Part shown: positions 1-64,000 of the stretch, piece after piece
Numbering within the stretch: the first letter of the stretch is position 1
Layout of the letters: each line of letters begins with the position of its first letter
From: Armatimonadota bacterium
Lineage (GTDB): Bacteria; Armatimonadota; SYMT01
DNA length: 64,000 nt
Assembly: GCA_041690135.1 (NCBI GenBank)
Contig: JAWLHY010000009.1
Span: forward strand, 302,066 to 366,065
Direction: 5' to 3'
Notes under the pieces: generated by a model
What the model saw: only the letters and a program-made list of their open reading frames with translations
Told to the model about the DNA's origin: nothing
The model's database searches: none
Program-made: the position numbers and the translations under genes

Positions 1-72
1 CCGGCAGTCCCGGCCAGGAAGTGACGGCGGCTAAGCGTGGATGACGACATACGACTCTCCGTAGTGGTGAAA

Positions 73-128
73 GGTGTTCGGGTGTTCGGGTGTTGGGCTG
101 TTCAGGCTTTCAGGCCTTCGGGCGTCCG
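73..128. repeat. Degenerate octamer tandem repeat (GGTGTTCG-type, about 7 units)
   Basis: ggtgttcg ggtgttcg ggtgttgg gctgttca ggctttca ggccttcg ggcgtccg. Confidence 0.7.
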
Positions 129-322
129 GTATGCAGGCAGTCCGGCTGCCCGGTGAGGGGCAAAGTTCAGGCATGTTGTAACTATCTTCGCCCGTGCGCC
201 GGTTGATCCTCCCCAGATCGTCTCTGGATGCAGGGGGGAGCCGATCTTGTAGAGGAACCGGGCTCCTGACGGCCGAATGGGTGGAGTGGGCGAAGAGTGG
301 AGCCTCGTCCGGAACGGAAGAG

Positions 323-2503
323 ATGGCAGAACGAAGACTTGGGACCTGGAAGCTGCTGATCCCCGCGGTTGCCCTGGGTGCGGTTGGCTGGTCGGAGCTG
401 GCAGAGGCCGGACGTCCAGGTCTTACCGCCGGCAATGATTACTGGAGCGTGGAGAGTGATGCGGAGCGAAGGGCTCTCCCGAAGTACCAGGTGATTCCGG
501 CGGCCCGTCCCGCGGAGTTGACCCCGGCCGGGGAAGGAAGGGACCTGCGGAGTGGACGGAACTGGCCGCGGTCTCACGGTGGCGACGCGGGAACCCGGTA
601 CTCCACCTTGAGCCAGATTGACCGCCGCAACGTGAGCGAGCTTCAGGTCGCCTGGACCTATCGCTCCAAAGACGGCACCGGCAATATCCAGTGCAATCCG
701 ATCGTGGTGGACGGCGTGATGTATGCGCCCACGGTGGGGCACAACGTGGTGGCCGTGAATGCGGAGACCGGACAGGAGATCTGGCGGTTCCGACCCGAAG
801 GGCAGCCAGCCTTCCGCGGCCTCACTTACTGGCCGGGAGATGGTCGAAACGCTGCGCGTCTCCTGTTCAACGCCGGGAATGACCTGTGGTCGCTCGATGC
901 GAAAACGGGGCAGCCGGTGACCTCCTTCGGCCAGAAGGGGAGGGTGCGCTCCGGCCATTTCCGGGTCGCGCCGGCCGTCTACCGCGATGTGATCGTGATC
1001 GCCGGGTACGACCGGGACGTCTTCGGTTTCGAACTGCTGACCGGGAAGCCGCTCTGGACATTCCACACCATCCCCCAGCCGGGCGAATTCGGGTACGACA
1101 CGTGGGACGGGCCGGAGCAGGGCGCCAACTGCTGGGGCGGCATCGCGCTGGACGGCGAGCGAGGCATTGCCTACATCGCGACCGGTTCCCCCAAGCCGAA
1201 CTACGATGGCGCGGGCCACTGGGGCGACAATCTCTTCTCCAACTGTCTGATTGCGCTCGATGCGCAGACCGGCCGCCGCCTCTGGCACTTCCAGGAGATC
1301 CGCCACGACATCTGGGACATGGATCTCCCCGCGCCCCCGGTGCTGGTCTCCGTGAAGCGCGCCGGGAAGAAGGTGGATGCCGTCGCTACGGTCACGAAAC
1401 TGGGCAACACACTTCTGCTGGACCGGGTCACCGGCAAGCCGCTGTTTCCGTTTCGTCTGCGCCGCGCTCCCACGTCCAGACTGCCCGGGGAGCGGACCTC
1501 GCCCTATCAACCGGACCTGGAACTTCCGCAGCCGTTCTCCCGGCAGGTGTTCGGTCCGAACGACGTGACCAACATTTCTCCCGAGGCGCGGGAATTCATC
1601 TCGAAGCGGGTCCGCTCCGCGAACTACGGCTGGTTCCAGGCCTTCGAGCCCGGAAAGCCGACCGTTTACTACGGCGTGCATGGGGGCGGGGAGTGGACCG
1701 GGGCCTCGTTCGATCCTACCAGCGGTTACCTCTACATCAATGCCAACGAGTTGCCGTGGATCATCACGGTGATCCCGCATACGGCGCGGGTGAAACGCGA
1801 CCCGCAACAGCCGCCGACGGCGGGGGAGCAGGTCTATCGTCGCGAGTGCGTTTCCTGCCACGGATCGGAACGGGAGGGCGTGGGGGTCGCGCCGCCGTTG
1901 CTGGCGCTCGACTTCCGGATGAAGGATGCGGACCTGGTGCGCCTGCTGAAGACGGGCCGTGGCGGCACCCACCCGAGGTTCTCCCTGGCGGCGGCCGATG
2001 AGAGAACCCTGCTGGAGTACGTCTTCGACCGGGATCGGCCGGCAGTCGCTGTGGACCGCGGTAAGCGGCCGGAGTACACCTTCCTGGGTTTCCAAAAGCT
2101 GCTGGATGAAAACGGCTATCCCGGCAGCAAGCCGCCCTGGGGAACGCTCAACGCGCTCGACCTGAACACCGGGAAGCTGGTCTGGAAGGTGCCGTTGGGT
2201 GAGTATCCCGAACTGACGCAGCGAGGGATCCCGAAAACCGGCACGGAGAATTTCGGTGGCGCCCTTTCGACGGCCGGTGGCCTGGTCTTCTGCGCGGGCA
2301 CCCGGGACGAGAAAATCCGGGCCTTCGACGCGGCGACCGGCAAGGAGCTGTGGGAGCACCGCTTGCCGTTCGGAGGCTACGCGCCTCCCGCGACGTATGA
2401 AGTGAAGGGTCGGCAATACGTGGTCATCCCCGCCACCGGCGGGGGCAAGCTAGGCGGCCCGATGGGGGACGCCTACGTAGCCTTCGCCCTACCCCAACGT
2501 TAA
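323..2503 (+). CDS. PQQ-dependent (quinoprotein glucose dehydrogenase-like) dehydrogenase with embedded c-type cytochrome domain
   Basis: Signal peptide from ATG 323; RYSTLSQID, WHFQEIRHDIWDMD, PPWGTLNALDLNTG and YAPPATY motifs; CVSCH heme motif. Confidence 0.88.
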   Translation: MAERRLGTWKLLIPAVALGAVGWSELAEAGRPGLTAGNDYWSVESDAERRALPKYQVIPAARPAELTPAGEGRDLRSGRNWPRSHGGDAGTRYSTLSQIDRRNVSELQVAWTYRSKDGTGNIQCNPIVVDGVMYAPTVGHNVVAVNAETGQEIWRFRPEGQPAFRGLTYWPGDGRNAARLLFNAGNDLWSLDAKTGQPVTSFGQKGRVRSGHFRVAPAVYRDVIVIAGYDRDVFGFELLTGKPLWTFHTIPQPGEFGYDTWDGPEQGANCWGGIALDGERGIAYIATGSPKPNYDGAGHWGDNLFSNCLIALDAQTGRRLWHFQEIRHDIWDMDLPAPPVLVSVKRAGKKVDAVATVTKLGNTLLLDRVTGKPLFPFRLRRAPTSRLPGERTSPYQPDLELPQPFSRQVFGPNDVTNISPEAREFISKRVRSANYGWFQAFEPGKPTVYYGVHGGGEWTGASFDPTSGYLYINANELPWIITVIPHTARVKRDPQQPPTAGEQVYRRECVSCHGSEREGVGVAPPLLALDFRMKDADLVRLLKTGRGGTHPRFSLAAADERTLLEYVFDRDRPAVAVDRGKRPEYTFLGFQKLLDENGYPGSKPPWGTLNALDLNTGKLVWKVPLGEYPELTQRGIPKTGTENFGGALSTAGGLVFCAGTRDEKIRAFDAATGKELWEHRLPFGGYAPPATYEVKGRQYVVIPATGGGKLGGPMGDAYVAFALPQR

Positions 2504-2524
2504 ATTTCAATCCGGAGACCTGCG

Positions 2525-3409
2525 ATGGAAAGAAGAACGATCCTGAAGGGCACCCTCGGCGCCCTGGCCTGTGCCGGCATGAGCGGTGGTGTGCCGGCTT
2601 CCGCCGCGGAGCGGAAGCGCACCGGGCGCGACTTGTTCGCGAAGGACAATCTGATCGCCTGGTGCATCGTCCCGTTCGACGCGAAGAAGCGGGGGCCGGA
2701 GGAGCGCGCCGAGATGCTCAAACAACTCGGCATCCAGCGCCTCGCCTATGACTGGCGGGCGGAGCACATCCCCACCTTCGACCAGGAGCTGGATGCCCTC
2801 CAGAAGCGGGGGATCACCCTGGACGCCTTCTGGTGCCCGTGCGGGCCGGAGCCGGAGAAGGAAGGACATGTCACGGCGATCCTCGACTTTGTCCGGCGGA
2901 GGAAGTTGAAGACGCAGTTGTGGGTTTTGACCGGAGTAGGAGACCAGGGCAGCCAGCAGGAGAAGGTTGCGCGCGCCGCGAAGCCGCTCGCGTGGATGGC
3001 CGACGAGGCCGCTAAGCTTGGCTGTTCCGTGGGTCTCTACAACCACGGCGGCTGGTTCGGGGAGCCTGAGAACCAGATCGAAATCATCGAGGCGCTGGGC
3101 AAGAAGAACGTCGGCATCGTCTACAACTTCCACCACGGGCACCCGCACATCGACCGCTTCCGCCCGATGTTCGCCAGGATGCAGCCGCACCTGATCGCCC
3201 TCAATATCAACGGAATGATGAAGAGCGGCAATCCCAAGATCCTCGGCGTCGGCAAAGGCGAGGTCGATCTCGACCTGCTGACTGTGGTGGCAAAGAGCGG
3301 CTGGAGCGGTCCCATTGGCATCCTTGGCCACCGCGCTGAGCTGGATGCTGAAGTGGCCCTCAAGGAAAACCTGGACGGCCTGGAATTGCTCAAGCCCCGG
3401 TTACCCTGA
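2525..3409 (+). CDS. Sugar phosphate isomerase/epimerase family (TIM barrel), Tat-exported
   Basis: ERRTILK Tat motif; LYNHGGW and YNFHH motifs. Confidence 0.8.
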   Translation: MERRTILKGTLGALACAGMSGGVPASAAERKRTGRDLFAKDNLIAWCIVPFDAKKRGPEERAEMLKQLGIQRLAYDWRAEHIPTFDQELDALQKRGITLDAFWCPCGPEPEKEGHVTAILDFVRRRKLKTQLWVLTGVGDQGSQQEKVARAAKPLAWMADEAAKLGCSVGLYNHGGWFGEPENQIEIIEALGKKNVGIVYNFHHGHPHIDRFRPMFARMQPHLIALNINGMMKSGNPKILGVGKGEVDLDLLTVVAKSGWSGPIGILGHRAELDAEVALKENLDGLELLKPRLP

Positions 3410-3857
3410 CCTGACCTGGATCTTGAGGAGTTTCGAAGGCGCTGCGCGACTGAAGGTCCGCGGCGCCGTACCTTTGGCCACCGAATGGGTGGGCACTCCC
3501 TCTCCGGTCCGCTCTCGGGACAAACCGCCGCCGGCCTATTCGCTGGTGCAGTGACTGGCATTGCCTTTGGATCTCGATGCCTTATCGTCAGTGGCGAGTG
3601 CCCTCATCGGCGGATCCACAGCGGATTTCAAGTGACATTTTTCACTCTTGGAACGGCGCCGGCAGGGGAATATTCTCTTGACCGCCCGTAGACCTCCGCA
3701 GCACGGGTAGTCCAGGCTCCCCCGCGGGCAACCATCTCTCGAACCGGGACGATCAGCCTCCCCGCCGCCACCAAGTGTTTGCAAAATGTTCATCAATCGG
3801 CAGCCGGGTTGTCGTTCGGGGGAGGGTGAATGCCTGCTCGTTTGGAAAGGCAAATCC

Positions 3858-5228
3858 ATGAAGCGTCACCGCACCGTCGCGGCGGCGATTACGACCTCAC
3901 TTCTGGTTGGCGGCACCATCGCCCTTGCGACCGCGTCACCGGCCAACATCCCCAACCTCAAGGCGTTCGCGAACCCAACGGGCGACTCGCACACCTTTGG
4001 GGCGGATGGGCAACTTCCCCTCGACAATCCTTTCTTCCAGAGCCTCGGCACGAACGGCCGCGCCTGCGTCCATTGCCACCAGCCCGGTGAAGGATGGGGG
4101 ATCACTCCGGCCGGTGTCCAGGCCCGCTTCGAAGCTACGGAGGGTCTCGATCCGATCTTCCGCACCAACGACGGCTCGAACTCACCCCTTGCGGACGTCT
4201 CCACGGTGGAGGCCCGGCGGCAGGCCTACAGCATGCTGCTGAACAAAGGCCTGATCCGGGTAGGCATCGGAGTTCCGGCCGGCGCGGAATTTACTCTTAC
4301 AGCCGTGGACGATCCCTACGGCTACGCGCATGTGGGAGAGTTGTCGCTGTTCCGGCGACCCCTGCCCTCCACCAATCTGCGCTATATGACCGCCATTATG
4401 TGGGACGGACGCCAGTCCCCCGCGGGCCGGAGCATGGAAGACAACCTTATCGAGCAGGCTCGAGGCGCAACGCTGGGGCATGCGGAAGCCGCCACATCGC
4501 CAACGGATGCACAGCTTCGGGAGATCGTCCGGTTCGAAACGGGCCTGTTCACCGCCCAGTGCCGGGATTCGGATTGCGGCCAGCTTCATAGTCAGGGCGC
4601 GAAAGGCGGCGCGCAGGTCCTGGCAAAGGTCCCGTTCCACCCCGGTATCAATGATCCGATCCTCCCGGACCCCTCCGGCCAGCCTTCGACCCCGATCGTC
4701 ATGACGTTGTTCGATGGTTGGAGCCGCGACAGCCGGAAATCCGCCCAGGCCGTGCGGCGTCAGGCCGTCGTGCGGGGACAGGCCCTGTTCAATTCGCGGC
4801 AGTTCGCAATCACGGGTGTCTCGGGGCTCAACGACGAGCTGGGACAGCCTTTGATCATGGGCACCTGTTCCACCTGCCACAACACGCCCAACGTCGGAAA
4901 CCACTCGATGCCCCGGGCGCTGGATATCGGCCTGACCGATGCCTCGCTGCGGACCCCGGATATGCCGCTCTATACGCTCCGGAACAACACCACGGGTGAA
5001 ATCCGGCTTACAACCGATCCCGGAAGGGCGTTGATCACCGGGAAATGGAAGGACGTGGGTCGCTTCAAGGGAGCGGTGCTCCGTGGTCTTGCCGCGCGGG
5101 CTCCCTATTTCCACAATGGGCTGGCCGCAAGCCTCATGGACGTGGTGGACTTCTACGACAGCCGCTTCAGTATGGGTCTTACCGCACAGGAAAAGGCGGA
5201 CCTTGTTGCCTTCATGCGGTCCCTCTAG
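3858..5228 (+). CDS. Di-heme cytochrome c peroxidase/MauG-like protein
   Basis: Signal peptide; CVHCH and CSTCH; MWDGR; LRGLAARAPYFHNG; purine-rich RBS before ATG 3858. Confidence 0.82.
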   Translation: MKRHRTVAAAITTSLLVGGTIALATASPANIPNLKAFANPTGDSHTFGADGQLPLDNPFFQSLGTNGRACVHCHQPGEGWGITPAGVQARFEATEGLDPIFRTNDGSNSPLADVSTVEARRQAYSMLLNKGLIRVGIGVPAGAEFTLTAVDDPYGYAHVGELSLFRRPLPSTNLRYMTAIMWDGRQSPAGRSMEDNLIEQARGATLGHAEAATSPTDAQLREIVRFETGLFTAQCRDSDCGQLHSQGAKGGAQVLAKVPFHPGINDPILPDPSGQPSTPIVMTLFDGWSRDSRKSAQAVRRQAVVRGQALFNSRQFAITGVSGLNDELGQPLIMGTCSTCHNTPNVGNHSMPRALDIGLTDASLRTPDMPLYTLRNNTTGEIRLTTDPGRALITGKWKDVGRFKGAVLRGLAARAPYFHNGLAASLMDVVDFYDSRFSMGLTAQEKADLVAFMRSL

Positions 5229-5285
5229 CCGGGTGGTTTAGAGAATCGGACCTCGCCGACAGTGACCCAGGCTCGCGGGCCTGGG

Positions 5286-5696
5286 TCACTCCGTCCGTGG
5301 GGCGGAGGTGGCGACCAGAAGCTGCTCCACCTCCGCCGGCAACTCGGGGCGGCCGCGCTGGTTTAGCGCCGTGCCGATCACTTTCGCCCGGAGGACCGGT
5401 TTCTCGTCCGGAAGGCGCAAGATCTCCTGGTTGAAGCCGAACCGGAGACGCGAGATTCGCTCCGTCGTCAGCCGCACCTCGAACCGGTCGCCGCTGCGCA
5501 GCGGATAGAGGTAGTCCAGCTCGATCCGGACCACCACCAGGTCCACCCCGCGCCGCGAGAGGTCCGCGAAGTCAAGGCCGTTCTGCTTCAGGAAAACGTG
5601 CCGGGTGTGCTCCAGGTAGTTCTGATAGACGGCGTTGTTCACGATCCCCTGCAGGTCGCACTCATAGTCGCGAACCTCGAACTCCAGCTTGAACAC
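5286..5696 (-). CDS. Acyl-CoA thioesterase (YbgC/FcbC hotdog family)
   Basis: VRDYECDLQGIVNNAVYQNYLEHTR motif; GTG start inferred. Confidence 0.88.
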   Translation of the reverse strand: MFKLEFEVRDYECDLQGIVNNAVYQNYLEHTRHVFLKQNGLDFADLSRRGVDLVVVRIELDYLYPLRSGDRFEVRLTTERISRLRFGFNQEILRLPDEKPVLRAKVIGTALNQRGRPELPAEVEQLLVATSAPRTE

Positions 5697-6202
5697 GCTT
5701 GCGCTCCTATCATGCGAGGCGGTGGCTACTTCTCCAAGCCGAAGCCGAGCCTCTCTCCAGGGGAGTATATACCAGTCAGGCCTCCTCTGCTCCGGCAAGC
5801 TGTGCGGCGCCCGCACCCCGCCTGTAACTGTAAATAACCTAATCATCACTGCGGGGAGGGGTAGAACCCAACTGCCTTCACAGACCACCACCGCCACATA
5901 GCCGAAGCACGGCCCTTCCGTGCCAGCACCTTATTACCCGACGCGGCAGGCCCCCTGGTCGGGGAAGTTGTGATGGACGAGGACTCCTCATCCTTATCCT
6001 GGTCCTAATCCATCCGGGGCCCCCTGGTCAGGGGAGTGGCAATTACACGGACGTGGTAACCACATTCCACCCCGACCACATTCCCAACTACGAAGCCAAA
6101 ACCCGTCAGAAGGAGTGCCGAACCTGCTCCTCCAACTCAGTGGAGAACCTCCGGAACGCGAACCGTTGAGAGTGTCGAGTCTTGCGAGGGGAGAAAGCGG
6201 CA

Positions 6203-7555
6203 ATGCTCGGGAACAGCAGGGGTGTGAAGAAACTGGCAGCACTTACGCTCTTGGCGTCTACGGTCGCGGCGTGGGGTGCCTCGGAACCCATGCAGCCGGC
6301 GGATTTGAAGATTACAGGCGATTGGGAAATCACCGTTGCGGTTCCGGGCCGGAAAAGCGGCGAGGCGAAACTGCGGATCCCGCCTTCGGAGATGATCGCC
6401 GTCAACGGTGAAAAGTACGACGCACTGCCGCTCTTCAACCCGCGCGCCGGCGGCTGGATGCGGGGCGCCCGCCTGAAGCCGCTGATCGCCCAGGAGACCA
6501 CGACGCCCTACCTTCTCGATCCGGCCAGCCTGACCGTGCGCGCGAGCGCCGAGGCGGCGGCGGAAACGTTCACGCGCGGCAAGGATTACGAGGCGGACCT
6601 CGATTGGGGGACCGTGGGCCGCCTGGCCAGTGGCCGGATCCGCGAGGGACAGCCGGTCTACATCAGCTACCGCTACGCACCACAGCGTCTCGACTCGATC
6701 GTGCTCACCCGGAGTGGGAAGATCGAGTTGCGCCGCGGGGAACCTCGTACATCCGCGGCCGCTCCCCCGGACTTGCCCGCAGGCGAACGGCGACTGGCGA
6801 ATGTGTGGTTGCCCGGACGAGTGGCGAAATTGGCGCCGGAGCATCTGTTCCCGATCCTGGAGACGGAGTACCCGCGGTCCGCTCCCGCCGGTCCCTCCGT
6901 GGCCGAGAAGCTGCTGCCGAAGACGCTCAAGAAGCTCCGTTCCGGGGAGCCGCTGCGGATCCTGGCCTGGGGAGACAGCGTCACGGTGGGCACCTACGTT
7001 CCGGACCCGGAGCGCAACCGCTGGCAGGCGCAGTTCGTCGCCCGGCTCCGGGAGCGGTTCCCGAAGGCGAAGATCGAGCTGGTTACCGAAGCCTGGGGAG
7101 GCCGGAACACGGGGTCCTACCTGGCGGAGCCTCCCGGCAGCGAGCACAACTACCAGGAAAAGGTGCTTGCGGCGAAGCCGGACCTGGTCGTTTCCGAGTT
7201 CGTTAACGACGCCGGCCTGAACCCGTCGCAAGTCGAGGAGCGGTACGGCAAGCTGCTCCACGACTTTCGCGGGCTCGGGGCGGAGTGGATCATCCTCACA
7301 CCGCACTACGTCCGACCGGACTGGATGGGCCTGAACCGGGAGCGCGATATCGACCAGGACCCCCGCCCTTACGTCGCCGGTCTCCGCCAGTTCGCACCCA
7401 AGCATGGCGTGGCGCTCGCGGACGCCTCCCTCCGCTACGGCCGCCTCTGGCGCCAGGGCATTCCCTACACCACCCTGATGCTCAACTCGATCAACCACCC
7501 CGACGCCCGTGGAATGGCGATCTTCGCCGAATCGCTGATGGAACTGTTTCCCTGA
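6203..7555 (+). CDS. SGNH/GDSL hydrolase with N-terminal extension, secreted
   Basis: WGDSVT block I, EFVND block III, NSINHP block V; signal peptide. Confidence 0.85.
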   Translation: MLGNSRGVKKLAALTLLASTVAAWGASEPMQPADLKITGDWEITVAVPGRKSGEAKLRIPPSEMIAVNGEKYDALPLFNPRAGGWMRGARLKPLIAQETTTPYLLDPASLTVRASAEAAAETFTRGKDYEADLDWGTVGRLASGRIREGQPVYISYRYAPQRLDSIVLTRSGKIELRRGEPRTSAAAPPDLPAGERRLANVWLPGRVAKLAPEHLFPILETEYPRSAPAGPSVAEKLLPKTLKKLRSGEPLRILAWGDSVTVGTYVPDPERNRWQAQFVARLRERFPKAKIELVTEAWGGRNTGSYLAEPPGSEHNYQEKVLAAKPDLVVSEFVNDAGLNPSQVEERYGKLLHDFRGLGAEWIILTPHYVRPDWMGLNRERDIDQDPRPYVAGLRQFAPKHGVALADASLRYGRLWRQGIPYTTLMLNSINHPDARGMAIFAESLMELFP

Positions 7556-7591
7556 AGTCTCCATCGTACAATAGTGAAGGGGGAGAACGCG

Positions 7592-7894
7592 ATGCCGCTT
7601 ACTACTGACACCAATCTTTCGCCTCTAGGCGAGCAGGCAAGGAATATCTACGAGGCGAGGCTCAGATCTTTGTTAGAGCGGGATCATATGGGTCAGGCAG
7701 TTGCTATTCACGTAGACACGGGCGACTATGCGGTCGCTTCCAGCCACAGCGAGGCAGCCGGTTTATTGCTTACCCGCCACGAGCGAGACGGGCGAATTGT
7801 GACCTTGACAATCGGTCCACCAACTGATACTGACCTTCGACTTGCAGCACGGATCGCCGCTAGCCAGAAAATGCTGATTGAGTTTCCCGGCTAG
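7592..7894 (+). CDS. Small hypothetical protein
   Basis: RBS GGGAG; IYE..LR..LE..H.G..VAIHVDTGDY pattern; more AT-rich codons than its neighbours. Confidence 0.7.
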   Translation: MPLTTDTNLSPLGEQARNIYEARLRSLLERDHMGQAVAIHVDTGDYAVASSHSEAAGLLLTRHERDGRIVTLTIGPPTDTDLRLAARIAASQKMLIEFPG

Positions 7895-7906
7895 GTAGGT
7901 TTGCCC

Positions 7907-9463
7907 TCAAGCGAGGATCCCATTTACGACCTTTCCCTCGTTGGTGGGGCCGATGAGGCGGTTGTTGAGGCCCTGGTAGGTGTAGTGGAAGCGGTAGGGG
8001 TCGAGGCCGAGCCGGTTCAGGATCGTCGCCTGGAGGTCCCGGACGGTGACCTTGTCCTTCACGATGTAGTAGCCGAGCTCATCCGTTTCCCCAAAGGCCA
8101 GGCCCGACTTGATCCCGCCCCCGGCCATCCACATGGTGAAGGCGAAGGGATGATGGTCGCGGCCGATGAAGCCCTTCGCCCGCTCCGTGCGGACGTTGTT
8201 CTGCATCATGGGGGTGCGACCGAACTCGCCGCCCCACACCACCAGGGTGCTGTCGAGCAGGCCCCGCTGCTTCAGGTCGGCCAGGAGGCCCGCCACGGCG
8301 CGGTCGATCTGCCGGCACTTGATAGGGAGCGTCTCGTCGATCGACTCACCCGGTGAGCTGCCGTGGTGGTCCCAGCCCCAGTCGTAGAGCTGGACGAAGC
8401 GGACGCCGCGCTCCACGAGCCGCCGGGCCAGGAGGCAGTTGTTGGCGAAGGTGGCGTCTTCCCCCTTGTAGTCGGCGCGGGGGTCGTCCTTCCCTTCGAT
8501 GTTGGAGACGTGGCCCGGCTTAGCACCGTACAGGTCGAGGACGTGCCGCGGCTCCTTCGAGATGTCCATCACGTCCGGGACGGAGACCTGCATCCGGAAC
8601 GCCAGCTCGTACTGTTCGATGCGCGTGAGCGTCTCGGCATCGCCGACTTTCTTGAGCTGGTACTCGTTCAGGTCCTTCAGCGCGTCCAGGGTCTTGCGTC
8701 GGAGGTTGCGGTCGATCCCCGCCGGGTTGGAGAGGAACAGCACCGGGTCGCCGCCGTCCGTGCGGCACTGCACGCCCTGGTACACGGTCGGCAGGAAGCC
8801 GCTGCCCCACACGCTCTTGCCGGCGTCCGGCGACTTCCCACCGGAGGTGAGCACCACGAAGCCGGGGAGATCCTGGTTGACGCTACCGAGACCATAGGTG
8901 GCCCAGGCCCCCATGCTGGGATAGCCGAAACGGGGCTGCCCGGTGTGGAGATAGAGTTGCGCCGGCGCGTGGTTGAACTGGTCGGTCGTCATGGAGCGGA
9001 TGACGCAGAGGTCATCCGCCTTTGCCGCTAGATGGGGCAGCAGCTCGCTGACCCACTGGCCGCTCTGGCCGTGCTGTTTGAACTTGAACACCGGCCCGAG
9101 CATCTTGGGGACGCCCTTGATGAACGCGAACCGCTTCCCCTTGAGGAACTCCTCCGGGCAGTCCTGGCCATCATACTTGATCAACTCGGGCTTGTGCTCG
9201 AACAACTCCAACTGGGAAGGCGATCCCGCCATGTGAAGGTAGATGACCGCCTTGGCCTGGGGCGGAAGCATCGGCGCCCGGGGGCTGAGTGGGCCCGGCT
9301 TCGGCGCCCCGGCCGGTGATCCGGCGGCCGGCGCGGCGTTGCCGTCGCTCTGGAGCAGGGTGCTGAGGGCCATGTTGCCCACCCCAAGCCCGATGCCGCC
9401 GAAGAACTGGCGGCGGGTCACTGCCTGGGCCTGAAGTAATCGGAGTTCGTCTTGGGGATTCAT
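7907..9463 (-). CDS. DUF1501 (sulfatase-like) protein, Tat signal
   Basis: TRRQFF; HMAGSPSQLE; CLLARRLVERGVRFVQL; WGGEFGRTP; GRDHH. Confidence 0.92.
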   Translation of the reverse strand: MNPQDELRLLQAQAVTRRQFFGGIGLGVGNMALSTLLQSDGNAAPAAGSPAGAPKPGPLSPRAPMLPPQAKAVIYLHMAGSPSQLELFEHKPELIKYDGQDCPEEFLKGKRFAFIKGVPKMLGPVFKFKQHGQSGQWVSELLPHLAAKADDLCVIRSMTTDQFNHAPAQLYLHTGQPRFGYPSMGAWATYGLGSVNQDLPGFVVLTSGGKSPDAGKSVWGSGFLPTVYQGVQCRTDGGDPVLFLSNPAGIDRNLRRKTLDALKDLNEYQLKKVGDAETLTRIEQYELAFRMQVSVPDVMDISKEPRHVLDLYGAKPGHVSNIEGKDDPRADYKGEDATFANNCLLARRLVERGVRFVQLYDWGWDHHGSSPGESIDETLPIKCRQIDRAVAGLLADLKQRGLLDSTLVVWGGEFGRTPMMQNNVRTERAKGFIGRDHHPFAFTMWMAGGGIKSGLAFGETDELGYYIVKDKVTVRDLQATILNRLGLDPYRFHYTYQGLNNRLIGPTNEGKVVNGILA

Positions 9464-12400
9464 GGCTTCGTCACTGCCTCGTCCAGGTTCAGGAGCACGT
9501 TGGCGACCACGAGGTAGGCCGCCTGCGTGATGGGATCGTCGGCCTTCAGCGTGGGCGCGTTTGCGGTGGTCAGGAGGGCCTTTGCGGCCTCCGGATTGGC
9601 GCGGAAGTCCGCCAGCGTGGCTTCGAAGAGTCGCTCCAGGCGGTCGAGCTCCGGCGCGGCGGGCTTCCGCGCGAGGGTGCGGTAAAAGCCGGCAGAGAGC
9701 CGCTCGCGTGCCTTCGTGGCCTTCTGTTCCAGCATCACCCGCCCCAGCGCTCCGGCCGCTTCCACGAAAGCGGGGTCGTTCAGGGTCACCAGCGCCTGGA
9801 GAGGCGTGTTTGTCCGGATGCGCCGTACCACACAGAACTCTCCGGAGCCCGCGTCGAAGGTCGTTAGCGACGGATAGGGGCTCGTGCGCCGCCAGAAGGT
9901 GTAAAGGGACCGCCGATAACGATCTTCACCCTCGCTGGTTTTCCACTTCAATCCGCTGTAAACGGTTTTCCAGATGCCGTACGGTTGCGGCGGCATCACC
10001 GAGGGTCCGTGCGTTTTCGCGGAGAGCAGCCCCGATACCGCCAGCGCCTGGTCGCGGATCACCTCCGCGGGCAGGCGGAAGCGCGGTCCCCGGCTGAGGA
10101 GCGTATTTGCGGGATCGATTCTCGCCTTTTCGGGCGTGACCTGCCCCGCTTGCCGGTAGGTCGCGGACATGACGATCAGCTTGAGCAGCTTCTTGGTGCT
10201 CCAACCTAGGCCTTCGGCGGGTGTGGGGACTGGGGACTGGGGGCTGGGGGCAGCGTATCGCGTAGTGCGCAATGCCTTGCCGGCGTAATGCGTAGTGCGT
10301 ATTGCATTGCCGGCGTAATTCGTATTGCGTATTGCGTAATCCGAACCCCGGGAACCAGAAGCTGCAGTGGTGCGCGAGGGTCGGGTCTCCCTTGCCCTCA
10401 CCTGCCGCTTGCGGGTACCCGGTCCGCTCCCCTGCGTACTGGTGACCGCTGCGGGTGTGGAGTACATGGAAGCCAGAAAATCCAGCAGGTCCGGGTGCGA
10501 GGGCAGGGTGCCCTGGGTGCCGAAGTCTTCTTCCGTCTCTACCAGGCCGGTGCCGAAGAGACGGGCCCAGATGCGGTTGACGGCGACCCGGGCGGTCAGC
10601 GGGTTCTCCGGCGATACCAGCCACTGCGCCGCGCCGAGGCGGTTCAGGGGGGCGCCGGCGGGCAAGGCGCCGAAGGCGGCAGGGAAGCCCGGAGTGACTT
10701 CTTCGCCCGGGTCCAGGAAGTTGCCGCGCTGGTGGATCTGGGTGAGGCGCTGCTTATCCTTCGGCAGGTCCCGCATCACGGGAGTCTTGGGGACTGCAGC
10801 CTCCAGGGCCGCCCGCTCCTTTTCCGTGGCGGTGATCTGTCGATAGATGCCGGCCGTGGGCTCGTGGCTCTGTCGGAAGGCCTCGTCCAACCGCTTTTGC
10901 ACCTCCTCGGAGCGTTCGGCACGGGGGATCCGGGCCAGGTCCGAATGCGGCTTCAACTCAGCCTTGAGCAGTTCCGGCTCCGCGGCGCTGATGGACAGGC
11001 GGAAGCAGCCATGCTGGAGGTTCGGATAGTTCTGCTGAATCTTGACCACCAGGCGCCCACCGTCGGGCACGGACAGCGGTGTTTTCAGATCGAACACGGC
11101 CACGTGCGCCTGCGCATTCTGCGGCGACCACGCCCACCCGGTGGCGGGATTGCCGTCGATCGCGCCGCCTACGGGCCAGCCCTGCTGCTCGAAATCGGCG
11201 CGGGCATTGACCAGGGCGACGGGCCGGCGCTCTTTGCCATCCTCGGAGACGAGTTCCGCCGTGATCTCGGAGGTCACCACATTCTGGTCGCTGCCGTGTC
11301 GTCCCGGCCCACCGCTGGGGAGGGAGGGGTCCTTCAGGGCTTCCAACCGGAGGGAACGGACCGTTACGCTCGGAAGCGGAAACGTGAGCGTGTAGGTAGA
11401 CTTCTCCGCTTTCGGACCGCCCACCACAAGGGCGCCGTCCGGCCGCGCGTGGAAGGTGGCGCCGGAGCTGCTCTCCGCCCGTTCCTGCCGCAGCGGCGTC
11501 CAGAGGGATTTCGCGGCGAGCTCCTTTTCCCATGTCAGTTGCCGCGCTTCCAAGTCGGGTGCGTCCTGGGCGAACGCCGCGCGCAGCGTCCGGATCTTTT
11601 CATCCAGCTCGGCGCGCCGCTTCATCTGCTCAGGCGTCGGCATGGGTACGGTAGGCGCTTCGTCGAAGCGGTTGGCATCTTCCGACTGGTTGAACAGAGC
11701 GTAGAACCGGTAGTACTCGCGATGGGTGATTGGGTCGTACTTGTGCGTGTGGCACTTGGCGCAGCCCATGGTGAGGCCCATCCACACCTGAACCGTGGTA
11801 TCGACCCGGTCCTTCACGGCCGCAATCCGGAATTCTTCGCGGTCCACACCTCCCTCGGTGTTGGTCATCGTGTTCCGGTGGAACGCGGTGGCGAGGAGCT
11901 GCGAAGGAGTGGGATTGGGGAGCAGGTCGCCGGCGAGTTGCTCCACGGTGAACCGGTCGTAGGGCATGTCCGCGTTGAAGGCGTCGATGACCCAGTCCCG
12001 GTAGCGCCAGATGGTCCGCTGACCATCCTTCTCGTACCCCTGTGTGTCCGCGTAGCGGGCCAGGTCCAGCCACATCCGCGCCCAGTGCTCCCCATAGCGG
12101 GGCGAGGCCAGCAGGCGGTCCACCACCTTCTCGTAGGCATTCGGGCTGCGGTCATTGATGAAGGCTTCCACCTCCGCCGGGGTGGGAGGGAGTCCCGTGA
12201 GATCGAGCGAGACGCGGCGGATGAGCGCGGAACGGTCTGCTTCTGTTTCCGGCTTCAGGCGCGCCTTCTCCAGCCGCGCGAGGACGAACGGATCGATCGG
12301 GTTGCGGCTCCACTCGCGGTTCTTCACCTTTGGCGGCGTGGGGCGGCGGAGTGGGGCGAACGACCAGTGGACGGCGTACGGTGCGCCCTGTTTCACCCAG

Positions 12401-12798
12401 GCGGTCAGCAGTTTCTTTTGCTGAGGCGTCAGTTGGTGGCCGCTGGACGCGGGCGGCATCAGCAGGTTCGGATCCGAAGTGTTGATCCGCGCGACCAGCG
12501 TGCTCTTCTCGGGCTTGCCGGGATCGATGGCCCGGCTGCCGTTCCGGAGTGCGACGGCCCCCTCCCGGGTGTCGAGCCGGAGCCCGGCCTGGCGGGAGTC
12601 GGGGTCCTGACCGTGACACGCGAAGCAGTTAGAAGCCAGGATCGGCCGGATGTCCCGGTTGTAGTCCACGGTCTCTGCCGAAAGTGATGGCTTCGGCGCT
12701 CCGGCCTGGGCGGCATTCAGCGCAAGAAGACCGAGGCCCGGAAGGGCTCCCAGGAGAATGGCTCGGACGGCGCCATGGCTGCGTCGGTGTCTGGTCAT
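9460..12798 (-). CDS. PSD1/planctomycete cytochrome c protein (DUF1549 + DUF1553) with in-frame insert
   Basis: YNRDIRPIL..NCFACHG; WLDLARYADT; CAKCHTH; NPLTARV.VNR.W; TNTPLQAL. Confidence 0.92.
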   Translation of the reverse strand: MTRHRRSHGAVRAILLGALPGLGLLALNAAQAGAPKPSLSAETVDYNRDIRPILASNCFACHGQDPDSRQAGLRLDTREGAVALRNGSRAIDPGKPEKSTLVARINTSDPNLLMPPASSGHQLTPQQKKLLTAWVKQGAPYAVHWSFAPLRRPTPPKVKNREWSRNPIDPFVLARLEKARLKPETEADRSALIRRVSLDLTGLPPTPAEVEAFINDRSPNAYEKVVDRLLASPRYGEHWARMWLDLARYADTQGYEKDGQRTIWRYRDWVIDAFNADMPYDRFTVEQLAGDLLPNPTPSQLLATAFHRNTMTNTEGGVDREEFRIAAVKDRVDTTVQVWMGLTMGCAKCHTHKYDPITHREYYRFYALFNQSEDANRFDEAPTVPMPTPEQMKRRAELDEKIRTLRAAFAQDAPDLEARQLTWEKELAAKSLWTPLRQERAESSSGATFHARPDGALVVGGPKAEKSTYTLTFPLPSVTVRSLRLEALKDPSLPSGGPGRHGSDQNVVTSEITAELVSEDGKERRPVALVNARADFEQQGWPVGGAIDGNPATGWAWSPQNAQAHVAVFDLKTPLSVPDGGRLVVKIQQNYPNLQHGCFRLSISAAEPELLKAELKPHSDLARIPRAERSEEVQKRLDEAFRQSHEPTAGIYRQITATEKERAALEAAVPKTPVMRDLPKDKQRLTQIHQRGNFLDPGEEVTPGFPAAFGALPAGAPLNRLGAAQWLVSPENPLTARVAVNRIWARLFGTGLVETEEDFGTQGTLPSHPDLLDFLASMYSTPAAVTSTQGSGPGTRKRQVRARETRPSRTTAASGSRGSDYAIRNTNYAGNAIRTTHYAGKALRTTRYAAPSPQSPVPTPAEGLGWSTKKLLKLIVMSATYRQAGQVTPEKARIDPANTLLSRGPRFRLPAEVIRDQALAVSGLLSAKTHGPSVMPPQPYGIWKTVYSGLKWKTSEGEDRYRRSLYTFWRRTSPYPSLTTFDAGSGEFCVVRRIRTNTPLQALVTLNDPAFVEAAGALGRVMLEQKATKARERLSAGFYRTLARKPAAPELDRLERLFEATLADFRANPEAAKALLTTANAPTLKADDPITQAAYLVVANVLLNLDEAVTKP
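10207..10470 (-). mobile_element. In-frame repeat-rich insert 1 in the DUF1553 loop (putative mini mobile element)
   Basis: 88 codons between LDFLA and GW versus 6 in the paralog at 21654-21671; three 30-nt units built from TACGCAA-type heptamers plus CCCCAGT heptamers. Confidence 0.7.
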
Positions 12799-12916
12799 CG
12801 GAATTGCAATCGGAGTGCCCGCGGCATGCCTCGGGGCGGTGGACAGGTAGCACGCTTGCGGATAGTGGGAGCTACTGGATCATATCCGCTTAAGGATTGC
12901 CAACAAACTGGCGCTA

Positions 12917-12970
12917 CGGCTGGGCGAGTGAACTCACGTCTACAAAAGGCCAAGCCGGCCTCCGCAGGCT
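12917..12970 (-). repeat. GTAG-type REP-like element, copy 1
   Basis: Closely matches 26868-26921; the reverse strand has GTAG followed by an imperfect palindrome. Confidence 0.7.
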
Positions 12971-13147
12971 AACCCGAACGAAACGATCAATTACTGACGG
13001 ATCCTTAGTTCACCTTCTGGGCAAAGATTCCCCGCCTGAAGGCTTTGCAATTGTGAGGCGGAGACGTGCTGGCCCAGCCCCTCGGAGCGTGAAGTCGGCG
13101 GGTCCCGTAGAACCTCCATTCGCGGGATCGCGCGGGAAAGACTGCCC

Positions 13148-14194
13148 CTACTTCTGAGGCCAGTTCCGGGGAAGCTGCAGAGACCAGACGTCGTTCACCA
13201 GGGGCGAAACGTTTCCGGCGGTCACCCAGAGGCGATCCTTCCAGACGTAGGTGGAGTGCTCGTGGCGGACGGACCATACGTCCTTCGTCACAAGCCGCTC
13301 CCACTGTTCACCGTCCGCCGAGTGCCAGACGTCGTTCCAGTTCCGGAACGGGTGGTTGGACCAGCCTCCCAGCAGCCACATCCGGTTGCGGTAGACGGCG
13401 GCCGAGAACCAGATCCGCGGCTCCCACGGCGCGTGGGCGCGGACCTGGGTCCAGTTCACCCCATCCCGTGAGCGCCATACGTCGTTGAACGCCGCGTACT
13501 TTGGGACGTAGTTCCCCCCGCCGAACACCCACAGGTAGCCGTTATGGGCGAGGGCTCCGTGATAGGCCCGGGGCGCCCAGGGTGCATTGGCCGTAACCCG
13601 CTGCCAGGTCTTACCGTCGCCGGAGGACCAGACGTCGTTCTTGAGGTGGCGCTCGGTGCCGTCGTAGTAGCGCTCCACCCCGCCCAGGACCCACATCTTG
13701 CCCCGGAATACCACGCCCGCCGCGCCCAGCCGGGGGCTCCAGCCTGCGGCCGGGGTTATCTGTTCCCACCGCTCACCGTCGCGCGAGGCCCACACCTCAT
13801 TGCCGGCCGAGGCGTCCGGAAGCCGTCCGTTGTGCCAGCCGCCCATCATCCACATCCGGTTCTTGAAGACCAGCGAGGTCGGCAGGTCGGAGTGCTTCCA
13901 GGGCGCCTTCGCGGTGACGAGATCCCACTTCGCCCCATCGGCCGAGTTCCAGACGTCGCGGGGCGGCTCGCTGAAGGAGTCGAACCAACCGCCCAGGATC
14001 CAGAGCCGGTTCTTGAAGACCACCTCTCCGGATGAATCGCGGGGTTTCCAGGCCGCGTGTTCAGTGACCCGCACCCAGTTCGGCACGGCGTCCGTCGATT
14101 CCGGCTTTGCGGAAGCGGGCGGGGTGTCCGGGATCATCGGGAGGGAGAGCAGGATGAGCGGCAGGACCAGAATCGGACGAGGCAGAGAAGGCAT
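13148..14194 (-). CDS. Kelch-like repeat beta-propeller protein, secreted
   Basis: Repeated W.LGG...NDVW.S.DG..W units; hydrophobic N-terminus. Confidence 0.85.
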   Translation of the reverse strand: MPSLPRPILVLPLILLSLPMIPDTPPASAKPESTDAVPNWVRVTEHAAWKPRDSSGEVVFKNRLWILGGWFDSFSEPPRDVWNSADGAKWDLVTAKAPWKHSDLPTSLVFKNRMWMMGGWHNGRLPDASAGNEVWASRDGERWEQITPAAGWSPRLGAAGVVFRGKMWVLGGVERYYDGTERHLKNDVWSSGDGKTWQRVTANAPWAPRAYHGALAHNGYLWVFGGGNYVPKYAAFNDVWRSRDGVNWTQVRAHAPWEPRIWFSAAVYRNRMWLLGGWSNHPFRNWNDVWHSADGEQWERLVTKDVWSVRHEHSTYVWKDRLWVTAGNVSPLVNDVWSLQLPRNWPQK

Positions 14195-14547
14195 GGAGCT
14201 TCCTTTCAACCCCTCGTTGAGCGGTGGTCGCCGGCTCTCCTCCGCAAGCCCCACGATTGTAGCCGCACCTGCGACCAGGCGACCAACGGTATTACCTGGC
14301 GGTCGCTGGTTCTAGCCGCTGGCCTCCGATGGTGTTTACTTACTGGCTGTCGCGGTCCGCGCAGGATCAGCGTACCAAACGCTTAGGGTGTTAACTCCTC
14401 GAATTTCCCATCCAGTTTGCCCGCATCCTCAAGCCTCTATAAGTAGTCCCCACAGGCTTGCCAATCCCGCTACAGTCACCCTTCGGCTCCCGCGGAAGCC
14501 CGCTCCAGAAAATGCCAACCCGTAGCCGCAACGAGCACAGAGGTTCC

Positions 14548-14601
14548 CAACCCCTGACCCACGAGGGGGCTTCAACCTTCCAACTTTCCAACCTTCCAAC
14601 C
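14548..14601 (+). repeat. Core hairpin plus TTCCAACC repeat array (dispersed element)
   Basis: caacccctgacccacgagggggcttcaac core shared with the reverse complement of 18786-18841. Confidence 0.7.
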
Positions 14602-14616
14602 CTGATCCCTAGATGG

Positions 14617-15564
14617 TCAAATCGTACCCGTCACAGACGATAGCAGTTCCTGGATCGGCTTGAAGTGCAGCTTGGCCGCCCGTGCCAGCCCGGCGCGCCC
14701 GTGCTCTCGTAGCACGGTGCGGGCGGTCCGCTCCAGCGTGGTCACGTCCGAGGCGCCGCGGGGGAGCGGACCCGGCAGGCCGAACTCCTCCCCCAAGGTG
14801 ACCAGGGCATCCGCGTAGGCGGCGCTGGCGAGAATCGAAGCGGCCGCCACCGCCAGGCTGGCCGACTCGGCGCGGGGAAGCTGGCGGGGTCGGGGGAGGC
14901 CCACCTCGCGGAAAGCAGATTCCAGCACATCGAGCCGCTGGGCGAACTGGTCGCAGACGAACCGTCCCCCCGCCACGTCCCGAAGTGGTGCCGCGTTCTC
15001 CGCGTGCAGCGCCGCCAGCAGCAGGTTCAGATTGCCAATAGCGTCGTAGCGCCGGTTGTAGGCCTCGGGAAGGAGTACCGTCACCCGACGCCACTCTTCC
15101 GGTACGGCCCGGTCGATCTCGCCGGCCATCCGCTGCACCCCTACCGCGTTCAGTTTCTTGCTGTCGCAGACGCCGGCGCTCTGGAGCCGTTCCGCGGTAG
15201 GCTCGTCCAGGTACACGGCCGCCACCACGAGCGGCCCATACCAATCACCCTTGCCGGACTCGTCCATGCCGGCGTGGGGGAGGGGAATGGTGGCCTCGGT
15301 TTGCCGGGGAGCTTCGGCGGGAGCCGCCGGCGCCTGCGGGCGAACCGGGATGAGGCGACCGTCGATCCACATCTCCAACTCGGAGCGGAGATCGGAAGCG
15401 GCGCCGCCGGGCACCATCGCTCCCCGCTTGGGATAGTACGTGACCGTTGCCTTCTGGCGACCGTCCGTAATCACAATCTGCTCGCCGTAGGGCACCGGTT
15501 TGCCCGGCTGCCACGACCAGCCGCGGTCGGAAATGTAAGTCTTGAGTTGGTAGAGGCGGTTCAT
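14617..15564 (-). CDS. rnhC: Ribonuclease HIII
   Basis: GMDESGKGDWYGPLVVAA, DSKKL, DQF, VAAASILA and AKLHFK motifs; N-terminal TBP-like region; AGGAG RBS. Confidence 0.85.
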   Translation of the reverse strand: MNRLYQLKTYISDRGWSWQPGKPVPYGEQIVITDGRQKATVTYYPKRGAMVPGGAASDLRSELEMWIDGRLIPVRPQAPAAPAEAPRQTEATIPLPHAGMDESGKGDWYGPLVVAAVYLDEPTAERLQSAGVCDSKKLNAVGVQRMAGEIDRAVPEEWRRVTVLLPEAYNRRYDAIGNLNLLLAALHAENAAPLRDVAGGRFVCDQFAQRLDVLESAFREVGLPRPRQLPRAESASLAVAAASILASAAYADALVTLGEEFGLPGPLPRGASDVTTLERTARTVLREHGRAGLARAAKLHFKPIQELLSSVTGTI

Positions 15565-15735
15565 GCGGGTTCTCCTGGGGACAGCCGTTCGATTATAACC
15601 GCCCGGATACCTTGGTTCCGCAGCCGCTGGGCGAGCTGCCACCGGTCGGAATGCCTCGAAATGGAGGAAAAGGAGTCCGAGCGGTGCCTGGCGGACTACC
15701 GTCAGGGCGCCTCGTCGCTCTGCTCTTTGACTCAG

Positions 15736-17316
15736 ATGAACCATCTATTCTCTTACCAGGGCTCAGCATGGGTTGGGGTGTTGCTGCTGTGGGGACTCTC
15801 GCAGCCAACCCGTGCCGAAGAGAGTCCTGCAGCGCAGCCAAAGCCGATTGCGGCTGTTAGCCGAAGCCTGGCCGATGAGAAACCCGAGGCCTTCCTGCGG
15901 CGGGCCTATCCGGGCAGCCGCGTAGCTCTCGATCCTCGTTTTGCGACAGCCAGTGGAGTCTTCCGGGCCTATTTCGTCGCCCTGTCCGACGGCCGGTTTG
16001 TGCGCGCCGAGTTGGAGACCCAGTTTCAGCAGGTGGCGACGCGAAAGGGGAACGGTGCCGCGCGTGCCTTCCTGGCGTTGACGGAGAAGCCGCTCCACTC
16101 GCCGTTCACCTGGAAGGTGGTGGCCGACGCCGCCGGTCCGGTACGCCTGGGCATGATGCCCGCCGCGATCTCGCAGGCGTGCGCCGAGTATCCCGTGCTG
16201 GTGGAGCGCGTGACTCGCAAGCGGAATGGCCAGGCCCGCCCCGTGCTGGCCGTCTCCCATTTCGGCAAGCCGCTCCTGCTGCTGGAAACCGCCGGTCCTA
16301 CCGTGTCGCGGATCGAGGTCCTGGACCGTCGATTGACAACCCCGCAGGGCCTGGGGTCCGGCAGTACTTTGAGTGAGCTCGCCGAGCGCTACGGGACCGG
16401 GGAACTGCTGCTGGGGCCGGAGGGGATCTCCGTGATCTTCGCCTCGTCGTGCTCCGGGCGTGCCTTCAAGCTGGCGGAGCCCGCGCCCTCCCCTGGAACC
16501 GCGCTGCGCTGGGAGACACTGCTGAAGCGCAACCCACAGGTGGCCTCGGTATGGGTGGCGGGGAGTGCCGGCGCCTTTGCGGCCGAGACCCGGGCGACCG
16601 GTCTTCCTCGCGCGCGGCAGAGCCGGGCCGGTGAGCCGGTGGAGGCCTTCCTGAAAAGGGCGTATCCGGGATGCACGACTGCGTATGACGCCTTCCGATC
16701 CAGCCCGCGTGAGGGTTACCGGCGATACCTGGTCCGCACCCCTGCGGGTGCCGTGGTCGCCGCGGAACTGAAGCCATCCCCAGTGGATTCACGGGGTGGT
16801 GGGACAAAGACTCTGGTTCTCACGCCGACCGAGGTCCGCCAGCCGTATACCTGGCAGGTGACTTCGCGGTCGCTGGGCCCGATTGGTCTCGGCATGCATG
16901 CAGCGCAGGTTGGGAAGGCGTGCGAGAGCTACGCCGTGACGCTCCAGCGGACCACGGTTCTGGATGAAGGCGAGTGGACCGCGGCGCTGGTGGTGAGCAG
17001 CTTCGGCAAGCCGCTTGCGGAGTTGGTGCTGAGCGCCCGGAACGATGTGGAATTCATCCGGGTCCGCGATCCCCGATTGAAGACCCCCCAGAGCGCGGGC
17101 GTGGGGACCTCCGTGCGCGAACTGGCCCGGCTCTACGGCACGGGTGAGGTGTTGCTCGAAGAGGGCGACGTCAGCGTGGTGTTCGATCGCCGCTGTCCCG
17201 GTCGCATTTTCCGCCTGGTGAAAGCGGGCAAGGCACCATTGCCGAACCCGAACTGGAAATCGCTGGTGAAGGCTAATGCAAAGGTGGACACCCTCTGGGT
17301 GGTGGGGCAGGAATAG
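15736..17316 (+). CDS. Secreted hypothetical protein made of two tandem ~240-aa repeats
   Basis: EAFLRRAYPG/EAFLKRAYPG, GPVRLGM/GPIGLGM and ELAERYGTGE/ELARLYGTGE duplicated; start uncertain. Confidence 0.75.
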   Translation: MNHLFSYQGSAWVGVLLLWGLSQPTRAEESPAAQPKPIAAVSRSLADEKPEAFLRRAYPGSRVALDPRFATASGVFRAYFVALSDGRFVRAELETQFQQVATRKGNGAARAFLALTEKPLHSPFTWKVVADAAGPVRLGMMPAAISQACAEYPVLVERVTRKRNGQARPVLAVSHFGKPLLLLETAGPTVSRIEVLDRRLTTPQGLGSGSTLSELAERYGTGELLLGPEGISVIFASSCSGRAFKLAEPAPSPGTALRWETLLKRNPQVASVWVAGSAGAFAAETRATGLPRARQSRAGEPVEAFLKRAYPGCTTAYDAFRSSPREGYRRYLVRTPAGAVVAAELKPSPVDSRGGGTKTLVLTPTEVRQPYTWQVTSRSLGPIGLGMHAAQVGKACESYAVTLQRTTVLDEGEWTAALVVSSFGKPLAELVLSARNDVEFIRVRDPRLKTPQSAGVGTSVRELARLYGTGEVLLEEGDVSVVFDRRCPGRIFRLVKAGKAPLPNPNWKSLVKANAKVDTLWVVGQE

Positions 17317-17401
17317 AAAAGGAGGCACCCCTGCCGCGTACATCGAAGCACGAAGGACAAATACGGCTCACTCCTAACTCAGGGGAGGGGGATTAGAGTA
17401 G

Positions 17402-18760
17402 ATGAAACGGCTCGCGGGACTCTGGTTGTTTGCGGCTACCTTCACGCCGCTTGCCGTGGCACAGGGTCAGGGCAGTGCGGACAACTGGCCCTCCTTCCGA
17501 GGGGCGGGGGCGCGGGGCATCGCCGAGGGGCACCGCACCCCTACCGAATGGGATGTGGAAACGGGTCAGAACGTCCTCTGGCGCACTCCCATCCCCGGCC
17601 TGGGGCACTCCAGTCCCATCCTCTGGGGCGACCGCGTTTACGTCACCACGGCGGTGAGCGGCCGGGATAACCCGGAGCTGAAAGTCGGCCTCTACGGCGA
17701 CATCGCTCCCGTGCAGGACGACTCGGTCCACCGGTGGAAGGTCTACTGCCTGGACCGCAAGTCCGGCCGGGTGCGGTGGGATCGGACGGCCCATGCGGGT
17801 GCGCCGAAGGTCAAGCGCCACACCAAGGCCACGCACGCCAACTCCACCATGGCGACGGACGGCAAACACGTGGTCGCCTTCTTCGGCTCCGAGGGGCTCT
17901 ACTGCTACGACCCGGAAGGGAAGCTGCTCTGGAAGCGCGACTTCGGGGTCCTGGACTCCGGCTACTTCGCGGTCCCGGCGGCGCAGTGGGGCTTTGCCAG
18001 TTCGCCCGTGATCTGGAAGGACCGGGTGATCGTGCAATGCGACGTCCAGAAGGGATCGTTCCTGGCGGCACTCGACCTGAAGAGCGGTCGCGAGCTCTGG
18101 CGCACTGACCGTCGCGACGTGCCCACCTGGAGCACCCCCACCGTCCACGAAGCGAGCGGCCGGGCGCAGGTGATCGTGAACGGGTGGAAGCACATCGGCG
18201 GCTATGACGCCGGCAACGGCGCGGAACTGTGGAAGCTGGTCGGCGGCGGCGACATCCCGGTTCCCACCCCGGTGGTGGCGCACGGCCTGATCTTCATCAC
18301 CAACGCCCACGGGCGCATGGCCCCGATCTACGCGGTCCGCACGAACGCGGAAGGGGAGATCTCCCTGAAGGAAGGGGAGACGGCCAACGCCCACATTCCC
18401 TGGAGCACCCACCGGGACGGCGCCTACATGCAGACGCCGCTGGTTTACGGGGATTATCTGTACGTCTGCCGCGACAACGGCGTGCTGAGCTGCTACGAAG
18501 CCCGGACCGGCAAGCGGCTCTACCAGGAACGCCTCGGTCCCGCCGGCCGGACCGGCTACACCGCCTCCGGCGTGGCCGCCGACGGGAAGCTCTACTACAC
18601 GAGCGAGGATGGGGACGTTTTCATCATCCAGGCTGGCCCCGAGTTCAAGAAGCTCGGAACCCACACGCTCGGGGAGACCTGCCTCGCCACCCCCGCTATC
18701 TCACGCGGCACCCTCTTCTTCCGCACCCGGGGTCACCTCCTCGCCATCCGTTCGCGGTAG
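17402..18760 (+). CDS. PQQ-binding-like beta-propeller protein (BamB-like family)
   Basis: NWPSFRG, GHSSPI, WSTP and ATPAIS motifs; signal peptide. Confidence 0.9.
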   Translation: MKRLAGLWLFAATFTPLAVAQGQGSADNWPSFRGAGARGIAEGHRTPTEWDVETGQNVLWRTPIPGLGHSSPILWGDRVYVTTAVSGRDNPELKVGLYGDIAPVQDDSVHRWKVYCLDRKSGRVRWDRTAHAGAPKVKRHTKATHANSTMATDGKHVVAFFGSEGLYCYDPEGKLLWKRDFGVLDSGYFAVPAAQWGFASSPVIWKDRVIVQCDVQKGSFLAALDLKSGRELWRTDRRDVPTWSTPTVHEASGRAQVIVNGWKHIGGYDAGNGAELWKLVGGGDIPVPTPVVAHGLIFITNAHGRMAPIYAVRTNAEGEISLKEGETANAHIPWSTHRDGAYMQTPLVYGDYLYVCRDNGVLSCYEARTGKRLYQERLGPAGRTGYTASGVAADGKLYYTSEDGDVFIIQAGPEFKKLGTHTLGETCLATPAISRGTLFFRTRGHLLAIRSR

Positions 18761-18785
18761 TGCGGTTTGGCAGGACGGGATCTGC

Positions 18786-18841
18786 GTTGAAGGTTGAAAG
18801 TTGAAGCCCCCTCGGGGGCCAGGGGTTGAAGGTTAAAGGTT
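18786..18841 (-). repeat. Core hairpin flanked by GTTGAAG heptamer arrays
   Basis: gttgaag gttgaaa gttgaag ccccctcgggggccagggg ttgaag gttaaag gtt. Confidence 0.7.
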
Positions 18842-19092
18842 AGGACCCCTGTGGTCGCTACGGGTGCGGTATGCCATCCGGCAAGACAGGTACAAGCCCA
18901 GAACCAGGCGGTGACGGAGCATCCCGCCCTACTTCTGCCAGTGCGAGGACAAAGGCCACGCCGTTCACCGGGCGCCGCGCCTCACGGGATTCGTGGTGCG
19001 AAGCGGGCATCGATAAGCGGCCCTTTCGTGTCGGGCGACCCACCAACTGTCAGGCTTCAGCGAGGCATTCCGGGCTTACCCTCTTTCGGTTC

Positions 19093-19126
19093 CTCTTTGC
19101 GTCTTGGCGCCTTTGCGAGAGACTCC
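19093..19126. repeat. Dispersed octamer repeat (TTTGCGTC type), copy 1
   Basis: Matches 50039-50071. Confidence 0.65.
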
Positions 19127-19157
19127 CCTTCCGACTACCTTTGCGTGAGCGTGTCGG

Positions 19158-20645
19158 CTAGCCCACCAGGTCCTTGATCACGTGCGCCGGTTCGACGCCG
19201 GTGAGCTTCTGGTCCAGGCCCTGGTACTTGAACGTGAACCGGTCGTGGTCCATGCCCAGCAGGTGCAGCACCGTGGCGTGGAAGTCGCGGATATGGACCG
19301 GGTCCTTGACGATGTTGTAGGAGAAGTCGTCCGTTTCCCCGTAGACCTGGCCGCCCCGAGCTCCGCCGCCGGCCATCCACATCGTGTAACAGCGCGGGTG
19401 GTGGTCGCGGCCGTAGTTCTCGCGCGAGAGTCCGCCCTGGGAGTAGATGGTCCGCCCGAACTCCCCGCCCCAGATGATCAGCGTGTCCTCGAAGAGACCC
19501 CGCTGCTTCAGGTCCTGAACCAGGCCCCAGCACGGCTGGTCCACGTCCTTGCACTGGCTCGGCAGGCGCCCGGCCACGTTGGAGTGGGTGTCCCAGTTGT
19601 TGTGGTAGATCTGGATGAAGCGCACGCCGCGTTCGGCCATCCGGCGCGCCAGCAGCACGCTGTGGGCGAAGCTGCCCGCGTTCTTGGCCTCCTCACCGTA
19701 CAGCTTGTAGGTGCTCTCCGGCTCCTTGGAGGTGTCGGTCAACTCCGGCACGCTGGCCTGCATCCGGAACGCGAGCTCGTACTGCTGGATGCGGGTGTGT
19801 GTTTCTTCGTCGCCGACCGTCTTGAAGTTGAGCTGGTTGAGGGATCGCAGCGTGTCCAGCGTGCGCCGGCGGACTTCCGTGGGCACTCCGGGCGGATTGT
19901 TGATGTAGAGGATGGGATCTCCCGCCGAGCGGAACGACACCCCGGCGTGTTCCCCGGAAAGGTACCCGGAGGACCAGAGCCGCGCCGAGATCGCCTGGAC
20001 CTGCTCCTGGTTGGAGGGGCGGGCCACCAGCACCACGAACGTCGGCAGGTTCTGGTTCATCGAGCCGAGGCCGTAGCTCGCCCACGCGCCCAGGCAGGGC
20101 CGGCCGGTGATCTGGTTGCCGGTCTGCATGTAGGTGATGGCCGGCTCGTGGTTGATCGCCTCCGTGTGCATGCTGCGGATGAAGCACATGTCGTCGGCCA
20201 TCTTCGCCGTATAGGGCAGCAGCTCGCTGATCCACATTCCACCCTGCCCGTACTGCGCGAACTTGTACTTGGAAGGCGCGATGGGGAAGCGTGCCTGGCC
20301 GGAGGTCATCGTCGTCAACCGCTGGCCGCGGCGGATCGAATCCGGGAGGTCCTTGTCGTAGAACTCCTGCATCTTCGGCTTGTAGTCGTACAGGTCCATC
20401 TGGGGCGGACCTCCGACCATGTGCAGGTAGATCACCCGCTTGGCCCTGGGCGCGAAGTGGGGGCCGATCGCGCCCGCGACCTTCGCCGCGGCGTCACCTG
20501 CCGCGGGCGCGCCGTTCTTCTGCGCCGCCTCCGCCTCGTGCATGCCGAGGGCGGTGAGGGCCGCCCATCCCAGGGCATTCCCGCCACGGCGCAGGAACTG
20601 CCGCCGCGTTTCCAATCGAACCCATTCTTCTAAATCAGGGTGCAT
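19158..20645 (-). CDS. DUF1501 protein, Tat signal
   Basis: TRRQFL; HMVGGPPQMD; WGGEFGRT; GRDHH. Confidence 0.92.
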   Translation of the reverse strand: MHPDLEEWVRLETRRQFLRRGGNALGWAALTALGMHEAEAAQKNGAPAAGDAAAKVAGAIGPHFAPRAKRVIYLHMVGGPPQMDLYDYKPKMQEFYDKDLPDSIRRGQRLTTMTSGQARFPIAPSKYKFAQYGQGGMWISELLPYTAKMADDMCFIRSMHTEAINHEPAITYMQTGNQITGRPCLGAWASYGLGSMNQNLPTFVVLVARPSNQEQVQAISARLWSSGYLSGEHAGVSFRSAGDPILYINNPPGVPTEVRRRTLDTLRSLNQLNFKTVGDEETHTRIQQYELAFRMQASVPELTDTSKEPESTYKLYGEEAKNAGSFAHSVLLARRMAERGVRFIQIYHNNWDTHSNVAGRLPSQCKDVDQPCWGLVQDLKQRGLFEDTLIIWGGEFGRTIYSQGGLSRENYGRDHHPRCYTMWMAGGGARGGQVYGETDDFSYNIVKDPVHIRDFHATVLHLLGMDHDRFTFKYQGLDQKLTGVEPAHVIKDLVG

Positions 20646-20668
20646 GGTTCACCTCTTGCTGGGATCAG

Positions 20669-20871
20669 TTTTCGACACAGAGGGACACAGAGATTACAGA
20701 GAAACACGGAATTGGAAGCAGTATGTTTTGGAGAAACAGGCCTGTGGCAACCGGTTAGCACCTGCACAGGGTAGCACCCCCGACCTATCCCCCGGGTAGC
20801 AGGCAATCAAGAGTGCCTGTTCGGTTCCTCTGTGTTCCTTCTGTTCCGTCTGTGTCCTTCTGTGTCGAAAA
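20669..20871. mobile_element. MITE-like element with CACAGA-based terminal inverted repeats
   Basis: ttttcgacacagagggacacaga ... tctgtgtccttctgtgtcgaaaa (22/23 complementary); no convincing internal ORF. Confidence 0.65.
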
Positions 20872-20897
20872 TAGTCACCGTCAAAAACAAGCAAACG

Positions 20898-23800
20898 TTA
20901 TTTGTTCAGGACCTCGTCGAGGTTCATCAACTGGTTGGTCACCATTGTCCAGGCGGCGAGTAGCTCCGGCTGGATGGAGGCGTCGGCCTTCGACTCGCCC
21001 ACGGTGATGAGTTGGACCGCGTCCTTGGCCTGCGACTTGTAGTAGGCCTCCAGGTCCGCCACGCTCTTTTTCACGACGGTCATCTCCTCCGGCCGGAGCG
21101 GCCGCGCCAGCAGGCGCAGGGCCAGGAAGTTGACGCGGCTCTCGACGGTGGCCCCGCCCTCTTTGAGCGCCCGCTGCGCCAGGTGGCGCGCCGCCTCCAC
21201 GAACTGCGGATCGTTCAGCGTCACCAGCGCCTGGAGCGGGGTATTGGTGCGCTCCCGGCGGACGGTGCACGTCTCGCGGCTCGGGGCGTTGAAGATGTCC
21301 ATGGAGGCCGGCGGCGCGCTCCGCTTCCAGAAGGTGTACATGCTCCGCCGGTAGAGGTTCTCGCCGGTGTCGCGGCGGTAGTCCCGGGTGTTGCTCCCGA
21401 TCATCGCCACCGCCTCCCACACGCCTTCCGGCTGGTACGGCTTCACGCTTGGCCCCCCCAGCTTCGGCACCAGCAGCCCGCTCGCGGCCAGGGCGTAGTC
21501 TCGGATTACTTCAGCGTCCATCCGGAACCGGGGCCCGCGGGAGAGAAGCCGGTTCGCCCGGTCCTTCAGGCGCTTCTCCGGCGTGGTCACCGCGGACTGC
21601 CGGTACGTGGCGGAGGTCACCAGCAGCTTGAAGAACTTCTTCACGTCCCAGCCGCCTTCGCGGAACTCCACGGCCATCCAGTCCAGCAGTTCCGGATGCG
21701 AGGGCAGTTCGCCGGTGATGCCGAAGTCGCCCGTCGTGGCCACCAGACCCGTGCCGAACAGCTCCTGCCAGAAGCGGTTCACCGTCACCCGGGTGGTGAG
21801 GGGGTGCTCCGGCAGCAGCAGCCACTTCGCGAAGCCCAGGCGGTTCTTCGGGAAGTCCGGCGGCATTGCGGGCAGGATGTCGGGCGTATCCGCCTTCACC
21901 GGGTCCTTCCGCTGGTCGTACTCCCCGCGGAACAGGATGTACGCCATGGCCGCCTCGTTCTTCTCGTTGGCCACGTGCGCGATGGTGCCGCGGGCGCGGA
22001 TGTTCCGGTCTTCGCTCTCGAGAGACGTCAATTTCGCCGCGATCGGCTTGTACTGGTCGTCCAGCGCGGGGAGCCACCAGTTGAACAGCTCGTCCTTCTC
22101 CTTGGGAGAAAGCTGCTTGGCGCCTCGCGAGGCGAGCCACGCTGCCCGGGTGCCGCGCATCACCTGCTCGACCTCGGCCTCGGAGAGGCTGCGGTCGTAG
22201 AGGCGGATGTCGTGCACACCCAGGTTCTCGATGTGCGAGGTGGTGTGGCGCTGGGCGATCTTGAGCGGGACCTTCGTTCGGATGGTGCTCTTCAGCGCGT
22301 TCGCCTGGGCATCGTGCGGCTTCGGTTCTCCGTCGACGTAGATCTTCACCGAGTCCGGCTTCGCGCCGCCGTTGTAGGTGATCGTGACGTGGTACCACTG
22401 GTTGGCGCGGAGCCGGTCGCGCATCACCACCTTCAGGGCGTCCTCGGGCCACTTGTTGATGATGTGCGTCCCGATCCGGTTGCCTTCCACCCACAGGTCC
22501 CACCCGCGGAAGTCATTCTGGTCGTCCATCCGCGCGATGATGGCGCCGCCGGTGCTGCCGGAGGGAAGCCGGACCCAGGCCGAGCAGGTGAAGCCCTGGT
22601 CTTTCTCGAAGTCGCCGGCCTCAGGGATCTGCACGTCCGCTCCCGGCTTGCGCTGGAATGCGCGGCCCGCGACCTGCCCGGCGATCCACCCGGGATCCCC
22701 GGCGGCGGTGAGCTTGACGGCCCGGCCGTCGACCGTGACGTTGAGGTCCTTGCCCTTGCCTTCGTCCAGCGGCGCGTGGAAGCGGAGGCCGTTCTTCGGA
22801 ATCTGGGCCGTCACCGCGAGGGCGCTGGCGCCGTTCAGCCACTGTTCGAAGTCGGCGCGGGCGGCCTGCTTGCGGGCGTCGGACTGCATCCGGACTGCCT
22901 GCAGCTCCTTCTGGAGCGCATCGAACCGCTCCCGGTCTTCGGGCTTGGGCACGGCGATGATCGGCGGCGTGTCCTTGATGTTGCCGTCCATGGCGCCCTG
23001 CGTCGTGTTATTGAAGAAGGCCGCCATCTCGTAGAACTCCCGCTGGCTCAGCGGGTCGAACTTGTGGTCGTGGCACGTCGCGCAGCCGGCGGTGGCGCCC
23101 ATCCACACGGCCGCGGTGGTCTCCGTGCGGTCCCGGGTGTAGAGGACCAGGTACTCCTCCGGGATTACCCCGCCTTCGTTGGTGGTGATGTTGCACCGGT
23201 TGAAGCCAGTCGCCACCAGTTGGTCCACGGTCGGCTTGGGGAGCAGGTCGCCGGCGAGCTGCTCGATGGTGAACTGGTCGAACGGCAGGTTCCGGTTGAA
23301 GGCGCGGATCACCCAGTCCCGGTAGGCCCAGATTTCGCGGTAGTTGTCGAAGTGGATGCCGTGCGTGTCTGCGTAGCGGGCGGCATCCAGCCAGTAGCGG
23401 CCGCGGTGCTCGCCCCAGTGCGGGCTGGCCAGGAACTTATCGACGAGCTTCTCGTAGGCGTTCGGGCTCTTGTCTTTGACGAACCGCTCCACGTCGGCGG
23501 GGTCCGGCGGGAGGCCGGTCAGATCGAGGCTAAGCCGGCGCGCCAGGGTCCGGCGGTCCGCTTCCAGCGCCGGTTTCAGCCCAGCCGCCTCGAGCTTTGC
23601 CAGGACGAAGCGGTCGATCGGGTTCCGGGACCACTTCTTATCCTTGACGGCCGGCAATGCGGGTCGGGTGGGGGGGATGTACGACCAGTGTCGTTCGTAG
23701 GTCGCGCCCTGGGCGATCCAACGCTTGAGGGTATCGATCTGCTGGGCCGTCAGCTTCTTATGCGAGCTGGGCGGCGGCATCAGCAGGCTGGAGTCCTTGG

Positions 23801-24194
23801 TGATCAGGCGCGCTACCAGGGCGCTCGCGTCCGGCTTACCGGGAACGAACACGCTCCGGGCCAGCGCATCCTCGCGCCGGTCCAGCCGGAGGTCCGCTTT
23901 CCGGGCCGCGGAGTCGGGGCCGTGGCAGGCAAAGCAGTTGTCGGCCAGGATCGGGCGCACGTCGCGGTTGTACTGCACGGTGCCGGCACCCGGTTTTGCA
24001 TTACCGCCGCCGGCCGGTTTGGCACCTGCCTTGCGGGTGGGCGCTGCAGCCTGGACCGGCGCCTTCTTCGTTTGCGCGGTCTTAGGAGGTGCGGCCGGTG
24101 CCGCCTCCGACCACATCGCCGCGGCGAGCGGTACCAGCGTCACGGCGGCCCAGCCGAAGGTCTTTCGATAATGGCTTCTGTTCCGGTTGCTCAT
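20898..24194 (-). CDS. PSD1/planctomycete cytochrome c protein (DUF1549 + LamG-like + DUF1553), no loop insert
   Basis: CFACH, CATCHDH; LamG-like WYHVTITY...IRLYDRSLS; HPELLDWMAVEFREGGW. Confidence 0.92.
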   Translation of the reverse strand: MSNRNRSHYRKTFGWAAVTLVPLAAAMWSEAAPAAPPKTAQTKKAPVQAAAPTRKAGAKPAGGGNAKPGAGTVQYNRDVRPILADNCFACHGPDSAARKADLRLDRREDALARSVFVPGKPDASALVARLITKDSSLLMPPPSSHKKLTAQQIDTLKRWIAQGATYERHWSYIPPTRPALPAVKDKKWSRNPIDRFVLAKLEAAGLKPALEADRRTLARRLSLDLTGLPPDPADVERFVKDKSPNAYEKLVDKFLASPHWGEHRGRYWLDAARYADTHGIHFDNYREIWAYRDWVIRAFNRNLPFDQFTIEQLAGDLLPKPTVDQLVATGFNRCNITTNEGGVIPEEYLVLYTRDRTETTAAVWMGATAGCATCHDHKFDPLSQREFYEMAAFFNNTTQGAMDGNIKDTPPIIAVPKPEDRERFDALQKELQAVRMQSDARKQAARADFEQWLNGASALAVTAQIPKNGLRFHAPLDEGKGKDLNVTVDGRAVKLTAAGDPGWIAGQVAGRAFQRKPGADVQIPEAGDFEKDQGFTCSAWVRLPSGSTGGAIIARMDDQNDFRGWDLWVEGNRIGTHIINKWPEDALKVVMRDRLRANQWYHVTITYNGGAKPDSVKIYVDGEPKPHDAQANALKSTIRTKVPLKIAQRHTTSHIENLGVHDIRLYDRSLSEAEVEQVMRGTRAAWLASRGAKQLSPKEKDELFNWWLPALDDQYKPIAAKLTSLESEDRNIRARGTIAHVANEKNEAAMAYILFRGEYDQRKDPVKADTPDILPAMPPDFPKNRLGFAKWLLLPEHPLTTRVTVNRFWQELFGTGLVATTGDFGITGELPSHPELLDWMAVEFREGGWDVKKFFKLLVTSATYRQSAVTTPEKRLKDRANRLLSRGPRFRMDAEVIRDYALAASGLLVPKLGGPSVKPYQPEGVWEAVAMIGSNTRDYRRDTGENLYRRSMYTFWKRSAPPASMDIFNAPSRETCTVRRERTNTPLQALVTLNDPQFVEAARHLAQRALKEGGATVESRVNFLALRLLARPLRPEEMTVVKKSVADLEAYYKSQAKDAVQLITVGESKADASIQPELLAAWTMVTNQLMNLDEVLNK

Positions 24195-24196
24195 AA

Positions 24197-24907
24197 TCAG
24201 TCCTCGATCGTTGCCGTCGTCACCAGCGCGCGGCTCCAGTACTTGGCGCCGCCTTCGATGTGGAGGCCCATCGACCGCACCGCATCCTGGCGCCGCCCGT
24301 CCAGCAGGCTCTCGACGATGGAGAGGTGTTCGTGCGCTTCTTCCGCCACCCGGTGCAGGTCGTTCATCGCCTCATCGTGCTCCCACGCCATGTCGCGGAA
24401 AGCCCGGAAGAGGACCTTCAACCGCGTCAGCTCCTTCGCCAGGAAGGCGTTGCCGCTCGACCCCGCGATCAGGTCGTGGAGGCGGTTGTCCGCATCCCGC
24501 GCTTCTTCCACGTACCGGGGGTCCGACAGGTCGGCCAGCGCCTGGCGCCGGAAGTCGTCCGCGAGGAGTTGCAGCGCCTCCGGATCGATCCGGCCGCACG
24601 CGGTGCGCACCGCCTCGCATTCCAGGGCACGCCGGACCTGGCAGATCTCATAAACTTCCCGGGCCGTGACCCGGCGCACCACGGCCCCCCGGTTGGGGAG
24701 GAGGTCGATCACGCCGATTCCGGCCAGCGAGATCAGCGCCTCCCGGACCGGCGTGTGGCTGACCCGGAACCGGTCCGCAAGCTCCCGCGTCACCAGGTGC
24801 TGACCCGCCCGCAGTCGTCCCTGGAATACGTCCCGCAGCAGCGAGTCGACGATCATCTGGCGCCGCTGGCCGTGGTCCCAGGCCGGCGCTTCTACCAGTA
24901 ACGACAC
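24197..24907 (-). CDS. GntR family (FCD) transcriptional regulator
   Basis: LADRFRVSHTPVREAL HTH; GGAGG RBS before GTG. Confidence 0.9.
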   Translation of the reverse strand: MSLLVEAPAWDHGQRRQMIVDSLLRDVFQGRLRAGQHLVTRELADRFRVSHTPVREALISLAGIGVIDLLPNRGAVVRRVTAREVYEICQVRRALECEAVRTACGRIDPEALQLLADDFRRQALADLSDPRYVEEARDADNRLHDLIAGSSGNAFLAKELTRLKVLFRAFRDMAWEHDEAMNDLHRVAEEAHEHLSIVESLLDGRRQDAVRSMGLHIEGGAKYWSRALVTTATIED

Positions 24908-25093
24908 CCCACCCTCCATGCAAGTGAAACTTTGGAGATAGAGTTCCCGCCTGCTGCCTGTGCTTCCTGCAATTCTACAGAATCCGTCGCTAATTCTATA
25001 GAATTGCCACTTCCACCCGCCGCGGGAGGCGGTCACACTTCAGTGGGCGAAAGGTAAGGTGAGCGCCGTTGCTCATCCGATCTTCGTGGATCT

Positions 25094-26833
25094 ATGCGCC
25101 TGAACTTTTCCAGCCAACTTCCTCCTAACCCGCGGGTTCGTCATCTCCGCTTCGCCGCCTCCGTCGCGGCGACCCTGGCCGCGACGGGACTGGTGGCCCT
25201 GGCCGCCGAAGCACCGGACCGCAACACCGCGCCCGCTCCTTCTGCAACCCTCCGCGCCGGGAGGGAACTCGCCGGTCAGCGTGCCCCGAACGTGCTGCTG
25301 ATCCTGGCCGACGACATGGGCTTTTCCGATCTCGGCTGCTACGGCAGCGAGATCCGTACCCCGAACCTGGATCGCCTGGCGGAGAACGGCCTGCGGTTCA
25401 CCCAGTTCTACAACGCCGCGCGCTGCTGCCCGACCCGGGCCTCCTTGCTCACCGGTCTCTACCCGCACCAGGCCGGCGTGGGGCATATGCTGGGGAACTG
25501 GCGGCCGCCCGCCTACACGAACGGTCTCAACGACCGCTGCGCGACGGTGGCGGACCTCCTGCGGGAGGCGGGCTACCGCACTTACCAGGTGGGCAAGTGG
25601 CATGTCGGCGGGATGGGCGTCCAGGCTAACGGCGGCAACTTCCCGCTCGACCGCGGGTTCGACCGGTTCTACGGCACGGCCGGGGGCGGCAACTACTTCG
25701 CGCCGAAACCGTTGTTCCTGGACCGGCAGCCGGTCCAGCCGGGGGAGGGGTACTACCTGACGGATGCCCTGAGCGACCAGGCTGTCCGCTTCCTCCAGGA
25801 ACACGGCCAGGACCACGCGGAGCGGCCGTTCTTCCTGCACCTCTGCTACACCGCGCCGCACTTCCCGCTGCACGCCAAGCCGGAAGATATCGCCCGGTAC
25901 CGCGGCAAGTACCGGGACGGCTGGGATGCGGTGCGAGAGCGGCGTTTCGCGCGCCAGAAGAAGCTGGGGATCGTCGATCGCCGGTGGAAGCTATCGCCGC
26001 GGGATCCGGTCGCGCAGCCCTGGTCCGAGACGAAGGACCGCGATGAGTGGGACCTCCGGATGGCCGTCCATGCCGCCATGGTCGACTGCATGGACCAGGG
26101 GATCGGGCGGGTGATGGACGCCGTCCGAAAGCTGGGGGCCGAGGAAAACACCCTGGTCCTCTTCCTCTCCGACAACGGGGCCAGCGCGGAGTTCCTCGAC
26201 TCCTGGCCCAATCCGGCCCGCGGGCACAAGCCGGGCGCGGAGACGGGAACGCGGGAATCCCACCGGTGTGTCGAGGTCGGCTGGGCGAACGCCGCGAATA
26301 CCCCATTCCGGGAGCACAAGATGTGGGCCCATGAAGGCGGCATCGCGACTCCGCTGATTGCACACTGGCCGAAGGGGATCCGCGGCACGAACCGTCTCAC
26401 CCGCTCCGCGGGGCATGTGGTGGACCTGATGCCTACCCTCCTGGATGTGGCCGGAGCCGGGTATCCGGAGAGTTTTCGGGGGCGGAAGCTGACCCCGGTG
26501 GAAGGCCGAAGCCTGGTACCGGCGTTTTTACGAAACGAGCTCCCCGAGCGGACCCTCGCCTGGGAGCACGAAGGGAACCGGGCCATCCGCCGCGGCGACT
26601 GGAAGCTGGTGGCAACGTACCGCGGCCCGTGGCAGCTTTACGACCTGAAGAAGGATCGCACGGAGACGGACGACCTTTCGGCCCGGCACCCGGAGAAGAC
26701 GCGCGAGTTGGCGAACCTCTGGCAGCAGTGGGCCGACCGCGTGGGGGTGGTCCCGTGGGAAGAACTCCCCGGCGCCGGCTACAAGCCTACTCCGGGCTAC
26801 CGGCGCAAGTCCGAACCCGTAGAACTCCAGTGA
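25094..26833 (+). CDS. Arylsulfatase (Cys-type, formylglycine-dependent)
   Basis: ILADDMG, CCPTRASLLTG, GKWH and SDNG motifs. Confidence 0.93.
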   Translation: MRLNFSSQLPPNPRVRHLRFAASVAATLAATGLVALAAEAPDRNTAPAPSATLRAGRELAGQRAPNVLLILADDMGFSDLGCYGSEIRTPNLDRLAENGLRFTQFYNAARCCPTRASLLTGLYPHQAGVGHMLGNWRPPAYTNGLNDRCATVADLLREAGYRTYQVGKWHVGGMGVQANGGNFPLDRGFDRFYGTAGGGNYFAPKPLFLDRQPVQPGEGYYLTDALSDQAVRFLQEHGQDHAERPFFLHLCYTAPHFPLHAKPEDIARYRGKYRDGWDAVRERRFARQKKLGIVDRRWKLSPRDPVAQPWSETKDRDEWDLRMAVHAAMVDCMDQGIGRVMDAVRKLGAEENTLVLFLSDNGASAEFLDSWPNPARGHKPGAETGTRESHRCVEVGWANAANTPFREHKMWAHEGGIATPLIAHWPKGIRGTNRLTRSAGHVVDLMPTLLDVAGAGYPESFRGRKLTPVEGRSLVPAFLRNELPERTLAWEHEGNRAIRRGDWKLVATYRGPWQLYDLKKDRTETDDLSARHPEKTRELANLWQQWADRVGVVPWEELPGAGYKPTPGYRRKSEPVELQ

Positions 26834-26867
26834 AGTCTTGATGTGCGTCGTCGCGGACGCTGCGGAT

Positions 26868-26921
26868 CGGCTGGGCGAGTGAACTCGCGCCTACAAACAG
26901 CGAAGCCGACCTCCGTCGGCT
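26868..26921 (-). repeat. GTAG-type REP-like element, copy 2
   Basis: Reverse strand gtaggcgcgagttcactcgccc plus hairpin agccgac-ctcc-gtcggct. Confidence 0.7.
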
Positions 26922-27080
26922 GGGAAGGTATAAGGATTCATGCGCCTACCCACACATCCAGTTTGACAATTTCACCCTTGTTCACAGTCGATTTAAGAGC
27001 CACCACGAGAGAAGCGGCCCGGGCAGTCTGCCCGGCGGTACCCGTTTTTCTCGTGTGAAGTGGTCGTAAGCCTGCAACCT

Positions 27081-30000
27081 ATGTCCAATTTCAATAAGTC
27101 TCACCGGCACTCCCGCTCCTGGACGGCGGCCATAACCCTGGCCACGCTCGCCGCCGGCTCTACCCTCTCCGGTCTCGCCGCCCCGCAGAACGGGACTAAA
27201 GCCGCGGCCGTTTCCCCGAAGCGCCAACCAGCGCAGACCATTTCGAAGGCTCGACCAACGCGCGCCGCGACTGGACCCAAGGGTTCGAATACACAACACG
27301 CAGCACGCAATAAGCAACCCAACGCCCAACGCCCAACGCCTAACGCTCAACCCGTCCAATACAACCGCGACATCCGCCCCATCCTCTCCGACAACTGCTT
27401 TGCCTGCCACGGTCCGGATAAGAACACGCGGATGGCGAACCTCCGGCTGGACCTGCGGGAAGAGGCCGTGAGGCACGGGGCGCTCGTTCCCGGCAAACCG
27501 GACGCGAGCTCGCTTATCGCCCGCATCAATTCTGCGGACGCGGACCTGTTGATGCCGCCGGTCGCCTCCCACAAGAAGCTGACCCCGGCGCAGAAGCAGC
27601 TTCTCCGGCGCTGGATCGCGGAGGGGGCGAAGTACGAGGCACATTGGGCCTACACGCCCATCCGCCGACCCGAGATCCCGAAGCTAACGGACCCCCGCTA
27701 TGCCTCCCGGAACCCGGTCGATGCCTTTGTCCGCGAGAAGCTGGCGGCCCGGAAGATCCTGCCCTCGCCGGAAGCGGACCGCCGCACGCTGCTCCGGCGC
27801 GTCTACCTGGACCTGACCGGACTGCCGCCGACTCCGGAGGAGGTGCGGACCTTCCTCGAAGACCGTTCTCCGGATGCCTACGAAAAGGTCGTTGACCGGC
27901 TCCTGGCTTCCCCGCACTTTGGGGAGCGGATGGCGGCGCCCTGGCTGGACGTGGTGCGTTACGCCGATACGGTGGGCTTTCACGGAGATCAGAACCAGAA
28001 CGCCTGGGCCTACCGGGACTACGTGGTCGATTCGTTTAATCGGGACAAGCCGTTCGACCAGTTCACGATCGAGCAGATCGCGGGGGACTTGCTGCCGAAC
28101 CCCACGCCGGAACAGTTGAGCGCCACCTGTTTCAACCGGCTGACGATGATGACGCGGGAGGGGGGCGCCCAGCCCAAGGAGTACCTGCTGAAATACCAGG
28201 CGGACCGGGTGCGCACCGTCGGCATGGCGTGGCTGGGGGCGACCCTCGGCTGCGCCGAATGCCACGACCACAAATTCGACCCGATCAGCCAGAAGGACTT
28301 CTATTCCCTCTCCGCATTCTTTGCGGACATGCGTCAGTGGGGGGTCTACGCGGACTATTCCTACACCCCCAACCCGGATCTGCGCGGCTACAACAACGAC
28401 TACCCGTTCCCGCCGGAGATCAAGGTGCCGAGCCTCTACCTGAAGGAGCGCATCCGGAAGCAGCGAGCCCGGATCGAGGCGATCGCGCTCGGGACCGAGG
28501 CGGATCTCCGCGCCGAAGCAGCCCGGAAGGCCTATGCGGAATGGCGCGCGGGTGCGGTCGAGTTCTTGACCCGCAACCCCGAGGGGTGGGCCGTGCCGGC
28601 GCCCGAGGCCATGGCCACCCTGGTGAGGGCTCCGAAGCTGAAGCCGGGGGAGAAACCGCCCACCCCAACAGTTGATGTCGCAGCCGACGGAAGCATCCGG
28701 CTGGCGGACCCGCGTCCGGCTCACCTGGAAGTGAGGCTGCGCCCGGAAATCCGCGGTGTGGCGGCGGTGCGCCTGGAGCTACTTCCGGACGCGGCCAATG
28801 GTGGCTCCATCTTCCGCCCGGAGGTGGAGAGCGCCACGCTGATGTTATCCGCGACCGTCACCCGTGGGGCCGGTAAGCCGCAGTCGGTCTCCTTCCGGCA
28901 TGCCGGGGCCAACATCGCCGAGCCGCGGTACCGCAGCGGGTTCGAAATCGTCGGCGTGCACGGCGGCTGGAAGCTCGGCGCGAAACAAGCGTCCGAGCGG
29001 CACGTATCGGTCTGGTTGCCGGCGGTTCCGCTGAGCCTGGCCTCCGGGGACGTGCTGACGTTCAGCCTGCGTGACCTGAAGGCGGCCAGGATCCGGTTTG
29101 CGGTGTCCCCCTTCGTTCCGGACGATCCGGACTCTCCGGCCTTTCCGCCTAACCTCAAAGAGGCGCTCGAGAACCCGGTCTCACCGGCTGGGAAGACGCT
29201 GGCCCTCCGTAGTTACCTGCTTTCCACTGCGTGGAACAAGGCGGCTTTCGAGGGCGCAGCGGCGGCGGAAGCCGACTTGTTCGCCTGCCGGGACGGGATC
29301 ACCCCGGTGATGGTTACCGAAGCGACCGAGCCGATGACCATCCGCCTGCTGCCCCGCGGCAACTGGCAGGATGAGAGCGGGCCGGTCGTCCAGCCGGCGG
29401 TCCCGGCCTTCCTCCCCGGCTACCGGGCGGATCCGGGCCGGCGACTGAACCGCCTCGACCTGGCGAAGTGGCTGGTCTCCCCCGAGAACCCGCTCACGGC
29501 GCGCGTCTTCGTGAACCGCCTCTGGAAGCAGTTCTTCGGCAACGGCCTCTCCGGAGTGGTGGAGGACCTCGGCGCCCAGGGTGAATGGCCCACGCATCCG
29601 GAGTTGCTGGACTACCTGGCCTCTCGTTTCTCCGCGCCGGCTTCGGTGAGCAGCGCGCGAGGGAGCAAGGGTGAAGGGGGCAAGGGGGAACCGAGTAACT
29701 CGAACCGGTACGGCTTGGCAGGACGCAAGGGCGCCGGGGGAAAGGGGGAAAGGGAGATCCAAACTTTGCGCACCGTAGCAACTTCTGGTGCTCTGGGTTC
29801 GGATTACGCAATACGCAATACGCAATACGGGTTTGCGTGGCGCATCAAGCCCCTGGTCAAACTGATCGTGACCAGTGCCACCTACCGGCAGTCGTCCAAC
29901 TTGCGGGCGGAGCTGCTTGAGCTCGACCCCAATAACCGCCTCCTTGCGAGCCAGAACCCGCGGCGGCTGGAGGCGGAGTTCGTGCGGGACAACGCTCTCG

Positions 30001-30584
30001 CGATCGTGGGACTGTTGAACCGGGACCTCGGCGGGCCGCCTGTGAAGCCGTACCAGCCCGAGGGATACTACGCGAACCTCCAGTTCCCCAACCGTCCCTA
30101 CGTGGCGGAGACGGACGACCGGCAGTGGCGCCGGGGGATCTACGTCCACTGGCAGCGGACGTTCCTCCACCCGATGCTGGCCAACTTCGATGCCCCCTCG
30201 CGGGAAGATTGCATCGCCGCCCGGACGACCGCCAACACCCCGCAGCAGGCGCTGACATTGCTCAACGACCCGAGCTATGTGGAAGCGGCGCGGGTGTTCG
30301 GCGCGTCCCTCGTGACCTCGTCCGCGAAGAGCGATGCCGAGCGTCTCGACCAGGCCTACCTGCGCGCACTCGCCCGCCCGGCGAAGCCGAAGGAGAAGCA
30401 GTCGATGCTGGCCTTCCTGGAGAAGGTCCGCGCCTCCTATCGCGAGCGCCCCGAGGATGCAAAGAAGCTGCAGTCCGTCGGCAACGCCCCGGTCCCCGAG
30501 AACCTGGATCCGGTAGAGCTGGCGGCCTGGACCACCGTCGGCCGGGTCCTTCTCAACCTCCAGGAAACGATCACCCGCTACTGA
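27081..30584 (+). CDS. PSD1/planctomycete cytochrome c protein (DUF1549 + DUF1553) with in-frame insert
   Basis: CFACH, CAECHDH, NPLTARVFVNR and NTPQQAL motifs. Confidence 0.92.
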   Translation: MSNFNKSHRHSRSWTAAITLATLAAGSTLSGLAAPQNGTKAAAVSPKRQPAQTISKARPTRAATGPKGSNTQHAARNKQPNAQRPTPNAQPVQYNRDIRPILSDNCFACHGPDKNTRMANLRLDLREEAVRHGALVPGKPDASSLIARINSADADLLMPPVASHKKLTPAQKQLLRRWIAEGAKYEAHWAYTPIRRPEIPKLTDPRYASRNPVDAFVREKLAARKILPSPEADRRTLLRRVYLDLTGLPPTPEEVRTFLEDRSPDAYEKVVDRLLASPHFGERMAAPWLDVVRYADTVGFHGDQNQNAWAYRDYVVDSFNRDKPFDQFTIEQIAGDLLPNPTPEQLSATCFNRLTMMTREGGAQPKEYLLKYQADRVRTVGMAWLGATLGCAECHDHKFDPISQKDFYSLSAFFADMRQWGVYADYSYTPNPDLRGYNNDYPFPPEIKVPSLYLKERIRKQRARIEAIALGTEADLRAEAARKAYAEWRAGAVEFLTRNPEGWAVPAPEAMATLVRAPKLKPGEKPPTPTVDVAADGSIRLADPRPAHLEVRLRPEIRGVAAVRLELLPDAANGGSIFRPEVESATLMLSATVTRGAGKPQSVSFRHAGANIAEPRYRSGFEIVGVHGGWKLGAKQASERHVSVWLPAVPLSLASGDVLTFSLRDLKAARIRFAVSPFVPDDPDSPAFPPNLKEALENPVSPAGKTLALRSYLLSTAWNKAAFEGAAAAEADLFACRDGITPVMVTEATEPMTIRLLPRGNWQDESGPVVQPAVPAFLPGYRADPGRRLNRLDLAKWLVSPENPLTARVFVNRLWKQFFGNGLSGVVEDLGAQGEWPTHPELLDYLASRFSAPASVSSARGSKGEGGKGEPSNSNRYGLAGRKGAGGKGEREIQTLRTVATSGALGSDYAIRNTQYGFAWRIKPLVKLIVTSATYRQSSNLRAELLELDPNNRLLASQNPRRLEAEFVRDNALAIVGLLNRDLGGPPVKPYQPEGYYANLQFPNRPYVAETDDRQWRRGIYVHWQRTFLHPMLANFDAPSREDCIAARTTANTPQQALTLLNDPSYVEAARVFGASLVTSSAKSDAERLDQAYLRALARPAKPKEKQSMLAFLEKVRASYRERPEDAKKLQSVGNAPVPENLDPVELAAWTTVGRVLLNLQETITRY
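27276..27352 (+). repeat. In-frame heptamer arrays (CACGCAR, CCCAACG) in the N-terminal linker
   Basis: gggttcgaat acacaac acgcagc acgcaat aagcaac ccaacgc ccaacgc ccaacgc ctaacgc. Confidence 0.7.
29622..29834 (+). mobile_element. In-frame repeat-rich insert 2 in the DUF1553 loop
   Basis: 71 codons between LDYLA and AW; 115/131 nt identical to insert 3. Confidence 0.75.
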
Positions 30585-30589
30585 TCCCA

Positions 30590-32038
30590 ATGAGCCAATC
30601 AATGAACAGAGAGAAGTTTGCACAGGAGATCACCCGCCGGGCTTTCCTCCAACAGTCCGCCTACGGGCTGGGCGGGCTCGCATTTGGGTCCCTGCTGGGG
30701 CGTGGGGCCGAGGCGGCTCCCGCGTCCGGACCGACGACAGGCGGCGGCGTGATCAGCCAGCCGCACTACCCGATCCGCGCGCGGCGGATCATCCACCTCT
30801 GTATGGCCGGCGGGCCCTCCCAGTTCGAAAGCCTGGACCCGAAGCCGGAGCTGAAAAAACTTCATGGCCAGCCCTTCCCGGAGTCGCTCACGAAAGGACA
30901 GCAACTGGCGCAGCTACAAGGCGCGAAGTTGATGGCCCGCGGTTCGTTCGTCGATTTCAAGCGGTGGGGGAAGTCCGGCCAGGAGATCTCGGAGCTGTTC
31001 CCGCACATTGGCGGTATTGCGGACGACCTCTGTATCATCCGCTCGATGGTCACGGAGCAGATCAACCACGACCCGGCCCAGGCGTTCATGAACTCCGGCT
31101 CGATCTTGAAGGGTCGCCCCAGCATGGGCTCGTGGCTGCTCTATGGGCTGGGTACCGCGACCCAGGACCTGCCCGGCTTCATCGTGCTGGTTTCCCAGGG
31201 GCGGGCGGGCGGTGTGCAGCCGGTATCCGCCCGGCAGTGGTCGAGTGGCTTCCTGCCCGGTAAGTTCCAGGGGGTGCAGTTCCAGACGCGCGGCGATGCG
31301 GTCCACTACGTGGGCAACCCGGACGGGGTCTGCCAGAGCCTCCAGCGCCTGGTGGTGGAGGAGATCCAGCGCCAGAACGGACTGCTCGCCGCGGAGCGCC
31401 TCGACCCGGAGATCCAGACCCGCATCGCGCAGTACGAGCTGGCGTTCCGGATGCAGGCCAGCATCCCCGAGTTGACGGATATGTCGAAGGAGCCGAAGCA
31501 CGTCCTGGAAGATTATGGCGTGAAGGAGCCGGGAGACGGATCGTTCGCCTCGAACTGCCTCCTGGCGCGGCGGCTGGCGGAGCGCGGCGTGCGGTTCATC
31601 CAGCTCTACCACCGGGCGTGGGACCACCACAGCGGGATCGAGCAGAACATGCCCAGCGCGGCGAAGGAGACCGACCAGGCCAGCGCGGCCCTGGTGCGCG
31701 ACCTGAAGCAGCGGGGGATGCTGGACGACACCCTCATCCTGTGGGGCGGCGAGTTCGGCCGCACCCCGATGGGGCAGGGGAGTGGGCGCGATCACCATAT
31801 CTACTCGTTCAGCCTCTGGATGGCCGGCGGCGGGGTCAAAGGCGGCATCACTTACGGCGGCACCGACGAGCTGGGGTACCGTTCCGTGGAGAACGTCGTT
31901 ACCTTCCACGACCTCCACGCCACTATGCTCCACCTCTCCGGCATTAATCACGAGCAGTTCAGCGTGAAGTTCCAGGGCCTCGACGCGCGCCTCACCGGGG
32001 TAGAGCCGGCCCGGGTCGTCAAAGAGATTCTGCAATAA
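30590..32038 (+). CDS. DUF1501 protein, Tat signal
   Basis: TRRAFL; MAGGPSQ; WGGEFGRTP; GRDHH. Confidence 0.92.
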   Translation: MSQSMNREKFAQEITRRAFLQQSAYGLGGLAFGSLLGRGAEAAPASGPTTGGGVISQPHYPIRARRIIHLCMAGGPSQFESLDPKPELKKLHGQPFPESLTKGQQLAQLQGAKLMARGSFVDFKRWGKSGQEISELFPHIGGIADDLCIIRSMVTEQINHDPAQAFMNSGSILKGRPSMGSWLLYGLGTATQDLPGFIVLVSQGRAGGVQPVSARQWSSGFLPGKFQGVQFQTRGDAVHYVGNPDGVCQSLQRLVVEEIQRQNGLLAAERLDPEIQTRIAQYELAFRMQASIPELTDMSKEPKHVLEDYGVKEPGDGSFASNCLLARRLAERGVRFIQLYHRAWDHHSGIEQNMPSAAKETDQASAALVRDLKQRGMLDDTLILWGGEFGRTPMGQGSGRDHHIYSFSLWMAGGGVKGGITYGGTDELGYRSVENVVTFHDLHATMLHLSGINHEQFSVKFQGLDARLTGVEPARVVKEILQ

Positions 32039-32042
32039 CAGC

Positions 32043-32070
32043 AACGGGGGCTTCAACAGCCCCCGTTTTT
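32043..32070 (+). terminator. Intrinsic terminator
   Basis: aacgggggct-tcaac-agcccccgtt followed by a T-run, directly after the stop codon. Confidence 0.75.
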
Positions 32071-32132
32071 GACTGGCCCCCGCATGTTCCGGAAACAGGC
32101 AGCGGGTTGCCGATGCGGCACTGGCTAACCCA

Positions 32133-33305
32133 TCACTTTTTGGACGCAGGACGCGAGCTCTTCGCTTTGAACGTGATCGTGCGCTCTCGCACGACCGCCG
32201 TCAACTCGTAGCAGCGCGCAATTGCGGAGACCGCCTCCGCAACCGGGAGGTCCACCAGGTCCGCCTCCAGCCTGCGCTGGGAAACGGAAGACCGGGGGGA
32301 CCACTCCGCCAGCACCAGCCGCTTGCTCTGGTCGGTCAACTGGCGCAGCACGTTCTCCAGCGGACTTTCCTGTTTGCGGAGGGATATTCGAGCCCGCAGC
32401 GTCACCCGAACTGCCGGTTCGGCCCATGGCGGTGCGGGCTCATTCGGGGGTTCGGGTGCGCCTCGGGTCAGGCCGGCCTCATTGTCGCTACCATAGATCA
32501 GCTTCTTTACGGGACCCGGGAAGAGTTGATTGGGCGGTGGTGGCGGGCCAGACCCGATTTTGAGCTTTACATCGAGCAGGCCATTTCGTCCGCGGTCAGC
32601 ACTCAGGGCGACAAATCCGTTGCCGCGGTCGACCTCTTCGTAGGAGAAGCTTACCCGCCGTTCTCCGGTGCGGAGATCAGTACTGATGACCCGGGTGCTT
32701 CCATGCGCGGCTTGGAGGGTTGCCCGGTCGAAGAGGGAGAGCGGCACAATCACGCGTTCGCCGGCCAGTGCTCGGCGCAGCACCCGGTCCAGGAGGGGCG
32801 GCGGAAGGGACTTCAACATGGCCAGGCGGGCCGGCTCCGCGTCGTTGTGGATTCCCCGCGCCTGCTCCTCCAGATTGGCCCGGAAGGGCGGCTGCTTCGC
32901 CAGCACCTCCAGGACCAGCTTGCGGGCGTGCTCCGCCTCGGCCCGCGGATGCCGGGGCCGACGGGTCAGGGTGAATACCGGAGTGTCCGCATATCCGTAC
33001 CGGGGCCAGTAGTAGGTGTAGTTCCGATCGCCCAGGAACTCCGCCAGCTCGTCCAGTACCACCGCCGCCTTTTCTCCCGTAGTCCCTGCAAAGACCTCAC
33101 GCTTGGGCACGAACTGAGAGAGGATGAGCCGGCGCCCCGTCATGTCTCCGATCTCATTGGCGAGGTCTTCCAGGTCCCTCTGCTGTCCTGCCACACTGAT
33201 GGTTCGCTGCAGCAAAGGATCCTGGAGGACTGGCGAGGGAGTGGAAGGGACTGCTACGCCCGAAGTCGCCGCAAGTGCGGCCAGTCTCAACAGGCTCACA
33301 AACAT
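32133..33305 (-). CDS. Hypothetical secreted protein, possibly with STN/secretin-N-like segments
   Basis: Signal-like N-terminus; ISV...DLEDLANEI..MTG and ISL...PLENVLRQL..QS patterns. Confidence 0.55.
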   Translation of the reverse strand: MFVSLLRLAALAATSGVAVPSTPSPVLQDPLLQRTISVAGQQRDLEDLANEIGDMTGRRLILSQFVPKREVFAGTTGEKAAVVLDELAEFLGDRNYTYYWPRYGYADTPVFTLTRRPRHPRAEAEHARKLVLEVLAKQPPFRANLEEQARGIHNDAEPARLAMLKSLPPPLLDRVLRRALAGERVIVPLSLFDRATLQAAHGSTRVISTDLRTGERRVSFSYEEVDRGNGFVALSADRGRNGLLDVKLKIGSGPPPPPNQLFPGPVKKLIYGSDNEAGLTRGAPEPPNEPAPPWAEPAVRVTLRARISLRKQESPLENVLRQLTDQSKRLVLAEWSPRSSVSQRRLEADLVDLPVAEAVSAIARCYELTAVVRERTITFKAKSSRPASKK

Positions 33306-33497
33306 GGCGTCGCTTTCTCCAGGCCATTCAGCAGGTTGGTGTTCGTTGTCGCCACTTGCAAAGAGTCGCCTTTCCTGAGAATTATTGAGCCGCAAGCAAG
33401 TGCTATTGTTGCGGCTGATTCGGGGTGGCCTCCCAACGTAACTGAGAGTAGCCGAACTCCGTCTGTCGGAGGTCGGGATCTCGGTAGATAGGTTCGG

Positions 33498-36400
33498 ATG
33501 CCGCAAATCACCTTCAACAGCGCCTGGTCATTGCTGCTGCTCCTGCCGCTCCTCGCGGTCACGTTCCGGATGGTTCGCCAGAGCCGGGCCGCCCAGGAGC
33601 GAGGCCGCGAGCGCCTCTGCCTCGGGGTTCGGACGCTGCTGCTCGGGCTGCTGGTCGTGGCGCTGGCGGAGCCGGTGATCGACTTTCCCTCCCGGGCGCT
33701 GGAGGTGCTGTTCCTTCTGGACCACTCTCGCAGCATCTCGCCGGAGCAGCAGAAGCAGCAGGTCGCCCTGGTGAACGAGGTCGGGCGCCGGGTACCAAAG
33801 AATGCCACCGCCGGGGTGGCGGTATTCGGCCGGGATGCCCACCTGGAGACCGATCTCCGGAGATCGCTCCACATGGGCGCCGTCCACAGCGTGGTCGGCA
33901 GCGACGCCACGGATCCCGGCGCCGCCCTGCGCCTGGGGGCTTCCGTCCTTTCGGAGCATGCCTCCCGCCGGATCGTGCTGGTGTCGGACGGTAACGAGAC
34001 CAGCGGAGAAGCCTTCGCCGAGGCGCGGGCCCTGGCCGCCGATGGGTTGCAGGTAGACGTGGTCCCGATCGTCCACGACTACCGCCGGGAAGCCCTGCTG
34101 GAGAAGGTGGTGGCCCCGGAGCGCGCCAAGCGCGGGGAACCGCTGGAGGTGCGCGTGGTGGCCCGGAGCACGGCGGCCGGCACGGGAACCCTCCGCCTTC
34201 TGCGGGACGACCAGGTGGTGGCGGTGCGCCCGTGGTCGCTGCGTCCCGGTACAAACGTACTGACCCTGCCGCAGAGCGTGACCACCCCCGGCTTCCACCG
34301 CTGGGAGGCGATCCTGGAGCCCCGGACGGATACGCTGCCCGAGAATAACCGTGCCTTGGGTTTCACCTACGTCCAGGGGAAGCCCCGCGTGCTGCTGGTA
34401 GAGGGGACGCCGGGGGACGGAACCCTCCTGGAAGGCGTCCTCCGGGACCGTTCCCTGGAGGTGGTCCGGCGCGCTACTGCCGGGGTACCGGCATCCCTGG
34501 CGGAGCTTCAGGCATACGATGCCGTGGTGCTGGCCAATGTCCGGGCCGACCAGGTGACGGTCCGGCAGATGGAACACCTGCGGAACGGAACGCGGGATCT
34601 CGGCATCGGCCTGGCCATGGTGGGTGGTGAGAATGCCTTTACGGCGGGTGGCTGGCGCGGGTCCCCGGTCGAGGAAGCCCTGCCGGTCGACATGGAAGTC
34701 GAGCGCCGGGCGGACGAGCCGCTGGTGGCGCTGGTGCTGGTGATCGACCACTCCGGCAGCATGGGTGGCTTCTTCGACGACGACGCCGGCAAGCTGAACT
34801 ACGCCAAGCGCGGCGCGCAGGCGGCGCTGACCGTGGTTCGGCCCGTGGATGAACTGGGCGTCATCGCCTTCGACGATTTCGTGAACTGGACCGTCCCCCT
34901 CCGCCCCCTCGGGAAACCCGAGGAAGCCCACCGCCGGATCGAGGGCATCCAGCCGGGGACCAGCACGCGGATGTACCCCGCCCTCTTGGCGGCCCGCGAT
35001 GCGCTGGCCCGGAGCAAGGCCGCGCTCAAGCATGTGGTGGTCCTCACTGACGGCCATTCCCTGCCGGGCGACTTTGCCGGCATCGCGGCACGCCTGGCGC
35101 GCGAGCGGGTGACCGTTTCCACCGTGGGGGTCGGGCGCGACGCGGACGGCAAGCTCCTCTCCGCGCTGGCGGGGGCCACGGGTGGCCGCTATTACGCCTC
35201 CGTTCCGGCCGAATCGCTCCCGTTCATCTTCGACCGGGAAGCGCAATTGGCCGCCCGCGCGGCCCTCGTGGAGGAGACGTTCCGCCCACGGCAGGCCGGT
35301 GCGAGCGACCTTCTTAAGCCTCTTCCGCAGGCCCCACCACTGCGGGGATACGTGGCCACGACGGCCAAGAAAGGCCCGGCGATCGAGGTTCCCCTGGTTT
35401 CGCACCGCGGCGAGCCGGTGGTCGCGCTCCGGCGCTACGGGCTGGGCCGGACCCTGGCCGTCACGACGGATGCCCGCGCGCGCTGGGCGGCGCCCTGGGT
35501 GGCCGGTGGCGACTACTTCTCCCGGTTCTGGCTGCGCTCTCTGCGCTCCATTGTCCGGGCCGCGCCGGCTTCCGACCTGGACGTGGCCGTGGACCTCGAA
35601 GGCAACACGGCCCGCGTGGCGGTGGATGCCGTCGGCGCAACCGGGGAGTTCCGCAATGGGCTGGATCTCCGTGCCCGGGTGGCCGGTCCGGACGGCAGCC
35701 GCTCGCTCCGGCTCTTCCAGACCGGCCCGGGACATTACGAGGGCCGTTTCCCGGCCTCGGACCGCGGCCAGTACCTGGTGGCGGTCACCGGAGGCGGAGA
35801 GTCCCGGAAGCCGGCCGTGGGGGTCAGCGTCGGCGGTGTGGCTCGTGCCTACTCCCCCGAGTGGCTCCGTCCGGAATCAAACCCGTCGCTGCTGCTCTCC
35901 GTGGCGGAGGAGACCGGGGGACAGGCCTGGCCCGCGCTGGGGGAGAGCATCCACGGCGAGATGCTGACCCGCTTCTTCCGGCCGGGGCCTCCGGCGCGCA
36001 CCGCGCCCTATGCCCTCTGGCCGCACCTGCTGCTGGCGGGTGCGCTGCTGCTGCCGGTCGACATTGCCCTGCGACGCCTGAACTTCCGCCGTGGGGAGTT
36101 CGCCGAAGCCGCCGCTCCCTTGACCGCCGCCGTGATCCGCCGCCTGCCGGGCCGTCGCCGGGAGTGGGGCGAGCGTGACGAGGGCACGTCGCGCCTGCTC
36201 CAGGCCAAGGCCCGCACCTTCCGGCAGCCCCCGGCCGAAGACGAGGCCGTGCCCCATCCAACCATCCCCGCGGCCCAGCCCCGTCCGGAGCGGGTGCCGG
36301 CCGTCGAGAGCCCCGATGTGTCCCATCCGCGGCCATCTCTCGCGGAAGAGCCGGTGCCGACCGGGGATCCCGTGCCGCCGTCCGAGGTTCGGACTTCCCC

Positions 36401-36527
36401 GGAAGGCGCCTCGGAAGAGGGCGAACCCGCTACCGGCGGCTTCTCCGGCCGCCTGCTGGCCGCGAAGCGCCGGGCCGGCGCGGGCCGCCAAAGGGAAGAT
36501 TCACTCCCAATAGATGGGAGCAAATAG
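33498..36527 (+). CDS. VWA-domain membrane protein with glutamine-amidotransferase-like domain
   Basis: DHSRSI and DHSGSM MIDAS motifs, VSDGNE, LTDG; N- and C-terminal TM segments. Confidence 0.85.
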   Translation: MPQITFNSAWSLLLLLPLLAVTFRMVRQSRAAQERGRERLCLGVRTLLLGLLVVALAEPVIDFPSRALEVLFLLDHSRSISPEQQKQQVALVNEVGRRVPKNATAGVAVFGRDAHLETDLRRSLHMGAVHSVVGSDATDPGAALRLGASVLSEHASRRIVLVSDGNETSGEAFAEARALAADGLQVDVVPIVHDYRREALLEKVVAPERAKRGEPLEVRVVARSTAAGTGTLRLLRDDQVVAVRPWSLRPGTNVLTLPQSVTTPGFHRWEAILEPRTDTLPENNRALGFTYVQGKPRVLLVEGTPGDGTLLEGVLRDRSLEVVRRATAGVPASLAELQAYDAVVLANVRADQVTVRQMEHLRNGTRDLGIGLAMVGGENAFTAGGWRGSPVEEALPVDMEVERRADEPLVALVLVIDHSGSMGGFFDDDAGKLNYAKRGAQAALTVVRPVDELGVIAFDDFVNWTVPLRPLGKPEEAHRRIEGIQPGTSTRMYPALLAARDALARSKAALKHVVVLTDGHSLPGDFAGIAARLARERVTVSTVGVGRDADGKLLSALAGATGGRYYASVPAESLPFIFDREAQLAARAALVEETFRPRQAGASDLLKPLPQAPPLRGYVATTAKKGPAIEVPLVSHRGEPVVALRRYGLGRTLAVTTDARARWAAPWVAGGDYFSRFWLRSLRSIVRAAPASDLDVAVDLEGNTARVAVDAVGATGEFRNGLDLRARVAGPDGSRSLRLFQTGPGHYEGRFPASDRGQYLVAVTGGGESRKPAVGVSVGGVARAYSPEWLRPESNPSLLLSVAEETGGQAWPALGESIHGEMLTRFFRPGPPARTAPYALWPHLLLAGALLLPVDIALRRLNFRRGEFAEAAAPLTAAVIRRLPGRRREWGERDEGTSRLLQAKARTFRQPPAEDEAVPHPTIPAAQPRPERVPAVESPDVSHPRPSLAEEPVPTGDPVPPSEVRTSPEGASEEGEPATGGFSGRLLAAKRRAGAGRQREDSLPIDGSK

Positions 36528-36563
36528 CCAGGGGTCCCGGATCCTCGTGGTGTGGTTTTGGGG

Positions 36564-37295
36564 TCAGTCCGAGGGTATCCGTATCCTTGCCCGTAAGGCG
36601 GCCACGGCCACGAGCCCAACCGCGAATAGCAGCAGCGACGAGGGCTCCGGGACAGTTGAAGGACCCCACGGAGGGTCACTGTCCTTGATACCCGTGTCCC
36701 CCGCAGTGATGGCGGCATCCGGCGTGTTATTGTATGCCCAGTCTTTGATCGTCAGGTGCGTCGAGGCGTTCGTCATCTCGAGAGAAACGCGCACCCATCC
36801 GTAGTAGGTGTACGTCTCGAACGGGGACGGCTTGCGGACCATTCTCACGCCCACGTAGCGGTCCACGTTCTCCGGCCAGGGACCGGTATCGCCGCTGCCG
36901 AAAGACGAGCGCAGGAAGCCGCCTCCCAGCGCGTAGGCCTGCCCACCGGCGAGTGATGGCCCAATCGTCGCGGTGCTGTCCAACGGCGTGGCCACCGAGC
37001 CGCTGGCTACGATCCGGCTTGGGGAAGTTGCGGAGGCAGTCAGGGTGCGCACCCCCCCTCCCAGGTGAGTGTTGAAGAACACATCGACAACACCGGACTT
37101 GTCCAGGCTTACCGTCACCGACTGCGAACCGGCCTCGGTGCCCTGCTGAAGGATGATATCGGCGGGATCGGTGTAGACAATGGTTTGCGCGGAAGCGGGG
37201 GTGCCGATGAGCAGCGGGAGGCCCAGAGCGGCCAGGGATCGCCAGGTTAGCCCAAAGGCAGCACGGAGTGAAGACGGTAGGGGCCAGTAACGCAT
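36564..37295 (-). CDS. PEP-CTERM sorting-domain protein
   Basis: C-terminal VPEPSSLLLFAVGLVAVAALRARIR; YYGWVRV...IKDWAYN domain; signal peptide. Confidence 0.85.
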   Translation of the reverse strand: MRYWPLPSSLRAAFGLTWRSLAALGLPLLIGTPASAQTIVYTDPADIILQQGTEAGSQSVTVSLDKSGVVDVFFNTHLGGGVRTLTASATSPSRIVASGSVATPLDSTATIGPSLAGGQAYALGGGFLRSSFGSGDTGPWPENVDRYVGVRMVRKPSPFETYTYYGWVRVSLEMTNASTHLTIKDWAYNNTPDAAITAGDTGIKDSDPPWGPSTVPEPSSLLLFAVGLVAVAALRARIRIPSD

Positions 37296-37361
37296 GAGAC
37301 AGTCTCCCAGCAGCAAGACGTCGCTTGTTGATGCACTGCCGGAAGCTTAACTGCCCAATCA

Positions 37362-38852
37362 TTAGGAATTCGTGAGGATGCCTGGCTGAACCTCTGGCAG
37401 CACAAGCACGGCTTCCGTGCCGACACCCACCTTGCTCGTCAGCTCAAAACGGCCGCCGTGCGCCTCCACCAGGCTGCGGACGATTGCCAGTCCGAGACCG
37501 CTTCCCCCGCGTGAAGACCGCGCCACATCGGTCATCGGGCTCCGTGCGGTCTGTACCTGATAGAACCTTTCGCAGACCCGGGAGAGGCACTCTTCCGGGA
37601 TGCCTTCTCCCGTGTCGCGCACGCACAGTGCGGCCGCGCCGGGCGCGGGATACACAGAGATCGCAATCGATCCGCTGGGTGGCGTGTGTCTCACGGCATT
37701 CTGGAGCAGGTTGTCCAGAACGCGGTGGAGATAGATGGGGTCAGCTTGTATGGGCATGGGGGTTTCCGGAAGCTCAACCCGAACATCGGGGCCGGCATCT
37801 TCCCACAGGGCCGCCGCGTCGCGGACCAGGGCGCAGAGGTCCATCCGGCGCAGCCGGAGCGGAAGCTGTCCGCTATCCGAACGGGTGAGGATCAGCAGGT
37901 CCTCCGCCAGCGAGCCCAGGCGGTCCGCTGCGGCGTCGGCGACCCGCAGCGCCTCCTGGAGTTCCTCCAGCGTGGTGCCCTGGCTCAACGCCTCGCTCAG
38001 CGTGAGTTTCATGCGGGCCAGAGGCGTGCGCAACTCGTGCGAGGCGTCGGCCGTGAACTGCCGCTGCTGTTCGAACGCCGCGTGGAGGCGGGCGATCATC
38101 TCGTTAAAGGTCCGGGCAAGCTCTCCCAGTTCGTCCTTTCCCTGCACTTCCAGCCGACGGCACAGGTCATTCGCTCCGATCTCGGCGGCGGCCAGGGTCA
38201 CCCGGCGCACCGGGCGCAGGGCCTGGTTGGCGAGGAACAGGCTCAGCAGCCAGATAGTGAGCAATCCGGCCGGCGCCAGGATCAGCATCCGCTGGGTGTG
38301 GGATCGGTAGACATAGTCGAAGTCGGAGAGCGCCCGGCTGACCTGCACGGTGCCGATCCTCGTATTGCCGCGGTGAAGCGCAGTGGTGTAGGAGCGGTAC
38401 CGCTTACCGTCACGGAAGAGGGTGGTATGTCCGAACTTCCCCGCCAGCGCCGCGCGGACAGCGGCAGGGTCGATGGCTTCGCCCGCTCCGGAAGGCAGCG
38501 GATCTCCGTCGAGATCGGTCAAGCGGACGATCGGCGGGCTGAGGGTACCGGCGTTTGCGCCCGTGGCGTCGGCCATTGTGGGAGGCGCTCCGGGTGCGAC
38601 CCCCGACCGCTCCGCCAGGGCATTGAGGCGTACCCTCGCCAGCGGAGGCAGGAACCCCGGAAGGGGAGCCCCCATCCTGATTTCGGCCCGCGCACTCGCT
38701 GCACCGTGGGCGAGGGTCTCGAGCATGCGATCGATGGTGGAATTGACCCCGAAGCGCAGCGACGCCAGCGACAGCCAGGCAATGCCTATCACGGCCAGGC
38801 TTAGGATGGCCGCATTGGCCAGGACCAACCGGGTTCGGAAGCTCGGAAACAC
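37362..38852 (-). CDS. HAMP-domain sensor histidine kinase
   Basis: DELGELARTFN; FTADASHELRTPL; NLLQNA; DTGEG; GSGLGL. Confidence 0.93.
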   Translation of the reverse strand: MFPSFRTRLVLANAAILSLAVIGIAWLSLASLRFGVNSTIDRMLETLAHGAASARAEIRMGAPLPGFLPPLARVRLNALAERSGVAPGAPPTMADATGANAGTLSPPIVRLTDLDGDPLPSGAGEAIDPAAVRAALAGKFGHTTLFRDGKRYRSYTTALHRGNTRIGTVQVSRALSDFDYVYRSHTQRMLILAPAGLLTIWLLSLFLANQALRPVRRVTLAAAEIGANDLCRRLEVQGKDELGELARTFNEMIARLHAAFEQQRQFTADASHELRTPLARMKLTLSEALSQGTTLEELQEALRVADAAADRLGSLAEDLLILTRSDSGQLPLRLRRMDLCALVRDAAALWEDAGPDVRVELPETPMPIQADPIYLHRVLDNLLQNAVRHTPPSGSIAISVYPAPGAAALCVRDTGEGIPEECLSRVCERFYQVQTARSPMTDVARSSRGGSGLGLAIVRSLVEAHGGRFELTSKVGVGTEAVLVLPEVQPGILTNS

Positions 38853-38854
38853 CC

Positions 38855-39538
38855 TCAGCTCTCGCTTTCTTCGGGACGGCGGAGCACGTACCCCACGCCG
38901 TGGACGGTGTGGATGAGACGGGCGCCGGGCCCGGAGTCGATCTTTTTCCGCAGCGTAGCGACGTGGTAGCTGACCGTATTGGAGTAGCTGTCTTCGTCGC
39001 CCCAGACCCGCTCCAGGATGTACTCCCGGCTGAGGGTGCGCCCTTCGTTTCCGGCCAGGGCCTCCAGCAGGGAATACTCGTGGGGCGTGAGGGCGACCGC
39101 CTGGCCGGCACGGCGCACGGCGCGGTTGTGGCGGTCGATCTCCAGGTCGGCGATCTGCAGGTGCTGCGAGCGATGCACTTGCTCGCGCCGCAGCAGGGCA
39201 CGGATGCGCGCCAGGAGTTCGCGGAAGTCGAACGGCTTGGGAAGGTAATCGTCCGCACCCAGCTCCAGGCCGTGCACGCGGTCTTCGATGCTGTCTCGCG
39301 CCGTGAGGATGAGGATGGGGAGCCCCGTGCGTTCCTTTCGGATCGTCCGGCAGAGGCTCCAACCATCGCGGCCGGGCAGCATCAGGTCGAGAATGATGAG
39401 CGAGTAGATGTCCTCCAGCGCAAATGCGAGCCCCTGGACGCCGTCCGGGGCGACGTCTACGCGGAAGTGATGCTTTTCCAGCCCGCTCTGGATCCGTTCA
39501 GCAAGGACGGTATCGTCCTCGATAAGGAGAATGCGCAC
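38855..39538 (-). CDS. OmpR-family response regulator
   Basis: ILLIEDD, LDLMLP, GADDYLPKPF, HTVHGVGY; GAGGAG RBS. Confidence 0.93.
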   Translation of the reverse strand: MRILLIEDDTVLAERIQSGLEKHHFRVDVAPDGVQGLAFALEDIYSLIILDLMLPGRDGWSLCRTIRKERTGLPILILTARDSIEDRVHGLELGADDYLPKPFDFRELLARIRALLRREQVHRSQHLQIADLEIDRHNRAVRRAGQAVALTPHEYSLLEALAGNEGRTLSREYILERVWGDEDSYSNTVSYHVATLRKKIDSGPGARLIHTVHGVGYVLRRPEESES

Positions 39539-39868
39539 CGGTAGCTCCTCGCCTTCTAGATGCCGACAACCGGGCATAATGTCCCGGCGTTCCCTTTTCA
39601 GCCCTGATGGTGATAGCGCGGAGTCGTGAGGAAATCGTGAGGATGAAGTCTGCGTTACCACGTTTCGTTGGGGTGTAGACCGGGAGTTTCCTCTCCACCC
39701 CGCCCGGAGCGGTCGTCCACCTTCATCTCTCCGATGGATCATGAGATACCGGCTTGCAGAACCGGCGCGTGTTAGAGAAAATCGTCAACCAACACGGAGG
39801 AATGCCTCCCCGATATCGCGAACATCCGTTTGCAGTCATCCTGTCGAGCCCGTCCCTGGCTGGTGTCT

Positions 39869-40921
39869 ATGCCGCAAATCGAACTGACCGAACTGAAGAA
39901 GACCTATCGCGTGCACGAACGCGAAGCCGGGATGAAGGCTTCCTTTTCCAGCCTTTTCGCGCGCAAGTTCAAGAACGTGGAAGCGGTGAAGGGCGTCAGC
40001 TTCTCGCTCGAGGCCGGGGAGGTGGTCGGGTTTCTCGGTCCGAACGGCGCCGGGAAGACGACGACCCTCAAGATGCTCTCGGGCCTGCTCCAGCCGAGCG
40101 ACGGCGAAGCGCGGGTGCTGGGTCACCTCCCCTGGAAGCGGGAGCCGAAGTACCTGCGGCAGATCAGCCTGGTGATGGGGAATCGGAACCAGCTTGTGTG
40201 GGACATCCCCGCGATGGACTCGTTCCAGGTGAACCAGGCCGTTTACCAGATCCCGCCGCAGCAGTTCCGCGAGACCCTGGACGAGCTGATCGAGCTGCTG
40301 GAGCTGGAGCCGCTTTTGAAGAAGCAGGTCCGCGGTCTCTCTCTCGGCGAGCGGATGAAGTGTGAGGTGGCGGCGGCTCTCCTGCACCGCCCGGCGATCC
40401 TCTTCCTGGACGAGCCGACCTTGGGCCTCGATGTGACCATGCAGGGACGGCTGCGGCAATTCATCGCCGACTACAACCGCCGCCACGGCGCCACGGTGCT
40501 CCTCACCAGCCACTACATGGCGGACGTCACGGCTCTCTGCCGCCGCGTAATCGTGATCCACCACGGGCGGTTGCTGTATGACGGCAGCCTGTCGGCGCTG
40601 GGGGAGCGCATGGCGCCGTTCAAGCTCGTGCGGCTCGACGTGGAAAGCGTCGAGGCCGCCGAGAAGGTGGAGAAGCTGGCGGAAGTGATCGACCGGCAGG
40701 AGACGAAGATCCGCCTTCGCGTTCCGCGCGCGGAGACGTCGGCCACGGTTGCTCGCCTGCTCTCGGAAGTGCCGGTGGTGGACCTCACGGTCGAGGATCC
40801 CCCGATCGAAGAGGTGATCGATCAGATGTTCCGCGGAAGCCTCGAAGAAGGAGAGGGGACCGAGCCCGACGGTACGGATGAGGGCACGCGGGATGCGGCG
40901 AAAGAGACGGCAACCGCATGA
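39869..40921 (+). CDS. ABC transporter ATP-binding protein
   Basis: GPNGAGKTT, LSLGE, LDEPT, TSH. Confidence 0.95.
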   Translation: MPQIELTELKKTYRVHEREAGMKASFSSLFARKFKNVEAVKGVSFSLEAGEVVGFLGPNGAGKTTTLKMLSGLLQPSDGEARVLGHLPWKREPKYLRQISLVMGNRNQLVWDIPAMDSFQVNQAVYQIPPQQFRETLDELIELLELEPLLKKQVRGLSLGERMKCEVAAALLHRPAILFLDEPTLGLDVTMQGRLRQFIADYNRRHGATVLLTSHYMADVTALCRRVIVIHHGRLLYDGSLSALGERMAPFKLVRLDVESVEAAEKVEKLAEVIDRQETKIRLRVPRAETSATVARLLSEVPVVDLTVEDPPIEEVIDQMFRGSLEEGEGTEPDGTDEGTRDAAKETATA

Positions 40922-41763
40922 GCGACACCACCTGCTCCGGTCCACGCTATTACCTGGATGTCTGGCGGGCGCACCTGAAGGTGGGCATGGCGCTCATGCT
41001 TCAGTACCGGTTCGCGGTGTTGATCTGGGGCGTGTGGGGCTTCGTCGGTCCGCTCATTTCGCTGGCCGTGTGGACGGCCGCCACGCAGGCCCGCGGTGGC
41101 GCGGTGGCCAATGCCGCCAACGGGGTGGCCTTCGACCGGGCGGACTTCGCCGCGTACTTCCTCACGTTCATGATCTTTAGCCACATCACCATGTCGTGGG
41201 ATGCCTTCGAGTTCGCCTATCGAGTCCGTTCGGGATCGCTGTCGCCGCACCTGCTCAAGCCGGTCCACCCGATCCATGCCGATGCCGCCAACAACATCAG
41301 CTTCAAGGTGGTCACCAGCGGCATGCTGCTGCCCGTGTGGATCCTGCTGTTCCTGCTGCTGAAGCCCACCCTGCCCACGTCCGCGGTGTCACTCTGCCTG
41401 GCCGTGCCGGCGCTCTTGCTGGCGGCCGTGATGCGGTACGTGTGGCAGTATTGCCTCGCGGTGATCGCCTTCTGGACCACGCGGGTCGAGGCGGTGAACC
41501 AGCTCTACTTCACGCTGGACGCCTTCCTCTCCGGCCGCATCGCTCCGCTGGCACTGATGCCGGGACTATTGGGTGCGGCGGCCTACTTCTCGCCGTTCCG
41601 TGCCATGGGTGCCTTCCCGGTAGAACTCGCCCTCGGCCGCGTCCCGCCGGGCGAGATCCTGCCCGGTTTTCTGCTGCAACTCGTGTGGCTGGCCGTCGCT
41701 TTCCTGGCCCTCCGCGTGATGTGGGCCGCCGGAGTGAAACAGTACTCCGCCGTCGGCGCCTGA
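40918..41763 (+). CDS. ABC-2 family permease
   Basis: Multiple TM helices; G.LS..LLKP motif; overlaps the ATPase stop. Confidence 0.88.
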   Translation: MSDTTCSGPRYYLDVWRAHLKVGMALMLQYRFAVLIWGVWGFVGPLISLAVWTAATQARGGAVANAANGVAFDRADFAAYFLTFMIFSHITMSWDAFEFAYRVRSGSLSPHLLKPVHPIHADAANNISFKVVTSGMLLPVWILLFLLLKPTLPTSAVSLCLAVPALLLAAVMRYVWQYCLAVIAFWTTRVEAVNQLYFTLDAFLSGRIAPLALMPGLLGAAAYFSPFRAMGAFPVELALGRVPPGEILPGFLLQLVWLAVAFLALRVMWAAGVKQYSAVGA

Positions 41764-41774
41764 ACACCTGACCC

Positions 41775-42560
41775 ATGAACTACCTCAAGCTCTTATCCGT
41801 CTTCTACCGCACGAGTGTCCAGACGGACATGGAGTACCGGGCGGACTTCTTCGTGCGGGTGGTGGCCAGCCTGCTGGGGCTGTGCACCACGGTGGGCAGC
41901 CTGGCGATCGCCTACCAGTACACCCCGCAGATCAAGGGCTGGAGCTTTGCCCAGGCGCTGGTGCTGCTGGCCGTCTACTACCTGATGGACGGCCTCATCG
42001 AGATGTTCATCGCGCCGAACATGCGCGAGATCATGAGCCAGGTGCGGCAGGGGACCCTCGACTTCGTGCTCCTGAAGCCGGTCAACTCGCAGTTCATGGC
42101 GACCTTCCGCACCCTGAATGTCTGGCGCGCGGCGAACCTGCTGGTCGGGACCGGGGTCGCCGTGTACGCCATCCGGAAACTTGCGGTGGAGGTGGGGCCG
42201 GCTTCCGCGGGGACCTTCGCGCTCACGCTGGTGTGCGGTCTGGCGGTGATCTACTCGTTCTGGCTCGTGCTGGTGACTCTGAGCTTCTGGTTCGTGCGGG
42301 TGGATAACATCGAGCAGATCGTGTGGCAGGCGTTCGAGGCGGGCCGGTATCCCGTGGAGATCTACCCGCACTGGCTCCGGCTGACGCTCACCTACGGGAT
42401 TCCCATCGTCTTCATCATCACTGTCCCCGCCCAGGCCCTCTCCGGTCGGCTCGACCCCAGTTTCGTCGGGGTGGCGGCCGCGGTCGCCGCGGGGGCCGTG
42501 GCCGCCTCGGCTGCCTTCTGGCGCTACGGTCTGCGTTTCTACACAGGCGCTTCCGCTTGA
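41775..42560 (+). CDS. ABC-2 family permease
   Basis: MEYRADF, GTLDFVLLKP, GRYPVEIY and YTGASA motifs. Confidence 0.9.
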   Translation: MNYLKLLSVFYRTSVQTDMEYRADFFVRVVASLLGLCTTVGSLAIAYQYTPQIKGWSFAQALVLLAVYYLMDGLIEMFIAPNMREIMSQVRQGTLDFVLLKPVNSQFMATFRTLNVWRAANLLVGTGVAVYAIRKLAVEVGPASAGTFALTLVCGLAVIYSFWLVLVTLSFWFVRVDNIEQIVWQAFEAGRYPVEIYPHWLRLTLTYGIPIVFIITVPAQALSGRLDPSFVGVAAAVAAGAVAASAAFWRYGLRFYTGASA

Positions 42561-44026
42561 CTTCCCTTTCGTTCGTTGAGCGCTGTACCGACCGCGAACC
42601 CGACCAGCAGGATTGCCAGCGTGCCGAAGACGATGGTGAGAAAGTTGTGGAAAGGGCTACGCAGGACCGGGTCGAGCGCTTCCGCCTTGGGCGACAGGGT
42701 CATCCAGAGGATCACTCCCACGCCCACAGTCGTACCGAGTGCTCCCGCCAGGTTGCCGGCGCGCCGCGACAGGATCCCCAGCAGGAAGAGGCCGAGCATC
42801 CCGCCGCTGAAGATGCCGGCCATCTGCCACCAGGTGTCGAGAGCGCTCTTCGCCTGGATCATCCAGAGGGCCACCCCCGTGCCGAGGATCCCGAAGATCA
42901 CGGTCGAGGCTCGTAACACGTGCATCGACTCCGCTTCCGAGGCCTGGGGCCGGAAGTAGCGCCGGTAGATGTCGCAGAGGGTCAGCGTTGCCATGCAGTT
43001 GAGGTTCGAGTCGAGGGCAGCCGCGCAGACAGCGGCGACGATGATGCCCCCGAGCCCGACCGGTAACTGCGTGCTCACGAAGTGGGGGAGGACGCCGTCG
43101 GCCTTGGTGCCCTCGGGAAGCAATCCCGGCTGGGCCTGGTAGAACGCGAACAGGGCCGTGCCGATAAAGAAGAAACACGCAGAGAGCGGGATGTAGAGCA
43201 GGGCACCCATCCAGACGCTGCGGATGGCGTCCCGGTCGGAGCGTGCCGTGATGTAGCGCTGCACGTAGCTCTGGTCGATGCCGAAGTTCTGCAGGTTGAT
43301 GAACAGGCCGTAGACCAGCACCACCCAGAAGGTCGAGTCCGCGAGACTGCTTCCGAAGCTCCCCAGGCTGAACTTTCCGTGTTCCGAGGCGATCCGGAAG
43401 AGCTGCTCCGGGCCCTGCGGCATCTGCGCCACCGGGAAGACCACGCAGATCAGCGCGCCCACGATGAGGGTGATGGCCTGGACCACCCCCACCCACATCA
43501 CCGCCTCGGTGCCGCCCAGGAAGGGATAGATCACCATGACCACCCCCATCATCAGGATCACCACGCGGATGTCCCATCCCAGCAGGGGCACCAGCGCCAC
43601 GCCGAGAAGGTAGAGGATCGTCCCCATCCGGGCGAACTGCGTGAGGAGGTAGCAGACCACGGCGTAGGTCCGCGCCCAGCCGCCGAACCGCTGCTCCAGG
43701 TGGTGGTAGGCAGAGACGTCGCCCAGCTTCCGGTAGAACGGCACGAACCACCGCGCCGCAATCCATGCCGCGAGGGGGAGAGAAAGGCTGAAGACGAACG
43801 GGTTCCAATTGTCCGCGTACGCCTTGCCGGGGTTGCCCAAAAAGCTGATGCTGCTGACATAGGAGCCGAAGATCGAGAGCCCCACGGCCCACCCCGGCAG
43901 CGACCGCCCCGCGGCCATGAACTGCTCGGAGTCGCTCTGCTTGCGGAAGAACCGGCTGCCGTACCCGGTGAGCAGCACCAGGTAGAACAGCAAAACCGCC
44001 AGGTCAATCGCCGGTAGGCGCTGCAC
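42539..44026 (-). CDS. Sodium:solute symporter family protein
   Basis: AGRSLPGWAVGLS, SAY.HLE.RFG and DQSYVQRY motifs. Confidence 0.92.
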   Translation of the reverse strand: MQRLPAIDLAVLLFYLVLLTGYGSRFFRKQSDSEQFMAAGRSLPGWAVGLSIFGSYVSSISFLGNPGKAYADNWNPFVFSLSLPLAAWIAARWFVPFYRKLGDVSAYHHLEQRFGGWARTYAVVCYLLTQFARMGTILYLLGVALVPLLGWDIRVVILMMGVVMVIYPFLGGTEAVMWVGVVQAITLIVGALICVVFPVAQMPQGPEQLFRIASEHGKFSLGSFGSSLADSTFWVVLVYGLFINLQNFGIDQSYVQRYITARSDRDAIRSVWMGALLYIPLSACFFFIGTALFAFYQAQPGLLPEGTKADGVLPHFVSTQLPVGLGGIIVAAVCAAALDSNLNCMATLTLCDIYRRYFRPQASEAESMHVLRASTVIFGILGTGVALWMIQAKSALDTWWQMAGIFSGGMLGLFLLGILSRRAGNLAGALGTTVGVGVILWMTLSPKAEALDPVLRSPFHNFLTIVFGTLAILLVGFAVGTALNERKGSQAEAPV

Positions 44027-44173
44027 GAATACCCCCTCGGACCGGAATCACCCTCGAACTCCGGGACCCGTTACCATTCACTCCCCCCGCCCCGCCCTCC
44101 TTCGAAGGACCGCGGATAAACTACCTCGAACTGACTCACTGTTCACCAAGCACACAACCGAAGGAACGAAGCA

Positions 44174-44659
44174 ATGAATGAACCGGTCATCCGCCGCGCC
44201 ACCAGCGAAGACGGCGGCATTCTGATCGATCTGATCTGCGCGCTGGCCGATTACGAGCAACTCGCCCCGCCCGACCAGGGGGCCCGGCGGCGGCTCCTGG
44301 AGCACGGGTTCGGTCCGCAGCCCCGCTTCGAGACCTATCTCATCGAGCTCGACGGCGCTCCGGTGGGTTACGCGATCTGTTTCGAGACGTACTCCACCTT
44401 CCTCGCCCGCCCGACCCTCTACCTCGAAGACCTGTTCGTCCTGCCCTCCGCCCGACGCCGGGGCGCCGGCACGGCGATGCTCCGTTTCCTGGCGCGGGAA
44501 GCGGTCGCCCGCGGCTGCGGTCGAATGGAGTGGTCTGTGCTCGACTGGAACGAGCTGGCCCAGGGAGTCTACCGAAAGATCGGCGCCGCCATTCTCGATG
44601 AGTGGCGCTTCTGCCGCCTCACCGGCGACGCTCTCGCGAACTTCGCCGCCGGAGAGTAA
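44174..44659 (+). CDS. GNAT N-acetyltransferase (diamine acetyltransferase-like)
   Basis: LYLEDLFV..RRRGAG; MEWSVLDWN. Confidence 0.92.
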   Translation: MNEPVIRRATSEDGGILIDLICALADYEQLAPPDQGARRRLLEHGFGPQPRFETYLIELDGAPVGYAICFETYSTFLARPTLYLEDLFVLPSARRRGAGTAMLRFLAREAVARGCGRMEWSVLDWNELAQGVYRKIGAAILDEWRFCRLTGDALANFAAGE

Positions 44660-44701
44660 GTCTCTCACCGCACTACGACCAAGCCGCGATGGAGTCCAGG
44701 G

Positions 44702-45478
44702 ATGCGCATCGAATACGCACATAACTCAGCATCCGGCGATCCATCTGGCCGGCGGAACCTGACCGAACGGCTCGATGGGGAATTGGATGCTCTGCTCCGG
44801 CGACTCCGCAATGGATCCAAATCGGAGCGGATCGCGGTGGCAGAGGAGCTTGGCAGGTGGGGTGGTTCGCGGGCCGTCAATCCTCTTTGCGAACTGCTCC
44901 GGGAGCCGGACGATGATCTCCGGGTCGCCGCTGCTGAAGCCCTGGGGGGTATCGGTTGTGAGCGAGCCATCCCGCACCTCGTTACCGCTCTACAAACTCG
45001 ATGCGTAGGTGGCTCAGGATATCAGCAGAAGAAGGCCGGGCGCATCGCGCTTGTGTGGATAGTTCTAGCTTTTTTCGGTTCAGCGATGCTCGCTGCATAC
45101 CTTCGATTGCCCATCGGAGGATTTGCGGGTGTAGTCATCGTTCCGCTCCTCACCGGCTGGAATACACTCCGACAAACGCGTGGGAGAGTGTTCCGTGCCA
45201 TCACCTCCGCTTTGGAGCGCATTCTGGAGGCAAACCCCACGCCCGAGGTGCGCTCAGTATTGCCTGAGTTGGAGGCGCTCTCCTCGGACCGGATCCAGCA
45301 GGACGCGGAAACTCGCCGAGTACTCTCCGCCGCGCGAGAACACATCGACACTCTCACCGCGCATTTCAAGAGCCTGCCCCTGACCTCCGCACCGCCAGCA
45401 CCGGAGGCGGCTACTTTACCCGTGCCCGCGCAGGATGCCGCGCCGGAAGCATTCAACCTGCCGCGCGCGTCAGGCTGA
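44702..45478 (+). CDS. HEAT-repeat membrane protein, array member 1
   Basis: LRVAAAEALGGIG..RAIPHL; two hydrophobic segments; PTPEVR..LPEL; triple-LP tail. Confidence 0.8.
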   Translation: MRIEYAHNSASGDPSGRRNLTERLDGELDALLRRLRNGSKSERIAVAEELGRWGGSRAVNPLCELLREPDDDLRVAAAEALGGIGCERAIPHLVTALQTRCVGGSGYQQKKAGRIALVWIVLAFFGSAMLAAYLRLPIGGFAGVVIVPLLTGWNTLRQTRGRVFRAITSALERILEANPTPEVRSVLPELEALSSDRIQQDAETRRVLSAAREHIDTLTAHFKSLPLTSAPPAPEAATLPVPAQDAAPEAFNLPRASG

Positions 45479-45534
45479 GGGCTTCCGTACCCGGCAGGGT
45501 TTGTGTGTCGTTAGAACCGTGGGAGTTCGCTGGG

Positions 45535-46314
45535 ATGACCACGCCACTCAAGTCTCAAGATGCACTCGATCAGGATCAATTGATCCGCGACCTTCTGGCC
45601 GCAGGTCGGAGGCAGGCCTATCTGCGGGAGGTGGACGCGCTAACAGCGGGGAGCCGGGGAGAGAAGAGGGACGCTGCTAACGCGTTGGTTCAGTACGGCG
45701 AGGCGGCCCTCGAACCCCTGTGCGGCGCGCTGATGGATCCGGACAACCGCGTCAAGGTTGCCGCCGCGCGAGCCCTGGCCGAATTGGGGGATCCCCGCGC
45801 CATCCCGGCATTGGCGGCCGCGCTTCGGGAAGGGTTGTCCGGAGGAACGGCTCGTTCTCACATTCTGGCAGCCGGGAAAGCTGTGCTTCGCGCTTACTCG
45901 GTAATGGTAGCGGGCGGTGTTGTGTCGATCCTGTTGGACATGCCACTAATTCAATGCTTGGTGCTCTATCCACCCTTCATAGTCACCTGGAATTGGTTCG
46001 TCGAACGGCGGGACCGGAGTTTGGTCAACCAGGCGATTGTGGAAGCAACAGTTGCTCTCGGCGAGGCAAGTCCGACGCCCGAACTCCGGAAACTCTTGCC
46101 CGACCTGAGAACGCTCGCACTGGATCGCATTCAACAAGAGGGCACGGCCCGGCAGGCGTTTACCAAGGCCGCAGACCGGATCGACACCCTCACTGCCAAC
46201 CTGAAGAGTCTTCCGGTGGTCTCCGAACCGCCCGCTTCGGAGCCTTCGACCCTACCGGTTGCCGTACTGGGCGGCCCACCGAAAGGGACCGACCTCCCAC
46301 GTGCCTCCTTGTGA
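45535..46314 (+). CDS. HEAT-repeat membrane protein, array member 2
   Basis: VKVAAARALAELGDPRAIPAL; PTPELR; LKSLP tail. Confidence 0.8.
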   Translation: MTTPLKSQDALDQDQLIRDLLAAGRRQAYLREVDALTAGSRGEKRDAANALVQYGEAALEPLCGALMDPDNRVKVAAARALAELGDPRAIPALAAALREGLSGGTARSHILAAGKAVLRAYSVMVAGGVVSILLDMPLIQCLVLYPPFIVTWNWFVERRDRSLVNQAIVEATVALGEASPTPELRKLLPDLRTLALDRIQQEGTARQAFTKAADRIDTLTANLKSLPVVSEPPASEPSTLPVAVLGGPPKGTDLPRASL

Positions 46315-46369
46315 CAGTGCTCTTGATGACCCCCTCAACCCGTGATCAGGCCCGAGAATGCTGAAGCCT

Positions 46370-47179
46370 ATGACCACGACTCTCAAGTCACAGGAAGCGG
46401 CTGAGAGACCCCAGGTGCTCGAAGGATCCCCGTCAGGAGCATTGGAGCGGGAAAATCTCCGCGACCTGGATGCGCTAAAAGGTGGTAACCGGCGGGAAAG
46501 GTGCGAAGCTGCTGCGTCCCTGCCACAATACGGCGGCGAAGCCTTCGAGCCACTCTGTGCTGTGCTGGCCGACCCGGATGACCATCTGAAGATTGCAGCC
46601 GCAAATGCGCTCGCCGCGCTAGGAGACCCGCGCGCCATCCCCGCGATCACGAAAGCCCTGCGGGATGGTTTGGTGGGTGGAAACGCACGCGAGCACATGC
46701 TGAATGCGCGCTTCACCTTGGGTTTGGCACTTGGGGGAACGCTGTTGTTGGTCATCCTTCTGGACCTTCCGCAGCCTTTGTTCCAGGTGCTTGCAATGCA
46801 GCCATTGATCTGGTGGAGCCATTGGCAGCGAGGTCGGCATGCCAGGAGCCGGGTCCACGAAGTGTTCGCAGACGCAATTGTTACCCTGGGTGAGGTGAGG
46901 CCGACCCTGGAGCTTCGGGAGTTGTTGTCCGATTTCCGCACCCTGGCGGCAGATAGGTTGCAGCAGGCGCCCGAAGCCCGGCAGGCATTCACCGAGGCGG
47001 CTGAACGGATCGATCTCCTCACGCGCGACTTGAAGGTGCTTCCTATTGCCGCAACCGGCCCGCCATTGGATAGGGACTCACTTCCCCGCCCGGCGAAGGC
47101 TCCCGCTTCCAGCGCCGAGAATCTCCCCGTGGTAGAGAGTGCGCCCGGAACCCTCGGGTTAAAACCCGAGGCTGACTGA
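46370..47179 (+). CDS. HEAT-repeat membrane protein, array member 3
   Basis: LKIAAANALAALGDPRAIPAI; shares the MTTxLKSQ start with member 2. Confidence 0.8.
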   Translation: MTTTLKSQEAAERPQVLEGSPSGALERENLRDLDALKGGNRRERCEAAASLPQYGGEAFEPLCAVLADPDDHLKIAAANALAALGDPRAIPAITKALRDGLVGGNAREHMLNARFTLGLALGGTLLLVILLDLPQPLFQVLAMQPLIWWSHWQRGRHARSRVHEVFADAIVTLGEVRPTLELRELLSDFRTLAADRLQQAPEARQAFTEAAERIDLLTRDLKVLPIAATGPPLDRDSLPRPAKAPASSAENLPVVESAPGTLGLKPEAD

Positions 47180-47297
47180 CCGAAGTCGCCACCCAGGGGG
47201 TACCCGGCGCGGACTCGGGTGATGCAAGGACTGCGTTCCTATTGTTCCAAGGTCATCAGCCCCCTTTCGCAGAATGCTGGAGGCGTGCGTGCGCGAA

Positions 47298-48119
47298 ATG
47301 AGCGGACAAGTGCGGATTTTGCAGCACTCAGAAGCTGATCAAGAGCTCGCTGGAAGGTCCGGTGATGCAACCAGCGCTGAAGAGTTGAATAACCTGGCCC
47401 GGCAACTCAATGAGGGTGACTCCACCGCAAGAGTAGAGGCGGCGAGACATCTCCAACGGTACGGTTCGGAAGCGGTTCCGGCCCTCTGCGAAGCGCTGGA
47501 ACATGGGGACCCGGAACTTCGGCTGGCGGTGGTGGAGAGCCTGGGAGCGGTCGGGGACACACGGGCGGTGCGTCCGCTGCTGGAGGCGCTGCACCGGTGC
47601 CATCGCAAGGTGGGAGCGGACCAGCGGCGGATGGTTTTCTTCCTTGCGCTGGCCGCCCTGGGCGGGATGGGGGCGGCCTATTGGATCGGAATTGGCAGCT
47701 TTGCGGCCAGCCCTCTGCTGGTAGCCCTGGCCGGCTGCGGCTCCTCCCTCGATGGGTACCGCCGGCGAAGCAGTCCGCTCAACTGTCGGATTGCGGAGGC
47801 CCTAGCGCGCATCGCCGAGCGGTACCCGAACGCCGCGTTACGGGAGGTGATTCGGGAACTAGAAGAGGTGGGCTCCAGCTTTGTTCTGCAAGACTCATCG
47901 GCACGAGACGCAATTCTGGGAACTGCCCAACGAATCGACGCTCTCACCCATACGGTGAAGGACCTTCCGCGCGCCGCAGAGCGTGGCGGCGTTGCTGCAG
48001 CAAACCTGCCGCGGGTCGAAGCGGATGGCGCCAGCGGTCATCGGGACTGGCCGGTGCCTCTGGGTGCGGACGCAGAGTTTTCGGAGTGCGCCGATACGCA
48101 TGCACCGGATCCAGCTTGA
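47298..48119 (+). CDS. HEAT-repeat membrane protein, array member 4
   Basis: LRLAVVESLGAVGDTRAVRPL; RIDALT..VKDLP. Confidence 0.8.
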   Translation: MSGQVRILQHSEADQELAGRSGDATSAEELNNLARQLNEGDSTARVEAARHLQRYGSEAVPALCEALEHGDPELRLAVVESLGAVGDTRAVRPLLEALHRCHRKVGADQRRMVFFLALAALGGMGAAYWIGIGSFAASPLLVALAGCGSSLDGYRRRSSPLNCRIAEALARIAERYPNAALREVIRELEEVGSSFVLQDSSARDAILGTAQRIDALTHTVKDLPRAAERGGVAAANLPRVEADGASGHRDWPVPLGADAEFSECADTHAPDPA

Positions 48120-48179
48120 TCTCTCGAAGGAACGGACGCAAGCCCTGTAGATGGCGGCGGAACAGGAGCAGGCGCGGCG

Positions 48180-49004
48180 ATGAACGTGGGTCACTTGATC
48201 GCATCGCAACCAGCCGAAACTCGAGGCCGCTACCCGCTGAGTGAACGCTTCGACGCGGAGTTCGAGGCCGAGGTCCGGCGTCTTCAGTCGGAATCTGAAG
48301 CAGAACGTGTAGCCGCGGCAAAAGCGCTTGGCCGGTGCGGTGGCAGGGCGGTGGAGCCGCTCTGCCAGGCCATGTCGGACCCGGTTGAAGCGGCCCGGAT
48401 CGCATCGGCGGAGGCGCTCGGAGCCGTGGGAGATGCCCGAGCCGTTGGCGTGCTAGGGGACGCCCTCCGAGCCTGTTTTGTCAGTTCGTCCCCTCGTTGG
48501 CAGCTAATTGCGGGAGCGCTGGTGATCTTAGGGGCGGCTTTGGCGTTCGTCAGTCTGGGCTGGATCGCGTTGCTCCTGAAGTGGTCGAGTGTCGGCTGGT
48601 TGATTTTCCAGATCTCCGTGTCGCCGGCTCGTGCCTGGTTCGCCAAACGGCGAGCGCGGAGCAAAGAAGCCAATGCCATTGCTCGTGCGCTCGTCAACAT
48701 CGCGGAGCGGGACCCCGCCCCCGAAGTACGGGCGGTCCTCCCCGACCTTCAGGTCATTTCCGTGGACCTGTTGCATCAGGAAGGGTCCACCCGCAAAGCG
48801 ACCCGGTCTGCGGCGAGGCGAATCGAGAGGCTCACTGCCCAGTTGAAGAGTCTTCCGGTTCCCTCTGCCCCGTCAGCGCAGGGTGACGAGTTGGCTTCTG
48901 CCTCCTTTCCCCTGCCCAGCCATGCCGAGCCACCTGACGTGGCGACTCTTCCCATGGTCTCTGGGAGCAAACTGCAGAAGGGCCAGGGGGAAGACGGGGT
49001 CTGA
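48180..49004 (+). CDS. HEAT-repeat membrane protein, array member 5
   Basis: RIASAEALGAVGDARAV; PAPEVR..LPDL; LKSLP. Confidence 0.8.
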   Translation: MNVGHLIASQPAETRGRYPLSERFDAEFEAEVRRLQSESEAERVAAAKALGRCGGRAVEPLCQAMSDPVEAARIASAEALGAVGDARAVGVLGDALRACFVSSSPRWQLIAGALVILGAALAFVSLGWIALLLKWSSVGWLIFQISVSPARAWFAKRRARSKEANAIARALVNIAERDPAPEVRAVLPDLQVISVDLLHQEGSTRKATRSAARRIERLTAQLKSLPVPSAPSAQGDELASASFPLPSHAEPPDVATLPMVSGSKLQKGQGEDGV

Positions 49005-49038
49005 TGCAGTGCGGTTCAGTTTTCGAAGGGAGCCAGTC

Positions 49039-49091
49039 CCCTAGCCCCGGAGGGGCGGAAAGATAATAGCCGGGGGTGCAAGCCCCCGGTC
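49039..49091. repeat. REP-like palindromic element
   Basis: agccccggaggggc...aatagccgggggtgcaagcccccgg: two GC hairpins. Confidence 0.6.
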
Positions 49092-49223
49092 TTGCCGCCG
49101 GTGCGAAAGAGCCCCGGCGCTTGCGTCCGTAGGGAAGGGGTGGCAGAGTATCGCGCTGCGAGGAGAACTGAACCGCCCGAGGGATCTGACGGGCGGAAAG
49201 GGTCCTCTCGGAGGTGACCTCGG

Positions 49224-49946
49224 ATGGAACAAGAGCTTGCTCGGATCGTCCGCCAGTTCAGCGACCACCGTCGGGAGCGGCGGATAGAGGCGGTGCGGCT
49301 ACTGGGGGCGCACTGGCCTGCCTCACTGCCTTACCTGCGGAAGGCACTGCAAGGGACCGACGACCCGATGCGGCTGGCGGCGGCTGAGGTTCTCGGATCC
49401 GTGGGGGATGATCGCGCCATTGAGCCGCTGCTGAACGCTCTCAAGAGCAACTGCCTCGCTCGATCCGCGCAGAGACAGCGGGTGTTGGGCCTGCTTTTAC
49501 TCGTTGCCACCCTCGGCATAATTGCCGGTGGCGTGGTGTGGGGAATAACGGCACTCAAGTATGGGGGATTCGCCACTATCCCCTTTCACTTGATTAGCGG
49601 CCTCGCCCGGTACTACGATAGCCGGAAGAAGCGGAGCGCTCTCAACGGCGCTATCGTAGCGGCCCTGGCGGAGATTGCCTCGCGGCACCCCACGCCGGAG
49701 ATTCGCCGGGTCCTGCCCGAACTCCACGCTCTGTCCGCGGATGCGCTCCAGCAGAAAGCGAGCTTTCGGGCTACCACCCGGGAGGCCGCCACCCGGATCG
49801 AAGCCCTCACCGCGGCGCAGCAGGGATTGCCCCTCCCCGCTGCTGTCCCAGCGGTCGACGCCGGCGCAGAACCTCAAACTCTCCCGCTGCCTGCGCATAA
49901 CCAGGAACTGCAAGAGGCCACCCTCCCCCGGACTGTCGGCGGTTGA
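49224..49946 (+). CDS. HEAT-repeat membrane protein, array member 6
   Basis: MRLAAAEVLGSVGDDRAIEPL; PTPEIR..LPEL; triple-LP tail; GGAGG RBS. Confidence 0.82.
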   Translation: MEQELARIVRQFSDHRRERRIEAVRLLGAHWPASLPYLRKALQGTDDPMRLAAAEVLGSVGDDRAIEPLLNALKSNCLARSAQRQRVLGLLLLVATLGIIAGGVVWGITALKYGGFATIPFHLISGLARYYDSRKKRSALNGAIVAALAEIASRHPTPEIRRVLPELHALSADALQQKASFRATTREAATRIEALTAAQQGLPLPAAVPAVDAGAEPQTLPLPAHNQELQEATLPRTVGG

Positions 49947-50038
49947 TTCCGAGAGCTAAGCATTCGCGAGTAGAACTGGGAGATGCGTCTGAACTGCGTT
50001 GCCCGCCTGGGGATACCAACTTCCACTTCCCTTCCTCT

Positions 50039-50071
50039 TCTTTGCGTCTTCGCGTCTTTGCGCGAGATTCC
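50039..50071. repeat. Dispersed octamer repeat (TTTGCGTC type), copy 2
   Basis: tctttgcgtcttcgcgtctttgcgcgagattcc, matches 19093-19126. Confidence 0.65.
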
Positions 50072-50076
50072 ATTCC

Positions 50077-51165
50077 CTACGGCGCGGGTTGGCGCAAGTC
50101 CAGCGTCCGGATCGGTCGCAGCTCCTTCCCCTTGAAGCCTTGGAAGCCCGGCACGTCCAGTTCCGTGAAGAGGATCCCGCTCGGCGTGCCTTCCTGCCCG
50201 TCGGCGGTGATGTAGAGGTCGTTCATGTTGCGTCCACCGAAGCAGACGTTCGTGGGGCCGTAGGCAGGCGTCGGCACCGTGCCGAGGCGACGTCCTTTGG
50301 GGGTGAACACTTCGATGCGCCGGCCGGAGAAGTTGGCGATGTAAACGTTCCCCATCTTATCGATCGTGAGCCCATCGCCGATCCCGCTATTCTCCAGGAA
50401 GCAGAACTCCTTTGGGTCGTCGAGCATGCGGTCCGGCTTGGGAAGGCGGAATTGGAGCACGTTGTGCCGGGTTGACTGGACCACGTAGAGCCTCTCGCTT
50501 TCGGGGTCGACCTCGATGCCGTTGGGGTAGTAGAGGCCGGTGGCGATGCGGTCGACTTTGCCGTCCGGGGTCAGGCGCATGATCCAGCCGTTCGGCTCAC
50601 CGTTGTCGCAGTTGGCCGGGTCGGTCCAGTAGATGATGCCGCGGTCATCCATCGTAAGATCGTTCGTCAATCGGAGCGGCTGTCCGTTCCAGGAGTCGGC
50701 AAGAACCCGCACGGATCCGTCTGGGGCCAGGTCGAGGATCCGATGGCCGCGGTTGTCCGTGCAGATGTAGTGGCCGTCGCGCCGCCGCAGGATACCGGAA
50801 GCTCCCACGTTAAGAAAGGAAACGGCCCGCGGGCCCTGGTCTCCGGGAACGACGCGCTGAATGCCGTCGCCGCAGAAGAGCACTCCGTACCGGTGGTGCC
50901 ACACCGGTCCTTCCACGTGCCCGGGGTGGGGGGCCAGGAGGACCGGCTGTGCCTTCTCGAGGCGCCGGGCGACCTCTTCGCGCGGCAAGCGGTCCTGCCG
51001 GATGAAATCGAGGTGCTGGTAGTCGCGGAAGATGCCCCCGGGGATGCGCAGTGGTTGGGGTACGCGTCCCGCGGCCGCCGCTCCTCCCGGTGCTGCCTGG
51101 GAAACAGCCGCAATCAGACCCATGATGGCCGCCGCTAGAAATGCTTTTCTTCGAATCGGTGCCAC
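50077..51165 (-). CDS. SMP-30/gluconolactonase family protein
   Basis: EGPVW, NDL..D, PNGI, DGLTID and TNVCFGG motifs. Confidence 0.9.
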   Translation of the reverse strand: MAPIRRKAFLAAAIMGLIAAVSQAAPGGAAAAGRVPQPLRIPGGIFRDYQHLDFIRQDRLPREEVARRLEKAQPVLLAPHPGHVEGPVWHHRYGVLFCGDGIQRVVPGDQGPRAVSFLNVGASGILRRRDGHYICTDNRGHRILDLAPDGSVRVLADSWNGQPLRLTNDLTMDDRGIIYWTDPANCDNGEPNGWIMRLTPDGKVDRIATGLYYPNGIEVDPESERLYVVQSTRHNVLQFRLPKPDRMLDDPKEFCFLENSGIGDGLTIDKMGNVYIANFSGRRIEVFTPKGRRLGTVPTPAYGPTNVCFGGRNMNDLYITADGQEGTPSGILFTELDVPGFQGFKGKELRPIRTLDLRQPAP

Positions 51166-51539
51166 GGTTCCATACTCCCTTGTCCCGGCGTTCTCGACCG
51201 CCTCGTGCGCTAAACCCTCTTTCCCCACCCTTAGTTCTACTACTCCCAGCCTGAGTCGCCCCGTTTCACCCAGAGACCGCAATAGGGAAGCCGGCCGTGG
51301 GTGAACTCGTCCCGACCTGTCCCCAAAACGCTGCATGGATGTTGTGTGAAGGCTTCCTACCGCAACCCCAGCGGATACCCGTTGTCTATTTCAGGTACAC
51401 CATGGGGTTCTTGCGCCGTCGTTCTGGTGCGCATCGGAAACCCGCGCAGGCCTACGCCCGGAGGGGTGTAAGCCTGGCAGATAAGTTTGGCCATTTGAAT
51501 GCCGGAAAACAGGATGCCGAGGACGGACGGAGACGGAGC

Positions 51540-54500
51540 GTGAAGAACAGGCAAGTAGGGATCGGCATTGCGGCTCTTATCGCCGCCGGCACGGCAGTAG
51601 GCACGGCGGCGGCCCCCGGACCTCAAAAAGACCCACCTCCCGGGAAAACGGCCTCGCTCCCCGGAGCCGCGACTCGGTTCGCTCCCGAAGCGGTCGAACA
51701 CTTCGAACGCCACGTCCGTCCGCTCTTGCTGGACAAGTGCTACAACTGCCACTCCTCTCTCACTAAAGAGCCGATGGGCGGCCTCCGGCTGGACGGCCGG
51801 GATTTCCTTCTCAAGGGCGGCAAGCGAGGCCCGGCCGTGGTTCCTGGAAGTCCTGAGAAGAGCCTCCTGCTCCGGACGGTCAATCACACCGCGCCCGGCC
51901 TCGCGATGCCTCCGAGCGGCAAACTCACCGCCGCCCAGATCGCCCACCTCACCACCTGGATCAAAGCCGGTGCTCCATGGCCCGCGGCGGTGGCCGTAGT
52001 TCCGAGTGGGAAGTTCCGAGTTCCGAGTAAGGGACGTGCCAACTCGGAACTCGGAACCAGGAACTCGGAACAGTCTTCAGTCCACTGGGCTTTCCAGCCC
52101 GTCCGCAAGCCTGCAATCCCGGTGGTGAAGAACCGGTGGTGGGTGAAGAGCCCGGTCGATGCCTTTGTCCTGGCGGAGTTGGAGAAGAAGGGGCTCAAGC
52201 CGGCTCCCGCGGCGGACCGGCGCACCTTGATCCGCAGGGCAACCTTCGACCTTACCGGTCTCCCGCCGACACCCGCCGAAGTGGCGGCGTTCGTCAACGA
52301 CCGGAGCCCGGATGCGTGGGAGAAGGTCATCGATCGTCTACTGGCGTCGCCGCGGTACGGCGAGCGCTGGGGGCGGCGGTGGCTGGACGTGGCCCGTTAT
52401 GGCGACTCGAACGGGCTGGACGAGAACCTTTGCTTTGCCAACGCGTGGCGCTACCGGGATTATGTGATCGACGCCTTCAACCGGGATAAGCCGTTCGACC
52501 GCTTTGTCCACGAACAGATCGCCGGCGACCTCTTGCCGGCCACGGGGAATGAGGCGGAGGACCAGGCCCGGGTAATCGCCACGGGTTTCCTGGCGTTGGG
52601 CCCCAAGATGCTCGCTGAGGACGACCCGGTCAAGATGGAGATGGACATCATCGACGAGCAGCTCGATACGCTCGGCAAGGCGTTCATGGGTCTCACACTC
52701 GGCTGTGCGCGGTGCCACGACCACAAGTACGACCCGGTATCCCAGAAAGACTACTATGCTCTGGCCGGGATCCTGAAGAGCACGAAGACCATGGAGAACT
52801 TCTCCGTGGTGGCCAGGTGGCACGAGAACGTGTTGGCCTCCCACGCAGATCAGGAGCGGTTGAAGGCCCACGAACAACGGATTGCGGAACGGAAAAGTGA
52901 GCTCAAAGCCCGGACCGAGGAGGCCAATACTACTTTCCTGGCGAGTGAGCGGCGCAAAGCTTCCCGCTATCTTCTGGCGGCCACGCAGCTTCTCCGGCAG
53001 GGTGAGGTGAAGCTGATGCCCGTCGCGGAGGTGCCCAGCCGGCTCAAGGCGGGGGCAACCCAGGTCATCGAAGCCGAAGACTACGTGCGGGGGAATGTCC
53101 GCAAGGACCGGTCCACTTACGGGGCCGGGATCGGCGTGCTGGTGAACCAGGGGCAGTATCCCAACTTCACGGAGTACGAAGTCACCGTTCCCGCTGCTGG
53201 ACCGTACCAGGTCGATCTTCGCTATGCCGCGGCGGAGTCCCGTTCGGTGCGGCTGCTGGTGAACGGCGCGCTGGTTAAGTCCGACGCTGCCCGGCAGGTC
53301 ACGGGGAGCTGGATGCCGGAGGGGCAAAAGTGGTTCGCGGAAGGGGTCTTCACCCTCCGGGCGGGGAAGAACGTCCTTCGCCTGGAGCGGGTGGGGCAGG
53401 CGCCTTTCCCGCACATCGACAAACTCCTGGTGGCGGCGAGTAACCCCCCCGGCGGAAATGATATGCCGGTTACTCCGGAACAACTGGCCCAGGAGCGTGA
53501 ATTGAGCCTGGCGCTGCTCCACCAGTGGACCACGTACCTGCGACGGACCCAGGGAGACCCCGCGTCCGTTCTGGCTCCCTGGCACCGGCGGGCCGGAACT
53601 CGCACCGGGGCGGATCAGCCGGGAGTGGCGGATACCCTGTTCAGTGACCCCTCCTCGCTTTCCCTCGATGCGCTGGCCGACCGGTATCAACTGGCCTGGG
53701 AGGCCGCCGAGGGCGAGTGGCGGGAGCTCCGGAAGGCGGAGCCGGATGCAAAGATGCTGAAAGACCCGGCGCGCGAGGCGCTGCGACAGGTGCTCTACGC
53801 CGCCGAGGGGCCCTACGCGCTGCCGTCTCCGCAGGAGTTCCAGCATGCCCCCACGACCGAGCGGGAGCTGAAGCGGTTGGCGGCCGAGATCCAGGTGTTG
53901 GAGAAGTCCCGGCCGGAGCTTCCCCGCGCGCTCGGCGTGCAGGAAGGAAAGCCCACGGACCTGCGCGTCCATCTGCGCGGCAACTACCTCACCCTGGGCG
54001 AGGAAGCGCCACGGGGCTTCATCCACGCCATCTCCCGCGGCGTGCCAAACTTGCGCGAGGCCACGTCCCAGAGCGGTCGCCTGGAGTTGGCACGCTGGTT
54101 GACCGCTCCCGAAAACCCACTCACGGCCCGGGTCATCGTCAACCGTGTCTGGCTCGGCCACTTCGGCGAAGGTATCGTCCGCAGCCCCGACAACTTCGGC
54201 AAACTCGGCGAGCGCCCCTCGCACCCCGAGCTTCTCGACTGGCTGGCCTCTGTGTTTTCCGGATCGGGTGAGTTCACCACGACGCAGAAGCGCAAGGGGG
54301 GACCGAGCAACTCGAACCGGTACGGCTTGGCAGAACGCAGGGGCGCAGGGGCGCAGGGGGAAAGGGGGATCCGAACTTTGCGCACCGTTGCAGCTTCTGA
54401 TTCCCAGGGTTCGGATTACGCATTAAGCAACGCGCATTACGCATCCGGCACCAGTCCCCGACCCCTGACCCCCGACCCCGCCGAAGGCATGGGCTGGAGT

Positions 54501-55178
54501 TTGAAGCGGCTCCATCGTCTCCTCATGACTTCCAGTGCCTACCGGATGAGTACCGCTTACAGCGCGAAAGCGGCTGCGGTCGATCCGGAGAACCGGCTGC
54601 TCTGGCGCATGAACCGGCGGCGCCTGGACGTAGAGGAGCTCCGGGACGGCATTCTGTCCGTGAGCGGCAAGCTCGACCTCACCATGGGCGGCACGTTATT
54701 GCCGCTGAAGAACCGCGAGTACGTCACCAGCACGGCGAACCGGGACACGACGGACTACAACTCACCCCGGCGCGCCGTCTATCTGCCGGTGGTCCGCAGT
54801 TCGCTCTACGACGTCTTCACGGCCTTCGACTTCGGCGATCCGAGTGTGGTCAACGGGCAGCGATTGAACACCACCGTCGCCCCGCAGGCGTTGTTCATGC
54901 TGAACGGTGACCTGATGTTCCGGCAAACTCGCGCCCTGGCCCAGGATCTCCTCGCGAAAGCCGAGCTGGATGACCGGTCTCGCTTGGCGACCGTTTATGA
55001 GCGCTGCTTCAGCCGTCCGCCAACCGCCGCGGAAACGCAGCGGATGCTGGCGTTCCTGCACCGGGTGGAGACGGCATGGGCGAACGGGGTTCCCGATGCT
55101 GGAGAGCGGAAGGTCAAAGCCTGGCAAAGCATATGTCGCGTGCTGCTGGCTTCCAACGAGTTTCTGTACCTGGAATGA
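51540..55178 (+). CDS. PSD1/planctomycete cytochrome c protein (DUF1549 + CBM-like + DUF1553) with in-frame inserts
   Basis: CYNCH, CARCHDH; IEAED...YQVDLRYAA...GKNVLRL CBM-like module; GTG start. Confidence 0.92.
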   Translation: MKNRQVGIGIAALIAAGTAVGTAAAPGPQKDPPPGKTASLPGAATRFAPEAVEHFERHVRPLLLDKCYNCHSSLTKEPMGGLRLDGRDFLLKGGKRGPAVVPGSPEKSLLLRTVNHTAPGLAMPPSGKLTAAQIAHLTTWIKAGAPWPAAVAVVPSGKFRVPSKGRANSELGTRNSEQSSVHWAFQPVRKPAIPVVKNRWWVKSPVDAFVLAELEKKGLKPAPAADRRTLIRRATFDLTGLPPTPAEVAAFVNDRSPDAWEKVIDRLLASPRYGERWGRRWLDVARYGDSNGLDENLCFANAWRYRDYVIDAFNRDKPFDRFVHEQIAGDLLPATGNEAEDQARVIATGFLALGPKMLAEDDPVKMEMDIIDEQLDTLGKAFMGLTLGCARCHDHKYDPVSQKDYYALAGILKSTKTMENFSVVARWHENVLASHADQERLKAHEQRIAERKSELKARTEEANTTFLASERRKASRYLLAATQLLRQGEVKLMPVAEVPSRLKAGATQVIEAEDYVRGNVRKDRSTYGAGIGVLVNQGQYPNFTEYEVTVPAAGPYQVDLRYAAAESRSVRLLVNGALVKSDAARQVTGSWMPEGQKWFAEGVFTLRAGKNVLRLERVGQAPFPHIDKLLVAASNPPGGNDMPVTPEQLAQERELSLALLHQWTTYLRRTQGDPASVLAPWHRRAGTRTGADQPGVADTLFSDPSSLSLDALADRYQLAWEAAEGEWRELRKAEPDAKMLKDPAREALRQVLYAAEGPYALPSPQEFQHAPTTERELKRLAAEIQVLEKSRPELPRALGVQEGKPTDLRVHLRGNYLTLGEEAPRGFIHAISRGVPNLREATSQSGRLELARWLTAPENPLTARVIVNRVWLGHFGEGIVRSPDNFGKLGERPSHPELLDWLASVFSGSGEFTTTQKRKGGPSNSNRYGLAERRGAGAQGERGIRTLRTVAASDSQGSDYALSNAHYASGTSPRPLTPDPAEGMGWSLKRLHRLLMTSSAYRMSTAYSAKAAAVDPENRLLWRMNRRRLDVEELRDGILSVSGKLDLTMGGTLLPLKNREYVTSTANRDTTDYNSPRRAVYLPVVRSSLYDVFTAFDFGDPSVVNGQRLNTTVAPQALFMLNGDLMFRQTRALAQDLLAKAELDDRSRLATVYERCFSRPPTAAETQRMLAFLHRVETAWANGVPDAGERKVKAWQSICRVLLASNEFLYLE
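51998..52071. repeat. In-frame inverted heptamer hairpin (GTTCCGA)n...(TCGGAAC)n
   Basis: agttccgagt...agttccgagttccgagt / actcggaactcggaaccaggaactcggaac. Confidence 0.8.
54249..54491 (+). mobile_element. In-frame repeat-rich insert 3 in the DUF1553 loop
   Basis: 81 codons between LDWLA and GW; shares its core with inserts 1 and 2 and the PAEG end with insert 1. Confidence 0.75.
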
Positions 55179-56683
55179 GTGAGGGTAGGGGAATGGATCC
55201 GAAACATTGGTACTCTGGAGCTGGGCGGCCCACGACGCGGCGCGAGATGCTGCAGTCCGCCAGCGCGGGCTTTGGCGCCCTCGCTCTTTCCGCTCTCCTG
55301 GGAGAGGAAGCCCAGGGTGCATCCGGCTCCGCGCGGGGTTCAGTGAGTTCTCCCCAAAGCCCAAAGCCCAAAGGCCAAAGCCCAACATCCACTCCCGACC
55401 CCCTCTCGCCACGCCGGCCGCACTTTACTCCGCGGGCAAAGCGGGTCATCTTCCTGTTCATGCACGGCGGGCCCTCGCAGATCGACACGTTCGATTACAA
55501 GCCGGCGCTGGAGCGGGACCACGGCAAGCCGCTTCCGTTCCCCAAGCCGCGCATCGTATCGGCCGCCACGGGTAACGTGCTCAAGTCGCCGTTCGCCTTC
55601 AAGCAATATGGGGAAAGCGGAGCGTGGGTGAGCGAGCTCTTTCCGCACGTCGCGGGAATCGTGGACGACTTGTGCTTCATCCGTTCCATGTATTGCTCCA
55701 ACTCGCGCCACGGCGGCGCGCTCCTGGAGTTGCACACCGGCAGTGACACCTTCGTGCGTCCGAGTATGGGCTCCTGGATCACCTATGGCTTGGGGACCGA
55801 GAACCGCAATCTCCCCGGCTACCTCACCATCTGCCCGACGCTTACCCACGGAGGGGTGAACAACTGGTCCTCCGCCTTCCTCCCGGCTCCGTACCAGGGG
55901 ACGCCCATCGGGAACGCGAGCATCCCGTCCGAGCAGGCGAAGATCCCGTTCATCAGCCACCCGGAAAGCGTTCGCGACATCCAGCGCATGGAGCTCGACC
56001 TGCTGCGCGAGATCAATACGGAGCGGCTGGCAAAGACCGGCCCGGACGCGGCTCTCGAGGGTCGGATCGAGGCCTTCGAGCTGGCGTTCCGGATGCAGGC
56101 AGCCGCGCCGGAGTTGCAGGACATCTCCGGCGAGAGCCCGGAGACCTACAAGCTGTACGGCCTGGATGACCCGAAGACCCGCAATTTCGGCCAGCAATGC
56201 CTGATGGCCCGCCGCTTCGTGGAGCGGGGTGTACGGTTCGTCCAGTGCACTCACAGCTACAAGTGGGACCAGCACGACAACCTCCGTGCCGGGCACACTG
56301 GCAATGCGGCGGAGGTGGACCGGCCGATTGCGGGCCTGATCCGAGACCTGAAAGCGCGTGGCCTGCTGGAGGATACCCTTGTCCTCTGGGGTGGGGAATT
56401 CGGCCGCACTCCGTGTGTGCAGGGTGGGGACGGCCGCGACCATAACCCCCACGGCTTCACCATGTGGCTGGCCGGCGGCGGAGTGAAGCCGGGGCTCGTT
56501 TATGGCTCGACCGACGACTACGGATACTATGCCGTGGACAAGAAGGTCCACTTCCACGACCTCCACGCCACGATCCTGCACCTGCTCGGCCTCGACCACC
56601 GACGCCTGACGTACCGGTACGCTGGCCGCGACTTCCGCCTCACCGACGTCCACGGCGAGATCATCCACGACATCCTGGTGTAA
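55175..56683 (+). CDS. DUF1501 protein, Tat signal
   Basis: TRREML; FMHGGPSQIDTFD; WGGEFGRTP; GRDHN; start 55175 or 55193. Confidence 0.92.
   Translation: MSEGRGMDPKHWYSGAGRPTTRREMLQSASAGFGALALSALLGEEAQGASGSARGSVSSPQSPKPKGQSPTSTPDPLSPRRPHFTPRAKRVIFLFMHGGPSQIDTFDYKPALERDHGKPLPFPKPRIVSAATGNVLKSPFAFKQYGESGAWVSELFPHVAGIVDDLCFIRSMYCSNSRHGGALLELHTGSDTFVRPSMGSWITYGLGTENRNLPGYLTICPTLTHGGVNNWSSAFLPAPYQGTPIGNASIPSEQAKIPFISHPESVRDIQRMELDLLREINTERLAKTGPDAALEGRIEAFELAFRMQAAAPELQDISGESPETYKLYGLDDPKTRNFGQQCLMARRFVERGVRFVQCTHSYKWDQHDNLRAGHTGNAAEVDRPIAGLIRDLKARGLLEDTLVLWGGEFGRTPCVQGGDGRDHNPHGFTMWLAGGGVKPGLVYGSTDDYGYYAVDKKVHFHDLHATILHLLGLDHRRLTYRYAGRDFRLTDVHGEIIHDILV
55353..55385 (+). repeat. In-frame CCCAAAG heptamer array
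   Basis: cccaaag cccaaag cccaaag gccaaag cccaa. Confidence 0.75.
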
Positions 56684-56720
56684 AAGCTTCCTTTCCGGCT
56701 ATTGCGGCTGCCGGGAGCTC

Positions 56721-57329
56721 TCAGTCGGAAACGGGCGAATCGCGCAGTTCCTCGAACGCGTAGACGCTCTTGCGCCCGATCCCCGCATACCGGATCCTGC
56801 CGTAGAGAGCATGCTTCCGCCACGGCATGCTCCGCATCTCCTCCCCGGCGACCGGAAGGGTAGGAACCCCAGGAAAAGGTCCGGTTCGTTGGGCCGCCAG
56901 GCGCTCGGAATAGGCATTCTTGATCCGGTTGAAGACACCCGGGGTGAACGTGTGGAAATATCGGGGTTCACCCGAGGATACCGGATGGACGACTATGATC
57001 GGCGGGTCTACCGCACGGTGCCGGCCTCGCCAGGAAGTCTGGCGATAGGGAGCGACCCAGCCACTGACCTCTCCCTCCCCCAGGCGCAGGTGCACATCCA
57101 GTTGGAAGGCATAGGCCAGCGAGGCAACCAGGACACAGAGGAGAGCAACCCACCAGGGTGAGCGGAGAAAGCTCCGGCATGAGGGCGAGCTTCCTACCCG
57201 CTGCCTTCTCGCACTTTCCCATCGGCCGGTGGTGCCACGGGAGGTGGCCGCTTCACTTTTCTGTCTCCGCCGCAGCTTCGGCAGTCGATCCGGCCGGTTG
57301 CGAAACCTTCTATCCCGTTCGTGTCTCAT
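56721..57329 (-). CDS. Hypothetical protein with one TM segment
   Basis: WWVALLCVLVASLAYAF segment; fills the intergenic gap; start uncertain. Confidence 0.4.
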   Translation of the reverse strand: MRHERDRRFRNRPDRLPKLRRRQKSEAATSRGTTGRWESARRQRVGSSPSCRSFLRSPWWVALLCVLVASLAYAFQLDVHLRLGEGEVSGWVAPYRQTSWRGRHRAVDPPIIVVHPVSSGEPRYFHTFTPGVFNRIKNAYSERLAAQRTGPFPGVPTLPVAGEEMRSMPWRKHALYGRIRYAGIGRKSVYAFEELRDSPVSD

Positions 57330-57495
57330 GCAGGTTCCCCAACAGTTGAACGGGAAACTTTAGGGATGGTTGCGGTGAGGAAATAGGGCTTCGAGCCAGT
57401 ACACCGGAATGAGCTCGTCTTCTTGCCTTCTTCTGTGCCCCTCCGTCCAGTCCGTGTCATCCGTGTCAAATCGGAAGCGGTGCCGACCTACGAAG

Positions 57496-60400
57496 ATGCT
57501 CCGACTCCTTACGCTCCTCCTCACGTTCGCCCTGGTCACGTGCGCCGCCGGTCCGCTCCGGGCGCAGCTCACCCTGCCCGAGGAACAACCGATCCGGATC
57601 GGTCGCTACCCGGCTGTTTCGCCGGACGGAAGCCGACTCTGCTTCACCTATCAAGGCAATCTCTGGGTCGTCCCGGCGCAGGGTGGTCCTGCCACCCGCA
57701 TCACGGCCAGCGATGCCTACGACAGCAACCCGCGCTGGTCGCCTGACGGGAAGTGGCTTGCATTCAACTCGGACCGGGAGGGAGGGAGCCAGGTATTCCT
57801 GATCCCGGCCGTGGGCGGACCGGTCCGGCAGCTCACCTTCCACAGTGTGGAGACCACGGTTCACGACTGGTTCCCCGATAACCAGAGCCTGCTCGTGACG
57901 ACCTCCCGAGAGACCTACCGTCCCGGCATCTACCGCCTCGATGCGGTGACGGGGCGGCTCAAGCTGCTGGTGATCGATGAGAGTAAGTGCCTCTTCCCTT
58001 CGGTCTCTCCGGACGGAAACTGGATCGCCTACACCCGCGGGGCTTTGGTTGATCTCATCCGCAAGGGCTACCGGGGGTCAGCGAACTACGACATCTATGT
58101 CGCGCCGGTCGACCGCTCCTCGCCGCCCCGGCCGTTGACGGAGACGGACTGCAACGAGATGTGGCCCGTGTGGGGCGTGGACAACACCACCGTCTACTTC
58201 ACTAGCGAACGGGACGGGCTGGCGACGATCTGGAGGCAGTCTCGCGAAGGCGGGCGCGCGGCCCAGGTGGTCGCCGTTCCGGCGGATGCGATCCGCTTTC
58301 CCACGATCGCACGGAACGGCTCGCTGCTCGCGTTCGAGTGCGACAACCGGATCTGCACCGCTCCGGCGCAGTCCGGCAAAACGCGCGCGCAGGAAGTCAG
58401 CATCCTCTGCCGCACCGATGAACGGGGACCGAAGACCGTGCACGCCACCTTTACGGACAGCAATGTCTCGGAGTTTGCGCTCTCACCCGATGGGAAGCGC
58501 GTCGCCCTGGTGGTGCGCGGCGATGTCTTCGTCACGCCGGTGGATCGCGGTGCGGAAGCGTGGCGGTTGACGGATAATCCGACCCGCGACCAGGATCTCA
58601 CCTGGTCCCCCGACGGCAAGACGCTGGTCTATTCTTCCAACCGGGACGGTGGATACCGTCTCTACGCGGTGGACGTCCTTTCCCGCACCACGAAGCAGCT
58701 AACGCGCGGTACGGGGATCGACACCGATCCGCAGTTCTCCCCGGACGGGAAATGGATCGCCTTCCGGCGCGGGCCGCAGACGTCGCTGTATCTAATCCGG
58801 CCGGACGGCCGCGGCGAGCAGCCGGCGGTAACAGGTCCGAAGATCTACGAATTCCGCTGGGCACCGGACGGTAAGTGGCTGGCGTTCTCGCGTGAGGATG
58901 AGATCCGGAACCGGGATGCCTGGATCGTCTCGGCAGCGGTCGGCGAGACGGGCGTGATCATGGGAACGCCAGTGAACGTGACGGATCACCCCGGCTTCAA
59001 TGACCACGTCCGGTGGCTTCCGGATGGCTCTCGACTGGCGTTCCGTTCGAACCGGTACCGGAACCGGGACATCGAAACGATCAACCATCAGGGCCGTTAC
59101 GCCCTCTACACCGTCTCTCTCGAGCGTGAGAAGGAGAAGTTGGAGACGGAAGAAGATGTGGTGAAACCGGCTGAACCCGTGAAGACGGGTGGTGAGAAGA
59201 AGAAGCCGGAGGTGAAGGTCGAGTTCGAGGAGATCGAGCAGCGCGCGAAACAGATCGTGGGCCTGGAAGAAGGCATGACGGCTTTCTCGGTGTCGCCGGA
59301 CAGCAAGACTCTGGTCCTGGTGGCCCGCAGCATGGGCAAGAGCGACCTCTGGCAGGCGAGCGCGGACGGGAGTTCCTTGCAGCGCCTGACCACGAACGGC
59401 ACGTCGACGTGGGATATCCAGTGGGCCCCGGACTCTTCCCGCTTTTACTACCACAGTGGGGGTGCGGTCCGCTGGATAAACCGGGGTGGGGGAGCGTCGG
59501 GCACCGTGTCGTTCACGGCCCGGATGGAAATTGACCGGCTGGTGGATTACCGGGCCGCGTTCGACGAGGCATGGCAGATCCTCAATGATGGTTTCTACGA
59601 CCGCACCTTCCACGGCGTGGACTGGAAGGGAATGGCCGCCAAATACCGGCCCCTGATCGATCACGCCACGACCCGACGGGACTTCAACTACCTGCTCCAG
59701 CAGATGTTCGGAGAACTGAATGCCTCCCATACCGGGATCAGCGGTGGCGGCTCGCGGCCTTACCGGGCGACCGGGTACCTAGGAGTCTGGCTGGACGAGG
59801 AATATCCCGGCCCCGGTGTGAAGGTGGCCCAAGTGATGAAACGAAGCCCCACGGACCGGCCCGAGAGTCGCCTGGCACCCGGTGACCTTATCCTGGAGAT
59901 CGATGGAAAGGCAATTCAGCCGGGAGCCGACTACGACCGGGCTCTTGAAGATAAAGCCGGCCGCACCGTCACCTTGACGGTTAACCGGATGCCGGTGAAG
60001 GAAGGCGCGCGCACGGTCCGCGCCAAGCCGATCAGCCGTTCCGCCTGGAGTTCTCTGCTCTACGAGAAGCGAATCGACGAGAGCCGCGAGATCGTGAAGA
60101 AGGCGTCGGAAGGACGCGTCGGCTACCTCCATGTGGCGGATATGGGGGACACCGCCCGCAATCGTTTCGAGCGGGAGCTGTTCAGCATCGGCCGGCGGGC
60201 CGAGGCGGTAGTGCTCGACCTACGCGGCAACAACGGGGGCGACACGCACGACAGTCTGCTCCGGATCCTGGCCCGGAACCGGCACTACTTCACCTTTTCT
60301 CCCCGCCTGGAAACGCCGTTCCCGCAGCCGGAGCGCGCCGTGGTCAAGCCGATCATCCTGCTGATCAATGAGTTCTCGCTAAGCGACGCGGAAGTCTTCG

Positions 60401-60678
60401 CCAACGGCTTCCGGGAGCTTGGACTCGGCAAGATCCTGGGCCAGCCGACGATGGGTTGGATCATTTTCACGACCAGCCGCAGCCTGATCGACGGGAGCAC
60501 TATCCGGCTACCGCACCTGGGGTGCTACACCCTCGACGGGCGGGACATGGAAAACTGGGGAGTGCCACCGGACCTTCGCGTGGAGAACACCCCGGAGGAT
60601 TACCTTGCCGGTCGGGATCCCCAGTTGGAGCGAGCGGTGAACGAGTTGCTCAAGCACGAAAAACTTAAGAGGAAATGA
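57496..60678 (+). CDS. Tricorn protease-like S41 peptidase (PD40 propellers, PDZ)
   Basis: WSPDG repeats; GELNASHT; DLRGNNGG; FSLSDAE catalytic Ser region; ENWGVPPD; DPQLERAV. Confidence 0.92.
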
Positions 60679-61035
60679 TTACTTGGCAAGTGGTGCATCC
60701 GGTAAGTAGAGTTCAGTTCTCCGTAGGTAGCATTGCAGCCACCACGTAAGGCTTCCCGGCCAATGACGTGCCCTTGGAGACGCGAAGGGTACGGAATGTG
60801 ACGTACACCCGGCGAAGCTAGGGCCGTTCCATTCCGCCGTCGGTGAAGCTGATCCCGTTGCGCCAAGCCAGACCGGCCTTGGTTCTGCTCGGCTACGAGT
60901 TCGCACAACGGGTTCAAACCCTGCCTGACGGAACGCTACGGCGAGACGTTCCCTACGTGTGCCTTGTGCCAGGGTTCGCCCGTGCGGAACATTATCCGTC
61001 AATGATCTTGAAGTTTCCTGTTCACCCATGACGTG

Positions 61036-62226
61036 CTAGAGAAGGCCGGCGGCCCTGCCGACCCTCTCGAATGCGGCGAGAGCGCGGTCCAGTTGCTCGC
61101 GGGTGTGCGCGGCGGACATCTGTACTCGAATGCGGGCCGTGCCTTCCGGAACGACGGGGAACCCGAAGCCGGTCACGAACACGCCTTCGTCCAGCAACTG
61201 TTGACTGATGCGGATGGCGAACGCCGTCTCTCCCACGATGATGGGGATGATCGCGGAATCCCCTTCTAGCGGTCGGTAACCGATCCCCTGGAGTTCGGAG
61301 CGGAAGTAGCGGACGTTCTCGCGCAGCCGGTCCATGCGCTCCGGTTCCCGGCGCAGCACTACGATGGCTTTGCGCGCGCTGCAGGCGATGGTTGGCGGCA
61401 ACGCGTTGGAGAAAAGCTGGGGCCGGGAGCGCTGGGCCAGGAAATCGCAAACGCCTGCGCTGGCCGCGACGTAGCCGCCGGCCGCTCCCCCCAGCGCTTT
61501 GCCGAGGGTGCCGGTGAGGATATCGACTTCCCCGAGCACGCCGAAATGCTCGGCCACACCGCGCCCGGTCTTGCCGAGCACGCCGGTGCCGTGGGAGTCG
61601 TCGACGATGACCACCGCGTCGTAGGTGCGGGCCAATTCCAGAATCTCGGGCAAGCGCGCCAGGTCGCCTTCCATGCTGAACACCCCATCGGTGATGATCA
61701 GCTTGCGCCGGTCCCGCTCGCACTCTTCCAGACCGGTGCGGAGTTCATCAAGATCGGAGTGCTTGTAAATGACCTTGCGGGCGGGACGGGAGAGGCGGAT
61801 CGCGTCGATGATGCTGGCGTGGTTCAGTTCGTCCGAGAAGATGACCGTGTTTGTGTCGGTGAGGGTGGGGATCAGCGCCTCGTTGGCGTTCCAGCACGAG
61901 ACGTAGGTCAGGGAGGCGTCTGTGTGCAGGAACTCGGCGATCTCCCTCTCGAGTTCGTGGTGGGGCTGGAAGGTGCCGCAGATGAAGCGGACCGAGGCCG
62001 TACCGGCGCCGTAGCGGCGGAGCCCCTCAATTCCGGCCTCCACGACTTCCGGATGGTTCGCCAGGCCGAGATAGTTGTTGGATGAAAGTACCAGGACCTC
62101 GCCCCGTCCTTCCATCTGGACGACGGCATCCTGCGGCGAGCAGAGGGTGTTGAACTGCTTGTAGGTTCCTGCCGCCTTCAGGCTCTCCAACTCTCGATTG
62201 AGTTCTTCGATCAGCCGGCTGTTCAT
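61036..62226 (-). CDS. kbl: Glycine C-acetyltransferase (2-amino-3-ketobutyrate CoA ligase)
   Basis: SNNYLGLA, SVRFICGT, DDSHG, GTLGKALGG and ARIRVQMSA; adjacent to tdh. Confidence 0.93.
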   Translation of the reverse strand: MNSRLIEELNRELESLKAAGTYKQFNTLCSPQDAVVQMEGRGEVLVLSSNNYLGLANHPEVVEAGIEGLRRYGAGTASVRFICGTFQPHHELEREIAEFLHTDASLTYVSCWNANEALIPTLTDTNTVIFSDELNHASIIDAIRLSRPARKVIYKHSDLDELRTGLEECERDRRKLIITDGVFSMEGDLARLPEILELARTYDAVVIVDDSHGTGVLGKTGRGVAEHFGVLGEVDILTGTLGKALGGAAGGYVAASAGVCDFLAQRSRPQLFSNALPPTIACSARKAIVVLRREPERMDRLRENVRYFRSELQGIGYRPLEGDSAIIPIIVGETAFAIRISQQLLDEGVFVTGFGFPVVPEGTARIRVQMSAAHTREQLDRALAAFERVGRAAGLL

Positions 62227-62227
62227 T

Positions 62228-63379
62228 CTATCGATGGCTCCAGGGTGGGTGGATCACCGTGGCCGGATCGAGGTTCGCTCCGGCCTCCTTCTTCCCCGGC
62301 AGTTCGAGTGGGGTCGTGCGTTCGGCCTTCTCGCCGGGGCATAACACGATCTTGCAGGCTTCGCCAGCCTGGATCTGGCGCAACCCTTCATCGATCCACT
62401 CCAGGGGGTACCGGTGAGTGATCAGTGGGCGCAGGTCGACGACGCCGCTCTCCAGCATCCAGCGGGTCTTGTACCACGTCTCGAAAATCTTGCGGCCGTT
62501 GACTGCCAGTACGTTCAAGTTCTTGAAAATCAGTGCCTCGGCGACGTCGATCTCCACGGGCCGGGAGGGGATGCCGAACAGGATGACCCGCCCGCCGTTC
62601 CGCACGATCTGGAATGCGGAAGTGATCGCCTGTGGCGATCCGGACATCTCGAACACCACATCCAGCCCGTAACCATCGTTCTGCTCGCGGAACCACTCCA
62701 CCACGTTCGGGCATTCGGCAACGTTGACTACACCGGTTGCGCCCATCCGCCGCGCCAGATCGAGCCGGAAAGGGGTCCGGTCGGAAGCCCAGACACCCGC
62801 GGCGCCGGAAGCCCGGGTAATGCCGATCGTAAACAGACCGATCGGCCCGGCGCCCAGCACCGCGACCGAACGGCCGGCGAGGTCCTGCGCGCTGGTGGCG
62901 AAGACGGCGTTGCCGAACGGTTCCTGCAAAGTCGCGATTTCGGGCGGGAGCTTGTTTCGGTCGTTCTTCCAGAGCACCGACGCCGGAACGACCACATACT
63001 CGGCAAACGCTCCGTCCCGGTCCACTCCCAGGATTTGGGTCTGCTCGCACATATGCGCCTGGCCCGTGCGACAGTGATAGCACATGCCGCACGTGACGTG
63101 GCTTTCGGCGGAGACGTAATCGCCGGGGTGAGCGTGCCGGACGTTATCCCCGACTTCCACGACCGTACCGGCAAACTCGTGCCCCAGAGTCAACGGCGGC
63201 TTGATCCGCTGCTGGGACCATTCGTCCCATTGGTAAATGTGGAGATCGGTGCCGCAGAGGCTGGCGGCCTCGACCTTCACCAGCACTTCGTCCGGACCGG
63301 GCCGGGGCACGGGAATCTCGGTCAACGTCAAACCGGGTCCGCGCTCCGCTTTGCGGATGCAACGCATCATCTCTGCCAT
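62228..63379 (-). CDS. tdh: L-threonine 3-dehydrogenase
   Basis: CGTDLHIY.WD, GHEF, C..C..C Zn site, EPFGNAV, GAGPIG and FETWY. Confidence 0.93.
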   Translation of the reverse strand: MAEMMRCIRKAERGPGLTLTEIPVPRPGPDEVLVKVEAASLCGTDLHIYQWDEWSQQRIKPPLTLGHEFAGTVVEVGDNVRHAHPGDYVSAESHVTCGMCYHCRTGQAHMCEQTQILGVDRDGAFAEYVVVPASVLWKNDRNKLPPEIATLQEPFGNAVFATSAQDLAGRSVAVLGAGPIGLFTIGITRASGAAGVWASDRTPFRLDLARRMGATGVVNVAECPNVVEWFREQNDGYGLDVVFEMSGSPQAITSAFQIVRNGGRVILFGIPSRPVEIDVAEALIFKNLNVLAVNGRKIFETWYKTRWMLESGVVDLRPLITHRYPLEWIDEGLRQIQAGEACKIVLCPGEKAERTTPLELPGKKEAGANLDPATVIHPPWSHR

Positions 63380-63547
63380 GGCTCACCCCTTCGCTCCGAC
63401 GATAGTTTCCGGCGGCACCAATCACAGCATACCGCTCCCATGCGCATCCGTCATGAGAAGGGTTGGCGATACCAGGATGCAGGGGCGTGAGCAAACCCGT
63501 GGGGGAGTGGCGCGGGGTGGGGGAGTACCTCTGAAATTGACTGGCAG

Positions 63548-63588
63548 AAAACAACGAACCCCGATCTCCAGGGGAGACCGGGGCTCGG
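63548..63588 (-). terminator. rRNA operon terminator
   Basis: Hairpin cgaaccccgatctcc/gagaccggggctcg with a T-rich tail on the minus strand, just 3' of 5S. Confidence 0.65.
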
Positions 63589-63594
63589 AAAGTA

Positions 63595-63712
63595 TTCTGG
63601 CGACGACCTACTCTTCCACCTCTGAGAAGAGGCAGTACCCTCGGCGCAGCGGGCCTTAACTGCCGTGTTCGGGATGGGAACGGGTGTTACCCCCGCGCTA
63701 TTGCCACCAGAA
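63595..63712 (-). rRNA. rrf: 5S rRNA
   Basis: Minus strand has cccgttcccatcccgaacacggcagttaag and gagtaggtcgtcgccag; ends approximate. Confidence 0.95.
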
Positions 63713-63714
63713 AT

Positions 63715-63861
63715 GTGCTGCGTGTTGCGTATTGCGTAAAGGGAACCGGCGACCGCCTCGGAGCCACCCCGAGAGGAACTCCCGCACGGGGTGTTCGGGC
63801 GATATTCTCGCCGACCCCTGACTCGTGGGGGCTCCCTTACGCATTACGGAATACGCAATAC
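63715..63861. repeat. Inverted TACGCAA heptamer arms in the 23S-5S spacer
   Basis: gtgctgcgtgttgcgtattgcgtaaaggga ... tcccttacgcattacggaatacgcaatac. Confidence 0.8.
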
Positions 63862-63946
63862 TTATCAAACCTTCAAGACTGTAGAGCGGGAAAGGAGTAG
63901 AAGACGATCTTCACGTCACCGGTATAGCGGCAATGTAAATGAGGGA

Positions 63947-64000
63947 TGATCAAGCCCTCGGCCGATTAGTACGGGTGCCCTCAAGCCATTGCTGACCTTA
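63947..64000 (-). rRNA. rrl: 23S rRNA, 3' end (partial)
   Basis: Minus strand gtactaatcggccgagggcttgatca resembles the 23S 3' terminus; lies upstream of 5S. Confidence 0.88.

Follow-up and report, generated by a model that had tools for sequence, protein, structure and literature searches.

Short DNA repeats fill one surface loop of PSD1 proteins, where they are probably translated, change with little constraint and spread from paralogue to paralogue

Short DNA repeats fill one surface loop in a large family of paralogous bacterial proteins; they are probably translated, change with little constraint and spread between paralogues of the same genome. The account that we favour, with some reservation, is that short repeats dispersed in the genome have colonised a permissive, disordered loop and that ectopic gene conversion homogenises it. 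The window, meaning the whole 64,000-nucleotide stretch of DNA analysed, holds four genes for PSCyt1-PSCyt2-PSD1 proteins, that is, DUF1549 (PSCyt2)/DUF1553 (PSD1) proteins, together with their DUF1501 partners (Table 1). In several soil and aquatic phyla, few protein families of unknown function are larger than that of the PSCyt/PSD1-DUF1501 gene pairs. All four proteins match Pfam above the gathering score, with E-values of 1e-82 to 1e-98 for PSD1 and PSCyt2 and 1e-14 to 1e-16 for PSCyt1. Translations and DNA bear out the original prediction that 88, 6 (VEFREG), 71 and 81 stop-free, in-frame codons separate HPxLLDxLA from (G/A)W in these genes. The PSD1 match falls into two stretches in the three insert-bearing proteins, the second starting at profile position 65, and forms one stretch in the fourth, so the Pfam family model has no insert at the site, which lies at profile position 64/65. 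The fourth gene was expected to retain an empty site, and a canonical six-residue loop is indeed present both in the window gene and in its orthologue from a second genome, G005 (L074; VDFREG; SH-aLRT 100).

Table 1. Host genes, loops, repeat modules and partner genes, in positions of the window
Feature	Position	Strand	Description
Host gene 1	9460..12798	-	PSCyt1-PSCyt2-PSD1 protein, 1112 aa
Insert 1 in host gene 1	10207..10470	-	88 codons; left module SMYSTPAAVTSTQG
Core part, insert 1	about 10333-10375		3' half of core only
Degenerate ACGCAAT-type heptamers, insert 1	about 10251-10340		After the core part
C-tract heptamers, insert 1	about 10211-10250		After the ACGCAAT-type heptamers
Host gene 2	20898..24194	-	Canonical empty site; one PSD1 stretch, profile 1-242
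Canonical loop of host gene 2	21654..21671	-	VEFREG, 6 codons
Host gene 3	27060..30584	+	1174 aa
Insert 2 in host gene 3	29622..29834	+	71 codons; without C-tract right module
Core copy, insert 2	29703..29816	+	114 nt; NRYGLAGRKG...GSDYAIR; then (TACGCAA)n array
Host gene 4	51297..55178	+	1293 aa as listed, putative GTG start
Insert 3 in host gene 4	54249..54491	+	81 codons
Core copy, insert 3	54315..54428	+	114 nt; four G-tracts about 54340-54369; GGTTCGGATTACGCA head-array junction
C-tract heptamers, insert 3	54453..54479	+	agtcccc gacccct gaccccc gacccc = SPRPLTPDP; by eye
DUF1501 partner of host gene 1	7907..9463	-	
Equivalent partner of host gene 2	19158-20645	-	
Equivalent partner of host gene 3	about 30650-32038	+	
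Equivalent partner of host gene 4	about 55220-56683	+	

The inserts are widespread in the genome to which the window belongs (G000). An HMM scan recovered 78 PSD1 ORFs, with about 41 loops longer than six residues, 36 of exactly six and one cut by a contig end, and inserts thus occupy the site in about 41 of 77 scorable PSD1 domains. They are of low complexity and 12-135 aa long, giving a tolerated loop range of 6 to 135 residues. A second expanded loop occurs in PSCyt2, where the flanks are unrelated to those of the PSD1 loop. In an AlphaFold2 model of a 373-aa construct containing insert 3, residues 73-139 have pLDDT below 50 and form no secondary structure between helices 57-68 and 149-157. 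This agrees with the disordered loop that had been anticipated, and the PSD1 loop is accordingly predicted to be permissive and disordered, lying at the protein surface with a helix on either side.

All insert copies are open in one and the same frame and would be translated as part of the protein. The original prediction had also allowed for removal from the RNA, which the open frame of every copy makes unlikely. Post-transcriptional or post-translational removal, as an intron or intein, would account for the precise in-frame position, but it is scarcely credible. RNA excision gives no reason why about 46 copies should all be stop-free and a multiple of three in length, a combination whose chance in a random 240-nt stretch is about 0.04 per insert by an estimate that was reasoned rather than computed. 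The inserts are also far below intein size, and the only Rfam family in the window is 5S rRNA. Folding gave z-scores of 0.16, 0.87 and -0.94 against shuffled sequences, showing no stable fold, and RNAalifold returned no conserved fold for the core (covariation term +0.52; double changes in 2 of 18 pairs). In a TCCGAAC/GTTCGGA pairing, changes in the left arm are not compensated.

The inserts are built as mosaics from three components: G-tract and C-tract repeats with a period of 7-8 nt, heptamer arrays headed by GGTTCS, and a 114-nt core that combines these repeats with unique sequence. In G000 the left side of an insert often holds G-tract repeats and the right side C-tract repeats, with no fixed ends or target duplications visible by eye. 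Sixteen copies of the core were found, of which 12 lie in PSD1 loops and four in PSCyt2 loops, and its length is fixed at 114 nt in G000 and at 64 or 54 nt in G005. Type-2 inserts of G005 show inverted octamer arrays around the core by eye, and these are arrays rather than unique termini. The genome holds 127 exact tandem arrays of period 7, against 20 of period 5 and six of period 9, and 95 of the 127 lie outside long GC3-rich frames. The GGTTCS head precedes 20 of the 127 arrays (background 2.1%) and 29 of 48 (TACGCAW)n arrays, 16 of these 29 outside the loops. G-quadruplex motifs reach 6.9 per kb in the loops compared with 0.174 per kb in the genome.

Heptamer arrays within genes raise the possibility of contingency loci, in which slippage by units of seven, not a multiple of three, would switch individual paralogues off and on in a form of phase variation. 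Exact arrays of 3-5 units do occur inside many of these ORFs, and about 18-20 of the 32 arrays in long GC3-rich frames belong to the PSD1 family, judged by reading flanking peptides. This explanation is nevertheless very improbable, as the arrays are short and imperfect and none of the 78 PSD1 ORFs in this assembly is disrupted at the loop, the sole half-domain being the one cut by the contig end.

Comparison of the copies indicates that the inserts evolve essentially neutrally. Inserts 2 and 3 were confirmed to be identical at 115 of 131 nt without gaps (29680-29810 versus 54292-54422), and inserts 1 and 3, checked by eye, share 39 of 43 nt and a common cccgccgaaggc end. The 16 differences between inserts 2 and 3 fall 3/8/5 on codon positions 1/2/3; the three synonymous codon differences reported earlier were recovered, but in place of 11 altered residues among 43 we count 13 non-synonymous differences in the 45 enclosing codons. 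Across core copies, differences at positions 1/2/3 are 0.308/0.295/0.328, without bias. Core pN/pS is 0.73 overall, against 0.88 +/- 0.13 for a shuffled-column null, and 1.07-1.10 in the two closest pairs, the higher value being that of the window pair; the host domain, as a control, gives 0.37 over 24 orthologue pairs. These values uphold the proposal that conservation of what the copies share acts on the DNA rather than the protein.

A selected protein feature, such as a flexible linker or the short motif YGL...R.G...T.A...GS.Y, must be weighed against this neutrality. Eleven columns are invariant in eight aligned copies, synonymous codon changes leave residues G4, L5 and G10 of the core intact, and no indel occurs in 16 copies with a mean divergence of 31%. 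An RTAA...GS motif recurs in G005 cores, and every copy uses the same frame. The absent indels and kept residues hint at a constraint that neutrality leaves unexplained. Selection on the loop is still distinctly unlikely in view of the even codon positions and the pN/pS values. Moreover, the orthologous loops of other genera cannot be aligned, disorder is predicted for the loop, and the six-residue form is retained in 36 paralogues and in the Pfam model.

The history of the inserts departs from that of their hosts. Inserts of different sequence sit at the same site in two other genera of the same family, and the loop is an old hypervariable region spanning at least three genera. Among 25 sister pairs of G000 and G005 genes, read from the host tree, nine have an insert in both members, five in neither, ten in G000 only and one in G005 only. 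In pairs with two inserts the insert sequences are genome-specific; the G005 orthologue of host gene 1 (L063), for instance, has a 60-aa insert of different sequence. Insert 2 is absent from the closest relatives of host gene 3 in two other genera, namely C378 of genome G002 (63-71% amino acid identity) and L077 of G005. Empty genes, insert-bearing genes and repeat types are interleaved on the host tree, and core similarity is unrelated to host similarity in the comparison of insert and host relatedness (Spearman 0.12, p=0.40).

Sequence exchange is visible in the flanks as well. Elsewhere in the domain, 23 of 24 pairs have the orthologue as the top-ranked sequence. Within the 63 nt next to the site, the orthologue is the best match in three of five both-empty pairs but in none of ten discordant and none of nine both-insert pairs (0/19 for insert-bearing pairs), a test that covers only 63 nt and non-independent paralogues and in which the flanks of long loops could also have come to look co-converted through convergent selection. 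All nine both-insert pairs have another insert-bearing G000 paralogue as best flank match. The residue three before the site is Y/F in 18 of 18 non-W insert rows of G005, where W occurs in 13 empty and two insert rows; in G000, Y/F is found in 29 insert and four empty rows and W in eight insert and five empty rows. Individual tracts are also evident. The C11 pair, 10 kb apart, has about 450 nt in common including both flanks, in hosts only 45% identical as proteins, and the G005 pair L054/L061 shares the loop and about 100 nt of right flank. The two most similar of 120 core pairs are neighbours, 10 and 25 kb apart. Gene conversion among paralogues, as originally suggested, is apparent both in the flank comparison and in high-identity tracts. 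Its proposed route through conserved flanks is not supported for the window pair, whose tract (150 nt at 86%) ends at G-tract repeats and the ACGCAAT array, inside the insert and short of the flanks.

The original prediction had envisaged a small non-autonomous element spreading among paralogues. One discrete element with defined ends that homes into an empty site is, however, at odds with an old, hypervariable loop and with inserts made of several repeat kinds. Nor is there a single insertion site, because the composite also occupies the unrelated loop in PSCyt2. A broader version, in which a non-autonomous mobile element, akin to Rickettsia palindromic elements or to the small dispersed repeats of cyanobacteria, inserts de novo, prefers the loop or heptamer arrays as target and survives in genes only where it lands in frame and stop-free, is rather doubtful. 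It would explain the same composite in the same frame at two unrelated sites, the fixed core lengths, the dispersed GGTTCS-headed arrays, a window tract bounded by repeat arrays, and the ten pairs with an insert in G000 alone. A dispersing element should, however, be mostly intergenic. Searches of inserts against the whole genome by blastn, which confirmed similarity far beyond chance with more than 20 further copies, placed every match of at least 60 nt to the composite in PSD1 or PSCyt2 loops and none in intergenic DNA; only its short head-plus-heptamer part occurs outside the loops. By eye, no terminal inverted repeats, target duplications or conserved ends were seen in these mosaics of variable length, there is no stable or conserved fold, and the flanks are homogenised along with the insert. 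Unlike what is expected of MITEs, no further blastn copy in the genome lies beside a transposase, and none of its nine Y1_Tnp-like genes has a period-7 array within 1-1.5 kb.

These observations point to conversion rather than transposition as the main way in which inserts spread. In the favoured account, a subset of PSCyt1-PSCyt2-PSD1 paralogues in this bacterial family would long ago have gained an in-frame, low-complexity extension at the site. In this genome, the extension would then have been colonised by genome-wide dispersed short repeats, namely G- and C-tracts that fit a G-quadruplex motif and heptamer arrays following a GGTTC(G/C) head. The composite would have been copied among at least 16 loops by ectopic gene conversion. 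Some tracts would take conserved host flanks along, giving empty paralogues an insert at the same position and in the same frame, and others would be bounded by repeat arrays within the insert. The unrelated flanks of the PSCyt2 loop require at least one non-homologous event, and the 16 head-plus-heptamer units outside the loops call for some dispersal mechanism beyond paralogue conversion. The repeats may themselves promote the recombination. That their G-/C-tract arrays form G-quadruplexes which initiate it, by analogy with the pilE G4 of Neisseria, is a speculative and fairly improbable extension. If true, the loop would be a self-propagating conversion hotspot entering empty paralogues, and a repeat-driven diversity generator would keep about 40 surface loops of the PSD1 family diversifying without an element-encoded enzyme.

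For the PSCyt/PSD1 family, this analysis maps a permissive loop, predicted to be disordered, that is useful for tagging and for reading structure models. The inserts are a clean natural example of non-coding short repeats entering proteins through a tolerant loop, where read-through is possible since no frame of a heptamer array is closed. After entry, gene conversion would spread them to paralogues, and the outcome is same-site inserts that resemble homing. Such a pattern is to be expected whenever paralogous families are scanned for 'mobile inserts' or 'mini-inteins'. Should the repeats indeed promote conversion, bacterial G4-type repeats would be linked to gene-family evolution.

Several known systems resemble parts of this picture. 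Rickettsia palindromic elements (RPEs) are reportedly inserted in frame in ORFs; they are palindromic and are scattered over intergenic DNA and a wide range of unrelated genes. The likeness to RPEs is that repeats 100-250 nt long, whose conservation is at the DNA level, lie in frame in protein genes, presumably translated, at a surface position and without clear protein-level constraint. The analogy originally drawn is limited by differences: no palindrome, hairpin or stable fold was found in the inserts, and the composite occurs in just two loops, both within one family of paralogues, with its spread tied to flank conversion.

Nostoc is also said to contain small dispersed repeats (SDR), very small units nested in tandem heptamer arrays and also found inside genes. 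The dispersed GGTTCS-headed arrays resemble these, which offers only a lead, and phylum and sequences differ. G-quadruplex-forming GGGNATC repeats of Xanthomonas and Nostoc are described by Rehm et al. 2015 (PMC4692102). These repeats and the cyanobacterial short tandemly repeated heptamers (STRR) share with the present case an over-representation of tandem heptamer arrays. The G-tract units, typically four, likewise fit a G4 motif, and most arrays lie outside genes. The difference from what is described there is that the repeats are here concentrated in one coding loop, combined with unique sequence and copied as a unit.

Ectopic conversion systems, which drive concerted evolution in families of bacterial paralogues, offer a further parallel. 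In Neisseria, pilE/pilS conversion is reportedly initiated by a G4 structure. Here, in contrast to pilE/pilS, the exchange would involve a neutral loop of some 40 full-length genes of the expressed type; silent donor cassettes are absent, and nothing points to programmed variation. What is shared with ectopic conversion systems is that, within a short tract, same-genome paralogues are closer than orthologues, that neighbours exchange most, and that candidate G-quadruplex motifs lie at the exchanged segment.

The four large open reading frames of the window have a PSCyt1, PSCyt2 (DUF1549) and PSD1 (DUF1553) architecture, and a DUF1501 gene comes after every one of them. Within PSD1, the spacing between HPxLLDxLA and (G/A)W is 88, 6, 71 and 81 residues in hosts 1 to 4, and the original prediction gave the coordinates exactly, in translation and in DNA; its count of 115 identities over an ungapped 131 nt between inserts 2 and 3, the loops of hosts 3 and 4, was reproduced on recomputation. 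The Pfam match to PSD1 is unbroken in the short-loop protein and broken in the other three, where it resumes at profile position 65. Because Pfam splits only the three insert-bearing proteins of the window, the short loop represents the family consensus. Every insert follows residue 3 of the canonical loop and precedes residue 4 (SVF/.../EGL-GW).

These inserts are mosaics of several repeat parts, listed in the table with the other features. The core, a segment of constant length, terminates in GGGGTTCGGA, after which comes a (TACGCAA)n array; it is complete in inserts 2 and 3, and only its 3' half occurs in insert 1. Similar short repeats pervade the genome, which holds 127 exact tandem arrays of at least three units with period 7, 53 with period 8, 20 with period 5 and 6 with period 9. 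Most heptamer arrays (95/127) lie outside long GC3-rich frames. G-quadruplex-type motifs reach 6.9 per kb in 36 loops vs 0.174 per kb genome-wide. A GGTTC(G/C) head stands on 29 of 48 (TACGCAW)n arrays, 16 of these 29 being outside loops, and precedes 20 of 127 arrays when all heptamer families are pooled, the background being 2.1%. The GGGTTC(C/G) form is common to differing units, namely (TACGCAA)n, (CAACCTT)n, (CTGCCTT)n and (TCATCCT)n, and in G005, a genome from another genus of the family, it likewise stands ahead of that genome's own heptamers. Heptamer-type peptides were also seen by eye in other linkers of hosts 3 and 4, and their units, (GCCCAAC)n and (TCGGAAC)n, form exact arrays elsewhere in the genome.

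Features of the loops and their surroundings (window coordinates unless a contig, C, of the genome is named)
Feature	Coordinates or extent	Peptide or remark
Host 1; insert 1	9460-12798 (-); 10207-10470
Host 2	20898-24194 (-)
Host 3; insert 2	27060-30584 (+); 29622-29834
Host 4; insert 3	51297-55178 (+); 54249-54491
DUF1501 partner of host 1	7907-9463 (-)	447 residues over 389 profile positions, other three 414-427; possibly with a small insertion inside it
5S rRNA gene	63595-63711 (-)	87.9 bits; sole Rfam match in window
Left module		(S/A)PATVTxTQG
G-tract repeats	7-8 nt period	GSKGAG or GARGQGPGA
Core	114 nt, invariant length, 12 PSD1 loops	NRYGLAERRGA..KGAGE...LRTAAASDPRGSxYAIR
Alternative fillings	(TCATCCT)n; (CAATTGT)n	SSFILHPSSF; QLSIVNS
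Right module	C-tract heptamers, directly ahead of AEGL	SPQPPTPGP
Heptamer arrays with GGGTTC(C/G) head	29795-29830; 54405-54425
Host 3 N-terminal linker	~27330-27370	NAQRPTPNAQP
Host 4 linker	~52035-52080	RANSELGTRNSEQ
Expanded PSCyt2 loops, examples	C2:476250-476700; C3:825600-826050; C3:987650-988150; C10:328150-328600; C1:887900-888400	outside window
Y1_Tnp matches	C11:209659-210000; C1:627841-628185; C2:54557-54895	six weaker matches besides

The surrounding genome (9.1 Mb in 25 contigs, ~65% G+C, with the window on contig 9) contains many more such loops. BLASTN with the window inserts returned more than 20 further copies. A six-frame regular-expression scan matched the flanking motifs in 42 ORFs, 36 of them with loops of 12-135 residues, and two more were picked up by eye. 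An HMM built from short-loop paralogues identified 78 PSD1 ORFs: about 41 with loops above 6 aa, 36 with exactly 6 aa and 1 truncated at a contig end, the lengths of some long loops mis-parsed by hmmalign having been corrected by regular expression. At C14:235193-235741 the contig terminates in or beside a PSD1 loop, with profile positions 77-261 only, suggesting that the repeats break the assembly there. The scale is notable: some 46 copies within one family, and the pattern recurs in other genera.

Conservation of the core lies at the level of DNA rather than protein, as had been proposed, because the codon positions differ equally and pN/pS of the window pair is 1.10. Across 16 ungapped cores, the mean pairwise difference of 0.31 is divided evenly over the codon positions (0.308/0.295/0.328), and column conservation is 0.794/0.801/0.789. 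The overall core pN/pS is 0.73, the column-shuffled null 0.88 +/- 0.13, and the closest pair gives 1.07; the host domain, used as a control, gives 0.37 across 24 orthologue pairs, in which pS approaches saturation. Counter to pure neutrality, the 16 cores contain no indels, and a few residues are retained despite synonymous changes. Folding of the three window inserts revealed no excess RNA stability, and a consensus fold of 10 cores no covariation. A TCCGAAC...GTTCGGA pairing was rejected as a structure, since other copies do not keep it.

The AlphaFold2 model of the host 4 PSD1 domain (alignment with 53 homologues, mean pLDDT 79) has a single long low-confidence coil, residues 73-139, within the insert and flanked by two helices. 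This predicted geometry favours the disordered loop of the original prediction. A fold search with the model returned 0 PDB neighbours at E<=0.001. The insert peptide of host 4 (residues 988-1062) had no match at E<=0.01 among 5.8 billion proteins (711-2263 aa), a result not counted as a sign of absence because low complexity may mask matches.

The history of the inserts is distinct from that of their hosts. Host trees intermix short-loop genes and differing repeat types, and the suggested comparison of inserts with hosts bears this out: core identity (53-87%) does not track host identity (31-60% aa; Spearman 0.12, p=0.40, 55 pairs). BLAST of the core against 40 relatives gave a 29-nt heptamer stretch as its sole match. 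Despite this absence, expansions at the PSD1 loop site also occur in two further genera of the family. Of 50 PSD1 domains retrieved from G005, 19 carry inserts of 53-71 aa with a shared layout and different repeats: octamers encoding TERQRDGETE, then a core of invariant length (64 or 54 nt) encoding VRTAA...GS, then FIPHPSSFIP or LSPSLRPSVSPS. Its type-2 inserts (L054, L061, L062, L066, L068) have (GACAGAGA)n left of the core and the reverse complement (TCTCTGTC)n to the right, the octamer arrays forming a long inverted repeat made of tandem units. In G002, from the second genus, ~14-16 PSD1 domains are split at the identical profile position; the 10 inserts parsed are plain low complexity of 28-59 aa, begin with xxFSSP and have no repeats in common.

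A joint tree contains 25 sister pairs of G005 and this genome (SH-aLRT >=90), of which nine have an insert in both members, five in neither, ten only in this genome and one only in G005; in 3/10 of the pairs with an insert only here, the G005 loop has 8-12 aa. For insert 1, the orthologue of the host gene also bears an insert, of unrelated sequence. Insert 2 is absent from the closest relatives of its host, G005 L077 and a G002 gene (C378, 63-71% identical) whose two target segments lie just 6 nt apart. The host of insert 3 has short-loop genes as tree neighbours, yet its best G002 match carries a 28-aa insert. In a soil-metagenome DNA run (share 0.07), the contigs are PSD1 genes of other organisms that diverge from the window at 54247/54248 and continue with apparent 6-residue loops; one 151-nt contig spans 54401-54548 with 7 letters differing. 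Neither observation was given weight either way.

The flanks indicate how the inserts may have spread. With the one reversed pair excluded, 24 sister pairs were compared; across most of the domain, no sequence is closer than the G005 orthologue in 23 of them. Over the 63 nt adjoining the site, it is closest in 3/5 both-empty, 0/10 discordant and 0/9 both-insert pairs, and in all nine of the last the best match is another insert-bearing paralogue of the same genome. Three positions ahead of the site, insert-bearing genes have Y or F and short-loop genes W, a rule that is near-perfect in G005. In three pairwise alignments the shared tracts are delimited: ~450 nt including both flanks in a C11 pair, the loop plus ~100 nt of right flank in L054 and L061 (one difference in the 54-nt core), and 150 nt inside the insert, bordered by repeat arrays, in the window pair. 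Of the core pairs, the two with the highest similarity join neighbouring loci, at distances of 10 and 25 kb. Flank likeness and delimited tracts together are, at sequence level, the signature expected of ectopic gene conversion, which would yield identical site, frame and orientation without a homing enzyme. The observation itself is confirmed and the original prediction partly supported; the finding is best read as repeat-colonised loops with conversion between paralogues, and a discrete element homing into an empty site is not supported.

A second loop complicates this picture. In a related subfamily, the 114-nt core occupies the PSCyt2 loop, in four full copies and one partial, all in the same frame. 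The site is AFLAECEAE[...]KARAKLIDRLL, between ...AF and LLxxPxY; of 46 matched ORFs, 32 keep the canonical loop of 15 residues, and in 10 it is expanded to 47-102 residues with various repeats. In the loop at C3:987650-988150 the YGLAERxGA module stands three times in tandem. Blastn of the composite (core plus short repeats) against the own genome gave no match of at least 60 nt outside PSD1 and PSCyt2 loops. Because conversion explains neither the jump to PSCyt2 nor the genome-wide scatter of head-plus-heptamer units, spread by a mobile element is retained as an unlikely alternative. No period-7 array lies within 1-1.5 kb of any of the nine Y1_Tnp (IS200/RAYT-type) matches. Colonisation of a permissive, disordered loop by repeats, followed by homogenisation through ectopic conversion, is the reading that probably holds.

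A literature search, supplements aside, found no published description of the PSD1 loop, its inserts or in-frame repeats in DUF1553/DUF1549 proteins. Like Rickettsia palindromic elements (RPEs), the inserts are in-frame, DNA-level repeats at a surface position and are presumably translated. Unlike RPEs, they are neither palindromic nor dispersed in unrelated genes, the two defining features tested. Their building blocks belong with the bacterial heptamer and G4-type repeats (Rehm et al. 2015, PMC4692102), with Elhai's small dispersed repeats as a possible further affinity. Their mode of spread belongs with the concerted evolution of paralogues.
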